From an uncultured delta proteobacterium (lineage in GTDB: Bacteria > Myxococcota_A > Polyangia > Fen-1088): a DNA stretch of 64,000 nt. The notes under the pieces were generated by a model, which ran no database searches, had not been told where the DNA came from, and was given only the letters and a program-made list of their open reading frames with translations. The translations under genes were made by a program, and so were the position numbers. Shown piece by piece: positions 1 through 64,000 of this stretch. The stretch lies in contig CAWCMR010000005.1 of NCBI GenBank assembly GCA_963796685.1, positions 192,001 through 256,000 on the forward strand. Direction: 5' to 3'. How positions within the stretch are numbered: the stretch's first letter is position 1; the number at the start of each line of letters is the position of its first letter.

Positions 1-9
1 GCACCCGCC

Positions 10-870
10 TTGTTCGCCCAGGAAAGCTCCCCCATGCCCGCGCCCGAGGCGGCCGGCCCGGCACCAGAAGCCACGGCGCCCGCCGAGCCCGGCGTCACGC
101 CGGCCACGGATGAGACCCCGGCCGCCGCCAGCGTGGCGGTGCCCGCCACCGCCGCGGTCAACGAGGCGAAGTATGGCCTTGCATTCCGCTTTCGCTGGAT
201 CTCGGTCCCAAGCTGGTTCCTAGGACTGTTCACGCAGAAGAACGTGCCGCTTTCAACCTACGGTTTCGCCCTGGAGGGCTTTCGCCGCAAGCACGACCGG
301 GACGACCCCAACCGCACCTGGGAGCTTTCCGTGGCCATCGGCTATCAAAACATGAGCCCACCCGATGGCTACTGGCTCGGCAAGGGCAAGCAGCCCATCT
401 ACAATGGAGACCCCAAGCAGGGGGACACGGACCTGGTCCAGTTCCGGAATTTCTCGCTCATCACCATGGACGCCGCGTTCATCTCTCGCCAGTACTTCAG
501 TCCCTACTTCGGTATCCACTACGGCGCCGGTTTGGGCCTGGCTGTCGTGCGGGGCAAGATCCTGCGCACGTCGGCAACCTACAACCAGGCAACGGGTCAA
601 TACACCGTCCAATCGGGCGGAAACCAGCTCTGCGACCCCTCTGCGAAATGCAATGAAGCCGCACTCGCCGCAACCTCGACTGGCCCCGACAACGGACCCG
701 GCGATCCGCACCGCTTCCAGGAGACCTCCGTCCCCGGTGCCATCCCCATCATCAACCTGCTCTTCGGGCTCGACTTTCCCATCCCCGATGCCAAAGGGCT
801 CGAGTTCCGCGTCGAGGGCGGCTTCTACGACGCCTTCTTCCTCGGCGGCACGGCTGGCTACGTCTTCTAG
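10..870 (+). CDS. Hypothetical exported protein, probable outer-membrane beta-barrel; true start may lie upstream of the window
   Basis: Pro/Ala-rich N-terminal linker, amphipathic beta-strand pattern, C-terminal aromatic signature GYVF, GC3-rich codons. Confidence 0.6.
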   Translation: MFAQESSPMPAPEAAGPAPEATAPAEPGVTPATDETPAAASVAVPATAAVNEAKYGLAFRFRWISVPSWFLGLFTQKNVPLSTYGFALEGFRRKHDRDDPNRTWELSVAIGYQNMSPPDGYWLGKGKQPIYNGDPKQGDTDLVQFRNFSLITMDAAFISRQYFSPYFGIHYGAGLGLAVVRGKILRTSATYNQATGQYTVQSGGNQLCDPSAKCNEAALAATSTGPDNGPGDPHRFQETSVPGAIPIINLLFGLDFPIPDAKGLEFRVEGGFYDAFFLGGTAGYVF

Positions 871-2730
871 TTTTTCGCTTTGGCCGTCGGCGCCTGGCGC
901 ACCACCGGGCGCACGACCACGTGGCTGGTTCCCCGCAGCACCTCGATCGCTATCGGCACATCCACCGCGGACGAAGCGATGAAGGGACGCAGCTCTTGCG
1001 CATGGGACAGGGGGCGGCCGGGCGGCCCGAGCACGATGTCGCCTGCGCGAAGACCGGCCTCCGCCGCCGGAGAGCGGGGGAACACCGAGGTGATTCTGCG
1101 CGGCACCGTCGGAAAGGCGCAGACTCTTGCGCCGGCCGTAGCTGATGGGAACGAAGGCGATACCCAGCCAACCCGGCCGGACCGCGGCCGCGCGCCGCCG
1201 ATCCTCGTCGAGCGACGGTAGCCTCGGCGCTTCCGGCGCCTCTGCCATGCGCGGCGGGGCCGGAACCGGCAGGGCCAGATCCTCGCACTGGTCCAGGGCC
1301 TCGACGGCCTGCGCCTGGCGCGGGTCCTTCTTGCTCCACAGGCGCCCGGCCACCGAGGTCAGGACGAAACGCATGCGCAGAAGGGCTGCCACGCGGATCT
1401 CGCCGCGGTAGCTGACCTCGTCGGTGGTCGTCATTCCGTCGACCAACCGGTTGGCCTCGGCCAGGCGCAAGGGATCGGACATCACGAATGGCTCGAGGGC
1501 GGCCAGCAGCTCCCGCGCGAGATCGCGCCGGGCCGCGGTGTCGAGCCCGCGCACGGCCCGATCCGCGAGACGCGCTCGCCAGCGCGGATGGGCGGTCAGG
1601 AAGGCGTCCAGGTTGGCCTGATTGAAATCGCCGAGCGCGCGCTCCCAGGTCTTGCCGTCGAGATCGAGCTGGTCGAGAAAGGCAAACAGGGTATGCGCGC
1701 GCCCGTCCAGCTCGGCCAACGAGAGGGGGCGAGCAAGGGCGTAGACCGCGGCGATGCGATCGAGCAGGCGGCTTTCCTCGGAAGACTCGCCGCTGGCGAA
1801 GGCCCGACGAATCAAGGGATCGGCGAAGGCGCCCTCGCGCTCGGGCGCCCCGGCAGCGTTGGCGACGAGCTCGGCCAGGTACACATCCGAGCTGCGCAGG
1901 GGAATGTCCGGTGTCTCGTCGCTGACCAGGATATCGGCTTGGGCGGCCAAAAAGCGCCCGCGGCGGGCAAGGGCCGACAGAAACTCGAAGGAATGCCCGA
2001 TGGCCTTCTGGCCGCGCACCTCGGGATAGCACCCGTAGGCGGGGCGATCCGGGGTGGACGAAAAGTACCCGCAGGTCTTTCCGCTCGGCAGGCGCTTGTG
2101 CTCGCGCGTCTCGTGCAGATAGGCGAACCCGCCGGAAAAGCACTGGGACATGAGCGACAGCACGCGCACCGAGGGGGGCAGCCGTGCGAGCAAGGCGCCG
2201 AGCTTGCGCACCGAGATCGATTCATGCGGCCCCCATAGCGTGATGCGGTTGTCGAGGGGATCGCGCAAGCTCTGGGTTCCGTGGTCGGTCACGTAGAGGA
2301 GAAGGGTGTCGCCGGGGCGCAGGCGCCCGCCCAGCTCGCCGAGCGTGCGCGACAGGCTGGCCAGCGTCGCCGGGCGCAGATCGATGCCGGGCAAGGACGA
2401 GTTCTCGTACGTGGTGAGATCGCGCAGCAGGGTGTCCACCCGCGTGCCTTGCAAGAGCCAGCTGTTCTCGGGCTCGGGCTCGCGCGTGGCCAGATCGGGC
2501 GCCGGGTTGCTTCCGTCGCTGGCCAGCACGGCGATGTGGTCGCGAGGAATGCCGGAGGCGGCCAGCAGTTGGGTAAGCTGGCGCAGATGCGCCAGGTGCG
2601 AGGCGAAGTTGTCCTGCTTGTCGCCACCGCCATTGATGGCCAGGACGTAAAGCCCTCCCTTCTCCGCCGCCCGTGCCGCGGGAGCGAGCGTCGACAAGAC
2701 CGCCGCAAGGACCATGGAGGCGCGCGACAT
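867..2730 (-). pseudogene. Secreted clan-CD (C13/caspase-like) cysteine peptidase with C-terminal PDZ domain, split by a 1-bp frameshift near 1094
   Basis: Signal peptide MSRASMVLAAVLSTLAPAARA; His/Cys dyad motifs YVTDHG and MSQCFSGG; the PDZ begins GWLGIAF and continues in ORF 867..1106 as ITSVFPRSPAAEAGLRAGDIVL; the minus strand reads CAG-A-ATC-ACC (one extra A). Could be a sequencing error. Confidence 0.7.
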
Positions 2731-2797
2731 GGGGCAAACATGCCCGAAATCCGCCCCGATGGCACTAGCCGAAGTGGGACCAGAACCCGCAATCCCG

Positions 2798-2980
2798 CGA
2801 CAAGAAGAGTGACAGCGCGGAAGGTACCAGAAAGAGACACCTTTCCACGACAGATGCACGCACCCAATCGGAGCGATGACGGGTGGTCGTAGACGTAGAC
2901 GGCTTACCGTGGCCGTGGCCGTGGCCGTGGCCGACGGCAATTACAACCGACCACGGCCGACCTTCTGCGGCTATCGCGGG
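2798..2980 (-). repeat. Dispersed intergenic repeat (GGCCGT/GGTCGT family plus a ~100-bp conserved tail), homologous to 15787-16004
   Basis: Reverse complement shares CCCGTCATCGCTCCGATTGGGTGCGTGCATC.GTCGTGGAAAGGTGTCTCTTTCTGGTACCTTCCGCGC with 15.9 kb; begins GCGATAGCCGCAGAAGGTCG. Confidence 0.85.
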
Positions 2981-3041
2981 ATTATGGACGGTCGTTGGGC
3001 CTTGGCGTTCGCTGTAGGTCAGGTAGAGACTGCTGCTTACC

Positions 3042-4991
3042 GTGTCCGCCGTCGAGTTGCTCGCCCCCGCCAAGGATCTGGAAACCGGCATCGCTGCCAT
3101 CAACTGCGGTGCCGACGCGGTGTACGTGGGTGCCGCGCGCTTCGGGGCGCGCGAGGCGGCGGCGAATGCGTTGTCCGACATCGAAGAGCTGGCCAGGTAC
3201 GCGCATCGCTATTGGGGCAAGGTCTACGCCGCGGTCAACACCATCTTGCGCGACGACGAGATCGAAGCGGCCGTCGGGCTCTGCCGCGACCTGCACCGCG
3301 CCGGCGTGGACGGGCTGATCATCCAAGACGTCGGCCTCCTCGAGTGCGACCTGCCGCCGCTACCGCTCATCGCCAGCACGCAGATGCACAACCACACGCC
3401 CGAGCGCGTGCGCTTCTTGGAGAAGGTCGGTTTCGCGCGCACCATCCTGGCCCGCGAGCTCGATCTCGATCGAATCCGCGAGATCCGCGCCACCACCGCC
3501 ATCGAGCTCGAGGTGTTCATCCACGGCGCCTTGTGCGTGTGCATGAGCGGCCAGTGCACGCTCAGCTACGCCATGGGCGGCCGCAGCGGCAACCGCGGCC
3601 AGTGCGCGCAACCCTGCCGGCGCGGGTATTCGCTGGTGGACGCGCGAGGGAAAACCATCGTCGCGGACCGCCACCTGCTTTCACTGCGCGATCTCAATCT
3701 GACCCCGCACCTGGGCGAGCTGCTGGGCGCCGGGGTGTCGTCGTTCAAGATCGAGGGGCGGCTCAAGAACAAGGCCTACGTCATGAACGTCGTGGGGCAC
3801 TACCGCCAGGTGCTCGATGGCCTGCTGGCGGCACGAGGCGAGCGCAGGACCTCGTCGGGAACGGTGACGCTGGGATTTTCGCCCAATCCCGACAAGACCT
3901 TCAACCGCGGCTACACCCGCTATTTTCTCCATGGCCGAGGCGCCGAGGTGGCGTCGCCCGATTCGCCCAAGCACGTGGGCGAGCCCCTCGGGCGCGTAAC
4001 GGCGCTCGGGCGAGATTCCTTTACCCTGGATGCACCCGCGCCCTTGCAGAACGGCGATGGCATCACCTTCTACGACGACCATCACCAGCTCTCGGGCTCG
4101 GCCGTGAACCGCGTGCAGGGCAAGGTCGTGTTTCCGCAAAAGCTCGATGGCCTGGCCGCGGGCGCCCGCGTGTTCCGCAACCACGACCACGCCTTTGCCA
4201 AGCAGATCGCGCAGAGCCGGCCGGCGCGTACGATCGCGATCGCGCTCAGGCTCGAAGAAACACCCGATGGAATTGCCCTGGAAGCGACGGATGAAGACGG
4301 GATCCGCGCCGTCGTCGCCTTGGCTTGCGACAAGATCCCGGCCGAGAAAACCACCCGAGCCGCGGCCTATGTCGAGCAGCAACTCGCCAAGCTGGGCGAC
4401 ACCGAGTTTGGCGCCAGCAGCATCGTCCTCGCATGGCAGACGCCACTTCACCTGCCGCCAGCCCAGGTGAATTCACTGCGCCGACAACTGGCCGAAGCGC
4501 TGAGGGCGGCGCGGGCCTCGGCCCGGCCCAAGCAAGAAAGACCCTTCGTCCCAAACGCGGTGTCTTTTCCCACCACCAGCCTTTCCTACCAAGCCAACGT
4601 GCTCAACCGAAAGGCCGTCGCATTCTACCGCCGCCACGGCGTGGTCGACCTCGAGCCCGCCGCCGAAAGTGGTCTCGACCTCGCCGGCCGGGTCGTCATG
4701 ACCACGCGCTACTGCCTCAAATACGAGCTTGGGCTTTGCCCGCGGAGAAAGGATTTCACCACAGAGAGCACGGAGAGCGCAGAGGGAACGAGAGAAAAGG
4801 GGGTTCGACTCCAGACTCCGGAAATTCCTTTTCCTTCCGCCTCTGCGCGCGCTGTGCTCTCTGTGGTGAAGAATCGGATCCCCGCGCACCCCGAGCCGTG
4901 GTCTTTGGTCGACGACGAGGGCCGACGCTTGCGCTTGCGCTTCCGCTGCGCCGATCGGTATTGCGTGATGGAGGTCGCCTACCTGGGCTAG
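3042..4991 (+). CDS. rlhA: U32-family peptidase-like 23S rRNA C2501 hydroxylase (RlhA/YdcP type, with DUF3656)
   Basis: ELLAPA start, GADAVYVG, HGALCVCMSGQC...NRGQCAQPCR Fe-S motif, FKIEGR, C-terminal MTTRYCLKYELGLCP; ~650 aa. Confidence 0.85.
   Translation: MSAVELLAPAKDLETGIAAINCGADAVYVGAARFGAREAAANALSDIEELARYAHRYWGKVYAAVNTILRDDEIEAAVGLCRDLHRAGVDGLIIQDVGLLECDLPPLPLIASTQMHNHTPERVRFLEKVGFARTILARELDLDRIREIRATTAIELEVFIHGALCVCMSGQCTLSYAMGGRSGNRGQCAQPCRRGYSLVDARGKTIVADRHLLSLRDLNLTPHLGELLGAGVSSFKIEGRLKNKAYVMNVVGHYRQVLDGLLAARGERRTSSGTVTLGFSPNPDKTFNRGYTRYFLHGRGAEVASPDSPKHVGEPLGRVTALGRDSFTLDAPAPLQNGDGITFYDDHHQLSGSAVNRVQGKVVFPQKLDGLAAGARVFRNHDHAFAKQIAQSRPARTIAIALRLEETPDGIALEATDEDGIRAVVALACDKIPAEKTTRAAAYVEQQLAKLGDTEFGASSIVLAWQTPLHLPPAQVNSLRRQLAEALRAARASARPKQERPFVPNAVSFPTTSLSYQANVLNRKAVAFYRRHGVVDLEPAAESGLDLAGRVVMTTRYCLKYELGLCPRRKDFTTESTESAEGTREKGVRLQTPEIPFPSASARAVLSVVKNRIPAHPEPWSLVDDEGRRLRLRFRCADRYCVMEVAYLG
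4755..4870. repeat. Palindromic REP-like element inserted in frame in rlhA
   Basis: Perfect 17-bp inverted repeat TTCACCACAGAGAGCAC (4755-4771 / 4854-4870); translates as FTTESTESAEG...AVLSVVK. Confidence 0.85.
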
Positions 4992-5226
4992 AGCACCGAA
5001 CGGGTTGATTTTCTCGAAGAATCCGACTGCTGAGTCTCTCTCGGTGCTCTCCACGCGAAGAGCACAACGCATAGGATTTTCACCACAGAGAGCACAGAGA
5101 CCGGAAGAGAAGGGATTCGGATCTCAGATCCGGATCCTCTTCCATTCTTTCATCTCTGTGTTCTCTGCGCCCTCTGTGGTGAAAAATCCGGAAAACACTC
5201 GGTTTTCAAACCGTTCGGTGCTCTAG
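4988..5226. mobile_element. MITE-like element with CTAG-ended terminal inverted repeats, containing a second CACCACAGAG palindrome (5074-5189)
   Basis: CTAGAGCACCGAACGG (4988-5003) and CCGTTCGGTGCTCTAG (5211-5226) form a perfect 16-bp IR; the left end supplies the rlhA stop codon. Confidence 0.75.
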
Positions 5227-5229
5227 GTG

Positions 5230-6570
5230 TCAATCGCCTTTGGCTTGTCGCTCGGCTTGCCGCGCCTTCCAGCGCGCGCGGCGCTCTTTCGCCAGGCGGT
5301 GCTTCTTGCTTGCCAGCGCGATGTCGTGGGCCACCGTTTCTTGCGGCGGAATGACAAAGTCGGGACCGAGGATGGGCGCCGGGTCGAGGGCGTCGCCATC
5401 GCGATGGATTTCGAGGTGCAGGTGGGTGCCCGAAACCTTGACACCCGAATGCCCCACGTTGGCGATGATCTGGCCGGCGCGCACGCGCTCGTTGATGGCC
5501 ACGCGATAGCTCTGCAGGTGCATGTAGCACGAGAAGATGTGCGGGACGTGTCGGATACAGACAAAGAGGCCGCCCGGTCCCAGCTCGGGCCGCTTGGTGG
5601 TGGCAAGCGTATCCGGCGGCACCACCTGCGGCCGCACCCGACCGGGCAGATCGAACCCGGTGAACCACACCACGCCGTCGGCGATGCTGGCGATGGGCTC
5701 GCCCCCGGTGGCATCGATGTCGAGGCCGCGGTGGGCCCGCGCGCCGTCTTCGCGATCCTCGCCCGGCCCGCTGGGGGCCACGCGCGGGATGCCTTCCAGC
5801 GGCGAGACCACGTCGAAACCGAGCTCGGTCCTGCGCGGGATCGCCTTCTTGTCGAGGTAGCGGTCGATCAGGCGCCGCCGCGCGATGAGCGCCCGATCCT
5901 CGCCGCCCGTGCCGCGCACGACATCGCCCCACCCGAAGTGCGCGACCGCGCTGCGATGGGGAACCGAACCGGGAAAAGCGTCATCGATGGCGGGGTGCTG
6001 GTCCTGCCACATGGCCAGCATGGCTGCGCCCAAGCGCAGGTTGATCGACGAATTCTGGAGGCGTTGGAGTGCGCCGCGCGGAATGGGCCGCGTGCGCTCC
6101 TTCCAAACCTCGCCGTCCCGCACCTGGTAGCGTAGAGAATCGCCGTGCACGTTGCCCTGGATCATGCGCGCTTGAATCTGCAGAAGACCGACCCCGAAAG
6201 GCGTGACCAGAGTGGGCACGCACCGGCTCTCGCGGTAGACCAGGGCGGCCAGCAAGAACACGTCTACCTTGGCCTCGTCGGCGGCCTGAAGGATCTCGTC
6301 GGAGAGGCGGCCGAGCATGCGCGGCGAGGCCATGCCTTCGCACATGCCGGAAAACGCGGCGCGAAGCTTCGCCTCGTCGATGGGTGCAGGCGGCGAATCG
6401 GGCTCGGCGGGCCAGCGCTTGGGATCCTTGAGCTCGTGGACCCCCGGTCGCAGCAGCCCCTCCTCGGTGCGCCGCTTGCGCGCGGGCCACGGAGGTTTCG
6501 CTTCGCCGGCCGACACGTCCAGCGCAAGAATGGAAATCACGAACCAAAGCAGAGCCCCAAGGCGCGCCAC
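5230..6570 (-). CDS. Secreted lytic transglycosylase (SLT-like) plus M23 metallopeptidase
   Basis: Signal peptide; LVYRES...GLLQI SLT motif; M23 motifs HRGLD, YMHL, HLHLE. Confidence 0.85.
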   Translation of the reverse strand: MARLGALLWFVISILALDVSAGEAKPPWPARKRRTEEGLLRPGVHELKDPKRWPAEPDSPPAPIDEAKLRAAFSGMCEGMASPRMLGRLSDEILQAADEAKVDVFLLAALVYRESRCVPTLVTPFGVGLLQIQARMIQGNVHGDSLRYQVRDGEVWKERTRPIPRGALQRLQNSSINLRLGAAMLAMWQDQHPAIDDAFPGSVPHRSAVAHFGWGDVVRGTGGEDRALIARRRLIDRYLDKKAIPRRTELGFDVVSPLEGIPRVAPSGPGEDREDGARAHRGLDIDATGGEPIASIADGVVWFTGFDLPGRVRPQVVPPDTLATTKRPELGPGGLFVCIRHVPHIFSCYMHLQSYRVAINERVRAGQIIANVGHSGVKVSGTHLHLEIHRDGDALDPAPILGPDFVIPPQETVAHDIALASKKHRLAKERRARWKARQAERQAKGD

Positions 6571-6691
6571 GTCCCCAGTGTGCCTGACCGTCGAGGGATT
6601 TGCCTACTTCCACGGTGGGCCGCTCGGTGGGCCGCATTGTCGACTGGTTGACTCCGCTTTTCGCCATTCGTCGCAACCCTCGAATTACGCC

Positions 6692-6720
6692 TTGACACGC
6701 GACAATTCACATAGTACGTT
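6692..6720 (+). promoter_or_regulatory. Candidate sigma70 promoter of cysK
   Basis: TTGACA-N17-TACGTT in an AT-rich patch upstream of the ATG at 6749. Confidence 0.5.
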
Positions 6721-6748
6721 TATCCTATCGTTTTTATAGGAATTCATC

Positions 6749-7696
6749 ATGCTCTACAACGACAATTCCCTGTCCATCGGTGGAACTCCTCTCATCAAGC
6801 TCGGGCGCATCGCCGCCGGAGCCAAGGCAACCGTCCTGGCCAAGATCGAAGGGCGCAACCCGGCCTACTCGGTCAAGTGCCGCATCGGCGCGTCCATGAT
6901 TCAGGACGCGGAATCGCGCGGCGTGCTGCGCCCCGGAATCGAGGTCGTGGAACCGACCAGCGGCAACACGGGCATCGCGCTCGCGTTCGTATGCGCTGCC
7001 CGCGGCTACAAGCTGACGCTGACCATGCCGGAGACCATGAGCATGGAGCGCCGTCGGGTGCTGGCCGCGTTCGGCGCCAACCTGGTGCTCACCCCAGGCC
7101 CAGAAGGCATGCCCGGTGCCATCCGGCGTGCGGAAGCTCTGGCCGCCAGCGAACCCGATCACTACTTCCTGCCCCAGCAATTCAAGAACCCGGCCAACCC
7201 GCGCATCCACGAGCAGACTACCGGGCCGGAGATCTGGAACGACACCAGCGGCAAGGTCGACGTGCTGGTTTCAGGCGTGGGCACGGGCGGCACCATCACG
7301 GGGATTTCACGCTACTTCGAGAAGGTGAAGAAGCAGCCGCTGCTGTCGGTCGCGGTCGAGCCGGTCAAGAGCCCGGTCATCACCCAGCAGCTCAAGGGAG
7401 AGCCGCTCAAGCCCGGGCCCCACAAAATTCAAGGTCTGGGCGCCGGGTTCATTCCCGAGACCCTGGACCTTTCCATCGTGGATCGGGTGGAACTGGTCAC
7501 CGACGAGGAGTCCATCGAGACCGCGCGCCGGTTGGCTCGCGAGGAAGGCATCATCTCGGGAATCTCGTGCGGTGCCGCTGCGGTCGCGGCGATCCGGCTG
7601 GCCAAGCTCGACGAGTTTGCCGGCAAGACGATCGTCGTCATCCTGCCCGACTCGGGCGAGCGTTACCTTTCGACCATCTTGTTCGAAGGTATCTAG
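6749..7696 (+). CDS. cysK: Cysteine synthase A
   Basis: [17 protein letters not shown] (PLP lysine), [35 protein letters not shown]. Confidence 0.95.
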
Positions 7697-7929
7697 GCCC
7701 TTCATAGGCCCACTCCAAAGAAGGTGAGACAAGTTCTCGCTACACTTCGGCGAGGCCCAAATTGCGATGTCGCTTAGCATCCGGCCGACAAGCCGGGCCG
7801 AGGGCAAGGAGGGCCGAGAACCGGACCGGAATGTACTGATGTACTTGAGGACCGGAAGCGCAGGCCCGACGCCGCCATCGGCCCGGATCGTCGGCCGTCG
7901 TCGCCTCGACGAGTTGAGGCATCACTTCG

Positions 7930-9153
7930 CTAGGACTCGGACGCGAGCTGGACGCAGACCGCGACCACCTCCATGGCCTTCTTGACCTGGTCGAGCGGTG
8001 GTCGCGTGGGCGAGATGCGGATGTTGCGGTCGTTCGGATCCTTGCCGAAGGGATAGGTGGCGCCCGCGGGCGTGAGCGCGACGCCTGCCTGCTTGGCCAA
8101 TTGCACGACCTTGCTCGCCACCGGCTTCTCGGTGTCCAGGCTGACGAAGTAGCCGCCCTTGGGTTTCGTCCAGCACGCCAATCCCTTGCCGCCCAGCTCC
8201 CTCGACAGGACGTCCTCGACCGCCGCGAACTTGGGCGCGAGCAGCTTGGCGTGCGCCTTCATCACGCCGGCGATGCCGCCGGGATAGCGGCCGAGGAAGA
8301 GCACGTGCCGGTACTGCTCGACCTTGTTGGGGGTGATCATCTGCGTGGCCATCAGCCCGCCGATCCACGCGATGGTTTCCTTGCTGCCGGCAAGGAAGCT
8401 GACGCCTGCGCCGGCGAAGGTGATCTTCGAGGTCGAGCCGAACAGGATCACGCGCGTCAGGTTGCCGGCTTTCTTGGCGGCCCCGAGCAGATCCGGGTGC
8501 GCGGGTGGCGAATCGTCGAGGTGGTGCACGGCATAGGCGTCGTCGGCGAAGATGGTGAAGTCGGGCGCCGCGGTCTTCATGGCGCCCAGGCGATCGGCCA
8601 CCGCCTGCGAGGTGGTGTCGCCGGTTGGGTTGCTGTAGGTCGGGACGTAGAGCAGGCCCTTGATGCTGGCGTCGGAGGCCACCAGCTTCTCGATGGCCGC
8701 GAGGTCCGGCCCGTCCGCGTTCATGCCCACGGTGACCATGGAGATGCCCAGCCGCTCCAGCATCAGGAAGTGCCGGTCGTACCCGGGCACGGTCACGATG
8801 AACTTCACATCGCCCTTGCACCAGGGCGCCGGGCTGCGCGGCACGCCCCTCAGCATGGCCCACATGAGCACGTTGCCTTCCAGGGCCAGGCTGGCGTTGT
8901 TGCCCACGATGACTTCGTCGGGCTCCACACCCAGCATGGGCGCGAAGAGCTCGCGGGCCTCCTTGATGCCGGCGATGCCGCCGGGGTAGTTGCGCAGGGC
9001 CACGCCACTCGGCGTGACCAGCGATTTGTCGTCCACGATGGTCAGCATGGGGTTCGAGATATCGAAGTCGTCGTCCCCCGGCTGCCCGCGGGTCAGATCG
9101 AGCTTGAGACCGAGGGCGCGCAGGGAATCGTAGCGTTCGCGTGTTGTGCTCAT
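7930..9153 (-). CDS. PLP-dependent class I/II aminotransferase (actinobacterial-type aspartate aminotransferase family)
   Basis: LDLTRGQP, VPGYDRHF, YSNPTG, DDAY, GSTSKITFAG, PKGGYF, GATYP motifs. Confidence 0.85.
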   Translation of the reverse strand: MSTTRERYDSLRALGLKLDLTRGQPGDDDFDISNPMLTIVDDKSLVTPSGVALRNYPGGIAGIKEARELFAPMLGVEPDEVIVGNNASLALEGNVLMWAMLRGVPRSPAPWCKGDVKFIVTVPGYDRHFLMLERLGISMVTVGMNADGPDLAAIEKLVASDASIKGLLYVPTYSNPTGDTTSQAVADRLGAMKTAAPDFTIFADDAYAVHHLDDSPPAHPDLLGAAKKAGNLTRVILFGSTSKITFAGAGVSFLAGSKETIAWIGGLMATQMITPNKVEQYRHVLFLGRYPGGIAGVMKAHAKLLAPKFAAVEDVLSRELGGKGLACWTKPKGGYFVSLDTEKPVASKVVQLAKQAGVALTPAGATYPFGKDPNDRNIRISPTRPPLDQVKKAMEVVAVCVQLASES

Positions 9154-9377
9154 GGCTGACTTCATCTGCCCCATCGCGCGGGAAAAATCCAGCACAGTCG
9201 CACAGCCGTTCCGCCTCGCTGCGCTCGGCGACCTCTCCCCGCTACGCGGGGCGAGGTGGTTTCGGATAAGACCACATGTCCTTGAACCGCGCGGTGAGCC
9301 CGCGTAGCATGCACGCTGCTCGGTAACGCGTGTGCTCCGCCGCCCTCCAAGGGCCTGGCGTACATGTGGAGACTACG

Positions 9378-11621
9378 ATGAGACGGGTCGCACGCTTTGT
9401 GATTGCTCTGCTGGCTTCCGGGGCCTTGCTGGCCTGGGTGGCTGCTGCCGTGGTCGAGCGCACGACGCGACGATGGTTCGAGGAAGACATCGTCTCGCGT
9501 GCCAGCGCGGTGGGAAACAGCGCGCGCCATGAGCTGCTTTCGCACTGGTCGCCCGCGCAGAGCGACGCCCTGACCCATATCCTGGACAACATCGCCGGCG
9601 AGGAACGCATCATGGCCGCGGCAGCGTGTTCGGTCGGCATGGAAATGCTCGCGCACTCGCCCCTCATGCCACCCAAGATCTCCTGCCCGGCCATCGGCAA
9701 GCGCATGGCCGAAAGCCGCGCCCGGGTCGAGCCTTCCGCCGAGCCCAGCCCGGTCTGGGGAGCCGTGTGGGGCCTGCCCGGCGGCGACGTTCATGTCAGC
9801 GCGGTCCCCCTGGTGCGCGAGGACCAGCTGCAGGGGTATTTGATTCTCGTGCACGACCTCTCGTTCGTCGAGCGCCGCGAGGCCAAGACCAAGAGCTTCC
9901 TGTTCCTGACCTTCGGGCTCCTCGTCCTCGGCGCTTCGGTCATCACCATCGTGGCGGCGCGCCTGTCGTGGCGCGGGTTCCGCAAGGAGCTCCGCCGCTT
10001 CATTCAGGGCGAATCGCAGCGCAAGGAATTCCTGCCCATCATTCACGACGTGCGCGAGCTGGTCGAACGCCTGGCCGCCGAACGCGAGCTCGACGGACAG
10101 AGCGGCGCCTGGAGCCCGCAACGTCTCAAGCAGACCCTGGTGCGCCACTTCCCGGGCGAAAAGGTCATCGTGCTCGCCAACCGCGAGCCCTACATTCACG
10201 ATCGCCAGAAAGACGGCACCATCCAGGTTCGGCACCCGGCCAGCGGTCTGGTCACCGCGGTCGAGCCCGTGCTGCGCGCTTGCTCGGGGGTGTGGGTTGC
10301 CCACGGCAGCGGCACCGCCGACCACGACGTCGTGGATCGCAAGGATCACGTGCGCGTGCCCCCGGACGAGAAATCCTATTCCCTGCGCAGGGTGTGGCTC
10401 ACCGAGGAAGAGAACCGCGGCTACTACTACGGCCTGGCCAACGAAGGCCTGTGGCCGCTGTGCCACCTGGCCCACATGCGCCCGCTCTTTCGCGGCAACG
10501 ACTGGGCCGCCTACACCGCGGTCAATCGCAAGTTCGCCGAGGCGGTGTGCAAGGAGGCCGAGTCGGACGATCCGGTGGTGCTGGTGCAAGACTACCACTA
10601 CGCCCTGGCGCCGCGCCTCATCCGCGAGCGCCTACCGCGCGCCACCATCATCACCTTCTGGCACATCCCCTGGCCGAACTCCGAGCGCCTCGGCATTTGT
10701 CCCTGGCCCACCGAGCTTCTGGAAGGCCTGCTCGGCAGCAGCATCCTGGGCTTCCAGACGCAGCTCTACTGCAACAACTTCTTCGATTCCGTGGACCGCT
10801 ATCTCGAGGCGCGCATCGATCGCGAACAGAGCGCCGTCGTCCAGCGCGGGCAATCGACCCTCATCCGGCCCTACCCCATTTCCATCGCCTGGCCCAGCGA
10901 TTGGGCACAAAGCGCGCCCGCCGTCGAGGAATGCCGGCGCGCCGTGTTCGCCGAGCTGGGCTTGGGCCCGGACGCCCTGCTCGGCGTCGGCGTGGATCGC
11001 CTCGACTACACCAAGGGCATCGAAGAGCGCTTCTTCGCCGTCGAGCGTCTGCTCGAGCGCTTCCCCGCCTACATCGGCCGCTTCACCTTCGTGCAGTTGG
11101 CAGCCCCCAGCCGCACCCTCATCGAAAACTATCGGCAGCTCGACGAGACGGTCGAGAAGACCGCGAAGCGTATCAACACCCGCTTCGGCAGAGCGGGCTA
11201 CGAGCCCATCCGGCTCTTGCGCACCCACCACGAGCCCCCGACGGTGTTCCGATTCTACCGCGCCGCCGACGTGTGCTACGTCAGCAGCTTGCACGACGGC
11301 ATGAACCTGGTGGCCAAGGAATTCGTGGCCGCGCGCGACGACGAGCGCGGCGTGCTGGTGTTGAGCCAGTTTACCGGCGCGGCCCGCGAGCTGGCCGAGG
11401 CCCTGGTGGTCAACCCCTACGACCTCGAGGAAGCCAGCTCGGCCCTGGCGTCGGCGCTGACCATGCCGGCCGAGGAGCAGCGCGACCGCATGCACGCCAT
11501 GCGCGCCTTCCTGGCCGAGTTCAACGTGTACCGCTGGGCGGGCGGCATGTTGATGGACGCCGCGCGCTTGCGCAAGAAGGAAGACGTCCGTGGGCGCGTC
11601 GGCGAGAAATTGTCCCGGTGA
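9378..11621 (+). CDS. otsA: Trehalose-6-phosphate synthase with an N-terminal two-TM extracytoplasmic extension
   Basis: [42 protein letters not shown] (GT20) motifs; two hydrophobic segments in the first ~200 aa. Confidence 0.9.
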
Positions 11622-12454
11622 AGAACATCCTGGCAAAAGAGCAGCAGTCCATCCTCGGCGGCTTTGCCCAAGAGCACGTCTTGCTGGCCTTCGACTTCGA
11701 CGGCACGCTGGCCCCGATCGTCCGCGATCCAAAGGCCGCGGCCATGCGGGCGCGCACCGGGGCGCTGCTGGCCAAGGTGGCCAAGCTCTACCCGTGCGCG
11801 GTCATCTCCGGCCGCGCGCGCGCTGACGTCCTGAAGAAGGTCCACGCCATTCCCCTGCGCGCCGTGTTCGGCAACCACGGCATGGAGCCGTCGCCCAAGC
11901 TGCGCGTGTGGCGGCGGCTGGCCACCCGATGGCAGGCCCGGCTCACGTCCGAGCTGCCGCCCATCGCCGGGTTGGTCATCGAGAACAAAGGGGTCAGTCT
12001 CGCCGTCCACTACCGCAAGGCGCGTGCGCGCGCCGAGGTCCGACGCCTGGTTCTCGACGCCGCGGCCGAGTTGCGCGGTACGCGCATCATCGAGGGCAAG
12101 ATGGTGGTGAACGTCCTGCCCGCCGGCGCCCCGGACAAAGGCACCGCCCTCATGAGCCTGCGCAAGCGCCTGCGCTGCGAATCCGCCATCTACGTCGGCG
12201 ACGACGACAACGACGAAGACGTCTTCGCCCTGGCCCGGCAAATTCGCCTGCTTGGCATTCGCGTCGGCCGCTCGCCCCGCTCGCAGGCGGCCTGCTTCGT
12301 GCCCGGCCAACGGGCCATCGACCAACTGCTCGCCAAGTTGGCCCAAGCCCGCCGGCCGCCAGGCGCACCGCGGGCTATTGAAATTCCTGCCCGGTCAGCT
12401 GTTCCAGCGTCTGCCGGAGGTCGCGCAGATCGAAGGGCTTGGGTAGCAGGGTGA
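11618..12454 (+). CDS. otsB: Trehalose-6-phosphate phosphatase
   Basis: GTGA overlap with otsA; HAD motifs FDFDGTLAPI, ISGR, GNHG, DKG, YVGDDDNDEDVF in the 3' part of ORF 9626..12454. Confidence 0.9.
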   Translation: MKNILAKEQQSILGGFAQEHVLLAFDFDGTLAPIVRDPKAAAMRARTGALLAKVAKLYPCAVISGRARADVLKKVHAIPLRAVFGNHGMEPSPKLRVWRRLATRWQARLTSELPPIAGLVIENKGVSLAVHYRKARARAEVRRLVLDAAAELRGTRIIEGKMVVNVLPAGAPDKGTALMSLRKRLRCESAIYVGDDDNDEDVFALARQIRLLGIRVGRSPRSQAACFVPGQRAIDQLLAKLAQARRPPGAPRAIEIPARSAVPASAGGRADRRAWVAG

Positions 12455-14855
12455 CGTGGGCATGGGCCTCGACCAGGTCGATGGCCGCCTGGTCGGCGCG
12501 GCCCGTGGCCAGCAGCACGGGCACGCGGGGCAGCAAGGAGCGGATGCGTGGCAGGGTGGCGGCGCCGTCCATGCCCGGCATGTTCATGTCGAGAATGACC
12601 AGGTCCGGTGCAAAACCGTCGGCGATCATGGCCAGGGCGCCTTCGCCTCCGGTCACGGAGGTGGCGTCGTGGCCAAGGTTCTTCAGCAACCGGCGGATGG
12701 CGTGTTGAAGAAGCTCGTCGTCGTCGACGACGAGAATTCGTAGCGCCTTCTGCTCCTGCCTGGGCTGCGCTTCGACCGTCGCCTTGGACTCCTCGACGCC
12801 GGGATTGCAGACCGGGAAGTACATTCTGACCTGGGTTCCCTTGCCCACCTCGCTGAGGAGCTCCATGTTTCCCTGGTGGGCCTTCACGGTGCCGAAGACG
12901 ATGGGCAGGCCGAGACCGGTTCCCTTGCCCTGGGGCTTGGTGGTGAAGAAGGGATCCAGCGCCTTGTCCAGCACCTCTTTGGGCATGCCGCTTCCGGTAT
13001 CCGCCACCTCCAGAACGATGGTGTCGTCGGCCTGGTTGCGGGTCCGCACGGATAGGGTGCCACCGTCGGGCATCGCATCCACCGCGTTCACGCACAGATT
13101 CATGAGCGCGTGGCCGAGGGCCGCCGAGTCGCCGCGCAGATGAAGGAGATCCTTGCAGAGATCCGTCTCGAGGTGAATCCGCTGCAGGGTCGTTCGCTCG
13201 AGCAGGGCCACCGCTTCCCGTACCACCACGTTCAAATCCAGCTCACGCTCCTCGGGCAAGCTATCGCGGGCAAAGCCCAAGAGTCCCCGCACCATGGAGC
13301 CGCCCCGCTCGCACGCCTTGACGATGGTCTCCATGTCCTTGCGCAGGACCGAGCCTTGCGGGGCATCGACGAGGTGAATGCTGGCCAGCCCGAGAACGGC
13401 TCCGAGCACGTTGTTCATGTCGTGCGCGACGCCGCCCGCCAGCGCCCCCAAGCTCTCCATCTTTTCATTGTGCCGCGCCTGGGCCTCGTAGCGCAGACGC
13501 TCCTTTTCGAGTCGGGTGCGTTCGCTGAGATCGCGAAGGCTGGCCACGGTGTGCAGACCTCCCCCGCGCTCGTAGGTCGAAAGGTGGATCTCCATGGGGA
13601 ATTTGGTCCCGTCCCTGCGCAGGCCGGTCGCCTCGTACCGCGTGGGGACGTCCGCTCCCTGCGCGCGGGCTTCCATGTTGGCGAGCACCGCGTACCGACT
13701 CTCGGGGGCGATGAGGTCGAGCAACGAAACCCCGACCAAGTCTTCGGCCCGCTGGTAACCGAACATGGAAAGAAACGCCGGATTGACCATCTCGTGTAGG
13801 CCGTGTTGCACGACCCCGATGGCGTCCTGCGAGCTTTCGAAGATGGCGCGCAATTCCGCCTCGCGCTCGGCCAGCGCCCTGTCCGCCTTCTTGCGCTCGG
13901 CGATGTTGCGCGCGATCCCGAAGATGCCCACGATGCGCCCGTCCTCGCCGCGGATGCCCGTGGCCGTGACCTCGGTCCAGATCGTCGAGCCATTCTTGCA
14001 CCGCTCTTCGAGCTCGCGTCTGAACTCGGGGAACGGATCGTTTCGGGCCGCGGCCTCGACGACGAGGCGAAGCTCCTCGCGCGCCAGGGCCGCCGAAGCC
14101 GGGATGAAGGCCTCTTCCAGCGTCATGCCCATCAACTCGGCCGGCGTGTAGCCGCGGACCTTCTGCACGGACGGGCTGACGAAGGCGAAGCGGCCCTGGA
14201 AATCCAGGGTCCAGATCTCGTCCACCGCGTTCTCGATGAGCAGGCGGTAGCGCTCCTCGCTGGCCTGCAAGGCTTGCAAGGTTCCCCGAACCCGCTGGCG
14301 CTCGCGGTTGAACCCGCCTTGAACCACCCAGAGGATCAACGCCGACAAGGACATGCTGATCAGATAACCGCTGGACACGTCCAGCAACCGATCGACAGGC
14401 GACTGGAAGGCCCGAGGAATCGCCGGCCAGGTGAACTCGATGAGGTGCAGGGCGATGATGTTCGCTACCAGCGCCATCATGCCGACGATGCGAAAGCCCC
14501 GCTTGAAGAAGAGGACCAGGAACAGCCCGGCCGTGAAGAAATAGAGACCGATGCTGCCTTGAGAACCACCGTTGGGAAACCAGATGAGGTCGAGCAGGAC
14601 GACCAGGCAGATGAGATAGGCCTTCTTGTAGTAGCGCCCCCTGCGAGCCGCCCAGGCAGATGCCAGGGAGACGAAGGCGAAAGCGATGATCCCACGGTCT
14701 ATCCACGGACTAAGGTTCTGGAGGTAGTTCAGCGGAAGGATGACGAAGAGGCAGATGACCCCGCCGAGCAGGCACAGGGTCTGGAAGAGCTGGTCCTCCA
14801 GGGGCAGGCTGGAATCCGAGACCAACCGCCGCTTCCAATCTTTCAAGTCAGGCAT
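12375..14855 (-). CDS. Membrane-bound hybrid histidine kinase (TMs, two PAS domains, HisKA/HATPase, receiver)
   Basis: AGGVAHDMNN H-box, NAVDAM, DTGSGM, FFTTKPQGKGTGLGL, receiver VVDDD...LDMNMPGMDG...PKPF. Confidence 0.92.
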   Translation of the reverse strand: MPDLKDWKRRLVSDSSLPLEDQLFQTLCLLGGVICLFVILPLNYLQNLSPWIDRGIIAFAFVSLASAWAARRGRYYKKAYLICLVVLLDLIWFPNGGSQGSIGLYFFTAGLFLVLFFKRGFRIVGMMALVANIIALHLIEFTWPAIPRAFQSPVDRLLDVSSGYLISMSLSALILWVVQGGFNRERQRVRGTLQALQASEERYRLLIENAVDEIWTLDFQGRFAFVSPSVQKVRGYTPAELMGMTLEEAFIPASAALAREELRLVVEAAARNDPFPEFRRELEERCKNGSTIWTEVTATGIRGEDGRIVGIFGIARNIAERKKADRALAEREAELRAIFESSQDAIGVVQHGLHEMVNPAFLSMFGYQRAEDLVGVSLLDLIAPESRYAVLANMEARAQGADVPTRYEATGLRRDGTKFPMEIHLSTYERGGGLHTVASLRDLSERTRLEKERLRYEAQARHNEKMESLGALAGGVAHDMNNVLGAVLGLASIHLVDAPQGSVLRKDMETIVKACERGGSMVRGLLGFARDSLPEERELDLNVVVREAVALLERTTLQRIHLETDLCKDLLHLRGDSAALGHALMNLCVNAVDAMPDGGTLSVRTRNQADDTIVLEVADTGSGMPKEVLDKALDPFFTTKPQGKGTGLGLPIVFGTVKAHQGNMELLSEVGKGTQVRMYFPVCNPGVEESKATVEAQPRQEQKALRILVVDDDELLQHAIRRLLKNLGHDATSVTGGEGALAMIADGFAPDLVILDMNMPGMDGAATLPRIRSLLPRVPVLLATGRADQAAIDLVEAHAHVTLLPKPFDLRDLRQTLEQLTGQEFQ

Positions 14856-14957
14856 CGACCATCACTCCAAGACACCGGGCCTGCCTCGAGCGGCGACGCC
14901 GGAGAGTCCATGGTAGACCGGAAATGGGGAGACCACCACCCGAGGCCCACAATTCCG

Positions 14958-15920
14958 CGATAGCCGCAGAAGGTCGTGGCCCTCCGCGCCGCTCCGAGGG
15001 TACTTCTTTCCGCGCCGCTCCGAGGGTACTTCGGGCACGCGCCACTCCGAGGGTACTTCTCCGTGCCGTGTGCCGTGGCCGTGGCCGGTTGAACCGCGGG
15101 TTCTCCGCTCCGAGGGTACTTCTCACGGGTTCTCCGCTCCGAGGGTACTTCTCAGAAGGTCGCCTAGCCCCGCTCCCCTAGCCCCGCTCCGAGGGTACTT
15201 CTCAGAAGGTCGTGGCCGGGCACGCGCCACTCCGAGGGTACTTCTCCGTGCCGTGTGCCGTGGCCGTGGCCGGTTGAACCGCGGGTTCTCCGCTCCGAGG
15301 GTACTTCTCACGGGTTCTCCGCTCCGAGGGGGCACGCGCCGCTCCGAGGGTACTTCTCAGAAGGTCGTGGCCGTTGGGGGGAACGCGCCGCTCCGAGGGT
15401 ACTTCTCCGGGGCACGCGCCGCTCCGAGGGTACTTCTCAGAAGGTCGTGGCCGTTGGTCGTGGTCGTGGCCGGTTGTAATTACCCTCGGTCGGCTGTAAT
15501 GCTGTAATTACCCTCGGCCACGCCCACGGCCACGGTAAGCGTCTACGTCCACGACCACCGTCATCGCTCCCTCCGCGCCGCTCCGAGGGTACTTCTTCCG
15601 CGCCGCTCCGAGGGTACTTCGGGCACGCGCCGCTCCGAGGGTACTTCTCCGTGCCGTGTGCCGTGGTCGTGGCCGTGCGCGGGTTCTCCGCTCCGAGGGT
15701 ACTTCTCACGGGTTCTCCGCTCCGAGGGTACTTCTCAGAAGGTCGCCTAGCCCCGCTCCCCTAGCCCCGCTCCGAGGGTACTTCTCAGAAGGTCGTGGCC
15801 GTGGTCGTGGTCGTGGCCGGTTGTAATTACCCTCGGTCGGCTGTAGTTACCCCTCGGTCGGCTGTAGTTACCCACGGCCACGGCCAAGGCCACGGTAAGC
15901 CGGTTACGTCCACGACCACC
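14958..15920 (+). repeat. Complex REP-like array: about 17 direct copies of CTCCGAGGGTACTT interleaved with GGCCGT/GGTCGT-family sequence
   Basis: Hand count of motif copies; spacers recur and vary in length; includes a larger internal duplication (~15035-15145 again at ~15220-15330). Confidence 0.9.
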
Positions 15921-16113
15921 CGTCATCGCTCCGATTGGGTGCGTGCATCCGTCGTGGAAAGGTGTCTCTTTCTGGTACCTTCCGCGCCGTCGCTCTTCTT
16001 GTCGAAGTGACAGCCACTCGACCCGTGGGCGGCATTCTGGTAGGTTGTGCGGGCCGTGGGTACCATGTCCTACCCCTCCCGCGGACGCGATCCTCATGAG
16101 CAGGAGAATGCCG

Positions 16114-16845
16114 GTGACAAACGATCCAAGAAACCGCCTCCGTGGAATGGCCCTCGTTGCGGGTCTGTGCATCGGACTTCCGCTGGCGGCTTGTCACCCC
16201 AAACCTCCGCAGGCCCAGCCCTCCGATCAGCTCACCGGGAACGACGCGAAGTTCATCGAGCGCATGGAAAAGATGCGCGCGCGCGCGAAGAACGCCCCGG
16301 GCGGCGCCACCGAAGCCTCGGACTTTGCCGCCTATGTGACCATGCTGTACACGCAGGGCGTTGCCAAGCGCCGCTCGATTTCACCAGAGCTCGTCGATGA
16401 GGCCGTCCAGTGCCTCGACCGCGCCAGCGAAGCCAAGCCGGACGACGCTCCCGATTTGCTGATACGCAAGGGTGAGCTGCTCCTGGCCGCGGACAAGGGC
16501 CAACTCGGCGTGAAGGCCTTGCGCGAGTCGGTCGCGCTTCGGCCATCGCTGCGGGCTTTCAATCCGCTGGCCAAGGTCTACGCGGCGGAGAAGCAATCGA
16601 CCGAGCTGGTCGCCCTGTGCAAGAAGACCTTGCCGGCGATGAAGTCCGACGAGAGCCGCTACGCCTTGCTCGACGATTGCCTCAAGTACAGCGGCGCGAC
16701 CGCACCCGAGGTAGGCCTCGGCTGGGCCCCGCCCAAAGAGCTGGCCTTTTACAAAACCCGCCGCCGCGAGCTGGAAGCCCGCCTGGAAGCGGCGAGCAAA
16801 CAACGGGCCAAGGAAGAGCGAAAGGAAGCCAAGGAAAAGCGCTAG
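16114..16845 (+). CDS. Lipoprotein with helical/TPR-like repeats
   Basis: AGGAG 7 nt before GTG at 16114; lipobox-like LPLAAC; helical amphipathic sequence. Confidence 0.7.
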   Translation: MTNDPRNRLRGMALVAGLCIGLPLAACHPKPPQAQPSDQLTGNDAKFIERMEKMRARAKNAPGGATEASDFAAYVTMLYTQGVAKRRSISPELVDEAVQCLDRASEAKPDDAPDLLIRKGELLLAADKGQLGVKALRESVALRPSLRAFNPLAKVYAAEKQSTELVALCKKTLPAMKSDESRYALLDDCLKYSGATAPEVGLGWAPPKELAFYKTRRRELEARLEAASKQRAKEERKEAKEKR

Positions 16846-16995
16846 CCCCTCCGAGGGTACTCCTCGTCGGCTCGTGCTAGCCCCTCCTAGGGTACTCGCT
16901 AGCCCTCCGTGCTAGCCCCTCCGAGGGTACTCGCTAGCCCATCCGTGCTAGCCCCTCCGAGGCTACTCCTCCCGCTAGCCCCTCGTCGCTAGCCC
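16841..16995 (+). repeat. Tandem GCTAGCCCC(T) units with CCGAGGGTACT copies
   Basis: About 8 CTAGCCC copies and several GGGTACT motifs. Confidence 0.8.
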
Positions 16996-17066
16996 CGGCG
17001 GTCCCCGCCCCCGCGGATTGGATTTGGTCTCGGGTGCAGGTCCCCTCGATGAGGCCCCCAGGAAGT

Positions 17067-17369
17067 TCAGAGGCGGCGTCCCCAGTAGGCTGGGCGGCGG
17101 CTGTGGTGAGCGATTGCGACGATTTGGATCCGTTCGTCGACCACGCGATAGACGACCGAGAAGGGAAATCGCCGGACGATGTGGCGCCGAGCGCAGGCGA
17201 AAGCGGGCCATCGCTGTGGGGCCGCGACGATCGTGGCGATTGTGTCGTCTACGGCGAGGACGAATTTCGCACCGAGACCACGCTGCCGCCGCTCGTACCA
17301 GCGAGCCGCTAGGCGCAAGTCCAGCGTCGCCTCGGCGTGAATGCTGTATGGCTTCTTAGGGTCGGGCAC
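17067..17369 (-). CDS. RelE/ParE-family toxin
   Basis: AARWYERRQRGLG...RRFPFSVVYRV...IVAIAHHSRRPAYW; downstream of an addiction-module antitoxin; start codon uncertain. Confidence 0.85.
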   Translation of the reverse strand: MPDPKKPYSIHAEATLDLRLAARWYERRQRGLGAKFVLAVDDTIATIVAAPQRWPAFACARRHIVRRFPFSVVYRVVDERIQIVAIAHHSRRPAYWGRRL

Positions 17370-17374
17370 GGAGG

Positions 17375-17596
17375 TCAGCAAGGATTCTCGTCTCGGACCT
17401 CGTCCCAGTCGCGAAGGACAGCACGGCCAGCGTCGACATCGGCGCAACGTCGTTCGATCTCGGCGGCCCACGCCTGCTCGATTTCCGCTGAGGCAAAGCC
17501 GCCATGCAAGCTCGCGGCCAGTTTGTCCACTAGCATCTCCCGATCTTTCTCAGGAAGCTCAAGCGCAGCTTCCAGGATTTCCTGCGACTGCCGCAT
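17375..17596 (-). CDS. Addiction-module antitoxin (TIGR02574-like)
   Basis: ILEAALELP..DR..L...L..SL...AWAAEIERR motif. Confidence 0.85.
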   Translation of the reverse strand: MRQSQEILEAALELPEKDREMLVDKLAASLHGGFASAEIEQAWAAEIERRCADVDAGRAVLRDWDEVRDENPC

Positions 17597-17769
17597 GGTT
17601 TGAGTTTAGCGCGTCCACGAGCAGGAGGGAGCATCATTCTGCAGGGTCTCCGTCTCCTATCCCTCGGCTCCTATCCGAGGGTACTTGCTCCGGCTCCTAT
17701 CCGCGGGTACTTCTGCACGAGGGTAATTCTGCGCGCAACTTTCCTGGCAGCGCTTCCGAGAACCCACGC

Positions 17770-18720
17770 ATGACCCTCCCTCGCCAAGTCGTGCCCGGTC
17801 GTGACTACATGATAACCCGCCGCTGTTCCGAGCGGCGTTTCTTCCTGCGCCCGGACGAGGACACCAACAACGCCTTCATCTATTGCCTCGGTTTGGCCGC
17901 CCAACGTGCCAAGGTTCAGGTCACCTTCTCGGTCGCCATGTCGAACCATCACCACACAGGCATCCACGACCCCGACGGCAATTTCCCTATCTTCACCGAG
18001 CACTTCCACGGACTTCTCGCCCGCTGCCAAAACGCGCACCTCGGCCGCTTCGAGAACTTCTGGTCCTCCGAAGCGACCTCGATCGTCAGACTCGTCGAAG
18101 CCAACGACATCATCGAAAAGATGACCTACGCCTTTGCCAATCCCTCCGCCGCTGATTTGGTCGACACCATCGAGGAATGGCCAGGCGTCGCCACGTTCGA
18201 CGCTACCCTCTCCGGTGGTTGCGTCACCGCCACGCGCCCCAAGCACTTCTTCCGCGACGACGGTGGCATGCCCGACGTCATCAACCTGCGCATGGCCAGG
18301 CCCCATGGCTTCGAGAAGCTCGAGCCAAGCGAGTGGTCCAAGCTCATCACCGAGCGTCTCCGGGCCAAGGAGGCCGACCACCGACAAAGACGAGCAGCCC
18401 AAGGCATCACCGTGCTTGGCCGCGAGCGCATCCTCCGACAGAAGCCGTCTGATTGTCCGGATGGCCATGCCCCTCGCTTTCAGATGAGCCCTCAAGTCGC
18501 CGCCAAGAACAAATGGGCGCGGATTGAGGCCTTGCTTCGCAATCGCGGTTTCATCGAAAGGTACCGGGCGGCGTTCTTGGCCCACGTCTCTGGACTGGCC
18601 GACGTACTGTTTCCATTTGGAACCTACTGGATGCGGAAGGTCGCCAAAGTTGCATGTGAAGCTGCGGAGGTGGTCGAGGCAGCAACCCGAGACCCGGCGG
18701 CCAGTCCTGCGCCCGCATAG
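17770..18720 (+). CDS. REP-associated tyrosine (HUH/Y1) transposase-like protein (RAYT)
   Basis: PRQVVPG..YMITRRC, MSNHHH HUH motif, ENFW, YAFANP..A.LV...EEWP; flanked by inversely oriented GAGGGTA repeats. Confidence 0.8.
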   Translation: MTLPRQVVPGRDYMITRRCSERRFFLRPDEDTNNAFIYCLGLAAQRAKVQVTFSVAMSNHHHTGIHDPDGNFPIFTEHFHGLLARCQNAHLGRFENFWSSEATSIVRLVEANDIIEKMTYAFANPSAADLVDTIEEWPGVATFDATLSGGCVTATRPKHFFRDDGGMPDVINLRMARPHGFEKLEPSEWSKLITERLRAKEADHRQRRAAQGITVLGRERILRQKPSDCPDGHAPRFQMSPQVAAKNKWARIEALLRNRGFIERYRAAFLAHVSGLADVLFPFGTYWMRKVAKVACEAAEVVEAATRDPAASPAPA

Positions 18721-18897
18721 CCGGCACTCTCTACTCCCGTCAAAGGCGACCAGAGACGCCAACGCGCCCTGGCACGGGCCTACCTGAATGCTGGGGCCAC
18801 GAGACTGCCGCACATCGGATGCGCACACCAGACGGCAGAAAGGCTGCCATTCCACGCACGGATGTCCCCGCACGACGCTATTCCCCCTTACCGTCGG

Positions 18898-19215
18898 TGC
18901 GGGCTCCACGCGGTGCGGGATCCCCAGATTTACCCTCGGTACGGACTCCCCTGCGGGCTCCACCGGGCTCCCCAGATTTACCCTCGTACGGACTCCGCCA
19001 TGAGATCACAATCTGTGATCTCAAGTTGGGGCGGCCGTCGCACGCCGCCCAGCTCTCCTTGGACGGGTCGTCAGTTGTCAGAACCTGGCCCAACCTGATG
19101 CCTTTCCTGAGAGTTGCGGGACTTGGATCTAGTCTCGGATGCTTGTGGAAGAAAGTTGCTTCAAAAGTACCCTCGGAGAGGAGGAACCTGGAGAAAAGTA
19201 CCCTCGGAGAGGAAC
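18898..19215 (-). repeat. Right-hand inverted copies of the RAYT-associated repeat
   Basis: Two CCCCAGATTTACCCTCG(G)TACGGACTCC units near 18923 and 18970; AAAGTACCCTCGGAGA near 19165 and 19195. Confidence 0.75.
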
Positions 19216-19219
19216 CTGG

Positions 19220-19375
19220 GATCACCAGCGACGGCTTCTTGTCATCGTGGAAAGGACACAGCCCGATCAAGTCCGCCCCGTGCCGCTTCAGCTCCACGCC
19301 CCGCGCCTCCGCCAGCCTCTGGATGGAGACCTGGCTTTTCAGCCGCTCGAGCTCGACGTCAGGGACACGTGCCAT
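19220..19375 (-). pseudogene. 5' fragment of the CHC2 zinc-finger primase
   Basis: MARVPDVELERLKSQVSIQRLAEARGVELKRHGADLIGLCPFHDDKKPSLVI is near-identical to the intact primases, then runs into REP sequence. Confidence 0.9.
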
Positions 19376-19552
19376 CGGAGATCCTCCGGAAAGCTGTCAA
19401 GGGCAAAACGTGGTTTTCACGCCCTCGAAAAGTATCATTGCACCCTGGACATGGAATAGTCCATAGTGGAATATAGTTTCATATGGAATATGCCGTCAGC
19501 CCACGGGGCCGGGCAGATCTGGGCTTACGATCTCGACAGCAAGGAGATCGCT

Positions 19553-19969
19553 GTGAAGAAAGGTCAGGCCACTTTGCTCAAGGACGTAGCCGACACCGGA
19601 CAGCCTGCCAATCGGCTGGCCACTGTCCGCAAAGCTCGCGGGGTGACTCAGGTCGACCTATCTGCCCGTCTCGGCATCACCCAGTCCATGTTGTCGAAGT
19701 ACGAGCGAGGTGATCTTCGCCTCCACGGCAACATGCTGGCGCAGCTCGCCGAGATTCTGTCGGTTTCCACCGACGAGCTTCTCGGCGTCCACGTCACGCC
19801 CCTGGCGACGCCGCCAGCGCTCAAGGACAAGCGACTGCGCCACCGCATTCACCAGATTGACCGTCTGTCCAAGCGCGATCGCGAGGCTCTCATCAGGACC
19901 ATCGATGCCTTCATCGGACGCGCTGAAATCGCCAACAATGATTCGGACTCACGGCGCAAGGCCGGATGA
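19553..19969 (+). CDS. XRE-family HTH repressor (element C variant)
   Basis: RLATVRKARGVTQVDLSARLGITQSMLSKYERG; AAGGAG RBS; divergent from the primase. Confidence 0.85.
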   Translation: MKKGQATLLKDVADTGQPANRLATVRKARGVTQVDLSARLGITQSMLSKYERGDLRLHGNMLAQLAEILSVSTDELLGVHVTPLATPPALKDKRLRHRIHQIDRLSKRDREALIRTIDAFIGRAEIANNDSDSRRKAG

Positions 19970-20004
19970 GGCACCATCAGCTAAAATCACCACCGGAGAT
20001 CGTC

Positions 20005-20208
20005 ATGGCCGCACCTGCACCTCAGCAGCTCTTCGAGAAGATCGCTCGTCTACCTCCTGCCCGTGTCGCAGAGGTCGAGGACTTCGTGGACTTCCTCGCC
20101 CTACGGAATACCGATCGTCAGCTCGCCCATGCCGCCGCCGCAGCTTCCGTGCCGGCCTTTGCCAAGGTCTGGGACAATCCCGAAGACGACGTCTACGACC
20201 AGACATAA
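20005..20208 (+). CDS. DUF2281-like antitoxin
   Basis: LFEKIARLPPARVAEVEDFVDFL...WDNPEDDVY; paralog at 29233. Confidence 0.75.
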   Translation: MAAPAPQQLFEKIARLPPARVAEVEDFVDFLALRNTDRQLAHAAAAASVPAFAKVWDNPEDDVYDQT

Positions 20209-20217
20209 GGGTCCACC

Positions 20218-20445
20218 ATGCCCTACCATCTCATCTTGATGGCCATCACCAGCCAGATCCGCCCGTCACCAACCGTGGGAGAGATCGCCGTCGTGCACTG
20301 GCAAGCCGCCGGGCTGCTCAAGCCGTCTGTCATCAAGCCCCTACTCACTACCATCGAGGCCAGCCTGGTCATCCGTCAGCTCGGCAAGCTTCACGCCGAC
20401 GACCAAGACAGCCTACGCAAGGTTCTCGCTGCGGTCATCGGCTGA
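20218..20445 (+). pseudogene. PemK/MazF toxin with a 36-codon internal deletion
   Basis: 75 aa versus the 111-aa paralog at 29451; lacks the VPFPFTD...KKRPAVV segment. Confidence 0.8.
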
Positions 20446-20480
20446 CGGCCGTGCTGGTTAGACAGAAAACTGCCTTGAAG

Positions 20481-21033
20481 TCACTTCCTAGGGGATTTCT
20501 CGGGAAATTCTAGCAGCTCCAAGGGGGGCAGGCCCGCGTCGGCTCGTCGCGCTCGCATCTCTCTTGCCCGCTTCTCCAAAACCCCCTCGCCGGTCTGCGC
20601 CTGACGGGGAAGAATGTTGGGCGTTCGTCTGTCCACACGAGGACACGGAGGAGGTACTGTACCGACGCTGTCCCACGGTAGCGGCCGAACAGACCCGTCC
20701 GGCTCGATCTCCATCCGAAGCACGCCATCTCCGATGAAACCATCTACGTATACTTCATACTCGCCTGGGAGTCCCAACATAGATTTCGGTGTCCGCGACA
20801 TTGTAGTCGACGCCGTACGAATCGAGTATCGGTTGTACTTTTCTAACGACCCAATCCTGAAATTCTGCCTTCGGTAACCCCTCGTATTTGCCTGTCCCGA
20901 TTTCTCCGGTTTCTTCAATGTAGTCCCAGCCCGTCAAGTTCTTGGCAAGTGGATTTCCCCCGAGCGCCTTGTCTATAGCGGCCTTACATTGCCCATTGCA
21001 GTTGGGCGCATCATAAGGTCCACCCCCCTGCTG
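20481..21033 (-). pseudogene. Orphan RHS toxin tip 4; no start codon, probable frameshift near 20772
   Basis: Reads QQGGGPYDAPNCNGQCKAAIDKALGGNPLAKNLTGWDYIEETG... in frame from the core at 21023-21034; stops at 20755 or continues -EYEVYVDGF- after a shift in ACTCCCAGG. Confidence 0.6.
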
Positions 21034-21651
21034 TTACTTTACACCTCCATCTCGGCGAGTGTTCGAAGTAGGGCCGCTCGACGTACCGACAGATGTCGGC
21101 CTTGCGACAGATGAACTCTTGGCTCCACCAGCAGGCATCTCTAGCTTCAGGTTTCCGAGTTGGGAATCGAAGATTGATTCCGTGAAGCCAAAGATGTCGT
21201 CGTGCAAGGCCTCGACGACCCGCTCGTTGACGTCGAACTCCGCCACGCACCCTTCCGTCCTCCAGCAGTTGCCCCCCGGGACCTCCACACTGTGGTTAAT
21301 CGGAATCACCCATCCTGTGTAGCGCTTGGGAGAAATGATCCGGCACGTCGTCGCAGACCATGTGCGCTCGCCTTCACGGTCCAGAGCAAAGCGAGATCCC
21401 CCGAACTGCCGGAAACCGTTGTAGACAGCTTTGAGTCTTACGCGGGGCCCGGCGGCAATCCGTCGTCGTAGCTCAACCAAGTAATCGCGCGATCCTGGCG
21501 GGCTCGGCATCCCCTTCATCCATTCCAACTCCGACGCCGTCGTTCGACCGGCTCCCGCGCTCTCTGCGAATGCCTCCGAGAACATCAGAACGAATCCCAA
21601 GGCGATGGCGACAGACAACCGTGGTGAGAAGTTCATGGTCAGCCTCCTCAA
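21034..21651 (-). CDS. Putative exported immunity protein of tip 3
   Basis: TTGA overlap with the tip-3 stop; signal peptide ...MFSEAFA; lower GC. Confidence 0.65.
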   Translation of the reverse strand: MRRLTMNFSPRLSVAIALGFVLMFSEAFAESAGAGRTTASELEWMKGMPSPPGSRDYLVELRRRIAAGPRVRLKAVYNGFRQFGGSRFALDREGERTWSATTCRIISPKRYTGWVIPINHSVEVPGGNCWRTEGCVAEFDVNERVVEALHDDIFGFTESIFDSQLGNLKLEMPAGGAKSSSVARPTSVGTSSGPTSNTRRDGGVK

Positions 21652-22230
21652 TAGATCTGTGTAATGCTTGTCGGCGCAATCTGCCGATTGGTCAGGTTGC
21701 AGAGACTTCCAGACGCTGCCATTTGCGCGTTCAAGAATGACTCTATGCCCTGGTAGTTGATCTGCCCGCTACTGATCATACTCGGCAAGGGACCCAATGT
21801 AGCCTGAACGCCGCCAAAGGGCTGCAGCTTCATCGCAACATCGACGGTCGTCGCCCATGCCTCATACTCGGTCCCACCAAGCAGGTGAGTGTACTCGTGC
21901 ATGAATCCAATTACTGTACTTTCGGTCGATGCATTCTGGTTGATGTAGATGGCCGTGCGGTTTTCGCCGCCGTAGCGCGTCCAGGCAATGGCCTGATCCT
22001 TCACTATTACGGTCTTTCCGTCAGGTGTCTGAGCCACAACGTCACCTGGGTCGTATAGGTACACCTTGACGTTCTCATCCTGGAGAACTCCAATTGTACC
22101 GTCCGCACCAATCAGCCCAAGTCCCTTTCTGAGACTATCGCCCGTGACACTGTGCCTAAGAACATTCGGGGAGTTGTTGTCTACAGTGGTGCCTTTCGAA
22201 TCGAACGGTAGGTCGCCCCCCTGCTGTGTT
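21648..22230 (-). CDS. Orphan RHS toxin tip 3, HExxH metallopeptidase-like
   Basis: Begins TQQGG at the core; FMHEYTHLLGGTEYEA motif; the ORF is open upstream to 22454. Confidence 0.7.
22216..22230. repeat. Putative att core CCCCCCTGCTGTGTT
   Basis: Identical 15-mers at 22216, 31090 and 39855; a 12-bp version at 21023. Confidence 0.9.
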
Positions 22231-22669
22231 TGGTCGCCCCACCGCGTCTCCACCGTAAACCAAGGCATTTCCCTGATGCCTTCCGCAGGCTTACGCCGCT
22301 TCGGCCGGGGTGCGACCTGCCGAAAATTTGTCGCGAGGCCCAGACGTGCGTTTTCGGATCTGCAACACCTCGGCCGAGGGCGCGTGCTGGCGCACCGACG
22401 GGTGTTCCCCGTCGAGACTTCTTTTTTAGCTGCCTGCTGCTGAGCCAGGACCATCGTGGTGCTGCCGATTCTACCGGGAAGGGCGATTAAGGGAAGGAAG
22501 TCGCCAAGACCGACGGTGGCGCCGGCGAGACGCGCGGCGAGCCCGTCGCCAGCGAGCCAGCGGCGAGCCGGCCCCAGATGGTCGGGCCTCCGACGGTCGT
22601 GTAGAGTTCAAGGCCCAATACTTCTCCCAACGACGGGCAGCTTCCGGTAGAAATGAAGGCACGGCGACC

Positions 22670-22894
22670 ATGCCACCGCTTCCCATCATCTCCGGCGCTG
22701 ACTGCATTCAGGCTCTGCGAAAATTTGGATACGAGTTCGCCCGGCAGAATGGCAGCCACGTGCGCTTGGTGTGTCCCGGACGGATGCCCGTGACCGTACC
22801 GATGCACAAGCCGATCAAGCGCGGGACCCTGCGATCGATTCTCCGCACTGCCGAGATCGAGGTCGAGGTATTCGTGACCGCGTTACGTCGCTAG
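22670..22894 (+). CDS. hicA: HicA-family toxin
   Basis: ALRKFGYEFARQNGSHVRL...VTVPMH..IKRGTLRSILR. Confidence 0.9.
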   Translation: MPPLPIISGADCIQALRKFGYEFARQNGSHVRLVCPGRMPVTVPMHKPIKRGTLRSILRTAEIEVEVFVTALRR

Positions 22895-23109
22895 ACCGCG
22901 ACCTTCGTGATCTCGATTTGGCCCGGCAGCGTCCAGCCTTCGGCTGCCTGATTTTCAAGGCACAGCTCGATGGCTTCGCGGATGTTGGCCAGGGCCTCGT
23001 CCCGGGTGTCGCCCTGGCTGATGCAGCCTGGGATCACAGGACACTCGACGACAAAACCGCCATCTTCGTCGGGCGTCAAAATCACGGGCAGTTCATGCGC
23101 GGTGGCCAT
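22891..23109 (-). CDS. hicB: HicB-family antitoxin (short, no DNA-binding domain)
   Basis: DEDGGFVVECPVIPGCISQGDTRDEALANIREAIEL. Confidence 0.9.
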   Translation of the reverse strand: MATAHELPVILTPDEDGGFVVECPVIPGCISQGDTRDEALANIREAIELCLENQAAEGWTLPGQIEITKVAV

Positions 23110-24187
23110 GGGCCTAGTCTACCAGATTCTGGGACCAGGTCTTGGAGGGGAGCGGACCGACGATTGCCGGCGGCGAGCGCAGCGAGCCGCCTGTGCAATC
23201 GGCGGGACGCGAGCCGGGCGAGATGATGACCCTGTTCATGCTGATCGTCGAGGCGGAGGGCGCAAGCGGGAGCGGCAGAGGCGCCGTGGCCGGCGCCGGA
23301 GCCGCGGTGCCCAAAGAGCGCGCCGTCGGCCGAGGCACGATGCCTGCCCCTCGCCAGCCGGGCCCCGCACACGCGTGCAATGCACGCTGCAGGACGGCTC
23401 GGCCGCCGGACCGGGGCCCGTGGTCCGGCGCCGTTTCCCCCTAGGCGGAGCGGGCGGCGCCGTCCGCGGCGCTCAGATCGCCCGCGTAGCCAGAGCGCCC
23501 CTCCCCTTTGGGGATTCCTTAAAAAAAGGGGGTGCCAGGGGAGGGGTGTCCAGAGGGGAGGGGCGCGGCGGGGGAAACGGCGGCCAAAGCGTGCTTGCAC
23601 GCGTGTGCGTAAGGGGCCCGGCGTCGACCGTGGCGCGATGTCGGCGCCAGGCGCGCGCCGTGGTTTTGTGCACGATCGCCGCGCTGGCGAGCGAGAGCTG
23701 TCGTCGCCGCTTTCCCGGATGCAGCGACCATGCCGAGGCGTCCGATGCGAGCACAAGTTGACCGCCGCTGCGTCCCCGATGGCACTTGCGAGCGAGGCGC
23801 CGCGGCATGGGAGCGTCTACCGTGTGCCGCCGCTTTCTCCGATGGAGTCGCGCGCGCGTGCGCCCGGCAGGGGGCACGCGCGCACGACGGGGCTCGGGCG
23901 AAGATCGCGGCGCTGAGCGCCTGCACGATGGAGTGGACTGGGCCTTGCCAGCGCGAGCGCGGCGCTGGCCGGCGCTCATGTCCCGCGCACCCGCGCGCGA
24001 GCGCGTGCAAGGACCAGGACGCGGTGACCTCGGCACGGATCGCGGCGCTGCGAGCCTCGCACCACCCCGATGGAGCGGGCGCCCGTGCGGTCGCAGCTTG
24101 AGGAAATGCTGTGGCCCAGCTGAAGGTGGAGCGACGGCACGGGCGCCCGCGGGGCCGCAGGCACGGAGCGCGGCTCCCAGCCGCGGC

Positions 24188-24541
24188 TCAAGCGTGGCCA
24201 GATTGCCGCCGCTGGATCACGGTCTCGGTCTCGGCAAGCCACGCCTCGATGGCATCACCACCACCTTGTCCCGCCGCGATCATCAGCTTGCCCAGCATCA
24301 CCAAGCTCGTGCCGTCCAAGTTGTAAAAGACCTCGCCCACGGTCACGTGGCTGCAAGCGGTCCACAACGACCACGCCACCAGCAGCAGCAAGCGCTCGCC
24401 ACTCGACAATGGCCCGCCGCCGTGTTCTGCCAGATCCCTGGCCAGCACCGTCGGTCCCGCGTCGGTCCACAGCTCGGTCAGCCGAGCTCGAGCACAGAAT
24501 GCCCGGCACACCCGCGAAAGTTGCGACTCTGAGCTAAACAC
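24188..24541 (-). CDS. Conserved small element protein downstream of the recombinase
   Basis: Overlaps the xer 3' end; homolog at 33093..33443 keeps the frame. Confidence 0.7.
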   Translation of the reverse strand: MFSSESQLSRVCRAFCARARLTELWTDAGPTVLARDLAEHGGGPLSSGERLLLLVAWSLWTACSHVTVGEVFYNLDGTSLVMLGKLMIAAGQGGGDAIEAWLAETETVIQRRQSGHA

Positions 24542-25592
24542 GATCGTCCTCCTCCTCGCCGGACTCGGCGGCTAAAGTAGAAAGCAATTCCTCGGCGTCC
24601 TTCTCGCTGACCGCCGGCTTCTGGCCAGATTCCCGTCGACCGAGATGCGCCCCGGGGTGGGTCAGCTCGTGCACTTCCTTCAGCTTCTTGATCGATACCA
24701 GGGTGTAGATGCTCGTCGTCTCCAGGCTCGCGTGCCCTAGCATCGCCTGGATGAAGCGGATGTCCGCCCCGCTTTCCAGCATCAAGGTGGCCATCGTGTG
24801 ACGGAAAAGATGGCAACTCCCCACCTTGCCGATTTTCGCCTGCTCGATGTAGCCCCGCACGATGTCCGTCAGCGTGTGCGGCATGAAGCCGTTCCCGAGG
24901 TGCGAGATAAACAGCACGCCCTCGTCCGGCTCCACCACGTCCTTGGGCCGTACCTCGACGAGGTACTTTTCGATCCAGGAAAGCGCACGCTCGCCGATGG
25001 GCACCACACGATCTTTCCGGCCCTTCCCGAGCCGCACCATCAGCGTGCCGGCCTCTGGCTGCACGTCGTAGATCCCAAGCCTGACCAGCTCGCTCCGCCG
25101 GATCCCTGTCGAATACAGCGTCTCCAGCATCGCCCGGTCTCGGATCCCGCTTGGTTTCGTCACGTCCGGCAAGCTCAGGACGTGTTCCACCTCGGCGATG
25201 GTCAGCACGTCCCGCGGCAGCCGCCGATCCAGCCGAGGCAGATCGATCTCAGAAGCCGGATTGAAAAGGATCATGTTCGACTTCGCCATCCACTTGAAGA
25301 AGGCCAGCACCGCCGCCAGCCGCTTGTGTTGCGAGGCGATGGTCAGCGGCTTACCGAGCTTCGTCCGGTAGTAGAAGAGCCAGCGCTGGTAGCGCTCCAA
25401 GATCGGCCGCGTGACCTCCGTCGGGTTGCGCAGGCTGCGCTCTTCGCACCAATTGAAGAAAGCCCGCAGGTTGCCCTCGTTCCACTCGATGGTTCCCGGC
25501 GAAAAGTGCTTCGCCCGCCGCATGTCCAGAAACTCGGCAGCTCGTGCCCCGAGCGTCCCGTAGCTTGCAAGCTCGCGCAGTTTCCTGGCCAT
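24534..25592 (-). CDS. XerC/D-like tyrosine recombinase (element B)
   Basis: Full catalytic set: TGIRRSEL (R), GKGRKDR (K), HLFRH, LGH, TTSIY. Confidence 0.95.
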   Translation of the reverse strand: MARKLRELASYGTLGARAAEFLDMRRAKHFSPGTIEWNEGNLRAFFNWCEERSLRNPTEVTRPILERYQRWLFYYRTKLGKPLTIASQHKRLAAVLAFFKWMAKSNMILFNPASEIDLPRLDRRLPRDVLTIAEVEHVLSLPDVTKPSGIRDRAMLETLYSTGIRRSELVRLGIYDVQPEAGTLMVRLGKGRKDRVVPIGERALSWIEKYLVEVRPKDVVEPDEGVLFISHLGNGFMPHTLTDIVRGYIEQAKIGKVGSCHLFRHTMATLMLESGADIRFIQAMLGHASLETTSIYTLVSIKKLKEVHELTHPGAHLGRRESGQKPAVSEKDAEELLSTLAAESGEEEDDRV

Positions 25593-28500
25593 CAGTTCAC
25601 CTTGGCCGCGGCTGCGAGTACGACGGGCACATCAGGGTACGATGCGATTTTGGGCTCTACCCCCCTATGTGCTGTTTTCGGGTCAAAACGCCCGTTTTCA
25701 CCATTTCCATCGGGAATTGCAGCCGAAAGCTCACCCCGACCACCCCCCGACACCCCCCCGACTTCGGCCCGACTTGGCCCCGACTTCTTTGCCTCCAGCC
25801 CCGACCACCCGGCCAATACCCCCGACTTCTTTTCGTCGTACCCCAAGCTTCCAGGCTCGATCAGCCCAGACAGAAACGGCGTCCCGTCCTTGCCCTTGCC
25901 ATCATAGGCCAGCTCGTAGACAAAGCCCTGGCCCCGACTCCCGCGGTGCACCGCCAGGTATTCCAGATCTTCCAGGCGCCCAAGGTGGATCTTGAGCTGC
26001 GTGTTCCCCCAGCCGGTCGCGTCCCGCACCTCCCGCCGGCTGAAACGAAAATCCTTCCGCTCCATGCCCAGCCGCTGGCACTCCGCCGTCACGTACGCAT
26101 CTACCAGCAGCAAAAGCCGCCGCGTCTGCGGTGGCAGCTCGTCGAGCGATCGCCCAAGCACCTGGTCGGCCAGGCGGTTTGCCACCGAAATATCATCGAG
26201 AGTGACCTCGATGTACTCGATGGCCTGCACGTCCTGCTGTGCGGTCTTCACCGGCCGTTGATGCTGGTGGAGCAGTGCCACCGTCTCGATCAGCGTCAGG
26301 TATTTCATGTGGTCCCGTCGCGTTCGCGTCTGCCGATCTACAAACGTGAGGTCACGGGCATAGGGGTTCACCACCATCAGCGGACGCAGCAGGCGCTGCG
26401 CGTTCCGGTGGACCTTCAGCACGTCCTTCTTCCCCGCCCGTGCCAGCCGTCCCTCCAGCGTGTGTGCTTCGCGCTGGATCTTGTGAATGGCCTGCGTCTG
26501 CTCCCGGTCTTCGTCGACGGTCAGCACCAGGCACCGATTCAAAAGCTCCTCGTCGATCTCGATCGCCGTCGTGGTCAGAAAGATCATCACCGGTCCCTCG
26601 ACCCGGTATTCGTGCGTGATCAGCTTGCCGCTCTCTGGATCTTTGCCAGTGGATGCGATGGTCAGCTCGCCTTCGCTCTGCAAGACCTTCAGTGCGTACG
26701 AGGCCCGCGAGGCGCCTTCTTCCTCGACGATGGCGAGGATCTTGTGTTTCAGATTCGTCTCGCCCATGTAGAAGAGCGACTGTCCAGTCATCGCCGCGTA
26801 CTTCACCCGCTCTTCCTCGGGCACGAAGGCCAAGACCGCTTCCATCAGCGACGATTTCCCCGCTGCCGACGACGACTGGATCACCACCGCCAGGGGATCT
26901 TCCAGCTTGCGCGACACCGCCGCCAGGTAGCCGACGAGCTTGTTGGTTTCCTCGCCCACCACCCCGCAGCGACGGAAATCTTCGAGGATCCGATCGAGCA
27001 GCCGAGGATCTTTCAGCAGTGCCAGCGCCGCCGCCGTCTCCTCGTCGCTGAGCCGCACCGTCGTGTCTTTCGGCGCCAGTGCAGCCCGAATCTGCTGGTC
27101 TTGTAGTTGTTCCAGCTTCAGCAGCACCTTGCCCAGATCGGCCTTGATCACATCCTCAGTCACGCCAATCTCAAGCGCAGCCTGTTTCACGTAGATCGCG
27201 CGCTGTCGGGCGCCGTACACGTCCAAGGTGTCGACGTGGAAATGCTCGCCGCGACCGACGTGCAGGTTCACCTTCAGTGAGTCGAAGGCCGTGTTCTTCG
27301 CCAGGCCACGCACCCGATAACGACGGTCGCCGAAGCAAAAAATCACGTCTTCGCCCTGATGTTCGCACGGCACGTCTGCCACCGACACAGCCTCGGGCGC
27401 CGTCGTTTCTAAGATCGTCACCGGTGGTGGCTCCAGCGTGGCCTCCGTAGTAGGCGGGGGCTCAGCGTTGGCGGCTAAAGGAAGAGGGGCCGCCACGACT
27501 TCCGACTGCGGCGCTGGCGCCGCCGTGTCCACGGTGAGTTCGCGTTTTTCGCCCTTGCCCATGAAGACCGCGCTTTTCAGCGCCAGTTCCAGCGACTTCG
27601 CGGCCGGCGTCACCTTGCATGCGTATTCGTTCGCGTCCATGTCGCGAGGAAATTGCACGCGGTAGCACGAGATGCCCGCAGCCATCATCTGTGCGGCCAC
27701 CTTCTCCGCGCCACGCTCGCCGGCTTCGTCACGGTCAAACGCGATCAGCACCTGCGTGGTCCCGTAGCGCTTGAAGGCTGCCAGATGCTCGGCAATCGGG
27801 CTTTCCACCCCATAGATCGAGGTGACGTTGCGGAAGCCGTGGCACCAGAAGGTCAGGGCATCGATCAGCGCCTCGCACAGGATGATCGACTTCGACACCC
27901 GCAAGGCTTCCCAGTTGAAGATCCCTCGGTGCGGGCCGGGCAGATACATATGCAGGGGCGTTCCCTCGCGCAGCCCTGCTGTGATCTTCCGCCCGTACAT
28001 CCCCGCCACGTTTCCTTCTTCGTCGAAGATCGGGATCACCACCGAGCCGGTCATGTGCTCGTGCCCGCTCTCCCGCAAAATTCCCAGCTTCTGTAGCCGC
28101 CCCCGGATCTCGCTGCCGGCCTTCCACGCCCGCATCGGCAAGCGCAGCCCCAGCGTCCGGTTGGCGAAGCCCAGCTTAAAGCGGTCGATCATCTCCGACG
28201 ATTGCAGCCCCCGCCCTTCCAGGTACTTCACCGCCTCCGGGCTCTGCTTCAGCGTCTCGTGGTAGTAGCCCACCACCTGCGCCATGATCTCCCGGTCATC
28301 CGCATCCGCCTGCACAGGCGCCGCCAGTTTCCGGATCGTCGCCGTCTTCACCACGTTCGTCGACGGCGACGTCAAAGGCAGATCGGCCCGCAGCAGTTCC
28401 ACCGCGTGCCGAAAGGAAACGCCCTCGGCCTTCATCACCCAGTCGATCACCGACCCGCCCACCTGGCAGGCACCGAGGCAGTGCCAAAGGTTCTTCCGAG

Positions 28501-28660
28501 AGCTGATCACCAGCGACGGCTTCTTGTCGTCGTGAAACGGACACAGGCCAATCAAGTCCGCCCCCTGCCGCTTCAGTACCACGCCCCGTGCCTCCGCCAG
28601 CCGCTGCACCGACACCTCGGACTTCAGCTTCTCGATCTCGGACTCCGGGATTCGGGCCAC
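25592..28660 (-). CDS. CHC2 zinc-finger/Toprim DNA primase fused to a P-loop ATPase and wHTH (element B)
   Basis: CPFHDD..WHCLGAC, LCEALIDAL, AFDRD, SSAAGKSS Walker A, IVEEEG. Confidence 0.92.
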   Translation of the reverse strand: MARIPESEIEKLKSEVSVQRLAEARGVVLKRQGADLIGLCPFHDDKKPSLVISSRKNLWHCLGACQVGGSVIDWVMKAEGVSFRHAVELLRADLPLTSPSTNVVKTATIRKLAAPVQADADDREIMAQVVGYYHETLKQSPEAVKYLEGRGLQSSEMIDRFKLGFANRTLGLRLPMRAWKAGSEIRGRLQKLGILRESGHEHMTGSVVIPIFDEEGNVAGMYGRKITAGLREGTPLHMYLPGPHRGIFNWEALRVSKSIILCEALIDALTFWCHGFRNVTSIYGVESPIAEHLAAFKRYGTTQVLIAFDRDEAGERGAEKVAAQMMAAGISCYRVQFPRDMDANEYACKVTPAAKSLELALKSAVFMGKGEKRELTVDTAAPAPQSEVVAAPLPLAANAEPPPTTEATLEPPPVTILETTAPEAVSVADVPCEHQGEDVIFCFGDRRYRVRGLAKNTAFDSLKVNLHVGRGEHFHVDTLDVYGARQRAIYVKQAALEIGVTEDVIKADLGKVLLKLEQLQDQQIRAALAPKDTTVRLSDEETAAALALLKDPRLLDRILEDFRRCGVVGEETNKLVGYLAAVSRKLEDPLAVVIQSSSAAGKSSLMEAVLAFVPEEERVKYAAMTGQSLFYMGETNLKHKILAIVEEEGASRASYALKVLQSEGELTIASTGKDPESGKLITHEYRVEGPVMIFLTTTAIEIDEELLNRCLVLTVDEDREQTQAIHKIQREAHTLEGRLARAGKKDVLKVHRNAQRLLRPLMVVNPYARDLTFVDRQTRTRRDHMKYLTLIETVALLHQHQRPVKTAQQDVQAIEYIEVTLDDISVANRLADQVLGRSLDELPPQTRRLLLLVDAYVTAECQRLGMERKDFRFSRREVRDATGWGNTQLKIHLGRLEDLEYLAVHRGSRGQGFVYELAYDGKGKDGTPFLSGLIEPGSLGYDEKKSGVLAGWSGLEAKKSGPSRAEVGGVSGGGRGELSAAIPDGNGENGRFDPKTAHRGVEPKIASYPDVPVVLAAAAKVN

Positions 28661-28813
28661 AGCGCGCCTCCCTTCAAAATCCTGTCAAGTGGAAGATACT
28701 TGTTTTTACCAGTTCCATCGACTCGCCTAGATGGTACTAGTATAATGGTATTTATGCAAGCGCTAATTTCACCATCGGGGCCTGGTCCCGAAATTCGGCC
28801 TTACGATCTGGGC

Positions 28814-29179
28814 ATGCCACAGAGAGCCCCGAAGACCCGGCCAGCCGAGGGCGAGCGCTTGGCCGACCTACGTCGCGCCGCCGGCCTAACCCAAGTCGAG
28901 TTCGCCAAGCTCGTCGGCGAAACCCAGCAAAACATCACCTTCTGGGAGCACAGCGACAAGCCACCACGCTCCGACGTCCTGCCCAAGATGGCCAAGGTCC
29001 TCGGCTGCTCCGTTGAGCAGCTCCTCGGCATCTCACCGCTCGCCGATCGTCGCCCAGGCCCCGTTGGGAAGACCCAACGGGCGTTCGAGGAGGTCGCACG
29101 CCTCCCGCGTTCTCAGCAGGACAAGATCGTCGAAATCGTCGAGGCCCTCGTCGACCAGTACAGACGCAAGGCTAGCTGA
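28814..29179 (+). CDS. XRE-family HTH repressor (element B)
   Basis: RLADLRRAAGLTQVEFAKLVGETQQNITFWE; TATAAT at 28741 upstream. Confidence 0.88.
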   Translation: MPQRAPKTRPAEGERLADLRRAAGLTQVEFAKLVGETQQNITFWEHSDKPPRSDVLPKMAKVLGCSVEQLLGISPLADRRPGPVGKTQRAFEEVARLPRSQQDKIVEIVEALVDQYRRKAS

Positions 29180-29232
29180 TGTTGGCGTGCAGCCCGATCC
29201 TTCCTCGGACATCATAAGATCAGGAGACCATC

Positions 29233-29436
29233 ATGCCTGCTACCGCACGTGACCTGCTGTTTGAAAAGATCGATAGACTTCCACCGGCCCGCGTGGCCGA
29301 GATCGAGGATTTCGTCGACTTCCTCGCCTCGCGAGACACCGATCGCGAGCTGGCCCACGCTGCCACCGCAGCGGCCGTGCCTGCCTTTGCCAAGGTCTGG
29401 GACAATCCCGAGGACGACGTCTACAACGACATCTGA
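29233..29436 (+). CDS. DUF2281-like antitoxin
   Basis: AGGAG RBS; LPPARVAEIEDFVDFL; precedes a PemK-like toxin. Confidence 0.78.
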   Translation: MPATARDLLFEKIDRLPPARVAEIEDFVDFLASRDTDRELAHAATAAAVPAFAKVWDNPEDDVYNDI

Positions 29437-29450
29437 AAGTCGATAGCACC

Positions 29451-29786
29451 ATGCCCTACCGCTTCGGAGACGTCATCGTCGTTCCCTTTCCCTTCACCGA
29501 CCAGTCCGCCACCAAGAAGCGCCCCGCCGTCGTCGTCAGCTCCGAGGCGTATCACCGCGAGCGGCCCGACCTGATCCTGATGGCCATCACCAGCCAGGTG
29601 CGGCCTGCGCCCACGGTTGGCGAGGTCGCTGTCCTGCACTGGCAAGAGGCCGGCTTGCTCAAGCCTTCGGTCATCAAACCCCTGCTCACAACTATCGAAA
29701 CAAGCCTCGTCCTCCGCCAACTCGGCACCCTTCACGCCGATGACCAAGCCAGCCTACGCAAAGTCATTGCCGAAATTCTCGGATGA
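29451..29786 (+). CDS. PemK/MazF-family toxin
   Basis: GDVIVVPFPFTD...KKRPAVVVS...MAITS...GLLKPSVI. Confidence 0.9.
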   Translation: MPYRFGDVIVVPFPFTDQSATKKRPAVVVSSEAYHRERPDLILMAITSQVRPAPTVGEVAVLHWQEAGLLKPSVIKPLLTTIETSLVLRQLGTLHADDQASLRKVIAEILG

Positions 29787-29895
29787 CAGTGGCCTTCAGG
29801 CCACGCCATCCAGTAGTGCCCATCATCGCCCGCTCCGAGCTCCAGGCCCTTGCAGTCAAGCAGGCCCAGAGCACCCAGCAGAAGACGAAATAGTA

Positions 29896-30540
29896 CTATT
29901 TGTTCGGTGGTGTCGTGTCCTTCCAGCCCTGGGGGACGACGATCTTCTGCCAGCCTGACCAAACAGGCTTCTTGGGAAGGTAGGCTCCCTCTTCGGCACC
30001 GGGCCAGTTGTCTCGCGACATGTATGACATGCCCATCGTCAACGCCTCACCTGGTACGAGGCTGTAGCAATATGGGTAGAATCTATACTTGAACTCGATC
30101 TTCTCGCCCGGCCGAAGGCTTCGAAAATCGGATATCTCCTTGCCTTTGCTAAAGGGCTCGGAACACAACCAGTGAACGGTCCTATGGTGTTCATCTGAAA
30201 TAGCAATCTCGACTTCGTATGAACGCGAGCCCAGGCCTGCACTCCCCTCGCCAACACTCGGCTTCGAATCTATCCAGAAGGTGCGGTCCGACGTTGGGTT
30301 TGCCAGTGTCATGTTCACAATGACCTCAGTGGCTGACGAAACTTGGTTGAAGGTAAAAGACAACCCCTCCACCCGTGCTTCAGACTCTGCCAGAGCACCT
30401 GGCGTGCTCTTCTCGCTCTGGGTATTCGTCGGCATAGACGAAGGCTTTACACCGACACCTGCATGACAGCCAACCATCACGGAGATGGCAGCAGCAATCG
30501 CGGCAATCCTCACTTGATGTAGCACGATGTAGCGGGGCAT
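29896..30540 (-). CDS. Putative lipoprotein immunity protein of tip 2
   Basis: Overlaps the tip-2 3' end; lipobox-like VMVGC; lower GC. Confidence 0.65.
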   Translation of the reverse strand: MPRYIVLHQVRIAAIAAAISVMVGCHAGVGVKPSSMPTNTQSEKSTPGALAESEARVEGLSFTFNQVSSATEVIVNMTLANPTSDRTFWIDSKPSVGEGSAGLGSRSYEVEIAISDEHHRTVHWLCSEPFSKGKEISDFRSLRPGEKIEFKYRFYPYCYSLVPGEALTMGMSYMSRDNWPGAEEGAYLPKKPVWSGWQKIVVPQGWKDTTPPNK

Positions 30541-31104
30541 TGGTCTCCATTCCCTAATTGATAATTGTACGGCCAGTTTGCCACTCGGCTGGAATAGGGC
30601 GAGTTCCTGAGAACGTCAGTCAGTTCCGCAATCTTGTCAACCTCAACGCCCCATTCACTCTCCAGACCGGGGTTGCCCGCGAATGAGTACTGATTCGTGA
30701 CATCAAGTCCCCTTCGGTACCCTTCAAGTTCGTTTAGGGCGCGGGCGTACTTGTAGTTCTGGGAACTCGGATTAGCAAAATTCGCAGACATGACCTGTCC
30801 TACGTGAACTCCCTCGTGCTCGACTACGACGTTGAGAAGCGCATCGCCTTGAAACGCATCTGGCGAAATCTTGACCCGTCCGTACATGTCCGTTACGCCA
30901 AGCTTCTCCGTTCCCGCAAGTGTCTGGTCGATAGTTGCTCGGCCTTCCAAAGACGTCCCTTTGGTGTACGTATCTAATGTCGCCTGATCTACTGACAACC
31001 CCGCTCCATCACCGCCCATCGGTGTTCCCTCCATCATTGCCTTTGTGGTCACCAGGTTCTGCACCTTGTCCGCGCCGCTGCCTCCCCCACCCCCCTGCTG
31101 TGTT
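30510..31104 (-). CDS. Orphan RHS toxin tip 2, HExxH metallopeptidase-like
   Basis: Begins TQQGGGGG at the core; VEHEGVHVGQ...NELEGY motif; the ORF is open upstream to 31331. Confidence 0.7.
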
Positions 31105-31480
31105 TGGTCGCCCCACCGCGATTCCACCGTAAACGAAGGCATTTCCCTGATGCCTTCCGCAGGCTTACGCCGCTTCGGCCGGGGCGCGACCTGCCGAAAA
31201 TTTGTCGCGAGGCCCAGACGTGCGTTTTCGGATCGGCAACACCTCGGCCGAGGGCGGGAGCTTGCACACCGACGGGCGCCCCACCTGGAGGCTTTTTCTT
31301 TAGCCGCTTCGTCGATGCCGAGGACCATCACCTGGCCCCGATTCTACCGGGAAGAGCAGCTAAGGGAAGGAAGTTGGCAAGGCCAGCGGTGGCGCCGGCG
31401 AGCGGTGAAGCGAGCCCATCGCCAGCGAGCGAGCCGCGAGGCCGGCCCCGGATGCGCGGGGCTGCCGCGACGGCCAAGGA

Positions 31481-31777
31481 CTACCGTTGTGTCCAGTAGC
31501 CTTGCCGACGCTTGAGATGAGCGACGGCCACGATTCCGATCTCGTCGTCGGATATCTCACGATAGATGATGGCGTAGGGATAGGGTCCAAGGAGGACGCG
31601 ACGGACGCCGCCTATCAAGGGCCATCGGCGTGGTGACTCGACGATTTCACCGACACGATGGCGAATGGCGGCAATGAAGCGAGCACCCAAGCCAGCCAGA
31701 CGCTCCTCGTACCAAGAGGCAGCATCCTGCAGCTCTGCCTCGGCGAGAGGATTGAAGCGAAGGCGTCTACTTGCCAC
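31481..31777 (-). CDS. RelE/ParE-family toxin
   Basis: AEAELQDAASWYEERLAGLG...PYPYAIIYRE...VAVAHLKRRQGYW. Confidence 0.85.
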   Translation of the reverse strand: MASRRLRFNPLAEAELQDAASWYEERLAGLGARFIAAIRHRVGEIVESPRRWPLIGGVRRVLLGPYPYAIIYREISDDEIGIVAVAHLKRRQGYWTQR

Positions 31778-31991
31778 CGAAGCGTTGCTCGAGACGAGCG
31801 AAGACCTCGTCGGCCGGGATGGTCGCGACTCTGCCGGCATCGACGTCTTCGATGCGGCGTTGGATTTCGGCTTCCCAGTACTCCCCGAGATCTCCAAGCT
31901 CCAGGCTTGCCGCGAGCTTGTCGACCAGGACCTCACGCTGCTCTTGCGGCAGCTGAAGTGCGGCTTCCAGAATTTCCTGCGACTGCAGCAT
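31767..31991 (-). CDS. Addiction-module antitoxin
   Basis: MLQSQEILEAALQLP...WEAEIQRRIED; paralog of 17375..17596. Confidence 0.85.
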   Translation of the reverse strand: MLQSQEILEAALQLPQEQREVLVDKLAASLELGDLGEYWEAEIQRRIEDVDAGRVATIPADEVFARLEQRFGGK

Positions 31992-33092
31992 GCTCCAAGT
32001 GTAGCGCGCCCAGGAGCGCGATGGGGCGTCATTCTGCACGGGTAGTTCCAGCTCTTGGAGGGCAGCGGCCCGACGGTTGCGGGCGGCGCAGCCGCCATGC
32101 AAGCGGCGGGACGCGGGCCGGGCGAGATGATGGCCCTGTTCACGCTGATCGTCGTGGCGGAGAGCGCAAGCGCGAGCGGCGGAGACGCCGCGGCCGGCGG
32201 CGGAGACGCGGTGGTCTGAGAGCGCGCTGTCGCCTGAAATGCCAAGCCTGCCCCGCGCCAGCCGGGCCCCAGCACACGCGTGCAATGCACGCTGCAGGAC
32301 GGCCCGGCCGCCGGACCGGGGCCCGTGGTCCGGCGCCGTTTCCCCCTAGGCGGAGCGGGCGGCGCCGTCCGCGGCGCTCAGAATCGCCCGCGTAGCCAGA
32401 GCGCCCCTCCCCTTTGGGGATTCCTTAAAAAAAGGGGGTGCCAGGGGAGGGGTGTCCAGAGGGGAGGGGCGCGGCGGGGGAAACGGCGGCCAAAGCGTGC
32501 TTGCACGCGTGTGCGTAAGGGGCCCGGCGTCGATCAAGCTGCGATGTCAGCACCAGGCGCGCGCCGCCACTTTGTGCACGATCGTTGCGCTGGCGAGCGA
32601 GAGTTGTCGTCGCCGCTTTCCCGGATGCAGCGACCATGCCGAGGCGTCCGATGCGAGCACAAGTTGACCGCCGCTGTGTCCCCGATGGCACTTGCGAGCG
32701 AGGCGCCGCGGCATGGGAGCGTCTACCGTGTGGCGCCGCTTTTCCCGATGGAGTCGCGCGCGCGTGCGCCCGGCAGGGGGCACGCGCGCGCGACGGGGCT
32801 CGGGCGCAGATCGCGGCGCTGAGCGCCTGCACGATGGAGCGGACTGGGCCTTGCCAGCGCGAGCGCGGCGCTGGCCGGCGCTCACGTGCGCGCACCCGCG
32901 CGCGAGCGCGTGCAAGGACCAGGACGCGGTGACCGGGGCACAGATCGCGGCGCTGCGAGCCACGCACCTGCACGATGGAGCGGGCGCCCGTGCGGTCGCA
33001 GCTTGAGAAAATGCTGTGGCCCAGCTGAAGGTGGAGCGACGGCACGGGCGCCCGCGGGGCCGCAGCCACGGAGCGCGGCTCACAGCCGCTGC

Positions 33093-33443
33093 TCACGCGT
33101 GGCCGGTGTTCCGCTGCCCGATCACTTTCTCAGCGTCGGTGATCCACGCCTCGATGGCCTCAGCACCCCGCCCCGCCGCGATCATCAATTTGCCCAGCAT
33201 GGTCAGGCTCGTGCTGTCCAAGTTGTAAAAGACCTCGCCCACCGTCACGTGGCTGCAAGCGCTCCACAGCGACCACGCTACCAGCAGCAGCAAGCGCTCG
33301 CCGCTCGACAATGGCCCGCCGCCGTGTTCTGCCAGATCCCTGGCCAGCACCGTCGGTCCCGCGTCGGTCCACAGCTCGGTCAGCCGAGCTCGAGCACAGA
33401 ATGCCCGGCACACCCGCGAAAGTTGCGACTCTGAGCTAAACAC
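33093..33443 (-). CDS. Conserved small element protein
   Basis: Homolog of 24188..24541. Confidence 0.7.
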   Translation of the reverse strand: MFSSESQLSRVCRAFCARARLTELWTDAGPTVLARDLAEHGGGPLSSGERLLLLVAWSLWSACSHVTVGEVFYNLDSTSLTMLGKLMIAAGRGAEAIEAWITDAEKVIGQRNTGHA

Positions 33444-34494
33444 GATCGTCCTCCTCCTCGCCGGCTTCGGCGGCTAAAGTAGAAAGCAATTCCTCGGCAG
33501 CCTGTTCGCTGACCACCGGCTTCTCGACACTCTCCCGTCGACCAAGATGTGCTCCGGGGTGGGTCAGCTCGTGCACTTCCTTAAGCTTCTTGATCGACAC
33601 CAGCGTGTAGATGCTCGTCGTCTCGAGGCTCGCGTGCCCAAGCATCGCCTGGATGAAGCGGATGTCCGCCCCGCTCTCCAGCATCAAGGTGGCCATCGTG
33701 TGCCTGAAAAGATGGCAGCTCCCTACCTTGCCGATCTTCGCCTGCTCGATGTAGCCACGCACGATGTCCGTCAGGGTGTGCGGCATGAAGCCGTTCCCGA
33801 GGTGCGAGATAAACAGCACGCCGTCGTCGGGCTCCACCACGTCCTTCGGCCTCACCTCGACGAGGTACTTTTCGATCCACGACAGCGCACGCTCGCCGAT
33901 GGGCACCACGCGGTCTTTGCGCCCCTTGCCCAATCTCACCATCAGCGTGCCGGCCTCTGGCTGCACGTCGTAGATCCCAAGCCTGACCAGCTCGCTCCGC
34001 CGGATCCCTGTCGAATACAGCGTCTCCAGCATCGCCCGGTCTCGGATCCCACTCGGCTTCGTCACGTCCGGCAAGCTCAGGACGTGTTCCACCTCGGCGA
34101 TGGTCAGCACATCCCGCGGTAGCCGCCGGTCCAGTCGCGGCAGATCGATCTCCGACGCTGGATTGAAAAGGATCATGTTCGACTTCGCCATCCACTTGAA
34201 GAAGGCCAGCACCGCAGCCAGCCGCTTGTGCTGCGAGGCGATGGTCAGCGGCTTGCCGAGCTTCGTCCGGTAGTAGAAGAGCCACCGCTGGTAGCGCTCC
34301 AAGATCGGCCGCGTGATCTCCGTCGGGTTGCGCAGGCTGCGCTCTTCACACCAATTGAAGAAGGCCCGCAGGTTGCCCTCGTTCCATTCGATGGTTCCCG
34401 GCGAAAAATGCTTCGCCCGCCGCATGTCCAGAAACTCGGCCGCCCTCACCCCGAGCGTCCCGTAGCTTGCAAGCTCGCGCAGTGTCCTGGCCAT
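33436..34494 (-). CDS. XerC/D-like tyrosine recombinase (element A)
   Basis: Near-identical to 24534..25592; catalytic residues intact. Confidence 0.95.
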   Translation of the reverse strand: MARTLRELASYGTLGVRAAEFLDMRRAKHFSPGTIEWNEGNLRAFFNWCEERSLRNPTEITRPILERYQRWLFYYRTKLGKPLTIASQHKRLAAVLAFFKWMAKSNMILFNPASEIDLPRLDRRLPRDVLTIAEVEHVLSLPDVTKPSGIRDRAMLETLYSTGIRRSELVRLGIYDVQPEAGTLMVRLGKGRKDRVVPIGERALSWIEKYLVEVRPKDVVEPDDGVLFISHLGNGFMPHTLTDIVRGYIEQAKIGKVGSCHLFRHTMATLMLESGADIRFIQAMLGHASLETTSIYTLVSIKKLKEVHELTHPGAHLGRRESVEKPVVSEQAAEELLSTLAAEAGEEEDDRV

Positions 34495-37400
34495 CAGTTC
34501 ACCTTGGCCACGGCTGCGAGTACGACGGGCACATCAGGGTACGATGCGATTTTGGGCTCTACCCCCCTATGTGCTGTTTTCGGCTCAAAATGCCCGTTTC
34601 CACCATTTTCCTCGGGTTTTCCAGGCAAAACCGCCATGCTCGACCCACCCTCAATGGGGGCTCGTTGGGGGCTCAATGGGGGCTCGAACTTGCCTTTTTG
34701 AAGCTCGAACTCGCCTTTACCATGCTCGTTCTTTTCGTCGTACCCGCAGCCGCCAGCCGGTTGCACCTCGAAGAGCCCCTGCAGAAACGGCGTACCGTCC
34801 TTGCCCTCACCGTCGTAGAGCAGCTCGTAGACGAAGCTCTGGCCACGCGTTCCCCGATGCACCAGCACGTATTCCAGATCGACCAGCTTGTCCAGGTGGG
34901 TCCGTACCTGAAAGTCCGTCCACCCCACCGCATCCCGCACTTCCTTGCGCGTGAAGCGGTAATCCTTCCGCTCCATCGCCAGCCCTTTGCAGCCTGCTGC
35001 CACCGTCTGGTCGAGCAGCATGAGCAGCCGCCGCGTCTGCGGCGACAGTTCATCGAGCGATCGCCCCAGCACCTGGTGTGCAAGTCGATTCGCCACCGCG
35101 ATGTCGGCCAGCGTGACCTCGATGTATTCGACCACCTTGCCGTGGTGCTGAGCCGTCTTCACCGGCCGTTGCTGCTGGTGCAGAAAAGCGATCGTCTCGA
35201 TCAAGGTCAGATACTTCATGTGGTCCCGTCGCGTGCGCGTGCGGTGGTCCGGGAAGCGCAGCTCGCGCGCGTGAGGGTTGACCACCATCAGCGGGCGAAG
35301 CAGACGGTGTGCATTTCGATGCACCTTCAAGATCTCTTCTTTTTCTCGGCGGACAAGCTGCCCTTCGAGGCTACGCGCCGACCGCTGCAATTCGTGGATC
35401 GCCCGCGTTTGTGCGCGGTCCTCGTCGACGGTCAGCACCAGGCAGCGATTGAGCAATTCCTCGTCGATCTCGATCGCCGTCGTGGTCAGGAAGATCATCA
35501 CCGGTCCTTCCACCCGGTACTCGTGCGTGACCAGCTTCCCGCTCTCTGGATCTTTGCCGGTGGATGCGATGGTCAGCTCGCCTTCGCTCTGCAGGACCTT
35601 GAGCGCATACGAGGCTCGCGAGGCGCCCTCTTCCTCGACGATGGCGAGGATCTTGTGCTTGAGGTTCGTCTCGCCCATGTAGAAGAGCGACTGCCCCGTC
35701 ATCGCCGCGTACTTCACCCGCTCTTCCTCGGGCATGAAGGCCAAGACAGCTTCCATCAGCGACGATTTCCCCGCGGCCGACGAAGACTGAATCACCACCG
35801 CCAAGGGATCTTCCAGCTTGCGCGACACCGCCGCGAGATAGCCGACGAGCTTGTTCGTCTCCTCGCCCACGACGCCGCAGCGACGGAAATCCTCGAGGAT
35901 CCGATCGAGCAGTCGAGGATCCTTGAGCAGTTGCAATGCTGCCGCCGTCTCCTCGTCGGTGAGCCGCACCGTCGTGTCCTTCGGCGCCAGCGCCGCGCGG
36001 ATCTGCTGGTCTTGCAGTTGTTCCAGCTTCAGCAGCACCTTGCCGAGATCAGCCTTCAGCACGTCTTCGTTCACGCCGAGCTCGGTCGTGGCTTGCTTGA
36101 GGAAGATCGCCCGTTGCCGGGCGCCGTAGATGTCCAGGGTGTCGACGTGGAAATGGTCGCCACGACCGGCGAGCAGGTTTACCTTCAGCGAGTCGAAGGC
36201 CGTGTTCTTCGCAAGACCTCGCACGCGATACCGACGATCGGCGAAGCAAAAGATCACGTCCTCACCTTGGTGCTCGCACGGCACGCCTGCCACCGGCACA
36301 GCCTCGGGCGCCGTCGTCTCCAAGATCGTCACCGGTGGCGGCTCCGTCGTGGCTTCCGCGGTGGGCGAAGCCTCCGCGTTGGCAGCTAAAGGAGGATGGT
36401 CAGCCGCCGCTGTTGGCTCCGTCGGCGTTTCGGCTGTCACCGCGGCCGCGGTCTGGATCGCGGGCGTCTCCGCAATCGGGCGCGCGCCCTTGCCCATGAA
36501 GACCGCGCTCTTCAACGCCAGCTCTAACGACTTCGCCGCTGGCGACACCTTGCACGCGTACTCGTTCGCATCCATGCCGCGAGGAAATTGCACCCGGTAG
36601 CACGAGATGCCCGCGGCCATCAGTTGCTCGGCCACCTTCTCGGCTCCACGTTCGCCAGCATCATCGCGATCGAAAGCGATCAAGACCTGCGTGGTCCCGT
36701 AGCGCTTGAAGGCTGCCAGGTGCTCGGTGATATGACTTTCGATGCCGTACACCGAAGTCACATTGCGGAAACCGTGGCACCAGAAGGTCAAGGCATCGAT
36801 CAGCGCCTCGCACAGGATGACGGACTTCGACAGCGGCAGGGCCTCCCAGTTGAAGATCCCGCGATGCGGTCCGGGCAGATACATATGGAGGGGCGTTCCT
36901 TCCCGCAGCCCTGGCGTGATCTTCCGCCCGTACATCCCCACCACGTTGCCTTCCTCGTCGAAGATCGGAATCACCACCGAGCCGTTCATGTGCTCGTGTC
37001 CGCTCTCGCGCAATACCCCCAGCTTCTGCAGCCGCCCCCGGATCTCGCCTCCAGCCTTCCACTGCTTCATCGGTAGCCGCAGCCCCAGCGTTCGGTTCGC
37101 GAAGCCCAGCTTGAAGCGGTCGACCATCTCCGACGACTGCAGCCCCCGACCTTCCAGGTACTTCAGCGCCTCCGGGCTCTGCTTCAGCGTCTCGTGGTAG
37201 TAGCCCACCACTTGCGCCAAGATCTCCCGGTCGTCCGCATCCGCCTGTACCGGCGCCGCTAGCTTGCGCACCACCGATGTCTTCACCACGTTCGTCGATG
37301 GCGACGTCAAAGGCAGGTCGGCCCGCAGCAGCTCCACCGCGTGCCGAAACGAAACGCCTTCTGCCTTCATCACCCAGTCGATCACCGATCCACCTGCCTG

Positions 37401-37595
37401 GCAGGCACCGAGACAATGCCAAAGGTTCTTCCGTGAGCTGATCACCAGAGACGGCTTCTTGTCGTCGTGAAAAGGACACAGCCCGATCAAGTCCGCCCCG
37501 TGCCGCTTCAGCTCCACGCCCCGCGCCTCTGCCAGCCGCTGCACCGACACATGGGCCTTGAGCTTCTCGATCTCGGACTCGGGGATTCGGGCCAC
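34494..37595 (-). CDS. CHC2/Toprim primase-ATPase-wHTH (element A)
   Basis: Same motifs as the element B copy; divergent linker and C-terminal wHTH/tail. Confidence 0.92.
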   Translation of the reverse strand: MARIPESEIEKLKAHVSVQRLAEARGVELKRHGADLIGLCPFHDDKKPSLVISSRKNLWHCLGACQAGGSVIDWVMKAEGVSFRHAVELLRADLPLTSPSTNVVKTSVVRKLAAPVQADADDREILAQVVGYYHETLKQSPEALKYLEGRGLQSSEMVDRFKLGFANRTLGLRLPMKQWKAGGEIRGRLQKLGVLRESGHEHMNGSVVIPIFDEEGNVVGMYGRKITPGLREGTPLHMYLPGPHRGIFNWEALPLSKSVILCEALIDALTFWCHGFRNVTSVYGIESHITEHLAAFKRYGTTQVLIAFDRDDAGERGAEKVAEQLMAAGISCYRVQFPRGMDANEYACKVSPAAKSLELALKSAVFMGKGARPIAETPAIQTAAAVTAETPTEPTAAADHPPLAANAEASPTAEATTEPPPVTILETTAPEAVPVAGVPCEHQGEDVIFCFADRRYRVRGLAKNTAFDSLKVNLLAGRGDHFHVDTLDIYGARQRAIFLKQATTELGVNEDVLKADLGKVLLKLEQLQDQQIRAALAPKDTTVRLTDEETAAALQLLKDPRLLDRILEDFRRCGVVGEETNKLVGYLAAVSRKLEDPLAVVIQSSSAAGKSSLMEAVLAFMPEEERVKYAAMTGQSLFYMGETNLKHKILAIVEEEGASRASYALKVLQSEGELTIASTGKDPESGKLVTHEYRVEGPVMIFLTTTAIEIDEELLNRCLVLTVDEDRAQTRAIHELQRSARSLEGQLVRREKEEILKVHRNAHRLLRPLMVVNPHARELRFPDHRTRTRRDHMKYLTLIETIAFLHQQQRPVKTAQHHGKVVEYIEVTLADIAVANRLAHQVLGRSLDELSPQTRRLLMLLDQTVAAGCKGLAMERKDYRFTRKEVRDAVGWTDFQVRTHLDKLVDLEYVLVHRGTRGQSFVYELLYDGEGKDGTPFLQGLFEVQPAGGCGYDEKNEHGKGEFELQKGKFEPPLSPQRAPIEGGSSMAVLPGKPEENGGNGHFEPKTAHRGVEPKIASYPDVPVVLAAVAKVN

Positions 37596-37748
37596 GGCGC
37601 GCCTCCCTTCAAAATCCTGTCAAGTGGAAGATACTTGTTTTTACCAGTGCCATCGACTCGCCTGGATGGTACTAGTATAATGGTATTTATGCAAGCGCTA
37701 ATTTCACCATCTGGGCCTGGTCCCGAAATTCGGCCTTACGATCTGCGC

Positions 37749-38114
37749 ATGCCACAGAGAGCCCCGAAAACCCGACCAGCCGAGGGCGCACGCCTGGCCG
37801 ACCTACGTCGCGCCGCCGGCCTCACCCAAGTCGAGTTCGCCAAGCTCGTCGGCGAGACCCAGCAAAACATCACCTTCTGGGAGCACAGCGATAAGCCACC
37901 GCGCTCCGACGTCCTGCCCAAGATGGCCAAGGTCCTCGGCTGCTCCGTCGAGCAGTTCCTCGGCATCTCACCGCTCGCAGATCGCCGCCCTGGCCCCGTT
38001 GGGAAGACCCAACGGGCGTTCGAGGAGGTCGCACGTCTCCCGCGCTCTCAGCAGGACAAGATCGTCGAGATCGTAGAGGCCCTCGTCGACCAGTATCGGC
38101 GCAAGGCTAGTTGA
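37749..38114 (+). CDS. XRE-family HTH repressor (element A)
   Basis: Near-identical to 28814..29179. Confidence 0.88.
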   Translation: MPQRAPKTRPAEGARLADLRRAAGLTQVEFAKLVGETQQNITFWEHSDKPPRSDVLPKMAKVLGCSVEQFLGISPLADRRPGPVGKTQRAFEEVARLPRSQQDKIVEIVEALVDQYRRKAS

Positions 38115-38154
38115 GCCTCGACCAGAGTTTTGTAGGATTCAAGAGTATCGACGA

Positions 38155-38979
38155 ATGGGTCTCTTCAGCAGATTTCTTGCTCAGCGTCCTCCAGAAGCGT
38201 CGGAGTTGAAGACGTACATGGAGGCTCTTGCTCGGGGTGGCGGACCAGATGTACGTGCCCGCTTTTTTCGCTCTCTCTTGTGCAGTCGATTGCTCGTCCC
38301 ATCGCCAGGACTGAAGCCTGGCTTGGATCCTCGAGCATGTACGGGCAGAGAAACAGATGTAGCAACCAACGCAGATTTTGTGGAGTCCAGTGCCCCGGAT
38401 GGAAGTCGCGGGATGGTTGTATTTACCGATGAACAAGCGCTTTTGGTGTGGCGCCCTACTGGCTGCCCCTTTACCACATTGCCCGCAAGCGACGTCTTCG
38501 GAATGGCTCTCGCCGCTCAACTTGCATCGTTGGTTTTCAATCCGGCCAACCCAATCGCTGGATACGTTTCTCGCTATGAGTTACTCGCTCTCGCTGAAGG
38601 CAGAGTTCCGCCACCACTCGGGAAGAATGAAGCGATGCAAGCATCTGGCCTTCAGCTTCGGCGTCTCGACCACGAAATTCCGACAGCCCTCAAGGAACTC
38701 ATATCGGCGGTTGGGCCAACCCTCATTGAGGTTCGCGCGGTCTGGCTTTTGGCACTCACGATCGAGCGAGGGGAGTCCCATCTCTGCGTTGTGATCGATC
38801 ATCGCCCTGGAGCCAATCCCGACACCTTTGTTCCACCTCTCATGACGCAGATTCAGACTCTGTTGAGGCCCGGAGAATACGTCGACTGCATCCCCATGCC
38901 TTCGGGCTCAGAGCTTCTGCAACAGGCATGGGACGCTTCCGTCCCAATCTTTGCCGCAAAGAAATCCAGAGAGAGCTAG
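38155..38979 (+). CDS. SseB-family protein (SseB N- and C-terminal domains)
   Basis: LLVP...MVVFTDEQAL..W...LVFNP N-domain pattern; EVRAVWL...HLCVVID C-domain; lower-GC cargo. Confidence 0.65.
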   Translation: MGLFSRFLAQRPPEASELKTYMEALARGGGPDVRARFFRSLLCSRLLVPSPGLKPGLDPRACTGRETDVATNADFVESSAPDGSRGMVVFTDEQALLVWRPTGCPFTTLPASDVFGMALAAQLASLVFNPANPIAGYVSRYELLALAEGRVPPPLGKNEAMQASGLQLRRLDHEIPTALKELISAVGPTLIEVRAVWLLALTIERGESHLCVVIDHRPGANPDTFVPPLMTQIQTLLRPGEYVDCIPMPSGSELLQQAWDASVPIFAAKKSRES

Positions 38980-39002
38980 AGCCCTGCGCTAGTTGTACTG
39001 TC

Positions 39003-39287
39003 TCACTTGTGATTCATCGCCCGCCGAATTGCCGATCCTGCCGTGAGGACAAGTCCGGGCAACGACCCGAAATCCAAAAGCAACGGTAAGTACCAAATCC
39101 CATTCACCATCCCAAGCGGCGTTACGAAGCACGCTGCAACACCGAAGAGGCCTCCGAAGAGGGGTATCCAGGATCTATGGTGGTTTCGATGTCGAAGGTT
39201 ATCGATCACAAACCAAGCATTTCCACCTGCAATGGCCGCGAACGCGGCCAGCAGAATCGCGGCTGTGACCCAACGAATAACCAGCAA
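39003..39287 (-). CDS. Putative membrane immunity protein of tip 1
   Basis: Immediately downstream of rhs; 94 aa, about three hydrophobic segments. Confidence 0.7.
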   Translation of the reverse strand: MLVIRWVTAAILLAAFAAIAGGNAWFVIDNLRHRNHHRSWIPLFGGLFGVAACFVTPLGMVNGIWYLPLLLDFGSLPGLVLTAGSAIRRAMNHK

Positions 39288-39295
39288 ACCAATCC

Positions 39296-42200
39296 TTATG
39301 GGAAGTACATTCTTTGCCCAAGCATAGCTTTGAACCAGTCGGTAAGAACAAACTCCTGCGGCATTTGGAGGGATGACAATGGAACTGTGTAGCTTTGACC
39401 ACTACTGAATGGGGCAAACATGTTTCCCATTCCCGGTTGCCACTTGCCAGACAAAACATAGTTGACAGCTGTCTTGCCGCCCGTCATGACCCAATCGCCT
39501 GCCTTCAGCCCCTCACTTCCCCAGCGCGAGACAAGGACAAGACGATCAGAGTTTGCCGCAACAACGGCTCCAGTACTACCACCGACGAGTCCCACTTCAG
39601 GTGCAGTTAGACCCAACCCCTCCAATAGACCCGGCGCCGCTGCAACACCAGCAATTCCCACGAGGTCAACGGCAGCTCCCACTGCCGCCCCACGAAGTAA
39701 ACCACTCTGGTACTCCGGCGTCCGTTGCATGGCGTAGTCCGGAAAACAATTGTCCATCGCACACGCGATATCTGGTCTCCTGAGCTTTCCAAGGGACATG
39801 CCCGCTTCATCATCAGGGGCAAGAACCTCGGACAAGTCTCCTCCTCCTCCCCCGCCCCCCTGCTGTGTTGCCTGGTCAACAGGGTTTGTGTGGCTGAAAG
39901 CCATAGACAGGGCGGCGGCGACCATGCCGTTGGCGGCACCTATGACTACGTTGTCGCCGAGGCTGCCGCCGGTGATGGGCGTCATAACCGCTGCCGCGAG
40001 GCCGCCAGCAATAGTGCCTCCCAATAGCTGACCGATGGGGTTACCGCCACCGATCTCCGCGCCGAAGTTCCCGAATGCGTACCCTGTGCCGAAGGCAAAG
40101 GCGCTTGCAGCGATGGTCGAGTCCCATGGGGCACCGGATTCGATCGCCGCGGAGGTGGTAACGGCCGCTAGCGCCATCGCGGCGTAAGTGCACCCGGCCC
40201 CCGAGGTGCCGATGCACACGGTGAGGACGATGAGGGGGCCGAATATCTGCCCGACCCCGGCCAACCCTTCCAACTGGTCTGACCAGAAATTGAACCCCGT
40301 CGGATCCGTGTACCGCAGAGGGTTATCCGCGGCGTAGCTGTAGCGGTTGTAGCTCTGCAGATCTGACGCGAACTGGACGTTAGGGTCGGGCGAAAGAAAA
40401 CGACCGACCGTTGGGTCGTAGATACGCCCGTTCATGTTCACGAGCCCCAGGCTAGGGATCGTTTCCTGGTCGGTAAAACCCCGATTCCCCGCTGGCGAGG
40501 CGAAGGTCGGCGGGTCGGCAACCTGGCCACTTGGGCTGCGGATCGCGCCCCAAGGGTCGTAACCGATCATACTGGCGCCGGGGCCGTCGGCAGGGGCGCT
40601 CGTGACGTGGCCATGTTCGTCGCTCGCCGCCGTCACGGAGCCGATGTGGTCGAAGTGGTGGTACTCGGTCTTGGGTGTTGTCGGGGTCGAAGAATCCTCG
40701 GTTACCACCTGGATGGCAAACGCGCTCCCACCGTGCGCCGCGCCCGCATAGATGAAGTGCGAGTGCTCGACGGTTGCGCCACGCGTCTTGCGCTCGTATA
40801 TGCTCTTGCCCGTAGCCCCAAGGCCCACGTACACCGTGCGCGACAGCGTGCTGTTGCCCGAGCTCCCGAGCGCCCCGTCCCCCGTGCCTACCGCCTGCAC
40901 CACCCGCAACCCATCCGCGCCGTAAATGAAGTCCGCTGTCTTTGTCTCGCTCCCTGTTCCACTGGTTAGCCGCGTCGCTTTGTTGGCCGCGTTCCACTCC
41001 ACCGTGCGGTCACCCACACTTAGCAGGTTTCCGTTCGCGTCGTAATTGTAGGTAGGGCCGTCGTCTATCTGGCAAACTGCGTGGGGGCCCGCATCGCGCG
41101 CTCCCGCCAGGCATCCCGTCCCGTACTTGTAACTCCTGCCTGCCTTGGTTTGCAGGTTCCCGAGTTCATCGTACGTGTAGCTTTCCGGGTCGTAGCCTTG
41201 CGCTGGGACCTGCACCGTAGCACTGAGCAAACGGTCAAGCGAGTCATAGCCGAAGGTCTCGCTCGCGGCTAAGCCGTTTGCGCCGTCCGTGCGCTGGCGC
41301 GCACGCAGGTTTCCCGCCTCGTCAAAGGCATACCCCCACTTCTGGATCACGTTGTCGCCGTCCGCATGTGCCGTGCTCGTCCTGCCGAGCAGCCACCCGG
41401 TCGCGTCGTTGCGCACTGACGCAGTCTCCACCCCGTTCCCTAACACCTCGTCAGTCACCTGTCCCGCCGCGTTCATCGCCGTCGCCTCCCACATCACCGC
41501 ACCGGTGGCGTCGTTCGCAACGTAATGCAGGTATCCGGCCTTTGTGTACACGTACTTCACTGCGAATCGATTGCCCTTGGCCTCAGGATAGCGCAAAAGA
41601 ATCGGACGGCCGAAACGATCATAGCCGTACGTCGAGCGAAACGTGCTGCCATCCGCGCAATCGGTTACCTCGTCCACGTCGCCAAACCCCGTGTAGCGGT
41701 ATGAACGTCCGGCCTGTTTCTCGCCAGCCCCTGGCGCCGGCGCAAACTCTAGCTGGCACGCACCCGCGAGTCGCGAGTCGCTCGGGCTCACCATTGCCGC
41801 GAGCTTTCCGATGCCATGCGGGGCGGCGTCGTAGATCCACCGCGCGGTTCCGCTGTCGTCGTCGCGCTGGACCACCCGCCCCAACGCGTCGTACGTCATG
41901 TAGCTTGGCCTGACTTTGCCGTCGGTCTGAACCACCAGATCGCTGAAGCTGTTGTACTGATAGCCCCAGTCACCAAGGTCCGGATCGTGGGTCGCCTGCT
42001 TGCGGCCACGAGCGTCGTATGTAATATGCACGGCATTGCTCGTGTCCGCGTCCGAGGCGCACACGTCGGTCGGCGACGCAGTGTAAGCCAGGTTGCCGTC
42101 GGCATCATACGCAAACGAAATGGTGACCCCGTTCGCATCGGTAACCGAGGAGATCTTCCCGAGAGCATTCTTGGTTTCGGAGCGCGTCCGCGACTCGCCG

Positions 42201-45200
42201 TTTACCGTGCGTGTCGTCGTTATCGTGGAGCGGTCATACGTTGTATGGGTCGTCGTGGATTGCTCCTGGTTTCCCGGTGCGCCCGTCGCCGTGCCGTCGA
42301 GCACCCCGAGGTCCTGGATCACGGAGCTCACCCGCCCGAGCGAATCGTAGAGACTGATCGTTACGGGGGCCGCCGCCTCCACACTCAAATCGGACGATGT
42401 CGATAGGAACGGCTTTGTCGTCCAGAAAACGCGGCCAAAATTATCGTACAATGTCAGCGCCTTTACGTAGTGGTTGTCAAATGCGCGCGATAAGGTCATC
42501 GTAGTCCGTCCGAGCGCGTCCGTATAGGTCCAGGTGGGGCTTCCTGTGGGTGGCGTCGTGGCGGTTACGACCTTGATCGTGCCCGTAGCTGCGTCGGCAG
42601 GCGACAAGTGCTGGATTCTGGTCGTGATCTGGCCCGACGATCCGCAGCGACCGATCTCAAGGGTCTGACGACCAAGGCCGTCGTACACCTTGCACGTGCT
42701 GATACCGTTCGGTCCGGTCTGCTGCAACAACTTGCCGAACCGCCAGTCGTAGGCCGTCAGTTCGACATGGCCCGCAGCATTGGTCGTCTTGACCGGGTAG
42801 CGGCCAGCTCCATAGGAGAGGCTATCGAAGAGGCCCGTACCGGGCGGAACTGCAAAATCCACCGGATCGTAGCTGATCTGAGTGATCCGATAGGGCAGAT
42901 CGCTCGATCCCGTCGCGCCCGGATCTCCGCAGGACTCGAAATCACTCGCACAGATCGTCGTCCTGACCACGTTCCCGAACCGATCGTATGCGTAAGCGGT
43001 GTGCAGCTCGATGGGCGCTCCAGCCCCCGGCTCGACAGTGGTCTTGAGTAACCCGAGCGTTCCTACCATGACGCCCTCGTTCACGGGCGACGCGAACTGA
43101 TTCACCTGGCCATACTCGAACTTCGTTGTGTGCGTGATAGGTATGGCGAGGCAGTCCTGAGGATAAACCTTCTGGGTCGTTACAGTCGACAGAGTCACCT
43201 TCCCAAGCCGCTCCTCTGGGCTATCGGGATCGCCATAGGCATTCACGATCGTCTTCTGGTATACGTCTTCGCCACTCCCAGTCATCACCGTCGTCGTGAT
43301 CGGGTTTCCCTGCTTGTCGTGCGTGAACGTACTGCTGACTGAGACCGACGGAGCTAGCGACTGGCCCGAGCTTCCTCCTTGCCCATTGTTCAGGGTGGTC
43401 GAGGAAAGGAGGTATTTGTAGTCTATTACGGTCGTGGGGCGTACAAACCGCGTCCTGCCTGTGCTCGCGAATGGATCATCTCCCGTCGCCTGTGGCGTAC
43501 AGCTATTGCCCGTCCCAGGTATCGCATCGCAATACTCGGTAGTGGTCAGGGAGACCAATGCGAGTTCGTTTCGACTCGATGAATCGACGAGATAGCGCGT
43601 TACCTCTAACGGCATCCCAGTATAGGGGAAAGCCTGCAAGTATTGCGTCTTGGTCTCGATGCGCGTGCGGTGGCCGGCTGGCAAACTCCGATCCTCGGGC
43701 CCGGTCACGATGATAGTGCTGAAACCTTGTGGCCCGCGACCGGACGGGCTTGCGCGCAGGTCGCGGTACTCGTAGTCGGTGGTCGCAGTTCCGCCGATGC
43801 CGTCGTCCAGGGCAAGCGAGGCGACCACACGCAGCGGGGTTGTCATGAACGATGTGCCGGGCGCAGGCGGCGGTGGCTGCTGGTCGGACGTGGAGTCGTG
43901 GTAGGTCGGATGACCAGGGCGAGCGGCGTCGCTCTGCGCGTCGGCCGTGGTGATCACCTTGTAGGTTGGTACCGTCTTCCTCGCTAGGCCGTTCGGGAAG
44001 CCCACGATCACCGGCGACCGGAAGGCGTTCCGCCACGACATGGTTGTACTCGCGAGATCTGTCACACCGTCACCATCGAGATCGATGAACGTGGTGCTGA
44101 TATCGCCGGAGAGTCGATTGCCCTTGGGAACACGCGGAACCGGTGCCGGGATGGTGCCCTGCGAATCCTTCGTGCCCAGCGGATCCGTCCACGATGTGGA
44201 CCCGTCAAGGGTGATGAAGGTTTTCCCCGTGTTGAAGAAAACACGGCCTTGCTTGGGTCCCGGGTCCTCGGGAATACTATCAAGCGACATCTTGCGCTGA
44301 ACCAGATCCGCAAGGCCGTCACCGTTGATGTCGACGGGCATGAAGGCATGGTCTTCGACCCTGATGTTGATGTCGTTGCTCTGCGGCGTGAAGTACTGGA
44401 GGCGCTCGGCCCAGGATGACGCGTACTGTGCCGGCTCGTAGCCAGAGCCGGTCGCAAGCGCAATTCTCTCTATGAATGGGATCGACCACGTACCAACTGG
44501 ACACCCCGCCAAGTTCGGCTCTCCCTGCTGCCTACAGCCAAACTGAAGGACATCGTAGAGCCCGTCCCCGTCGAAGTCGGCCTTCGTCTCCATGCCATTG
44601 GGGTAATGGCCGGGGGACAATCCAAGGTCGAAGCTGACCCAGACCGTGCCGTTAGGAGAGACCTTGCCGGTATTTAGGTACGTCTTGCCCTCCGCCGGCG
44701 TGTGGTATTTGCCGACAAGATCGGGCAGGCCATCACGATTCACGTCGAGCAGATCGTAGTCGCTGATAGGAGTGACGCCGCCGTACCTGTCTGAGGCATC
44801 TTCCCACGGAGGGGAAGGGTTTGGCGGGAGCAGAACGCCCTTGTTGATGAGAACCTTCATCGAGCCTGTGGACATCGAGACGATATCAGCTCGGCCGTCT
44901 CCATCCATGTCGATGAGCGCACCATTGCCAGCAGTGAGTTGCACGTGGCTGGCCCAATCGGGCACGGACGGAACGAATGGTATGGCCTGCAACCACATCC
45001 CCTCAGTCCTGATTCGATTCAGCACGACAGTAGGCTGAGCAATTCCCTGGCCGCTGATGTGCATTGCGTCGAGCAAGCCATCGCCGTCCAGGTCCGCGAA
45101 AGCGGTGTTGCCCGGATTTGGATCGTCAACAGAATACCTCCAGACAATTCCCGGCAAGGTCCAGGGCCGTGGTGCCTGTTCGAAGGATGTGCCGGTGTTC

Positions 45201-48200
45201 CGCCATGCGTACGAAGCACTGTCGAGCTGCGCCGACACCAGGTCCAGCCTCCCATCGCCGTCGAGGTCCATAAACCACGTACCCGGAGTGAGAGCATGCG
45301 GCAGCGTGTACCCCGGAGCCTCCACCCAGTCATAGCCGCCACCGTCCCAATCGAAACTCAGCGGCTCGGCGCAGTCGCCTTCGTCAGGGCAGTAGGTGAT
45401 CGACTGTAAGCGGCTCGGGAGCATCTTATCATCTACCGTCGGTGTGGTCGCCGGCCGCCCGTAGTCGAGTTTGTAGACGCCGAGGTCAGTGATGATCCTC
45501 GTGAGCCTCCGATTCCGAGATAGGATCTCCGAAGAGAGCCGGGTAGTGCGGATGTCGGGACGGAGCTCGTACCCAAACTTGACGGACTGGAATGTCGGTA
45601 CCGCGGCGGCATCGTCGTCGGCGGCGGATCCCGGAAGACGCCCCGTGTACGAGATTTGGGACACAATGATGCCACTCGTGCGAAAGTCCTTCTGGTCATT
45701 GTTGTAATGAATCTCGTAGTAGTTGCCCCAGACGTCCACCACCTTCTGGAGCAGCCAGATCCCAGTCGTCCAGTATTGGGGATGGCCGCCCACCATCTGT
45801 ACCCGGGTGGTGTCGTCCTTGCCGTAGTACCTCGTCTCACCGCCCTTCGTGACTACGGTAAACATCGACTCCTCTGCGGATAACGAAGATAGTGTGATCT
45901 CACTGAAGTCGCCGAACTCGGGCTCGTAACGGCGCCCAGTGCCGTCCTGCTTCGCCCCGCGGTCGAACAGACGTTTGCCATCCAGGCAAATGCCGTCATC
46001 GGCGGGTGAGCTGCTCAGCGTCACCGGCTGGGCGAACCCGTCTTCGAAACGAGTCTTCGGGCAGCGATGGATCATCGACAAGCCAGTAAGGTCCCAGCCC
46101 TGACCCGCGATCCCATTTGCGCCCTGGCTCGAGTAGACGAGAGCCAGGTTCGGCACCATTCCGGCGATCCCAGGCGGTAGCGCAATCGGGACCTTGTACA
46201 TGGCGGCTCCGCTCGGGCTGACGGACAACTCGCCGTTCACTGTGCCGGGAAACGCCGAAAGCCCTGCAGTCGGGTCCGGTGCCTCACCAGTGCCGGTGCC
46301 GGTGCCAGTGCCCGTCGACGTGACCGTCGCCGTGCTCGTATCAGTGCTGGTGTCGGTCGTGGTCGCGGTGCCGGTGGCGGTGCTCGTGCTGGTGCTGGTG
46401 TCGGTACTTGTGCACGTACGGGGACCATTGCCCTTGCACACGCCGCTCTCGCAGATATCATCCGTCGTGCACGCGTTCCCATCGTCGCAACTCACGCCAT
46501 CGTCCTCGGTCGGGTTGTTGCAGAGGCCCGTGGTGGTATCGCATGTACCAACACCATGGCACTGGTCGGCCGCGGAGCACTGGATGGTGCGGCCGGCGTC
46601 GGGGACGCAGGAGCCGTTCTGGCAGGTATCGCCCCACGTGCAGGCGCTGCCGTCGGCGCACACGGTTCCGTTGTAGTACTTGGGGTTGGCGCAGTTGACG
46701 GAGCCGGCGCAGCCCATGCACTTGTAGACTTGGTCGGCGACCTCTTTGCTGGCATTGCCCCAGGTGTTGAGGCCGGGGCGGTTCACGCCGCACAAGTCGT
46801 CTGGGCCGCCGCAGGTCTCGGGGCTGCATCCGTGGGCTGCGTAACAGTCCAGATAGGCGCCGCAGCCGGCGCGGTCGCTCTGCACGCCTGCCTCGTAGGT
46901 GCAAAACTCTCCGCACTGGGTGTTGGCCCAGCCTTGCACGCAGGCGTTGGTGGCGGGGGCACTCACGCGAAAGTCGTCGGATTCGAAGGATGCCCCCACG
47001 CTGCCCACGCCTGCCGAGCCGCTGGTACACGAGCTATCCGTTTGGGTGAGAAGCTGCGTGCCGTTGACGAAGGCTTTCAGCGACGTGCCCTGCATGTCCA
47101 GCTTCACATCGTACCAGGTGCCGGCGCTGATGCCGCCAGGCACGGCCACCGGGGTGCCAAGGGTGCTACTGACGCCGGCGACGCGCTTGCCAATCAGCAC
47201 TTTCCCGTCTCCGCGCAGGCCGACGTAGTAGCCGCAGTCCGCGTTCCAGGTGGCGTCGTAGCGGCCCCACAGGGACACCAGCGCGCTGCTCGACGAAAAG
47301 CTGAGCGGCTTGAGGTTCGCCTCGACGGTCGAGTCCATCCACGCCACCCCGCCCTGGGCTTGCGAGATGTAGAGCTGAGACGCGGTGGCGTCGTTCTGGC
47401 GATAGGCCTTGCTGCCGTCGAGCACTACGCTGAAGTTCTGCGCTGCGCCCTGGCGCACGTTCCAAGCACTGCCGTTGCCGGTCTCGAAGTTGTCGCAGAA
47501 CGCCCACGTGCCCACACACGCATTGGTCAAGGTGACGGTGCCGGTCGCCGTCTGGGTGCCCGTCACCGTGGTCGGGACCGTCGTGGTCACCGTGTTGGTC
47601 ACCGTGCCGGTCGGGTGGTAGGTCCACGACTGCGTCCCATTCCCGGTGTTCGAGCCCGTTGCCGTGAGGGTCTTGGTGCCCGTGCCGGCGTAGGTGTGGG
47701 TGCCGACTCCCGTCGTGGGGTTGGTCGAGTTGGCGGTCACCGTGACCGTCACCGCCGGCATGCCCGTCGTGACTCCCGAGACGGTCACGCTGCCGGTGAC
47801 CGTCTTGGTCTCGGTCCCGTTGTAGGGGTTCGTGACGGTGTTCGTGGCGATGGTGCTCTTGGTGCCGGCGCTGATGCTGGTCGTGCTGGCGGTGGCGGTC
47901 TTGTTGTTCGTGGCCGTCGCGGTTCCGGTCCTGGTCCAAGAATAGTAGTAGACATACGCCGTATCCGTGGCCGTCGCCGTCGCCGAAACCGGATAGTAGT
48001 GGCTCGCGTCGGTCTGCACCGAGGTCAAGGTTCCGGTGCCAGTCACCGTCGTCGTCCCCGTCGCCGACTGCGTGTGGGTCGTGCTGATCGTGGTGGTGCC
48101 TGTGGCCGTGATGGTGGGGGGAACACCGGAATCGGGAGCGCCGCCGTCGGCGGGCGGCGTCTGGTCTTTGATTCGCGCTTCGCGCGAACCGGTTGCCAGG

Positions 48201-48343
48201 CCGGCCCCAGCCGACTCGGACATGGCGGGCGCTGGTGTGGTCCCGGTCGAATTGGGCTGCTCGCCTTGTTGGCCGCAGCCCCAGAAGGCTGTTGCCGCCA
48301 ACCAAACCAGAATAGAGTGCCGCGTTTGCCCGAATGTTTTCAT
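39296..48343 (-). CDS. Large lipoprotein-anchored RHS/YD-repeat polymorphic toxin (Thr-rich stalk, beta-sandwich, Cys-rich repeats, SpvB, FG-GAP, TcdB-mid, RHS core, toxin tip)
   Basis: Lipobox-like AFWGC; SVSPSGAAMYKVPIALPPG SpvB; DLDGDG repeats; YD repeats; core GLVNMNGRIYDP..GRFLSPDP...YSYAADNPLRYTDPTG. Confidence 0.93.
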   Translation of the reverse strand: MKTFGQTRHSILVWLAATAFWGCGQQGEQPNSTGTTPAPAMSESAGAGLATGSREARIKDQTPPADGGAPDSGVPPTITATGTTTISTTHTQSATGTTTVTGTGTLTSVQTDASHYYPVSATATATDTAYVYYYSWTRTGTATATNNKTATASTTSISAGTKSTIATNTVTNPYNGTETKTVTGSVTVSGVTTGMPAVTVTVTANSTNPTTGVGTHTYAGTGTKTLTATGSNTGNGTQSWTYHPTGTVTNTVTTTVPTTVTGTQTATGTVTLTNACVGTWAFCDNFETGNGSAWNVRQGAAQNFSVVLDGSKAYRQNDATASQLYISQAQGGVAWMDSTVEANLKPLSFSSSSALVSLWGRYDATWNADCGYYVGLRGDGKVLIGKRVAGVSSTLGTPVAVPGGISAGTWYDVKLDMQGTSLKAFVNGTQLLTQTDSSCTSGSAGVGSVGASFESDDFRVSAPATNACVQGWANTQCGEFCTYEAGVQSDRAGCGAYLDCYAAHGCSPETCGGPDDLCGVNRPGLNTWGNASKEVADQVYKCMGCAGSVNCANPKYYNGTVCADGSACTWGDTCQNGSCVPDAGRTIQCSAADQCHGVGTCDTTTGLCNNPTEDDGVSCDDGNACTTDDICESGVCKGNGPRTCTSTDTSTSTSTATGTATTTDTSTDTSTATVTSTGTGTGTGTGEAPDPTAGLSAFPGTVNGELSVSPSGAAMYKVPIALPPGIAGMVPNLALVYSSQGANGIAGQGWDLTGLSMIHRCPKTRFEDGFAQPVTLSSSPADDGICLDGKRLFDRGAKQDGTGRRYEPEFGDFSEITLSSLSAEESMFTVVTKGGETRYYGKDDTTRVQMVGGHPQYWTTGIWLLQKVVDVWGNYYEIHYNNDQKDFRTSGIIVSQISYTGRLPGSAADDDAAAVPTFQSVKFGYELRPDIRTTRLSSEILSRNRRLTRIITDLGVYKLDYGRPATTPTVDDKMLPSRLQSITYCPDEGDCAEPLSFDWDGGGYDWVEAPGYTLPHALTPGTWFMDLDGDGRLDLVSAQLDSASYAWRNTGTSFEQAPRPWTLPGIVWRYSVDDPNPGNTAFADLDGDGLLDAMHISGQGIAQPTVVLNRIRTEGMWLQAIPFVPSVPDWASHVQLTAGNGALIDMDGDGRADIVSMSTGSMKVLINKGVLLPPNPSPPWEDASDRYGGVTPISDYDLLDVNRDGLPDLVGKYHTPAEGKTYLNTGKVSPNGTVWVSFDLGLSPGHYPNGMETKADFDGDGLYDVLQFGCRQQGEPNLAGCPVGTWSIPFIERIALATGSGYEPAQYASSWAERLQYFTPQSNDINIRVEDHAFMPVDINGDGLADLVQRKMSLDSIPEDPGPKQGRVFFNTGKTFITLDGSTSWTDPLGTKDSQGTIPAPVPRVPKGNRLSGDISTTFIDLDGDGVTDLASTTMSWRNAFRSPVIVGFPNGLARKTVPTYKVITTADAQSDAARPGHPTYHDSTSDQQPPPPAPGTSFMTTPLRVVASLALDDGIGGTATTDYEYRDLRASPSGRGPQGFSTIIVTGPEDRSLPAGHRTRIETKTQYLQAFPYTGMPLEVTRYLVDSSSRNELALVSLTTTEYCDAIPGTGNSCTPQATGDDPFASTGRTRFVRPTTVIDYKYLLSSTTLNNGQGGSSGQSLAPSVSVSSTFTHDKQGNPITTTVMTGSGEDVYQKTIVNAYGDPDSPEERLGKVTLSTVTTQKVYPQDCLAIPITHTTKFEYGQVNQFASPVNEGVMVGTLGLLKTTVEPGAGAPIELHTAYAYDRFGNVVRTTICASDFESCGDPGATGSSDLPYRITQISYDPVDFAVPPGTGLFDSLSYGAGRYPVKTTNAAGHVELTAYDWRFGKLLQQTGPNGISTCKVYDGLGRQTLEIGRCGSSGQITTRIQHLSPADAATGTIKVVTATTPPTGSPTWTYTDALGRTTMTLSRAFDNHYVKALTLYDNFGRVFWTTKPFLSTSSDLSVEAAAPVTISLYDSLGRVSSVIQDLGVLDGTATGAPGNQEQSTTTHTTYDRSTITTTRTVNGESRTRSETKNALGKISSVTDANGVTISFAYDADGNLAYTASPTDVCASDADTSNAVHITYDARGRKQATHDPDLGDWGYQYNSFSDLVVQTDGKVRPSYMTYDALGRVVQRDDDSGTARWIYDAAPHGIGKLAAMVSPSDSRLAGACQLEFAPAPGAGEKQAGRSYRYTGFGDVDEVTDCADGSTFRSTYGYDRFGRPILLRYPEAKGNRFAVKYVYTKAGYLHYVANDATGAVMWEATAMNAAGQVTDEVLGNGVETASVRNDATGWLLGRTSTAHADGDNVIQKWGYAFDEAGNLRARQRTDGANGLAASETFGYDSLDRLLSATVQVPAQGYDPESYTYDELGNLQTKAGRSYKYGTGCLAGARDAGPHAVCQIDDGPTYNYDANGNLLSVGDRTVEWNAANKATRLTSGTGSETKTADFIYGADGLRVVQAVGTGDGALGSSGNSTLSRTVYVGLGATGKSIYERKTRGATVEHSHFIYAGAAHGGSAFAIQVVTEDSSTPTTPKTEYHHFDHIGSVTAASDEHGHVTSAPADGPGASMIGYDPWGAIRSPSGQVADPPTFASPAGNRGFTDQETIPSLGLVNMNGRIYDPTVGRFLSPDPNVQFASDLQSYNRYSYAADNPLRYTDPTGFNFWSDQLEGLAGVGQIFGPLIVLTVCIGTSGAGCTYAAMALAAVTTSAAIESGAPWDSTIAASAFAFGTGYAFGNFGAEIGGGNPIGQLLGGTIAGGLAAAVMTPITGGSLGDNVVIGAANGMVAAALSMAFSHTNPVDQATQQGGGGGGGDLSEVLAPDDEAGMSLGKLRRPDIACAMDNCFPDYAMQRTPEYQSGLLRGAAVGAAVDLVGIAGVAAAPGLLEGLGLTAPEVGLVGGSTGAVVAANSDRLVLVSRWGSEGLKAGDWVMTGGKTAVNYVLSGKWQPGMGNMFAPFSSGQSYTVPLSSLQMPQEFVLTDWFKAMLGQRMYFP

Positions 48344-48382
48344 GGAGCCTCTCGTTGGGGTCTCGATGTCGGCCGGTCATTC

Positions 48383-48398
48383 AGCAAAATTGGTGCCA
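48383..48398 (-). promoter_or_regulatory. Sigma54 (-24/-12) promoter of rhs
   Basis: Minus strand TGGCAC-CAATT-TTGCT, an exact consensus match, ~40 bp upstream of the ATG. Confidence 0.85.
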
Positions 48399-48530
48399 CG
48401 GGTCATGCGCGTGCTCGCCGATATGATTTCAAATAGTTGCGCCCGGCCTGCCTCGCATTCGGTCGACCTGGAAAGCGGCAGTCATACGTTCCCAGGGTGT
48501 CGAGTCATATGACAGAGAGGAGGTGCCGGC

Positions 48531-48713
48531 TCACGCAGTGCCGACGTGCCGGCACCTTTCCTTCCCGGTGAGCAGCACCACGTCGAGCCGTTGAACGCGA
48601 AACGCATCGACCCCGAATTTGGCGAGGCCCCACGCAATCGCGTCCTCTGGGACGATGAAGAGCGCTGCCGGCTGCCCGCTCTGGTCCGGTACGATGGCGT
48701 AAAGGCGCATCAT
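48531..48713 (-). CDS. Small hypothetical protein (60 aa)
   Basis: GAGGAG RBS before ATG; candidate sigma54 promoter upstream. Confidence 0.55.
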   Translation of the reverse strand: MMRLYAIVPDQSGQPAALFIVPEDAIAWGLAKFGVDAFRVQRLDVVLLTGKERCRHVGTA

Positions 48714-48758
48714 GATGTGTTCTCCTCTGCTGATTTTTCCCAGGTGGTTGCGTCAGCA

Positions 48759-48774
48759 AGCAAAGCAATGCCCG
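48759..48774 (-). promoter_or_regulatory. Candidate second sigma54 promoter
   Basis: Minus strand CGGGCATTGCTTTGCT has GG-N10-GC spacing and a perfect TTGCT. Confidence 0.5.
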
Positions 48775-48939
48775 AGCCCAACGCGGCTGCCCACGCACCG
48801 GCGCGAGGCGCGCGCTCAGTCCTGAATCGCAGGCGGTCTGAACGTACCCAGGCGGCGGCACACGGCTGGCCCGTCGTCGAGTCCTATGACTCGCCCCGAA
48901 CAGAGGCCGAGTCATAGTGGCCAGGGGGCGTCGATAGTG

Positions 48940-49635
48940 TTCGGTCACGGCCTCGGCCACGGGACGGCTACGACCAAGGCGACAGGAGTCGTGGCCGTGG
49001 TCGTGGCCGTGGCCGACCTTCGTCGTCACGGCCAAGCAACTTTTTCCTTTGTCTCGCCGAAACTCATACATGTTCGGCTTCCAGAAACTCGATGTGTATC
49101 GTTGCGCGGTGACCTTCCTCGGCGTGTCTTCCTCGCTCGCCGAGCGGGTTCCGCGCGGTCATGGTGACCTTGCAGACCAGCTTCGTCGGGCCGCGCTCTC
49201 GGTTCCGCTCAACGTGGCCGAGGGAAGCGGCAAGGGCACGATGAAGGACCGTGATGCCCGCCGGTTCTATGCCATCGCAAGGGGCTCGGCCCTCGAGTGT
49301 GCGGCCATCGTGGACGCCCTGGAGACTTTGCGATTCGTGCCGGCCGACGAGGCAGATCGAACGCGCGAGCTGCTGGAACGCATCGTCTCGATGCTCACGC
49401 GCATGGCTGGGATCAGGGAGTAACGTCAAAAGTGTCCGGCCACGGCCACGGGACGGCGGCGACCAAGGCGACCTGCGCGCGCGGCAGGACGTAGGCTGGA
49501 GCGTAGTCGTGGTAGTCAAGAATGTCCGGCCACGGCCACGGGGACGTCTACGACCACGGCGACCTTCGGGGCCGAAGGCAAGGGTCGTGGCCATGGTCGT
49601 GGCCGTGGTCGTCACCGTGGCCGTAGTCGTGGCCG
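48940..49635. repeat. GGCCGT/GGTCGT hexamer-based palindromic repeats on both sides of the four-helix-bundle gene
   Basis: CACGGC runs facing GTGGCC/GTGGTC runs at 48940-49033 and 49430-49635; duplicated TGTCCGGCCACGGCCACGGGACG. Confidence 0.8.
49070..49423 (+). CDS. Four-helix-bundle protein (23S rRNA IVP / TIGR02436 family)
   Basis: FQKLDVY...LADQLRRAALSVPLNVAEGSG...FYAIARGSALEC. Confidence 0.9.
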   Translation: MFGFQKLDVYRCAVTFLGVSSSLAERVPRGHGDLADQLRRAALSVPLNVAEGSGKGTMKDRDARRFYAIARGSALECAAIVDALETLRFVPADEADRTRELLERIVSMLTRMAGIRE

Positions 49636-49684
49636 GAGCTCATCCTCTCCGTCCGCGACCACATTGGGTTACAATCCTTGCCTC

Positions 49685-51067
<1,383 letters not shown>

Positions 51068-51094
51068 GCACCATCTGCACGGGGTCCGTCGACG

Positions 51095-54000
51095 TCAGCC
51101 ATGCGCCGTGTGCTGGCGGGCGAGCTCGAGGATGCGGCGATGTTCGGGGATGCGGGTGAGAAAGGACTCGCGCATGGCAGGGTCGTCGATGGTTTGGGCG
51201 CGGGCGTGGAGCCATTGCGCGGCGGCGGTCACCGCTGCTTGCGCGGCTGGCTGGTCCCCGGTGGCGATCAGGCACTCGGCGAGCTCCAAGCGAATGGTGG
51301 CCTCGCCGTCGTCTACAAAGCCGAGACGATCGAGCTGAGCATGTGCCTCGCGAGCGTTGGGGAGCGCTTCGTCCAGGCGACCTTGGGCAACAAGGGCGCG
51401 AGCCAGAAGGGCGAGCGCGAAGGGACGGGCGGAGGGCACTGGATCCCACGTCGTCATGGCCGCGCGAGCGAATTGCTCGGCACGTGGGTAGTCGCCCGCC
51501 AGGAACTCGGTTACCGAGAGATACGCCTCGGCAAACCCCTGAAATCGTCGATCGTTTTGAGCGCTGGTCACGGCTACAGCCTGCTCGCCAACTGCGCGTG
51601 CCTCGTCAAGCGATCCCTCGTACGCCAGGATGTTCGTCAAGGCCTGAAGACAACCTCCAAGCAGGTGCTTCATGTCCATCCTCTTGGCGGTGTTCAAGAC
51701 TTGACGCATGCGCGACTCGGCCTCTTCCAGTAGGCCGAGCTCGATGAGCGTCACTCCCAGGCTTCCAAGTGATTGGCACGCATCTCGTCGAACGCCTAAG
51801 CTCTCGAAGTGATCCGCGACGCGTCTCTGAAGTGCCACTGTCTCAGCAAGATTGCCTCTACCACGCAAGCCAAACACTCTCGATTGCATTGCTTTGCCAA
51901 CAAGGCGTGGCTCCAAGCATTCTCGTGATTCTTCCAGAAGGGCAAGGGTTCGCTCGCGCACGTCGTTGTCGCCACCAAGCGCGAGGTAAGCCGTGCCAAT
52001 CACCACGCACGTAAGCCAGGCATTCAGCAACTCAGGCTCCGCCGGTCGTTCGAGGCCCCGGAATAGCGCCGCAATCTCCTCATACTTGGCCTGCGGCCCA
52101 AGCGCATCGAAAAGCGCGCTCAGCGCACGCAATCGAATCCGGGCGTCGCTGGAAAGGAGTGCCTGCCGGCCGGCCAACTCTGCCTCTCTGTACTCGCCTC
52201 GCCAATAGTGCGCCTCCGCCTCGATCACACGCATCGCGCACAAATCCTCGCCCTCCGCGCCGAGACCCGCGGCCCGCTCGACGCGCGCAATGGCCTCCAC
52301 CAAGTCATCCGCATCGAGCGCCTGCTGCGCGGCCACGGCCAGCCAGTGAATGGCCCGCGCCTTTTCTTCCGCGCGCTCGAAGTGGTCGGCCAGCACGATG
52401 CCGTCGCGCTCTCCCGCCTGCTCCAGATACTGGCCAGCAAGCAGGTGGCCCAAACGCTCTTCCTCGGCCGGTAGCATCTCGTAGGCCGCTTGGCGCAGAA
52501 GCGCGTGGCGGAATGCATACTCGCGCAGCTCGCCGGTCGACCGCGAAAAGAGGATCTCCTGCTTTTCAAGGATGTCCAGCCAGCGGTCCACGTCCTTGCG
52601 CACGTTCCCGTCGACCAGGGCCTTGACCCCCGCGGGCCGAAAGACCTGGCCAAAGACGCTACCCGCGCGCAACACCAGCTTGGCGTCCGGGCCGAAGCCG
52701 TCGAAGCGCGCCTGCACCATGGCCAGCACGGTGTCGGGCAAGTTGCTGTCGTCGCCTACCGTGCCCCCGTCGGCCACCGCGCGCAGCAATTCCTGCAGAT
52801 AGAAAGGATTCCCTTGCGCGCGTTCCACGATCCAGCGCGCGCTCGGCTCGGAAAGGTCGGCCGCCACGTGCTCGACCATGCGCTGGCTCCAGCGCGGCGA
52901 GAGGGGCGCCAGCTTGATGTGCTGCGAGTTGCGCTCGCTCCACAAGCCGGGAAAGCGCCGTTCGACCTGGGGGCGCGCAAGCGCCAGGACCATCAGTGGT
53001 TTCTCGGCCAGCACGCGCAAGGCCGCGTCCACGAGGCTCACGCTGGGCGCGTCGCCCCAGTGCAAGTCTTCCAGCACGAGTAGCACGGGATGCTGGCTGC
53101 ACACCGCCTCGATCCATTCCAGCCAGGCCATGAGCTTCTGGTCGGCCATCAGGCGCGCGTCTTTGCGGGCCGCGCGCAAGGGCAGAAGATCGTCGTCGGG
53201 GAAGGGCAAATTGGCTAGCTCGCCAAGAAACGCCACCGTCGCCGCCGTGCGCGGGCCATCCTCTTCGGGCAGAAAGCGCGCGATATGGGCGGTCAGGAGC
53301 CTCCGCTGCTCGGCCTCGGGCTCGCCGCCGGCGATCCCGGAAGCCGCCAGCAAGGCCGGACCCAACAGCGCGAACGGCGCGCTGGCGCGCATGGGATCGC
53401 CGCGGCCGACCAGAAGCTCGAAGGGGCGGCCTCGGCCTTGGATGCGCTCGCGGAATTCATGGCAAACCCGCGATTTGCCGCCGCCCGCTGGCGCCGTCAT
53501 CAGCATCACGCGCGCCGCCGGCTCCTCGCACGTCTCGATCCACAGGGTTTCCAAGAGGTCAATCTCGCGCGCGCGGCCGAAGCAGGGCATCTCTTGCCCC
53601 ATGAGGGTCCGTGGCACTTCGGGAAGTCCCTTCTCGAACAGCAAACGCGAGGCTTCGTCCGACAGCGGCTGGAGCTCGAAACGGCTTTCAATCAGGCGGG
53701 CGGTGGGGCCATCGACGTGGATCGTCCCGACCGGGGTATTGGCCAACAAACCAGCCGCCTTGACGGTGGCTTGCTGCAACGAGAGCGTGCCCCCGGACTC
53801 GGTGCGGCTGGAGCTCATGCCCAGGCTGGACTCGGGAAAGACACTATTCAGGCGCAGCGCCAGACGCGCGGCTTGCGCGCTCTGGTCCGCGGGGATGCGC
53901 AGCCCCGTGAAGGCGACGGCCGTCAGCCCATCGGCCGTGTGCTCGGCCCGCGCACCGTAGGCGGCCAGCAAGTCCCGTAGCGCCGCTTCGCGCGTCTTAC

Positions 54001-54939
54001 CGTGATCGTCTCCCAACGCTTGCGAGAGCCCGGAAATGACCAGCACCGCGGCCACACGCTGTTCGCTCGCCGAGAGCGTCCGGCTTTGCCGCGGGGACGG
54101 CAGGTCCAATCCCGCCGCCGCCAAACCCTCGGCCACCGCGGCCAGCTCGTCGGAGAGCTTTCCGGCGTCGTCCGGCCGCTGTTCGGGTTCCAGTGCCAGC
54201 ATGGGCTCCAGCAAAGCCCGCAAAGTCTGCGGCAACGCCGAATACAGCTCGGCCAGCTCTGCATCGTCCCAGGTGTCCGTCTTGCTGCCCTGGTTTCCGT
54301 GCCAGCGGGGCGGCTTGCCGGTCGCACATTCGACCAGCACACAACCCAGGGAAAAGATGTCCGCGCGCCGGTCGACCGCGTCTCCGTCGCGTGCCTGCTC
54401 GGGCGCCATGTACAGCGGCGTACCGATCGCAGTACCCGGCCGGGTCACTTGCCAATCGTCGTGCGCCCCGCGAGCAATGCCGAAGTCGAGCACCTTGACT
54501 TGGTCGAGCTCGGCCGCGGGCAAGAATAGATTGGACGGCTTGATGTCGCGGTGGACGATACCGCGCGCGTGCGCCGCAGCCAGCGCCTGCAGGACGCGGC
54601 TGCCCAGTCGAGCCGCAGCCGTGGGACCGACCGCCCCGCGCGCCAGTCGATCGGCCAGGGTCTCGCCATCCAGCCACTCCATGGCCAGGTAGGGCTCGCC
54701 CTGTGCGGTGGCCCCGTGGGCCACGTAGCGCACGATGGCCGGGTGCGCGAGCGCGGCCAGGGCTTCTGCTTCGCGCAGGAAGCGCTCGGTGGCCAGGGAT
54801 CCCTGGCGGTGCAGCACCTTCAGCGCCACCGGCTGGCCGTCCACCCGATCGCGGGCGCGGAACACCATCCCATACCTCCGCTGCCCACCAGCGCCTCGAC
54901 CTCGAAGCGCTCGCCGAAACGCCTCTGCTCGCTTGCCAC
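51095..54939 (-). pseudogene. Ser/Thr kinase - AAA ATPase - TPR protein with a 1-bp frameshift in the Gly-rich loop (~54870)
   Basis: RFEVEALVGSGGMG in ORF 54820..55020 joins MVFRARD...HRDIKPSN...DFG...GTPLYMAPE in ORF 51095..54943; APAGGGKS Walker A. May be a sequencing error. Confidence 0.75.
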
Positions 54940-55142
54940 GCACACAGGCTCCTCCCGGGTCTCGTTCAGGCCTTCATCCTTCACGGTGCCTGAACGGAAG
55001 ATACACGAAAAGGCGTTCAAGTGATGGGCATCACGCTAGACGAGCGATAGCCGCAGAAGGTCGCGGCCGTGGGGCGAAAGTTTTGCAACGTCTTGCGGAA
55101 CGGTCTTGACCAATCCGCATTGTGTTGCAGAATGGTCAGGTC

Positions 55143-56264
55143 GTGGAGCGAGCACAAACGAAAGCGATCCTTCGCGATCTCGACAAGAAGATGGTTCTCT
55201 TGTCCGGTCCCCGGCAGGTGGGTAAGTCGTACCTGGCTCGCACGCTGATGGCCGGATTCCGCGCGCCACAGTACCTCAACTACGACAGTGCCCAGGACCG
55301 CGCAGTCATCAGGGCCGAGTCCTGGCGGGGCGACACGGATCTGCTGATCCTCGACGAGCTGCACAAGCTTCCCCGCTGGAAAAGCTACCTCAAAGGAATC
55401 TACGACACGCGGGGGCCGCATCTCCGCATCCTGGTGACGGGCAGCGCCCGGCTCGAGACTTTCCGGCAATCGGGCGACAGCCTGGCTGGCCGGTATTTTC
55501 TGCACCGGCTGCTTCCGGTCTCGCCGGCCGAGGCCGGCCAGGCGGGCATCAGCGCCGGGATGGATCGTTTCCTCGATAGCGGTGGTTTTCCCGAGCCGTT
55601 CCTCTCCAATGATCCGCTGGACGTAGGGCGCTGGAGGCGGCAGTACCTGGACGGTCTGGTTCGCGAAGACATTCTCGCTTTCGACAACGTCCATGAGCTG
55701 AGGGCCATTTCCCTACTGGTCGAGCTGCTGCGCGAGCGGGTTGCGTCGCCGCTCAGCTACCAGAGCCTGGCCGAGGATCTGGGCATCGCGCCCAATACGG
55801 TCAAACGTTACGTCGAGATCCTGGAGGCGCTGTATATCGTCTTCCGCGTGCAGCCCCACACCCGCTCGATTGCGCGCTCGCTTCAGCGGCAGCCGAAGCT
55901 GTATTTCTACGACACCGGGCTGGTGAAGGGAGACGAGGGACAACGCCTGGAGAACCTGGTGGCGATGTGTCTGCAGAAGCACCTCTTCTATCTGGAGGAT
56001 CGCGACGGGAAACCGCGCTCGCTCCACTACCTGAGAACCAAGGAAGGCAAGGAGGTGGATTTCGTGACGGTCGAAAGCGGGCAGCCCCTGCTGATGGTCG
56101 AAGCCAAGGCGAGCGATCACGCCCTCACCCTCGGCTTGCGCTACTTTCGCGACCGGTACGGCATCCGCGGGGTGCAGCTCGTGGGCGATCTTCGTGTGGA
56201 GACAGAGCACGACGGGCTTTCGGTGCGCCAGGCATTCCCTTGGTTGCAGGCGTTGGAAGCGTGA
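55143..56264 (+). CDS. AAA_14 ATPase with DUF4143
   Basis: GPRQVGKS, LILDELHK, VTGS, GGFPEP, KLYFYDTG, KEVDF. Confidence 0.88.
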   Translation: MERAQTKAILRDLDKKMVLLSGPRQVGKSYLARTLMAGFRAPQYLNYDSAQDRAVIRAESWRGDTDLLILDELHKLPRWKSYLKGIYDTRGPHLRILVTGSARLETFRQSGDSLAGRYFLHRLLPVSPAEAGQAGISAGMDRFLDSGGFPEPFLSNDPLDVGRWRRQYLDGLVREDILAFDNVHELRAISLLVELLRERVASPLSYQSLAEDLGIAPNTVKRYVEILEALYIVFRVQPHTRSIARSLQRQPKLYFYDTGLVKGDEGQRLENLVAMCLQKHLFYLEDRDGKPRSLHYLRTKEGKEVDFVTVESGQPLLMVEAKASDHALTLGLRYFRDRYGIRGVQLVGDLRVETEHDGLSVRQAFPWLQALEA

Positions 56265-56339
56265 AAAGTACCCTCGGAGAGGAACTCCGCAACCTTTCCA
56301 TTGACACTGGACAGTGTTTGACTATCGTATCCACTGCCA

Positions 56340-57617
56340 ATGGAAAGACGCTTGCTCAAGGAAATCCTGCTCGACCAGCGAGCGGTCTTCGACCAGAAGC
56401 GCTCGGGAACGCGCCGGGATGTCCTTCCCGAGGTGGGGCGCCACATGGGAAAGCCTCACGCCATCACCCTGACTGGGGTCCGGCGCTGTGGCAAGTCGAC
56501 CTTGTTGCGCCAGGTCGCGGAGCAGTTCCTCTCATCCGGGTACCACTACTGCCACTTCGAAGACGAGCGACTTCTCGGTTTCGAGGCCCGGGACTTCGGG
56601 CTTTTGCATGAGGTCCTCATCGAGTGCTTCGGCGAGCAGAGGGTGATGTTGCTGGACGAGGTTCAGAATGCCCCGGGGTGGGAGACCTTCGTGCGCCGCA
56701 TGCTCGAGTCGGGGCGCAAGTTCATCATCACCGGTTCCAACGCCGCGCTCCTCTCCCGCGAGCTGGGCAGCAAGCTGACCGGTCGCCATGTCACGGTCGA
56801 CCTCTTTCCATTCTCTTTCCGCGAGTACCTGCGGCACTTGGGCGTGGATGCAAACGAAGAAATGCTGCTGCAGCCCGCTGGCCGCGCCACTCTCGCGCGC
56901 CATCTGACGACGTACCGGCTGCACGGCGGGTTTCCGGAGCCGCTGATCTACGATTCTCCCGACCTTCTCACGCAACTCTACGACGACATCCTTTACCGCG
57001 ACGTAGCCACCCGTCACGACATCAAGAACACCCGCGCCCTGCGCGAGCTGGCCCTCTACTACATGAGCAACGTGGCCACGCTGGCGTCGTTCAACAAGCT
57101 GAAGGCCTCGCTGGGTTTGGGAAGCGTCACCACGGTGTCGGCGTATACGGATTTCTTGGTGCAGGCTTTCGTTCTGGCCACGGTGCCGGTGCACGATGCT
57201 TCGGTGAAGCGACGGTCGATCGCTGCCAAGAAGGTGTATGCGGTGGATACCGGGCTGGCCAACCGGGTTTCGCTCAGCTTCTCGCACAACCTGGGCGCGC
57301 TCACCGAGAACATGGTCTTCCTGGAGCTGCTCCGGCGCGGCGCCGACGTGTCGTACTACCGGACTGCGAGCGGCCGCGAGGTCGACTTCGCATGCCGGCG
57401 CGGCCGGGCTTTGTCCAAGCTCGTCCAGGTGACCCTGTCGCTTGCCGACCCGCAGGTCCGCACGCGCGAGGTGGCCGCCATGACCGAGGCACTGGAGGAG
57501 CAGGAGCTCGACGTCGGGCTGGTGCTCACCGAGAGCGATCGTGAGGACATCGTCGTGGGCAAGCGGACGATCCAGGTACGCCCGCTGGCTGGTTGGCTCT
57601 GCGACCTCGACCGCTGA
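56340..57617 (+). CDS. AAA_14 ATPase with DUF4143 (second, divergent copy)
   Basis: GVRRCGKS, LLDEVQ, ITGSN, GGFPE, KVYAVDTG, REVDF. Confidence 0.88.
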   Translation: MERRLLKEILLDQRAVFDQKRSGTRRDVLPEVGRHMGKPHAITLTGVRRCGKSTLLRQVAEQFLSSGYHYCHFEDERLLGFEARDFGLLHEVLIECFGEQRVMLLDEVQNAPGWETFVRRMLESGRKFIITGSNAALLSRELGSKLTGRHVTVDLFPFSFREYLRHLGVDANEEMLLQPAGRATLARHLTTYRLHGGFPEPLIYDSPDLLTQLYDDILYRDVATRHDIKNTRALRELALYYMSNVATLASFNKLKASLGLGSVTTVSAYTDFLVQAFVLATVPVHDASVKRRSIAAKKVYAVDTGLANRVSLSFSHNLGALTENMVFLELLRRGADVSYYRTASGREVDFACRRGRALSKLVQVTLSLADPQVRTREVAAMTEALEEQELDVGLVLTESDREDIVVGKRTIQVRPLAGWLCDLDR

Positions 57618-57639
57618 GACAAGCCGGTTAACGCTCCGC

Positions 57640-58037
57640 TCAGCCTCCAGGAGCGGAGCACGAAGCCCCTAGAAGACCAGGGCATTTCAGACTGTGGGCG
57701 AGGCGAGCGGCCCAAGCGCGGGCGTCACCGTCGTCCAAGATCACGGTTGCATCCGGCAAGGTCAGGGCCAAGTCGAGCGCGCCACTTTCACCAACGCCAA
57801 GTTCGGAGTAGTCGTGTTCAACGACAGCCCTCCGGATTTCGATCCAGGGCTGGCGAAGGTCCGGAACCTCGTGCCCCCTCACACGGCCTTGGGCAAGCTC
57901 CTGCTCTACCTGGAAGGGGACGACGATTTTGCCAAACAGAAGCGGCAGCAGCTCAAGACGGCGCAGCAGGTGCAAGTAGATCAGCGCAGCAGGTGCAAGT
58001 AGATCAGCGGCGACGTATTCGAGACGGTCTCAGGCAC
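57640..58037 (-). pseudogene. DUF3368 PIN-like toxin broken by a 23-bp tandem duplication
   Basis: VSNTSPLIYLHLL...IVVP..V..EL...LGVGE...ILDD; GCGCAGCAGGTGCAAGTAGATCA at 57961-57983 and 57984-58006 creates an early stop. Confidence 0.8.
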
Positions 58038-58293
58038 GGGTGGACCGCAACGCCGCGAGCTCGTGGGCCAGCTCTTCCGGGCTTTCTTGGAAGGCGTTGA
58101 CGCCGAACTCCCCCAACCTATATAGGAACTCGACCCTGGTAATGCCAGCCAGGGCTGCCGCAGCGCCGGACGACAACTGCCCCAGCTCGTGTAGCTTCAT
58201 GGCCGCCGCAAGGCGCTCCCTGCCCTCTGCCTCGGATGGTGAAGGCCCCAGCGCCCGAAGGGTTACCTCTGGTAGCTCGATGGAAAGGGTCAC
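58030..58293 (-). CDS. UPF0175-family antitoxin
   Basis: AAMKLHELGQLSSGAAAALAGITRVEFL; precedes DUF3368. Confidence 0.85.
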   Translation of the reverse strand: MTLSIELPEVTLRALGPSPSEAEGRERLAAAMKLHELGQLSSGAAAALAGITRVEFLYRLGEFGVNAFQESPEELAHELAALRSTRA

Positions 58294-58820
58294 AAGTCCA
58301 AGTGTACCAGGTGGATTCTCACTCGGTGGGCTGTTTCAAGGCGGCCTCGCCCTTCGATGCGGCGAAGCACGGCCAAGACTTCGGGCGGGGTAATTTCCGC
58401 GATGGGGCGCGAGCCAATCCAGGGATAGGCGTCCTTCTCAAGCCGGCCCTTCACGCCCCTGGCGTGGGATGGTGCCCAAGTGCTCTCGAACTTCGCCAGC
58501 CACTCCTTGGCGATGGCCTCGAGGGTGTTAGTTAGCCCTGCGGTGGCTCGGGAGGCCCTCAGCGCCTGCCTGTGCGCGCTTGGGTCGATGCCATCGCGAA
58601 GAAGCTTGCGTGGCTCGTCTCGCTTCTCGCGGGCCGCGGCCAGTGTGATTTCTGGGTATGTACCAAGGGACAGCAGCTTTTCCTTCTTGGCGATGCGGTA
58701 CTTGAGCCTCCACCACTTGCCGCCGGCTGGGGCGATTTCCAAGTACATCCCGCCTATGTCGTAGAGGCGCTTCCGCTTCCCCGTGGGCTTGGCTTTCTTG
58801 CAAGCTGTCTCGGTCAGCAT
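58290..58820 (-). pseudogene. P4-like integrase, N-terminal part only (arm-binding and core-binding domains; catalytic domain missing)
   Basis: MLTETACKKAKP...GGMYLEI...GGKWWRLKYR...LSLGTYPEITLAAAREKRDE; ends after ETAHRVR. Confidence 0.85.
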
Positions 58821-59022
58821 TGGGGGTAACTCCCAGGCCCGCTTCTTCGACGGTGTGGCTTTCTTGTGCGTGGTGGGGGTAACTCCCAAGTCAGCCTCCC
58901 CGACGGTGCGGCTTTCATAAGAGCGATGGCCGCCAGCATTTGGGGGTAATTCATGGGATCCGAACCTCTTGCTTGGGGGTAACTGGTTTTCGATCCAGCG
59001 AGTTACCCCCAGGGTTACCCCC
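58821..59022. repeat. Six TGGGGGTAA/GTTACCCCC motifs, probable integrase arm-type sites
   Basis: Copies near 58821, 58875, 58941, 58975, 59001 and 59013, between the tRNA 3' end and the integrase. Confidence 0.7.
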
Positions 59023-59139
59023 ACGCTCTGGAGGCTGTCAACGAACGCAGGCGGACGCTTGCGGAGCCAAAATGCCCCTAAGTCGTTGAATTCTCTAGCG
59101 GCGGCGAACCTGTGCGGACGGCGGCGGAACCTCAGTTTG

Positions 59140-59213
59140 TGGGCGCGGCGGGACTCGAACCCACTACCCCCGGCTTCGGAGGCCGGTACTCTATCCAGAT
59201 GAGCTACGCGCCC
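59140..59213 (-). tRNA. tRNA-Arg(CCG)
   Basis: GGGCGCG acceptor stem, TAGCTCA..GGATAGAG D-arm, CCGGC-CT-CCG-AA-GCCGG anticodon arm, GGTTCGAGTCC T-arm; CCA not encoded. Confidence 0.95.
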
Positions 59214-59273
59214 GGAACCCACGATTCATAGCCCGCGCCTCGCGCCAGCGCAAGCTCGCCCCGATCCCGCTGT

Positions 59274-59360
59274 AACCGCAAAGGTCGTGGTCGCGGTCGT
59301 GGTCGTGGCCCTGGCCCTGGTCGTGGTCGTGGTCGTGGCCGTGGCCGTGGCCGTGGCCGA
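59274..59360 (+). repeat. GGTCGT/GGCCGT hexamer run
   Basis: About 12 tandem hexamers after CCGCAAAGGTCG. Confidence 0.8.
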
Positions 59361-59783
59361 TTCATCCTCGGCCACGGACGAGCAAGAAAAATCCTTGCCA
59401 GAGCAAGAAGCCACATCCTTCGCCGCGCTGGCGCATTGCATTTTCCAGGGTGGCAATGCGATGTGCCGCCATGCGTGTGCATGTACGGAACGCTCAGCCA
59501 TGTGGGTGTCACTTTTTTGACGATCAGAAGAGCGAAGCCAATTAACTGATTGAAAAGATTAGGCCGTCAATTCTATGACCATTAGCCAGTGTGTTGACGA
59601 TAACGCGGATCATGACAATTGCGCGCAACGGACGCGGCCGAAATTCATTGATGAAACTGCGCAACAACCCAAACAACCGTCAATACCATGTCCAATAGTC
59701 ACACAATTGACTTGTGTTCGGCATAATTGAGTGTTCTAATGAAGTCAGCCCATTCAATTGGCACCCAACCAAGGAGAAGGACC

Positions 59784-59852
59784 ATGAAGAAAAAGGCAGG
59801 ACTCAAGGTGAAGACCAAGGTTCGCAGCGGCGGGGGTCTCTGGCCCAGGTAA
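59784..59852 (+). CDS. Unannotated 22-aa peptide MKKKAGLKVKTKVRSGGGLWPR
   Basis: Strong RBS AAGGAGAAGG, AT-rich upstream region, downstream hairpin, GC3-type codons. Confidence 0.65.
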   Translation: MKKKAGLKVKTKVRSGGGLWPR

Positions 59853-59878
59853 TTCACCGCTCGTCATACGTGTTGATC

Positions 59879-59912
59879 GAGGACGCCGTCCCTAGGAAGG
59901 GCGGCGTTTCTC
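59879..59912 (+). terminator. Hairpin between the peptide gene and the convergent kinase gene
   Basis: ACGCCG(T)CCC-loop-GGGCGGCGT followed by TTCTC. Confidence 0.45.
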
Positions 59913-59946
59913 GTCTTGCGTCTGTGCGGCAACCTGCGCTGCACGA

Positions 59947-62900
59947 CTATTGGGTCAATTCTTCGGCGTCGGCAATCCCCAATTCCAGTGCCAGCTTGAC
60001 AATGCGGTAATGCTCTGGAATGCGAGTTAAGAAAGAGCGGCGCCAATCCTCATTGTCAATAGTATTGGCTCGTTTTCGAAGCCATTCCACAGCCTTCTGC
60101 AATTTCTCCTTTGCCGGCTGCAGTTCCGACGAGGACACAAGGCATTCCACTATGGCAAGTCTGATGGTTGCCTCGCCGTCCGGAACGTTTCCGAGAATAT
60201 GAAGCTGCGAATCGGCTTCGCGCGCTAGCGGATAGGCCTCCGTGGTCAAGCCTTGTCCGAGCAGCGCCCGAGCAAGCAGAGCAAGGGCAAAAGGCCGAAG
60301 AGACAGATCGGAATCGAGGATCTCCAGGGCCGTCCGTGCGTGCTGTGCGGCGCGCGAATAGTTGCCTGCCAAGTACTCAATTACGGACAAGTAGAGTTGT
60401 GCGTATCGTCGGAAGTACTGGTCATTTGTCTCAGTGGTCAATTTTACTGCGTTCTCTCCGAAAGCGCGCGCATCGTCCAGACAACCACGATATGCGAGTG
60501 CGTTCGAAAGAATGTAGAGCGTTCCCCCTATGAGGTGGACCAGCCCCATCCTTTCCGCAATGCCCCACAGTTTCCTTATCTGCACTTCCGCCTCTTCCAG
60601 TCGGCCAAGCTCCATTAGTGTACCGCCGCTATTTCCCAGAGCCTCTGTGCTTGCCCGATGATGGCCAGCTTGGTCGAAGCACTCCCATGCGCGTCGAAAT
60701 CGAGCAACCGATTCTGCCGGTTTGCCATCGGCCCTTGCTATGTGAGCCCTCAGGCTTTCGGCCCGACCGATGAGAATCGGATCCAGCTTTCCCTGTTCCG
60801 CTTCAAGCAATGAAAGAGTGCGTTCTCTTGCTGCATGTTGACCAACGCTTGCAAGATATGCTGCGAGGTTTACCCTGCAATCGAGCCAAGCGTTCAGCAA
60901 CTCAGGCTCCATCGGTCTAGTCTCGATATCTAACGCAAGTTGATCGAACTCCTCGTACTTCGCTTGCGGCCCCAATCCCATAATGAGCGCGCTCGTTGCG
61001 CGCAGTGCAAGCTTCGCATCCTCGCACTTCCTCCCCTCCCTCGCAGCGCGCTCCGCCTCCACGTATTCCCCTTTCCAATAGCGCGCCTCCGACTCCACGA
61101 TCCGCAGCTCCGCCAGATCGTCGCCCTGCGCCCCCAGGCGCACGCCGCGCTCCACGCGGTCGAGGGCCGCCTTCAGGTCGTCCACCTCCATGGCTTGGTT
61201 GGCGGCCACGCGCAGCCAGGGCACGGCGCGCTCGGGCTTCTGGCCTTTCTCGAAGTGGTCGGCCAGCACGATGGCGTCGCGCTCGCCCTGCTCTTCCAGG
61301 AAATCGCCGGCCAGGTAGTGCCCGTTCACTTCCTCTTTGGGCGACAGCATGGCATAGGCGGCCTGGTGCAAGAGGGCGTGGCGAAAGACGTGCTGGCGGG
61401 TCGCGCCGACCGGGCGCGAGAACAGGATTTCCTTGCTCACCAGGATCTCGAGCCAGCGATCGACATCCTCGTCGGCCAGGTCGTCGACCAGGGCCTTGAC
61501 CCCGGCGGCGCTGAAGCTTTGGCCGAAGACGCTCGCCGCGCGCAGCACCAGCTTCGACCCCTCGCCCACGGCATCGAAACGGACCTGCACGGTGCCGAGC
61601 ACGGTGTCCGGGATCTGCGACAGCTCGCCGCCCGCGGCCGCCGCGCGCACCAGTTCTTCGAGGTAGAAGGGGTTGCCCTGGGCGTGGTCGAGCAGCCAAT
61701 CCATCTTCTCGGGTGCCACGTCGCCCAGCACGCGCCGCACGAGCTCCTGCTCGGCCCGCTTGCCGAGAGGCGGCAGGGAGATGCGCTGCACGTGCCGATC
61801 GCGCCACAGACCGTAGAAGCGCTCGTCGACCTCGGACCGCGCCAGGGCCAGCACCATCAGGGGCTTGTCGCGCAACACGCGCAGGGCCGAATCGATGTAG
61901 TTCACGCTGGCGAAGTCGCCCCAGTGCAAATCCTCGAGCAGCAGGAACACGGGGTGGTGCCCGGCCTCGGCTTCCAGCCAGTCGACCCAGGCCGCCATGG
62001 TCTGGTCCGCCATCAGACGCGCGTCCCGCCGCGCGGCCTGCAACTGCGGCAGCTCGTCGTCGGGAAAGTGGATGTTGGTGATCTCGCCCAGGAAGGCCGC
62101 CGTGGTGGCGGCGCTCTTGGCCGGCAAGAAGCGGGAGGTGTGCGCTTGTAGGCGTTTGCGCTGAACCTCGTCGGGCTCGGTGCCGGTGATGCCCGCGGCG
62201 CCGCGCAGGGCCTGGCCCACCAGCCCCAGCGAGACGTTGATCCGCATGGGATCGCCGCGCCCGATGAGCAGCTCGAAGCCGTGGCCGCTGTCGCGCTTGC
62301 GTTCGAGGAACTCGTAGACCACGCGCGACTTGCCGCAGCCCGCGGAGCCGCTGAGCACCACGGCCTGGGCCTGGGGCTCTTCCACGCAAGCCTCGAACAG
62401 GCTGTCCAGCTCCCTGATTTCGCGGTCGCGCCCGATGCACGGGATCTCTTTTCCTAAGACGGTGCGCGGGGCCTCGCGCAGCCCCTTCTCGAACAGCAGG
62501 CGCGCCCGGCCATCCGGCTCGACCACGATCTCGAATCGGGCGTCGAGCAGGCGTTTCATCTCCTCGCTGATGTGAATCGAGCCGAGGTGCTGCTTGCTCA
62601 CCAGGTGCACGGCGCTGTCGACCAGATGCTCGGTGCGCAGCTCGTCTTCCTTGATGGCGTGGCCCAGGCTGATGCCCAGCGACGAATCCGGTCGCGCGAC
62701 CTTGACCTTGAGCGCGCAGCGCGCGGAGCGCACCGCCAGATCGAGCGGCGTGGACTGCGCCTCGCCGGTCATGCTGACCACCAACCCGCCGTTGGCCAGG
62801 CGGCGAATGTGCGCGCCGAAGGCGGCGATGTCGGCGGCCAGGCGATCCAGCCGTGCCTCGTCGAATTCGGCGTCCGAGAGACGGCGCGCGAGCAGGTTTC

Positions 62901-63918
62901 CGAGGTCCGCCGTCGAGCCCAGGTCGAGGTGAGGCTGCTGGGTCCCCATCGTGCGCGACGACACCACGATGACCGCAACCAGCCGACGCTCGCCCGTGGC
63001 CACCAGCAACGAGGCACCCGCGGGCGCGCGGCGCTCCTTGGGGGCCAGGGGAAAGAACCCCGTGGTCTTCAGCTCCACGGTGACGTTGCCGAGCTCGCCC
63101 AGGACGTCGAGCATGGTCGAGGGGCGATCGCCGGGCCGCTTGGCCAGCATGCGGCGAAGCAGGTCGGTCAGACGCGGCGGCACGCCCACGCACCTCGCCT
63201 CTACATCCACGGTCTCGTCGGCGGTGATTCTGGCCAGGGTCCCGGTGGTGCTATCGGCCATGAACGGCGGGGTGCCGGTCAGGCACTCGAAGAAGACGCA
63301 GCCGAGAGAGAACACGTCGGCGCGCGCGTCGACATCCAGCGATCCCTGGGCCTGCTCGGGCGACATGTACATGGGCGTCCCCAGGGCCGAGCCCGCCTGG
63401 GTCAGGCGCAGCGAGGCCGGGTCGAACAGGCGACGCGCGATGCCGAAATCGAGCAGCTTGATCTTGGAAACGTCCTTGGCGGGCAGGAAGATGTTGGCGG
63501 GCTTGATGTCGCGATGGATGACCCCGTGCTGGTGGGCCACGGCCAGGGCCTCCGCGACCCGGCGGATCATACGCACCGTGGCGCCCAGGTTGATGGAACC
63601 GCGGGCCAGCCGATCCTCGAGGGTCTCGCCGTCGAGCCACTCCATGACCAGGTAGTGCTCGCCGTGGTTGGTCTTGCCGTGCGCGATATAGCGCACGATG
63701 GCCGGATGGGCGATGGCCGCCAGGCAGTTCGCCTCTTGCTGAAACCGCTCGCCAAGCTGGGACCCGAACCCGGACGAGATCTTCACCGCCACGGTTTCGC
63801 CGCTGGACAGATCGACCCCACGGTAGACCATGCCCATGCCGCCGGCGACACGATCCCCTTGCAGGCGAAACCGACCGTCGATCTCTCGGGGTATGTCGTC
63901 CGATGGCAGCACGGTCAT
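59947..63918 (-). CDS. Ser/Thr kinase - AAA ATPase - TPR protein (intact paralog)
   Basis: GGMGMVY, VAVK, HRDIKPAN, DFG, GTPMYMSPE; GSAGCGKS; LLEDLHWGD; GNPFYLEE; TPR-like C-terminus. Confidence 0.92.
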   Translation of the reverse strand: MTVLPSDDIPREIDGRFRLQGDRVAGGMGMVYRGVDLSSGETVAVKISSGFGSQLGERFQQEANCLAAIAHPAIVRYIAHGKTNHGEHYLVMEWLDGETLEDRLARGSINLGATVRMIRRVAEALAVAHQHGVIHRDIKPANIFLPAKDVSKIKLLDFGIARRLFDPASLRLTQAGSALGTPMYMSPEQAQGSLDVDARADVFSLGCVFFECLTGTPPFMADSTTGTLARITADETVDVEARCVGVPPRLTDLLRRMLAKRPGDRPSTMLDVLGELGNVTVELKTTGFFPLAPKERRAPAGASLLVATGERRLVAVIVVSSRTMGTQQPHLDLGSTADLGNLLARRLSDAEFDEARLDRLAADIAAFGAHIRRLANGGLVVSMTGEAQSTPLDLAVRSARCALKVKVARPDSSLGISLGHAIKEDELRTEHLVDSAVHLVSKQHLGSIHISEEMKRLLDARFEIVVEPDGRARLLFEKGLREAPRTVLGKEIPCIGRDREIRELDSLFEACVEEPQAQAVVLSGSAGCGKSRVVYEFLERKRDSGHGFELLIGRGDPMRINVSLGLVGQALRGAAGITGTEPDEVQRKRLQAHTSRFLPAKSAATTAAFLGEITNIHFPDDELPQLQAARRDARLMADQTMAAWVDWLEAEAGHHPVFLLLEDLHWGDFASVNYIDSALRVLRDKPLMVLALARSEVDERFYGLWRDRHVQRISLPPLGKRAEQELVRRVLGDVAPEKMDWLLDHAQGNPFYLEELVRAAAAGGELSQIPDTVLGTVQVRFDAVGEGSKLVLRAASVFGQSFSAAGVKALVDDLADEDVDRWLEILVSKEILFSRPVGATRQHVFRHALLHQAAYAMLSPKEEVNGHYLAGDFLEEQGERDAIVLADHFEKGQKPERAVPWLRVAANQAMEVDDLKAALDRVERGVRLGAQGDDLAELRIVESEARYWKGEYVEAERAAREGRKCEDAKLALRATSALIMGLGPQAKYEEFDQLALDIETRPMEPELLNAWLDCRVNLAAYLASVGQHAARERTLSLLEAEQGKLDPILIGRAESLRAHIARADGKPAESVARFRRAWECFDQAGHHRASTEALGNSGGTLMELGRLEEAEVQIRKLWGIAERMGLVHLIGGTLYILSNALAYRGCLDDARAFGENAVKLTTETNDQYFRRYAQLYLSVIEYLAGNYSRAAQHARTALEILDSDLSLRPFALALLARALLGQGLTTEAYPLAREADSQLHILGNVPDGEATIRLAIVECLVSSSELQPAKEKLQKAVEWLRKRANTIDNEDWRRSFLTRIPEHYRIVKLALELGIADAEELTQ

Positions 63919-64000
63919 CTCGGGGTCAGTCTAGAAACGAGTCCATCCAGGGGAGTTTATCCCCGATGTCGCTTTCTGCGAACATCCTGGCTCGTCGCAG

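Follow-up and report, generated by a model that had tools for sequence, protein, structure and literature searches.

Tandem copies of a putative integrative element carrying toxin tips at the 3' end of an rhs gene

Introduction

Displacement of C-terminal toxin tips is already a known idea for Rhs and CdiA proteins. Jackson et al. 2009 (PMC2935791) envisaged a circle as the intermediate and an episome as the tip reservoir, Ruhe et al. 2016 (PMC4927057) pointed out that integrase and transposase genes lie between orphans, and both proposed homologous recombination via retained core homology. Related accounts of Rhs/CdiA displacement and orphan arrays are those of Koskiniemi et al. 2014 (PMC3967940) and Poole et al. 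2011 (PMC3150448). In the literature, we found no description of an element vehicle or of an in-frame att site for this exchange.

Islands in tRNA genes, as well as phage 21 and e14 in icd, integrate at the 3' end of their target gene and supply a substitute for the end that they displace. Phage-inducible chromosomal islands and tycheposons are satellites with an integrase, a repressor and a primase. The dusA-specific integrases act at the 5' end of their target (PMC4482086), polyimmunity loci lie near XerC/D-like recombinases (Zhang et al. 2012, PMC3482391), as do acquired interbacterial defence clusters (Ross et al., bioRxiv 471110), and Gamma-Mobile-Trio (GMT) elements form a further mobile group (bioRxiv 10.1101/2023.03.28.534373). 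The work of Martinkus et al. 2026 (Curr Biol), as cited in bioRxiv 10.64898/2026.07.13.738213, may overlap with the finding reported here.

Here, we describe a 64,000-nt stretch of DNA from an uncultured delta proteobacterium (the window), in which the 3' end of an rhs gene carries two complete copies and one broken copy of an element in tandem. We consider it probable that this array consists of stacked integrative elements that belong to one family, in which a circle integrates at a short core sequence and installs its toxin tip in frame.

Results

A 15-mer, CCCCCCTGCTGTGTT on the plus strand, occurred in the window at positions 39855, 31090 and 22216. Successive spacings were 8765 and 8874 nt, in line with the approximately 8.8 kb given in an earlier note on this DNA. 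No further site with up to two mismatches was found in the window, and three matches were reached in 0 of 100 shuffles. Within the 7.3-Mb genome, the three window sites were the only ones with at most one mismatch (approximately 0.03 expected). The rhs gene, the tips and the core frames were all read on the minus strand, where the core, (A)ACA CAG CAG GGG GG, encoded TQQGG. The claim of the earlier note that TQQGG is in frame with a different tip each time was confirmed, with stop-free tips of 190, 197 and 193 aa; the two orphan frames stayed open in 0 and 3 of 20,000 mononucleotide shuffles.

The rhs ORF (48343–39296, minus strand; 3015 aa; SpvB, FG-GAP and RHS repeats) consisted of a trunk and tip 1. 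The trunk (39870–48343, minus) had a lipoprotein-like signal and matched Pfam SpvB, FG-GAP_3 and RHS_repeat. The core was about 130 residues C-terminal of a PLRYTDPTGF motif, and the Gly/Ala-rich stretch of ~130 aa between them looked membrane-spanning by eye. Core 1 (39855–39869, minus; TQQGG) was attL-like, with rhs on its 5' side and tip 1 on its 3' side. Tip 1 (39296–39854, minus; 190 aa from TQQGG), at present fused to rhs, had a GC content of 0.52–0.61 versus 0.63–0.66 just inside the trunk, and gave only weak leads in Atlas. It was followed by immunity-like gene 1 (39003–39287, minus; 94 aa, hydrophobic), whose putative function is based on its position.

Cores 2 (31090–31104, minus) and 3 (22216–22230, minus) had an arm sequence on their 5' side and an orphan tip on their 3' side. 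Orphan tip 2 (30510–31089, minus; 197 aa from TQQGG) contained an HEGVH motif, and orphan tip 3 (21648–22215, minus; 193 aa from TQQGG) an HEYTH motif; in Atlas, tip 3 led to metallopeptidase clusters (0.85–0.89). The neighbouring immunity-like genes 2 (29896–30540, minus; 214 aa) and 3 (21034–21651, minus; 205 aa) had a lipoprotein-like and a signal-peptide-like start, respectively, so that each tip had the small ORF after it that had been claimed. No Pfam or NCBIfam family matched the tips or the immunity-like genes. The tips are probably toxins and the adjoining genes their immunities, given their position, the HExxH motif in tips 2 and 3, and the signal-peptide- or membrane-like character of the small neighbours. 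The orphan tips would be silent.

A conserved arm of about 220 nt was present 5' of each orphan core (31105–31331 in element 1 and 22231–22454 in element 2, both minus). The two copies were 91% alike and showed no likeness to rhs in comparisons within the window, as expected from the statement that arm rather than rhs sequence precedes the orphan tips. Arm likeness stopped directly 3' of the core, and rhs likeness likewise ended exactly at the core. Arms were present in 4 of 89 family genomes. No inverted-repeat half-sites could be defined around the core and the arm had no unusual fold (z = 0.10), both of which count against circle integration.

The intervals between the cores were filled by two units of 8.75–8.86 kb, always containing a tip, an immunity gene, a backbone and an arm. 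The order was XRE repressor, DnaG-type primase fused to an ATPase, XerC-like tyrosine recombinase, small ORF, GC-rich stretch and arm. The genes of this shared backbone were confirmed with Pfam and NCBIfam, the third copy being truncated. In element 1, the XRE repressor (37749–38114, plus; Pfam HTH_3) was divergent from the primase gene and RstR-like in NCBIfam, under the cutoff. The primase-ATPase (34494–37595, minus; 1033 aa) matched Pfam Zn_ribbon_DnaG, DNAG_N and Toprim; Pfam and NCBIfam indicated a CHC2 zinc finger and Toprim with a P-loop part at the C-terminus, and PHROGs returned primase families, with phrog_12057 at residues 570–890. The recombinase (33436–34494, minus; 352 aa; Pfam Phage_integrase, 3e-38) scored 425 bits against the NCBIfam 'XerC' subfamily NF002331 (cutoff 371). 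The small conserved ORF (33093–33443, minus; 116 aa) had no family in Pfam, NCBIfam or PHROGs, and its tblastn relatives were at loci L005–L007, L023, L040, L045 and L046. The GC-rich stretch (32100–33090; GC 0.73, equal across codon positions) had no match in Rfam and was 87–96% alike, in windows, to that of element 2. Element 1 carried an SseB-like accessory gene (38155–38979, plus; Pfam SseB and SseB_C) and, in a second variable slot where inter-element identity fell, a ParE toxin/antitoxin pair (31481–31991, minus; Pfam ParE_toxin and Unstab_antitox).

The cargo of element 2 was a PemK/MazF toxin with a small upstream ORF (29233–29786, plus; Pfam PemK_toxin). Its XRE repressor (28814–29179, plus) was recognized from its translation, the sequence here being 94–95% alike to element 1, and its recombinase (24534–25592, minus; 352 aa) was 97% identical to the first copy. 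The primase-ATPase (25592–28660, minus) had 1022 aa, and the small conserved ORF was at 24188–24541 (minus). The third backbone (19220–20446) consisted of a PemK-region remnant (19995–20446), an XRE gene (19466–19969, plus) and the first ~50 codons of the primase (19375–19220, minus). The far end of the array was without a last arm-core-tip, which counts against circle integration; with this end truncated, the original tip would have been lost.

The recombinase was Xer-like and did not have an arm-binding N-terminal domain. It could also be only the multimer-resolution or inversion enzyme of a small plasmid-like replicon that was trapped beside toxin genes, whether by chance or otherwise, the core being kept as a TQQGG domain boundary only. 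Element-free Rhs homologues carried QQGG at the boundary (...ATQQDGG in G006 and ...QEQQGGG in G011), which shows conservation at the level of the protein boundary. We regard this explanation as extremely unlikely, since trunk-less orphans keep the exact 15-mer beside a non-coding arm and the link to toxin-gene 3' ends is found repeatedly in different phyla, in which the core sequences are unrelated.

Genome G002, from the same genus, had a syntenic array with core variants of 0–2 changes and three other in-frame tips. All six arm-core copies in G000, G002, G082 and G083 were followed by different in-frame tips. The G082 core beside the homologous arm differed from the G000 core and matched the rhs junction of G082 itself, the common stretch being GAGCCAGGGGGGCGG. 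The arm-side core varied by lineage, in step with the local rhs junction. Four runs, which yielded only short contigs of relatives (at least 90% likeness), showed neither a circle junction nor an excision joint for the source genome, and rhs was not seen fused to another tip; this counts against circle integration.

G000 and G002 had a common locus and array layout and no tip in common. Their backbones were 85–92% alike and diverged about as much as rhs (about 90% alike; 89.5% over one stretch), so vertical descent with tip turnover remains a reading. The backbones would then be vertically inherited residents in which only the cargo from core to XRE is replaced, by double crossover in arm/core and XRE/primase, and the array would not be a record of whole-element insertions. 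The sharp start of likeness between elements 1 and 2 at the 3' end of the XRE gene is consistent with such replacement. Close recombinase copies, however, were present in just 2 of 61 related genomes (G000 and G002), thus the element is sporadic, and together with the relatives described below this makes resident backbones very unlikely.

Across the wider family, the element was tied to the ends of polymorphic-toxin genes. Relatives of the recombinase were encoded on 464 metagenome and 260 genome stretches. A total of 152 loci were kept, and the primase-ATPase was directly upstream of the recombinase in 111 of the 115 with room. In many phyla, the genes that precede the recombinase/primase relatives were giant polymorphic-toxin genes of Rhs, CdiA-like or LysM type. 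Twelve giant upstream ORFs were scanned whole and contained RHS repeats (5), filamentous-haemagglutinin repeats (2), He_PIG and LysM (4) or no family (1). The isolate genomes of Fluviicoccus keumensis (L119) and Allorhodopirellula solitaria (L088) each contained two units, of 7128 and 7101 bp, respectively, that were 100% identical, tip included, which argues against resident backbones. These units were bounded exactly by a 14–20-nt core at the trunk/tip junction and started with a core 450–510 nt before the toxin ORF end; behind an identical arm, a third core led into a different in-frame tip of 174 aa (L119) or 360 aa (L088).

The 22 loci that had a long upstream ORF were tested systematically; in 12, the 3' part of the ORF and the post-recombinase region had an exact repeat of 14 nt or more in common. 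Behind the repeat, the reading frame stayed open for 90 aa or more in 8 of these 12; the frame closed at 8 and 27 codons in two and at 65 codons in one, and the contig ended after the repeat in one. No such repeat was found in the other 10 of the 22 loci; these 10 and the 4 loci lacking an opening of that length count against circle integration. Seven contigs of 6.6–9.1 kb consisted of whole units without a trunk and had terminal overlaps of 101–123 nt.

Insertion with duplication of the junction was found in an E. coli relative. The rhs locus was empty in JNE151685 and occupied in SCU-113, with flanks 99.3% and 98.8% alike. The SCU-113 insert was 16.7 kb, with a 74-nt junction duplicate at both ends, and the tip and immunity gene of the JNE151685 locus were found displaced in SCU-113. 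The absence of the whole unit from the empty site argues against resident backbones. Two features count against circle integration: homologous recombination could act on a duplicate of 74 nt, and between the trunk and the first element there is an additional tip/Imm8 module.

Relatives were also present in circular plasmid records. The Lonsdalea populi record (11,289 bp) contained two units with trunk-less tips and that of Shigella flexneri (8,758 bp) one whole unit without a trunk; among 5426 complete E. coli genomes, 44 carried the sequence of the latter circle in integrated form. The joint presence of tip and backbone in these records is difficult to reconcile with resident backbones. Against circle integration, identical tandem copies may have collapsed during assembly to give these circular records and the circular-looking contigs.

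The tips might instead be exchanged by homologous, RecA-dependent recombination, each entering rhs by way of a retained segment of the conserved junction, with the Xer and primase proteins only maintaining or resolving a tip-carrying episome and having no crossover role. The E. coli junction of 74 nt fits this explanation, as do orphans in L133 and the Lonsdalea circle, which retain the conserved Rhs core end, and mosaic backbones (69–97% identity), which point to homologous exchange between elements. The shared stretch, however, was 15 nt here, 14 nt in L119, 19 nt in L016 and L091 and 13 nt in L094, and the 60 nt before it were at random-level identity (0.25–0.37). Efficient RecA-dependent exchange needs more than such 13–19-nt stretches. 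The tyrosine recombinase gene, moreover, adjoined the arm in every complete unit. A model of this kind has been published (Jackson et al. 2009, PMC2935791). We think it unlikely for this family.

Discussion

The anatomy of the array, its unit boundaries and the open in-frame tips are direct observations. Comparison with relatives supported the reading of circle integration, as far as sequences can: the structural predictions of the circle-integration model were all borne out, either here or in relatives (units, L119 and L088, the E. coli pair, the circular records and the core that varies with the local rhs junction). The element would be a circle of ~8.8 kb that carries a tip with its immunity gene and accessory cargo, the backbone genes from XRE repressor to small ORF, the GC-rich stretch, a second cargo slot and the arm; arm-core-tip would be the attachment site. 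We infer that strand exchange by the recombinase takes place in the short core AACACAGCAGGGGGG. As this core is also the rhs trunk/tip junction, the incoming tip would be fused in frame to the trunk. The previous tip, together with its immunity gene, would thereby be moved downstream, where it has the arm in front of it and no trunk. Repeated or tandem integration could give rise to the array, and through recombination between cores whole units could be lost, so that the trunk regains an older tip. Circles presumably exist and replicate in the source organism, with replication probably enabled by the primase-ATPase, and the XRE repressor probably keeps the element silent. The array is a record of insertion history only if integration always occurs at the rhs-proximal core. 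Delivery of a tip with its antidote by each element suggests a route for bacterial trade in toxin end-pieces.

GMT elements are likewise mobile, with a tyrosine recombinase and offensive and defensive cargo. Unlike these, the element described here had neither GmtX nor GmtZ and a different insertion mode; its recombinase reached 20.8 bits against the GmtY model (E = 1.9e-4; cutoff 340). Phage-inducible chromosomal islands and tycheposons resemble the element in their integrase, divergent XRE gene, primase or replication protein, size of 7–9 kb and site-specific position in a host gene. No packaging or capsid-redirecting genes were seen in the ORF lists of the window, and in contrast to satellites, the target is a polymorphic-toxin trunk/tip junction and the cargo a promoterless gene fragment.

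Polyimmunity and defence clusters also have Xer-like recombinases beside toxin-immunity arrays, and recombination was suggested as their builder. Whereas those are arrays of immunity genes, the units here have the toxin gene itself as their target and bring a complete in-frame tip together with a primase-ATPase and an arm. With 3'-end integrative elements, the units share a recombinase near one end, short direct repeats at both ends, a target gene that is still intact after insertion and possible tandem arrays. The replacement end, however, does not restore the old function as a copy would; it supplies another toxin domain, along with an immunity gene specific to it, so integration would change the product.

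The array also resembles the outcome of Rhs/CdiA displacement, in which a conserved junction receives a new tip, the earlier tip and immunity gene come to lie downstream, and arrays form that serve as a 'fossil record'. In contrast to those descriptions, the shared stretch is 13–19 nt in several lineages, orphans are preceded by an arm instead of rhs sequence, and the tip belongs to a defined unit with its own tyrosine recombinase, primase and repressor.

Repeated cores and putative toxin tips

The 15-mer that the earlier note had placed three times in the rhs array was recovered: CCCCCCTGCTGTGTT was present on the forward strand at 22216, 31090 and 39855, with no fourth site at up to two mismatches. 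Three core matches were reached in none of 100 shuffles. At up to one mismatch, the core was absent elsewhere in the 7.3-Mb genome, for which approximately 0.03 exact copies were expected. The genes of the region were encoded on the minus strand, with a divergent XRE gene. All three cores read TQQGG in frame with a different putative toxin tip, as had been claimed; the tips comprised 190, 197 and 193 aa and were otherwise unlike each other. The frames of the two orphan tips (tips 2 and 3, which have no rhs trunk) were open in 0 and 3 of 20000 shuffles.

The rhs ORF (48343–39296, minus strand) encoded 3015 aa with SpvB, FG-GAP and RHS_repeat domains (Pfam). Its translation contained PLRYTDPTGF, then a Gly/Ala-rich stretch of approximately 130 residues that looks membrane-spanning by eye, and then ...NPVDQATQQGG. 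The end of an Rhs core is marked by the motif PxxxxDPxGL, and the ORF thus combined the RHS/YD repeats and the core-end motif of an Rhs polymorphic toxin. Upstream of rhs were a sigma-54 activator with an FHA domain (49424–51067, plus strand) and a large Ser/Thr kinase with AAA and TPR parts (51095–54973, minus strand), and a tRNA-Arg(CCG) was located at 59139–59213 (minus strand). No T6SS genes were seen adjoining the rhs gene.

The gene next to each tip was small, and its product had a hydrophobic or signal-like N-terminus, in agreement with the immunity-like genes of the earlier note. Neither the tips nor these neighbouring genes had a family in Pfam or NCBIfam, and 'toxin' and 'immunity' are therefore inferred labels. 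Tips 2 and 3 contained an HExxH motif. Atlas matches, used as leads only, related tip 3 to metallopeptidase clusters (0.85–0.89) and tip 1 to PT-TG/MafB clusters (0.80–0.83). From their position, the HExxH motif in tips 2 and 3 and these weak leads, we infer that the tips are toxins and the next genes their immunities.

The orphan tips indeed stood behind an element arm and not behind rhs core sequence; the stretch shared with rhs was the 15-nt core alone. In place of the rhs core homology that orphan tips usually keep upstream stood the arm, a conserved element end of approximately 220 nt. The arm (31331–31105 and 22454–22231) had no stop in the tip frame, and the orphan ORFs therefore extended to 268–273 aa from a GTG or ATG inside it; their leader was Arg-rich and non-protein-like. 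In-frame stops were present in the corresponding arm of Fluviicoccus keumensis DSM 105135.

Organization of the units

Between the cores were two units of 8750 and 8859 nt, which bore out the common backbone described earlier. In the reading direction of rhs, each unit consisted of the tip, the immunity-like gene, accessory cargo, a divergent XRE gene, a primase-ATPase, a recombinase, a 116-aa ORF, a GC-rich stretch of approximately 1 kb, a second variable slot and the approximately 220-nt arm ending at the next core. The accessory cargo was an SseB-like gene in unit 1 and a PemK pair in unit 2; the second slot of unit 1 held a ParE pair. The two units showed no relationship between the core and the 3' end of the XRE gene. 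Their backbones were 69–97% alike; likeness was lost again in the second slot and returned, at 85% or more, in the arm. The exact 15-mer stood at both ends of elements 1 and 2 as flanking direct repeats. In an alignment of four arm copies from this genome (G000) and a relative of the same genus (G002), the last 170 nt before the core were nearly invariant, and likeness stopped directly after the core. Behind tip 3 and its neighbour, a third backbone comprised the PemK region, XRE and approximately 50 primase codons before it ended abruptly at 19220.

The primase-ATPase (1033 or 1022 aa) had a DnaG-type zinc finger, a Toprim domain and a C-terminal P-loop part; the C-terminal 568 residues had no match in a PDB sequence search. 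The tyrosine recombinase (352 aa) matched Pfam Phage_integrase (E = 3e-38) and passed the NCBIfam 'XerC' subfamily model NF002331 with 425 bits against a cutoff of 371. Its gene was 2.3 kb from the arm-side core, which corresponds to an integrase near one element end. Outside the window, another recombinase (G000:C5:107503-108249), with one in-frame TAG, had 40% identity to the element's. Most related genomes likewise had one copy at approximately 40%, in which the matched stretch often contained one in-frame stop; this is probably the housekeeping Xer, the stop lying just beyond the gene.

The GC-rich stretches (32100–33090 and 23200–24190) had a GC content of 0.72–0.74, equal at all three codon positions, and no coding signature. 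They were 87–96% alike (windows) between the two elements, and the stretch persisted even in decayed units, from which the primase and recombinase genes had been lost, in G002 and in a genome of another genus (G082). Possible roles are those of a replication origin or of an extended portion of the attachment site. Comparable stretches were seen in loci of the wider family (L162:8461-9012 and 13229-14001; L001:11444-12443). An Rfam search over 17000–41000 gave no match, so neither the GC-rich stretch nor the arm is a named RNA. The idea that the arm acts as a folded single strand, as in attC or CTX attP, was dropped, since its fold was not unusual (z = 0.10). By eye, no convincing inverted repeats surrounded the cores. 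The far end of the array contained a 459-aa ORF (17341–18720, plus strand) without a Pfam family, in which a histidine run by eye resembled Y1/HUH transposases, and a ParE-like gene (17067–17471, minus strand); the stretch 17684–18752 also flanked the array of G002.

Related genomes

Close copies of the recombinase were encoded in two of 61 related genomes (G000 and G002) and the arm was present in four of 89 family genomes. Among relatives, arm-core copies with other tips were present in G002, G082 and a further arm carrier, G083. At the same locus and flank, G002 had a degraded rhs, three core variants (0–2 changes) and backbones that were 85–92% alike, and its three in-frame tips differed from those of G000. 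In G082, decayed units followed an rhs gene. Their homologous arm ended in TCTGAGCCAGGGGGGCGG and the rhs junction was GGAGAGCCAGGGGGGCGG; the arm-side core was thus unlike that of G000 and like the local rhs. G083 had the same core variant as G082. Across the four genomes, all six arm-core copies led into distinct, open in-frame tips.

The Rhs orthologs of two other related genomes, G006 and G011, had QQGG or QQDG at the trunk/tip boundary. At this boundary, 28 nt in G006 were identical to G000, within a surrounding domain of 61% identity. The G006 ortholog had the junction with another tip; an immunity-like gene and a PemK pair were also present, with no backbone in the 520 nt to the contig end. 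G006 was considered as a clean empty site and rejected: a downstream lipoprotein gene had no counterpart in G000, so synteny across the site was not demonstrable. In Logan contigs from four peat metagenome runs, which share little with the locus (0.12–0.17 in the run search), matches at a likeness of at least 90% were short backbone-relative contigs alone, with the tips uncovered and no circle, rhs-tip 2 or rhs-tip 3 joint.

Wider family and unit boundaries

A recombinase scan revealed relatives encoded by 464 metagenome and 260 genome stretches, from which 152 loci with a recombinase identity of 50–96% were retained. Their hosts included Pseudomonas, Dyella, Rhodanobacter, Duganella, Sphingomonas, planctomycetes, acidobacteria and others. 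The primase-ATPase was located directly upstream of the recombinase in 111 of the 115 loci with room for it. Frequently, a giant ORF on the same strand ended 1.5–3 kb before the primase gene. Among 43 C-terminal segments of such upstream ORFs, RHS repeats were found in 10, DUF637 in two and CDI-toxin EC869-like tips in two; 12 giant ORFs scanned over their whole length had RHS (5), filamentous haemagglutinin (2), He_PIG and LysM (4) or no family (1). In three of the 43 loci, the long upstream ORF was a TraI/TrwC-type relaxase and not a toxin (noted under L017, L020, L025, L089, L130 and others), which places some family members in conjugative contexts. The primase/recombinase pair also occurred on plasmids of Ralstonia (megaplasmids, 12 records), Leptospira (10), Caballeronia, Janthinobacterium, Enterobacter, Salmonella and Pseudomonas aeruginosa.

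Several of these loci had boundaries of the same kind. In F. keumensis DSM 105135, the 14-mer ATGTTGCAAACAAT was located in a toxin ORF, 509 nt before its end, and was repeated 7128 and 14256 nt downstream. Units 1 and 2 were 100% identical, including a deaminase-like tip; one arm sequence preceded core copies 2 and 3, and copy 3 was followed by a different in-frame tip of 174 aa. Allorhodopirellula solitaria had the same pattern, with units of 7101 bp and a third tip of 360 aa. Two loci (L016 and L091) had a common 19-nt core (VPNAGA) with different tips, and another (L138) had a 28-nt core with tips of 452 and 526 aa. The boundaries were tested systematically in 28 loci with room on both sides; upstream ORFs of 500 aa or more were present in 22 of them. 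In 12 of these 22 loci, the last 1.6 kb of the ORF and the sequence behind the recombinase had an exact repeat of 14 nt or more in common, and in eight of these 12 the frame stayed open for at least 90 aa after the repeat. The remaining four had an opening of 65 aa (one), a contig end (one) or early closure of the frame (two). The other 10 loci had no exact repeat of this length; possible reasons are shorter cores, lost ends as in the window, or too little flank.

Empty and occupied sites in Escherichia coli

A circular 'plasmid' record of Shigella flexneri (8,758 bp) consisted of one unit, and its sequence was chromosomally integrated, with 98–99% identity, in 44 of 5426 complete E. coli genomes. 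In strain SCU-113, two tandem units were located behind the vgrG-DcrB-rhs operon at the pptA/nhoA locus. After each recombinase gene came the arm, a fragment encoding DPIGL...WIDPxGL, and a tip. JNE151685 had the flanks of SCU-113 (99.3% and 98.8%) and no unit, and represents the empty site to the occupied one. The tip of the JNE151685 rhs, with its neighbouring gene (WP_023155668.1), was found 16.7 kb further downstream in SCU-113, and the junction's 74 nt were present at both ends of the insert. As a pair of sequences, the two strains present the classical footprint that integration with displacement would leave. The 74-nt repeat is also long enough for homologous recombination, and other events evidently took place too, as a further tip/Imm8 module separates the trunk from the first unit.

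The locus adjoining pptA/nhoA is, we take it, the RhsE locus of K-12, and this classical locus appears to host such elements in some strains. The H-rpt of E. coli Rhs elements (ISEc1, ydcC) was found just behind the junction fragment of these units (15132–16268 and 5389–6525 in the SCU-113 locus, L160; 3233–4369 in L158). SymE-family genes were present beside the repressor gene in the E. coli units.

Circular records

Besides the Shigella record, a circular record of Lonsdalea populi (11,289 bp) contained two non-identical units whose tips lacked a trunk; one tip, an endonuclease, started with the end of the Rhs core (...NPVGWIDPFGL), and the other was an HNH nuclease. A whole unit and no trunk were also present in each of seven contigs (6.6–9.1 kb, from metagenomes or MAGs) with terminal overlaps of 101–123 nt. 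Assembly collapse of identical tandem copies would look the same as these records and contigs; as sequences, they fit the predicted circle.

Proposed mechanism

We consider it quite probable, from sequence comparison, that a circular unit integrates site-specifically at the trunk/tip junction of a toxin gene. The attachment site of the circle would be arm-core-tip, and its target the junction of trunk and tip. We would assign the crossover to the XerC-like recombinase that the element itself encodes, replication of the circle to the primase-ATPase, and its control to the repressor. We prefer a site-specific over a homologous crossover because the shared stretch was 13–19 nt in several lineages with random-level identity before it, because the recombinase gene was always beside the arm, and because the core co-varied with the host junction. 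Reading an array as a strict insertion history needs integration to take place always at the rhs-proximal core, and the oldest end of the array in the window has been lost.

With less confidence than for integration itself, we regard a cross-phyla family of small, probably self-replicating elements, each with the XerC-like recombinase and the adjoining primase-ATPase, as rather likely to be the long-sought vehicle for the transfer of tips among polymorphic-toxin genes (Rhs, CdiA-like and LysM-type). A promoterless tip would become a working toxin only by in-frame site-specific integration; integration and excision would form a reversible toxin switch, and the array an archive of tips and immunities. 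Which bacteria can be neighbours in a community is decided by Rhs and CdiA toxins, and exchange of the variable tips of these toxins is a known phenomenon. The route of this exchange is a long-standing question, for which the locus and its relatives offer a testable answer, apparently across phyla: they suggest a concrete vehicle that combines an integrase and a replication module with a repressor and an att core at a domain boundary. Should the proposal be true, orphan arrays are explained as products of site-specific insertion, excision is predicted to switch toxin identity, and the recombinase/primase pair is a marker for new tips and immunities in genomes and metagenomes.

Comparison with known systems

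Parts of this picture have precedents. Jackson et al. 2009 (PMC2935791) described C-terminal displacement of Rhs tips, postulated circular intermediates and an episomal tip reservoir, and remarked that no integrase was known to accompany Rhs. Ruhe et al. 2016 (PMC4927057) proposed a 'fossil record' model for cdiA orphans with integrase genes between the orphans, Steele et al. 2017 reported Rhs-associated integrases in bee gut bacteria, and Zhang et al. 2012 (PMC3482391) found XerC/D genes adjoining polyimmunity loci. A 2026 preprint (10.64898/2026.07.13.738213) cites Martinkus et al. 2026 for Xer-dependent recombination beside poly-immunity arrays. A literature search of main texts returned no description of an element with a primase and a XerC-like recombinase and an in-frame att site or core in toxin genes.

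The units also differ from established classes of mobile elements. An IMEX has no recombinase of its own and uses host XerCD at the chromosomal dif, whereas here each unit has its own recombinase and the site is inside rhs. An integron combines one integrase and attI with promoterless cassettes ending in a folded attC; here, a recombinase is present in every unit, the fold of the arm was unremarkable by the z-score, and integron-integrase models scored far below their cutoffs against the element recombinase. The trio of the Gamma-Mobile-Trio (GmtY, GmtZ, GmtX) was not present, the GmtY model reaching 20.8 bits against a cutoff of 340. The locus in the window resembles genomic islands that rebuild the 3' end of their target gene, but the end that it supplies is a different toxin domain.

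Follow-up and report, generated by a model that had tools for sequence, protein, structure and literature searches.

Within the 64,000-nucleotide stretch of DNA analysed here (hereafter the window), two neighbouring elements, A and B, each carry a run of short, regularly spaced repeats at the end of a shared gene, raising the question of what reads these repeats and to what end. The preliminary description of the locus had proposed, by analogy with the iterons within lambda O, that each array is an intragenic replication origin paired with a binding domain of the same protein, giving each element a replication specificity of its own.

The approximately seven CCCGAC repeats first described at 25735–25830 in element B were located as exactly seven copies of fixed spacing, starting at 25735, 25746, 25757, 25768, 25779, 25800 and 25821 (11, 11, 11, 11, 21 and 21 nt on the forward strand). 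The different repeat set described for element A at about 34640–34730 proved to be seven copies of CTCRW (starts at 34639, 34650, 34661, 34672, 34683, 34704 and 34725) with spacing identical to that of B, a shared feature that had been missed; the helix segments quoted for the two elements were correct on re-reading of the sequences. Each array sits at the 3' end of a gene whose product joins a DnaG primase to an MCM-like helicase and a predicted winged helix (Table 1). Runs of four CCCGAC copies phased at 11 nt occurred twice in the window, both in B, and 0.00 times in 100 shuffles, so the B array is not due to chance. When the window was scanned with a phased seven-copy template, B scored 35/35 and A 32/35, and the top 14 positions all fell within these two tracts. 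An Rfam scan of 19000–40000 returned no match.

Table 1. Features of elements A and B and of related loci (window coordinates unless a locus is named)
Feature	Position	Strand	Basis or remark
Iteron-like array B	25735..25826	-	seven GTCGG pentamers (coding strand), spacing 21,21,11,11,11,11
Iteron-like array A	34638..34728	-	seven CGAGC/TGAGC-type pentamers, spacing as in B
Swapped specificity cassette, ~750 bp (ATPase-domain end, winged helix, array)	25736-26488	-	A/B comparison
Primase-helicase of B, 1022 aa	25592..28660	-	Pfam/NCBIfam, AlphaFold, Foldseek
Primase-helicase of A, 1033 aa	34494..37595	-	helix WTDFQVRTHL, specificity positions occupied by F and R
Predicted winged-helix domain of B, about aa 844-917	25910..26131	-	predicted model
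Putative recognition helix of B, aa 885-898	25967..26008	-	model and covariation
Specificity residues of B: codon T887; codon K890	26000-26002; 25991-25993	-	covariation
TACGAC, left arm of inverted pair, just upstream of array	25835..25840	-	family-conserved
Downstream conserved part	25619..25678	-	A-rich box and right arm(s)
A-rich AAAACAGCAC box of B	25669-25678	-	
RTCGTA right arm(s) of B	25638-25643, 25619-25624	-	
XerC-like tyrosine recombinase of B	24534..25592	-	NF002331/PRK01287, 428 bits, cutoff 371
XerC-like recombinase of A	33436..34494	-	97% identical to that of B
ORF with divergent XRE-family HTH repressor of B	28202..29179	+	true start probably near 28800
ORF with XRE HTH repressor of A	37467..38114	+	
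att-like core AACACAGCAGGGGGG, unit A left end	39855..39869	-	inside 3015-aa SpvB/FG-GAP/RHS gene (39296-48343)
att-like core AACACAGCAGGGGGG, A/B boundary	31090..31104	-	start of orphan toxin-tip-like ORF
att-like core AACACAGCAGGGGGG, unit B end and start of third, truncated unit	22216..22230	-	
Toxin-antitoxin pairs of units	31481-32285, 29451-29786, 22670-23109, 19966-20445		
Duplicated array units	L086 12330-12790 and 21170-21640; L001; L055 1190-1700		

The elements lie in an imperfect 6.1-kb duplication (23135–29179 versus 32048–38114, 87% identical), each copy of which carries a divergent XRE repressor, a CHC2/DnaG/Toprim gene of ~1030 aa and a PRK01287-type XerC. Protein and DNA around the helix had been called near-identical between A and B, which holds for aa 1–370 (92%) and aa 431–724 (94%) of the primase–helicase and for XerC (97%), but not for aa 725–940, where identity excluding the helix is just 70–72%. 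Four-fold sites differ at 30/46 positions in aa 725–835 versus 41/149 in aa 431–724. Given this lowered identity and the raised synonymous divergence across aa 725–940, A and B differ by a cassette of ~750 bp and not by the helix alone. Elsewhere in the window, self-comparison revealed a degenerate repeat cluster at 14970–16000 with a copy at 2798–2960, an inverted 133-bp match, and long paralogous ORFs (51095–54973 and 59947–63930) of ~68% DNA identity.

The protein of element B comprises, in order, a CHC2 zinc-binding domain, a DnaG/Toprim core, a beta-rich domain, an MCM-like AAA+ ATPase, a winged helix and a disordered tail. A and B both carry zinc-finger, Toprim, Walker A/B and arginine-finger-like motifs, primase and ATPase signatures that do not vary across the alignment. 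An AlphaFold model of B built from a 55-sequence alignment (mean pLDDT 76) was matched by Foldseek to DnaG and to MCM subunits (MCM E 9e-9 to 9e-7). A sequence search of the PDB matched the primase half only, and tblastn of the helicase half against a phage collection gave no match. The ATPase region is Pfam PF27228 (MTBMA_p00010_2nd) in the window protein and in all 120 homologues listed, and its first Atlas matches were to the same family (0.98). MTBMA_p00010 is presumably a locus tag of plasmid pME2001. The whole of pME2001 works as a replicon, and the gene goes unnamed in the accessible part of the paper (PMC8609365). Our literature search found no iteron or helix code for PF27228. For the final domain of B, the model predicts a helix-helix-helix-wing fold. 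Searched in isolation, this domain gave zero Foldseek matches at E ≤ 0.001; its best VIA-align matches were winged helices including ORC2, Cdc6 and MarR (Z 8.6–9.4, rmsd 2.2–3.9, 72–83 aligned residues), values that single out no one family. We treat it as a predicted winged helix on the strength of VIA-align and the topology of the model.

A genome scan recovered at least 590 relatives, and the best 80 of these at least 590 were kept (76 loci), a set that leans toward closer relatives, to which plasmid and E. coli regions were added. Winged-helix matches numbered 108 (4 incomplete; 88 unique), and removal of six of the 88 (four near-duplicates, a copy that lacked an array and a Leptospira copy whose array fell past the scan range) left a final set of 82 elements, 81 with enough helicase for a tree and with an effective number of 49.5 at 80% identity. 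The family ranges over Acidobacteria, Myxococcota, Proteobacteria and Planctomycetes. Arrays were anchored by self-similarity and a flank profile seeded from five pentamers, the helix sequence being used solely to fix the frame, and one anchor was moved by one base on account of a frameshift. The phased template scored better in the gene tail than upstream in 73/77 elements, with three ties and one lower score.

Mutual information between the pentamer and 445 protein columns (aa 484–928) pointed to the third helix of the predicted winged helix. Column 890 ranked first for bases 1 and 2 (0.44 and 0.45 bits; runners-up 0.15 and 0.24), column 887 ranked first for bases 3 and 4 (0.56 and 0.43 bits; runners-up 0.28 and 0.33), and I891, which with N886 forms the secondary specificity residues of the B helix, was the top column for base 5. 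Lysine at 890 accompanies GT at bases 1–2 (49/52) and arginine accompanies CG, GG, AA or TG (R890 with non-GT in 28/28), while at bases 3–4 threonine at 887 goes with CG (54/56), phenylalanine with AG, asparagine with TG and glycine with CA (non-T with non-CG in 25/25). The two residues dissociate doubly, 887 carrying 0.05 bits on bases 1–2 and 890 carrying 0.02 bits on base 3, and all four combinations of 890 and 887 were found (K/T with GTCGG, R/T with CGCGG, K/F with G[GT]AGC and R/F with CGAG[CG]). Along the helicase tree, K/R changes 19 times, and 14.5 of 15 independent pairs were concordant with none opposed (p 6e-5); for T versus non-T at 887, 10.9 of 12 independent pairs were concordant, again with none opposed (p 1e-3).

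Prediction extended beyond the set. Among 201 held-out protein tails, 168 were predictable and 131 array-like, and the prediction gave the best-fitting pentamer in 117/131, against 75.4 when shuffled (maximum 86); predictions other than GTCGG were correct in 20/33 cases, with most misses off by one base. The tail of P0034 is a true exception, combining R890 with a GTCGG-compatible sequence. Five new DNA elements yielded four right predictions and one wrong, and in the second element of L092 the pentamer present was GCCGG where GTCTG had been predicted. Covariation across homologues, the check named by the preliminary description, therefore extends down to single residues (81 elements), and such sequence evidence makes it very probable that the winged helix recognises the array. 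The proposal that each element has a distinct specificity stands for A versus B but not in general: co-resident arrays differ in pentamer in 4/13 multi-copy loci or genomes (the window, L007, L062 and L092) and share one in 9/13, so incompatibility avoidance is not a general requirement.

The array persists outside the reading frame and therefore acts as DNA. It lies partly or wholly past the stop codon in L007, L064 and L082 (upstream stops or frameshifts), has been duplicated in tandem, flanks included, in the primase–xerC interval of E. coli (L086/L001) and Massilia (L055), and in Leptospira is wholly intergenic, with the same spacing and the pentamer TTCGC; its intragenic position is incidental. 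On the Leptospira plasmids L085 and L091, arginine replaces the near-invariant Q888 of the helix, and parA/parB-type genes follow the unit. The flanks are also conserved, whatever the specificity type: TAYGAY precedes the array in 66/82 elements (2.6% of background windows) and its reverse complement RTCRTA follows it in 64/82 (background 3.1%), in all three frames, with the inverted arms 185–186 nt apart in 24/53 measured pairs and an A-rich AAAAC[GA]C-type box between them in 47/82. Across the 82 elements, the AT excess is weak (+0.11 at +100..120), and reverse-complement pentamers, as expected of an opposed iteron set, show no positional peak. At one locus, read by eye, in a remote relative from the Bacteroidota that has two recombinase genes (L090, 9155–9270), opposed GGGTC/GACCC repeats surround an AT-rich gap 3' of the gene and resemble a PICI origin.

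Each element is part of a larger unit. The 15-nt core AACACAGCAGGGGGG occurs three times in the window, each copy followed by a different toxin-tip-like sequence, which delimits units of 8765 bp (A) and 8874 bp (B), and we infer that XerC integrates the unit at this core inside polymorphic-toxin genes. That a shared core joins an RHS-type gene to two orphan tips suggests integrase-driven replacement of the toxin C-terminus. A third unit (18878–19969 and 17341–18720) retains an XRE repressor and a primase ending after the zinc finger, and adjoins a REP-associated tyrosine transposase-like gene. Toxin–antitoxin pairs differ per unit (ParE with an addiction-module partner, MazF/PemK and HicAB), and unit A carries an SseB-family gene (38155–38979, + strand) opposite to the toxin gene. 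The motif YYYYCTTTAGCYGC recurs at 27478, 36389, 24575, 33477 and 31363 (-) and at 31300 and 22426 (+), with 276 matches on both strands near the 82 elements; its sites fall in disordered primase linkers, in the C-terminal end of XerC and close to the att-like core, often as a TTA codon in GC-rich hosts.

From this architecture and the precedent of SaPI, PICI and SCC elements, it is quite likely that the array functions as an origin, and we consider it likely, on sequence grounds, that the array is specifically the initiator-binding part of an origin read by the winged helix of the element's own primase–helicase. The pairing of repeats with their own binding domain, as first proposed, is supported by the single-residue covariation. 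The recognition helix would enter the major groove, where bases 1–2 would be read by residue 890 (with 886) and bases 3–5 by residue 887 (with 891); spacings of 11 and 21 nt would set the copies on one DNA face, which would suit several ring-helicase subunits. Having loaded, this helicase would unwind the A-rich stretch on the 3' side of the array, with priming by the fused primase, perhaps at the conserved inverted TACGAC/GTCGTA pair. Point mutations of the helix and exchange of the ~750-bp cassette holding helix and array together, as between A and B, would both shift specificity, and the origin would serve an XerC-integrated unit of ~8.8 kb through which a polymorphic-toxin gene gains a new toxin tip. 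Two features count against an origin, the single direct iteron set and the weak AT-rich stretch, both unlike PICI origins. GC3 skew (primase 0.072 versus xerC 0.003, higher in 56/73) was set aside as uninformative because the codon use of the two genes differs.

It is unlikely that the winged helix instead binds the array as an operator or roadblock controlling its own gene or the coupled xerC. Covariation demonstrates recognition alone, the array lies 143–234 nt ahead of the xerC start and a strong unwinding element is absent in the 82 elements, all of which would suit such control; but a consensus scan of 25500–26100, across the B array, found no sigma-70-like promoter or terminator, the xerC start of B overlaps the primase stop, which makes a promoter of its own unnecessary, and a separate XRE repressor is present. 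An array of six to seven phased sites between conserved flanks would also go beyond the usual operator, and the domain is fused to a primase–helicase with intact motifs.

There is a small chance that helicase loading at the array serves recombination, or amplification of toxin tips in place while the unit remains integrated, with no free replicating circle. Relatives form tandem arrays downstream of Rhs, CdiA, TpsA and similar genes, 60/5426 complete E. coli genomes carry them at a median of 6 places per carrier, and Bartonella provides a precedent, run-off replication starting at an origin derived from a phage and accompanied by a Toprim gene (PMC5496983). XerC and the repeated att-like core, on the other hand, describe an excisable unit, and circular records of one unit exist. 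These small circular records, three in the family, were rejected as proof of autonomous replication: L001 corresponds to a single unit from a tandem array in E. coli, and looping out or assembly collapse could account for its circular form. Amplification in place is in any case compatible with an origin and not an exclusive alternative to it.

Helix and repeats might also covary merely through co-inheritance on a swapped cassette, with another protein or none reading the repeats, which we regard as very improbable. A and B do differ by one block, and their close kin carry either the entire B block (P0002–P0017) or the entire A block (P0018–P0024) on near-identical ATPase cores; a tree of the cassette alone had too few columns and was poorly resolved (2 starred pairs, p 0.5), so the case against linkage within cassettes comes mainly from the column scan. 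Yet two residues govern separate base pairs in all four combinations, and the helix predicts the array better than does the linker between the two. In leave-one-out prediction of the exact pentamer by nearest neighbour, with close kin removed, nine helix residues succeeded in 62/81 elements and the two residues in 53/81, compared with 28/81 for the remainder of the winged helix plus the linker to the array and 19/81 for the helicase; the commonest pentamer covers 29/81. XerC was ruled out as the reader, being 97% identical between A and B and failing as a predictor (14/78 exact pentamers, no column above 0.18 bits). In the mixed arrays of L037 (helix at 1565) and L069 (helices at 4380 and 13068), copies near the helix are CGCGG-type, and far copies are GTCGG-type and match the K890 helix, which fits change in place; these arrays are possible intermediates of a specificity switch. 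That the repeats merely encode a low-complexity protein tail has a negligible chance, for although aa 941–1022 over the repeats are predicted to be disordered (AlphaFold pLDDT <50), the 11-nt spacing places copies in all three frames, and the arrays past stops or frameshifts, the intergenic duplicates and the wholly intergenic Leptospira arrays contradict it.

The origin reading can be set against known replication modules. Lambda O has no primase or helicase, binds through an N-terminal domain and has its iterons in its own gene; the original analogy stands for iterons within an initiator gene, a position that is optional here, but an O-type initiator that needs a separate loader is not matched by the fused primase–helicase, and SaPI/PICI Rep, SCCmec Cch and P4 alpha are closer. 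The Ccr recombinases of SCC are of the serine type, and SCC has separate priming proteins, in contrast to the fused DnaG primase and PRK01287-type tyrosine recombinase here. P4 alpha has an SF3/D5-like helicase; the listed Foldseek matches of the whole-protein model for the helicase are MCM chains. According to excerpts of the P4 work, alpha unites a Toprim primase, a helicase and a repeat-binding winged-helix domain in one polypeptide (PMC4234260), as the window proteins combine all three in one chain. SCCmec Cch, as described in sections of PMC7581432, is an MCM-like self-loading helicase with a C-terminal winged helix, a likeness shared by the window elements, and Cch2 has a putative origin of direct pentamer repeats (AAGTG) between helicase and recombinase genes (same sections of PMC7581432).

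Accessible parts of the SaPI literature describe a Rep whose C-terminal winged helix binds iterons of 5–6 nt just 3' of rep (PMC9371898, PMC7581432), and the rep–ori modules of Gram-negative PICIs, in a similarly partial source, replicate plasmids (PMC6092414). As far as these sources go, SaPI/PICI Pri-Rep-ori modules share with the present elements a primase and helicase (sometimes fused in SaPI/PICI), a C-terminal winged helix, penta- or hexanucleotide iterons at the 3' end of rep, a divergent repressor and an integrase. SaPI/PICI origins are expected to hold six to twelve iterons, and A and B have seven each, with a tail peak in 73/77 elements. In PICI origins as portrayed there, an AT-rich gap is flanked by two iteron sets of opposed orientation, in contrast to the one direct phased set here; also unlike SaPI/PICI, the origin would be mostly overlapped by the gene tail and the unit lies inside polymorphic-toxin genes. 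The unit ORFs scanned included no recognisable packaging or interference genes. The system is akin to SaPI/PICI, SCC and P4 yet a member of none, standing outside all compared systems by its one direct phased array, its MCM-like motor fused to DnaG, its XerC and its toxin-gene target.

A targeted literature search, which covered few subscription journals, did not find the element family or the helix–iteron code described, and this is an unusually clean natural recognition code on an apparently undescribed element. Initiator–iteron specificity has been known case by case, as for the WH2 domain of pPS10 RepA, which sets iteron specificity according to the accessible text (10.1101/2024.09.03.610885); here it can be followed residue by base across one family, with two helix residues predicting most of the pentamer site, making it testable how an essential protein–DNA pair shifts specificity yet keeps its function. 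With somewhat better than even confidence, we propose that undescribed, widespread, self-replicating integrative elements swap the toxin tips of Rhs, CdiA, TpsA and FG-GAP/RHS proteins, using an initiator whose nearly separable two-residue origin code is often rewritten and traded as a helix-plus-origin cassette. If so, the code, which predicts a set of compact orthogonal replicons, would offer a natural set of potentially orthogonal replicons, about a dozen or more in number, and neighbouring toxin cassettes could amplify independently of one another. The elements also suggest that orphan toxin–immunity arrays behind Rhs/CdiA genes are delivered by replicative elements and are not passive debris.
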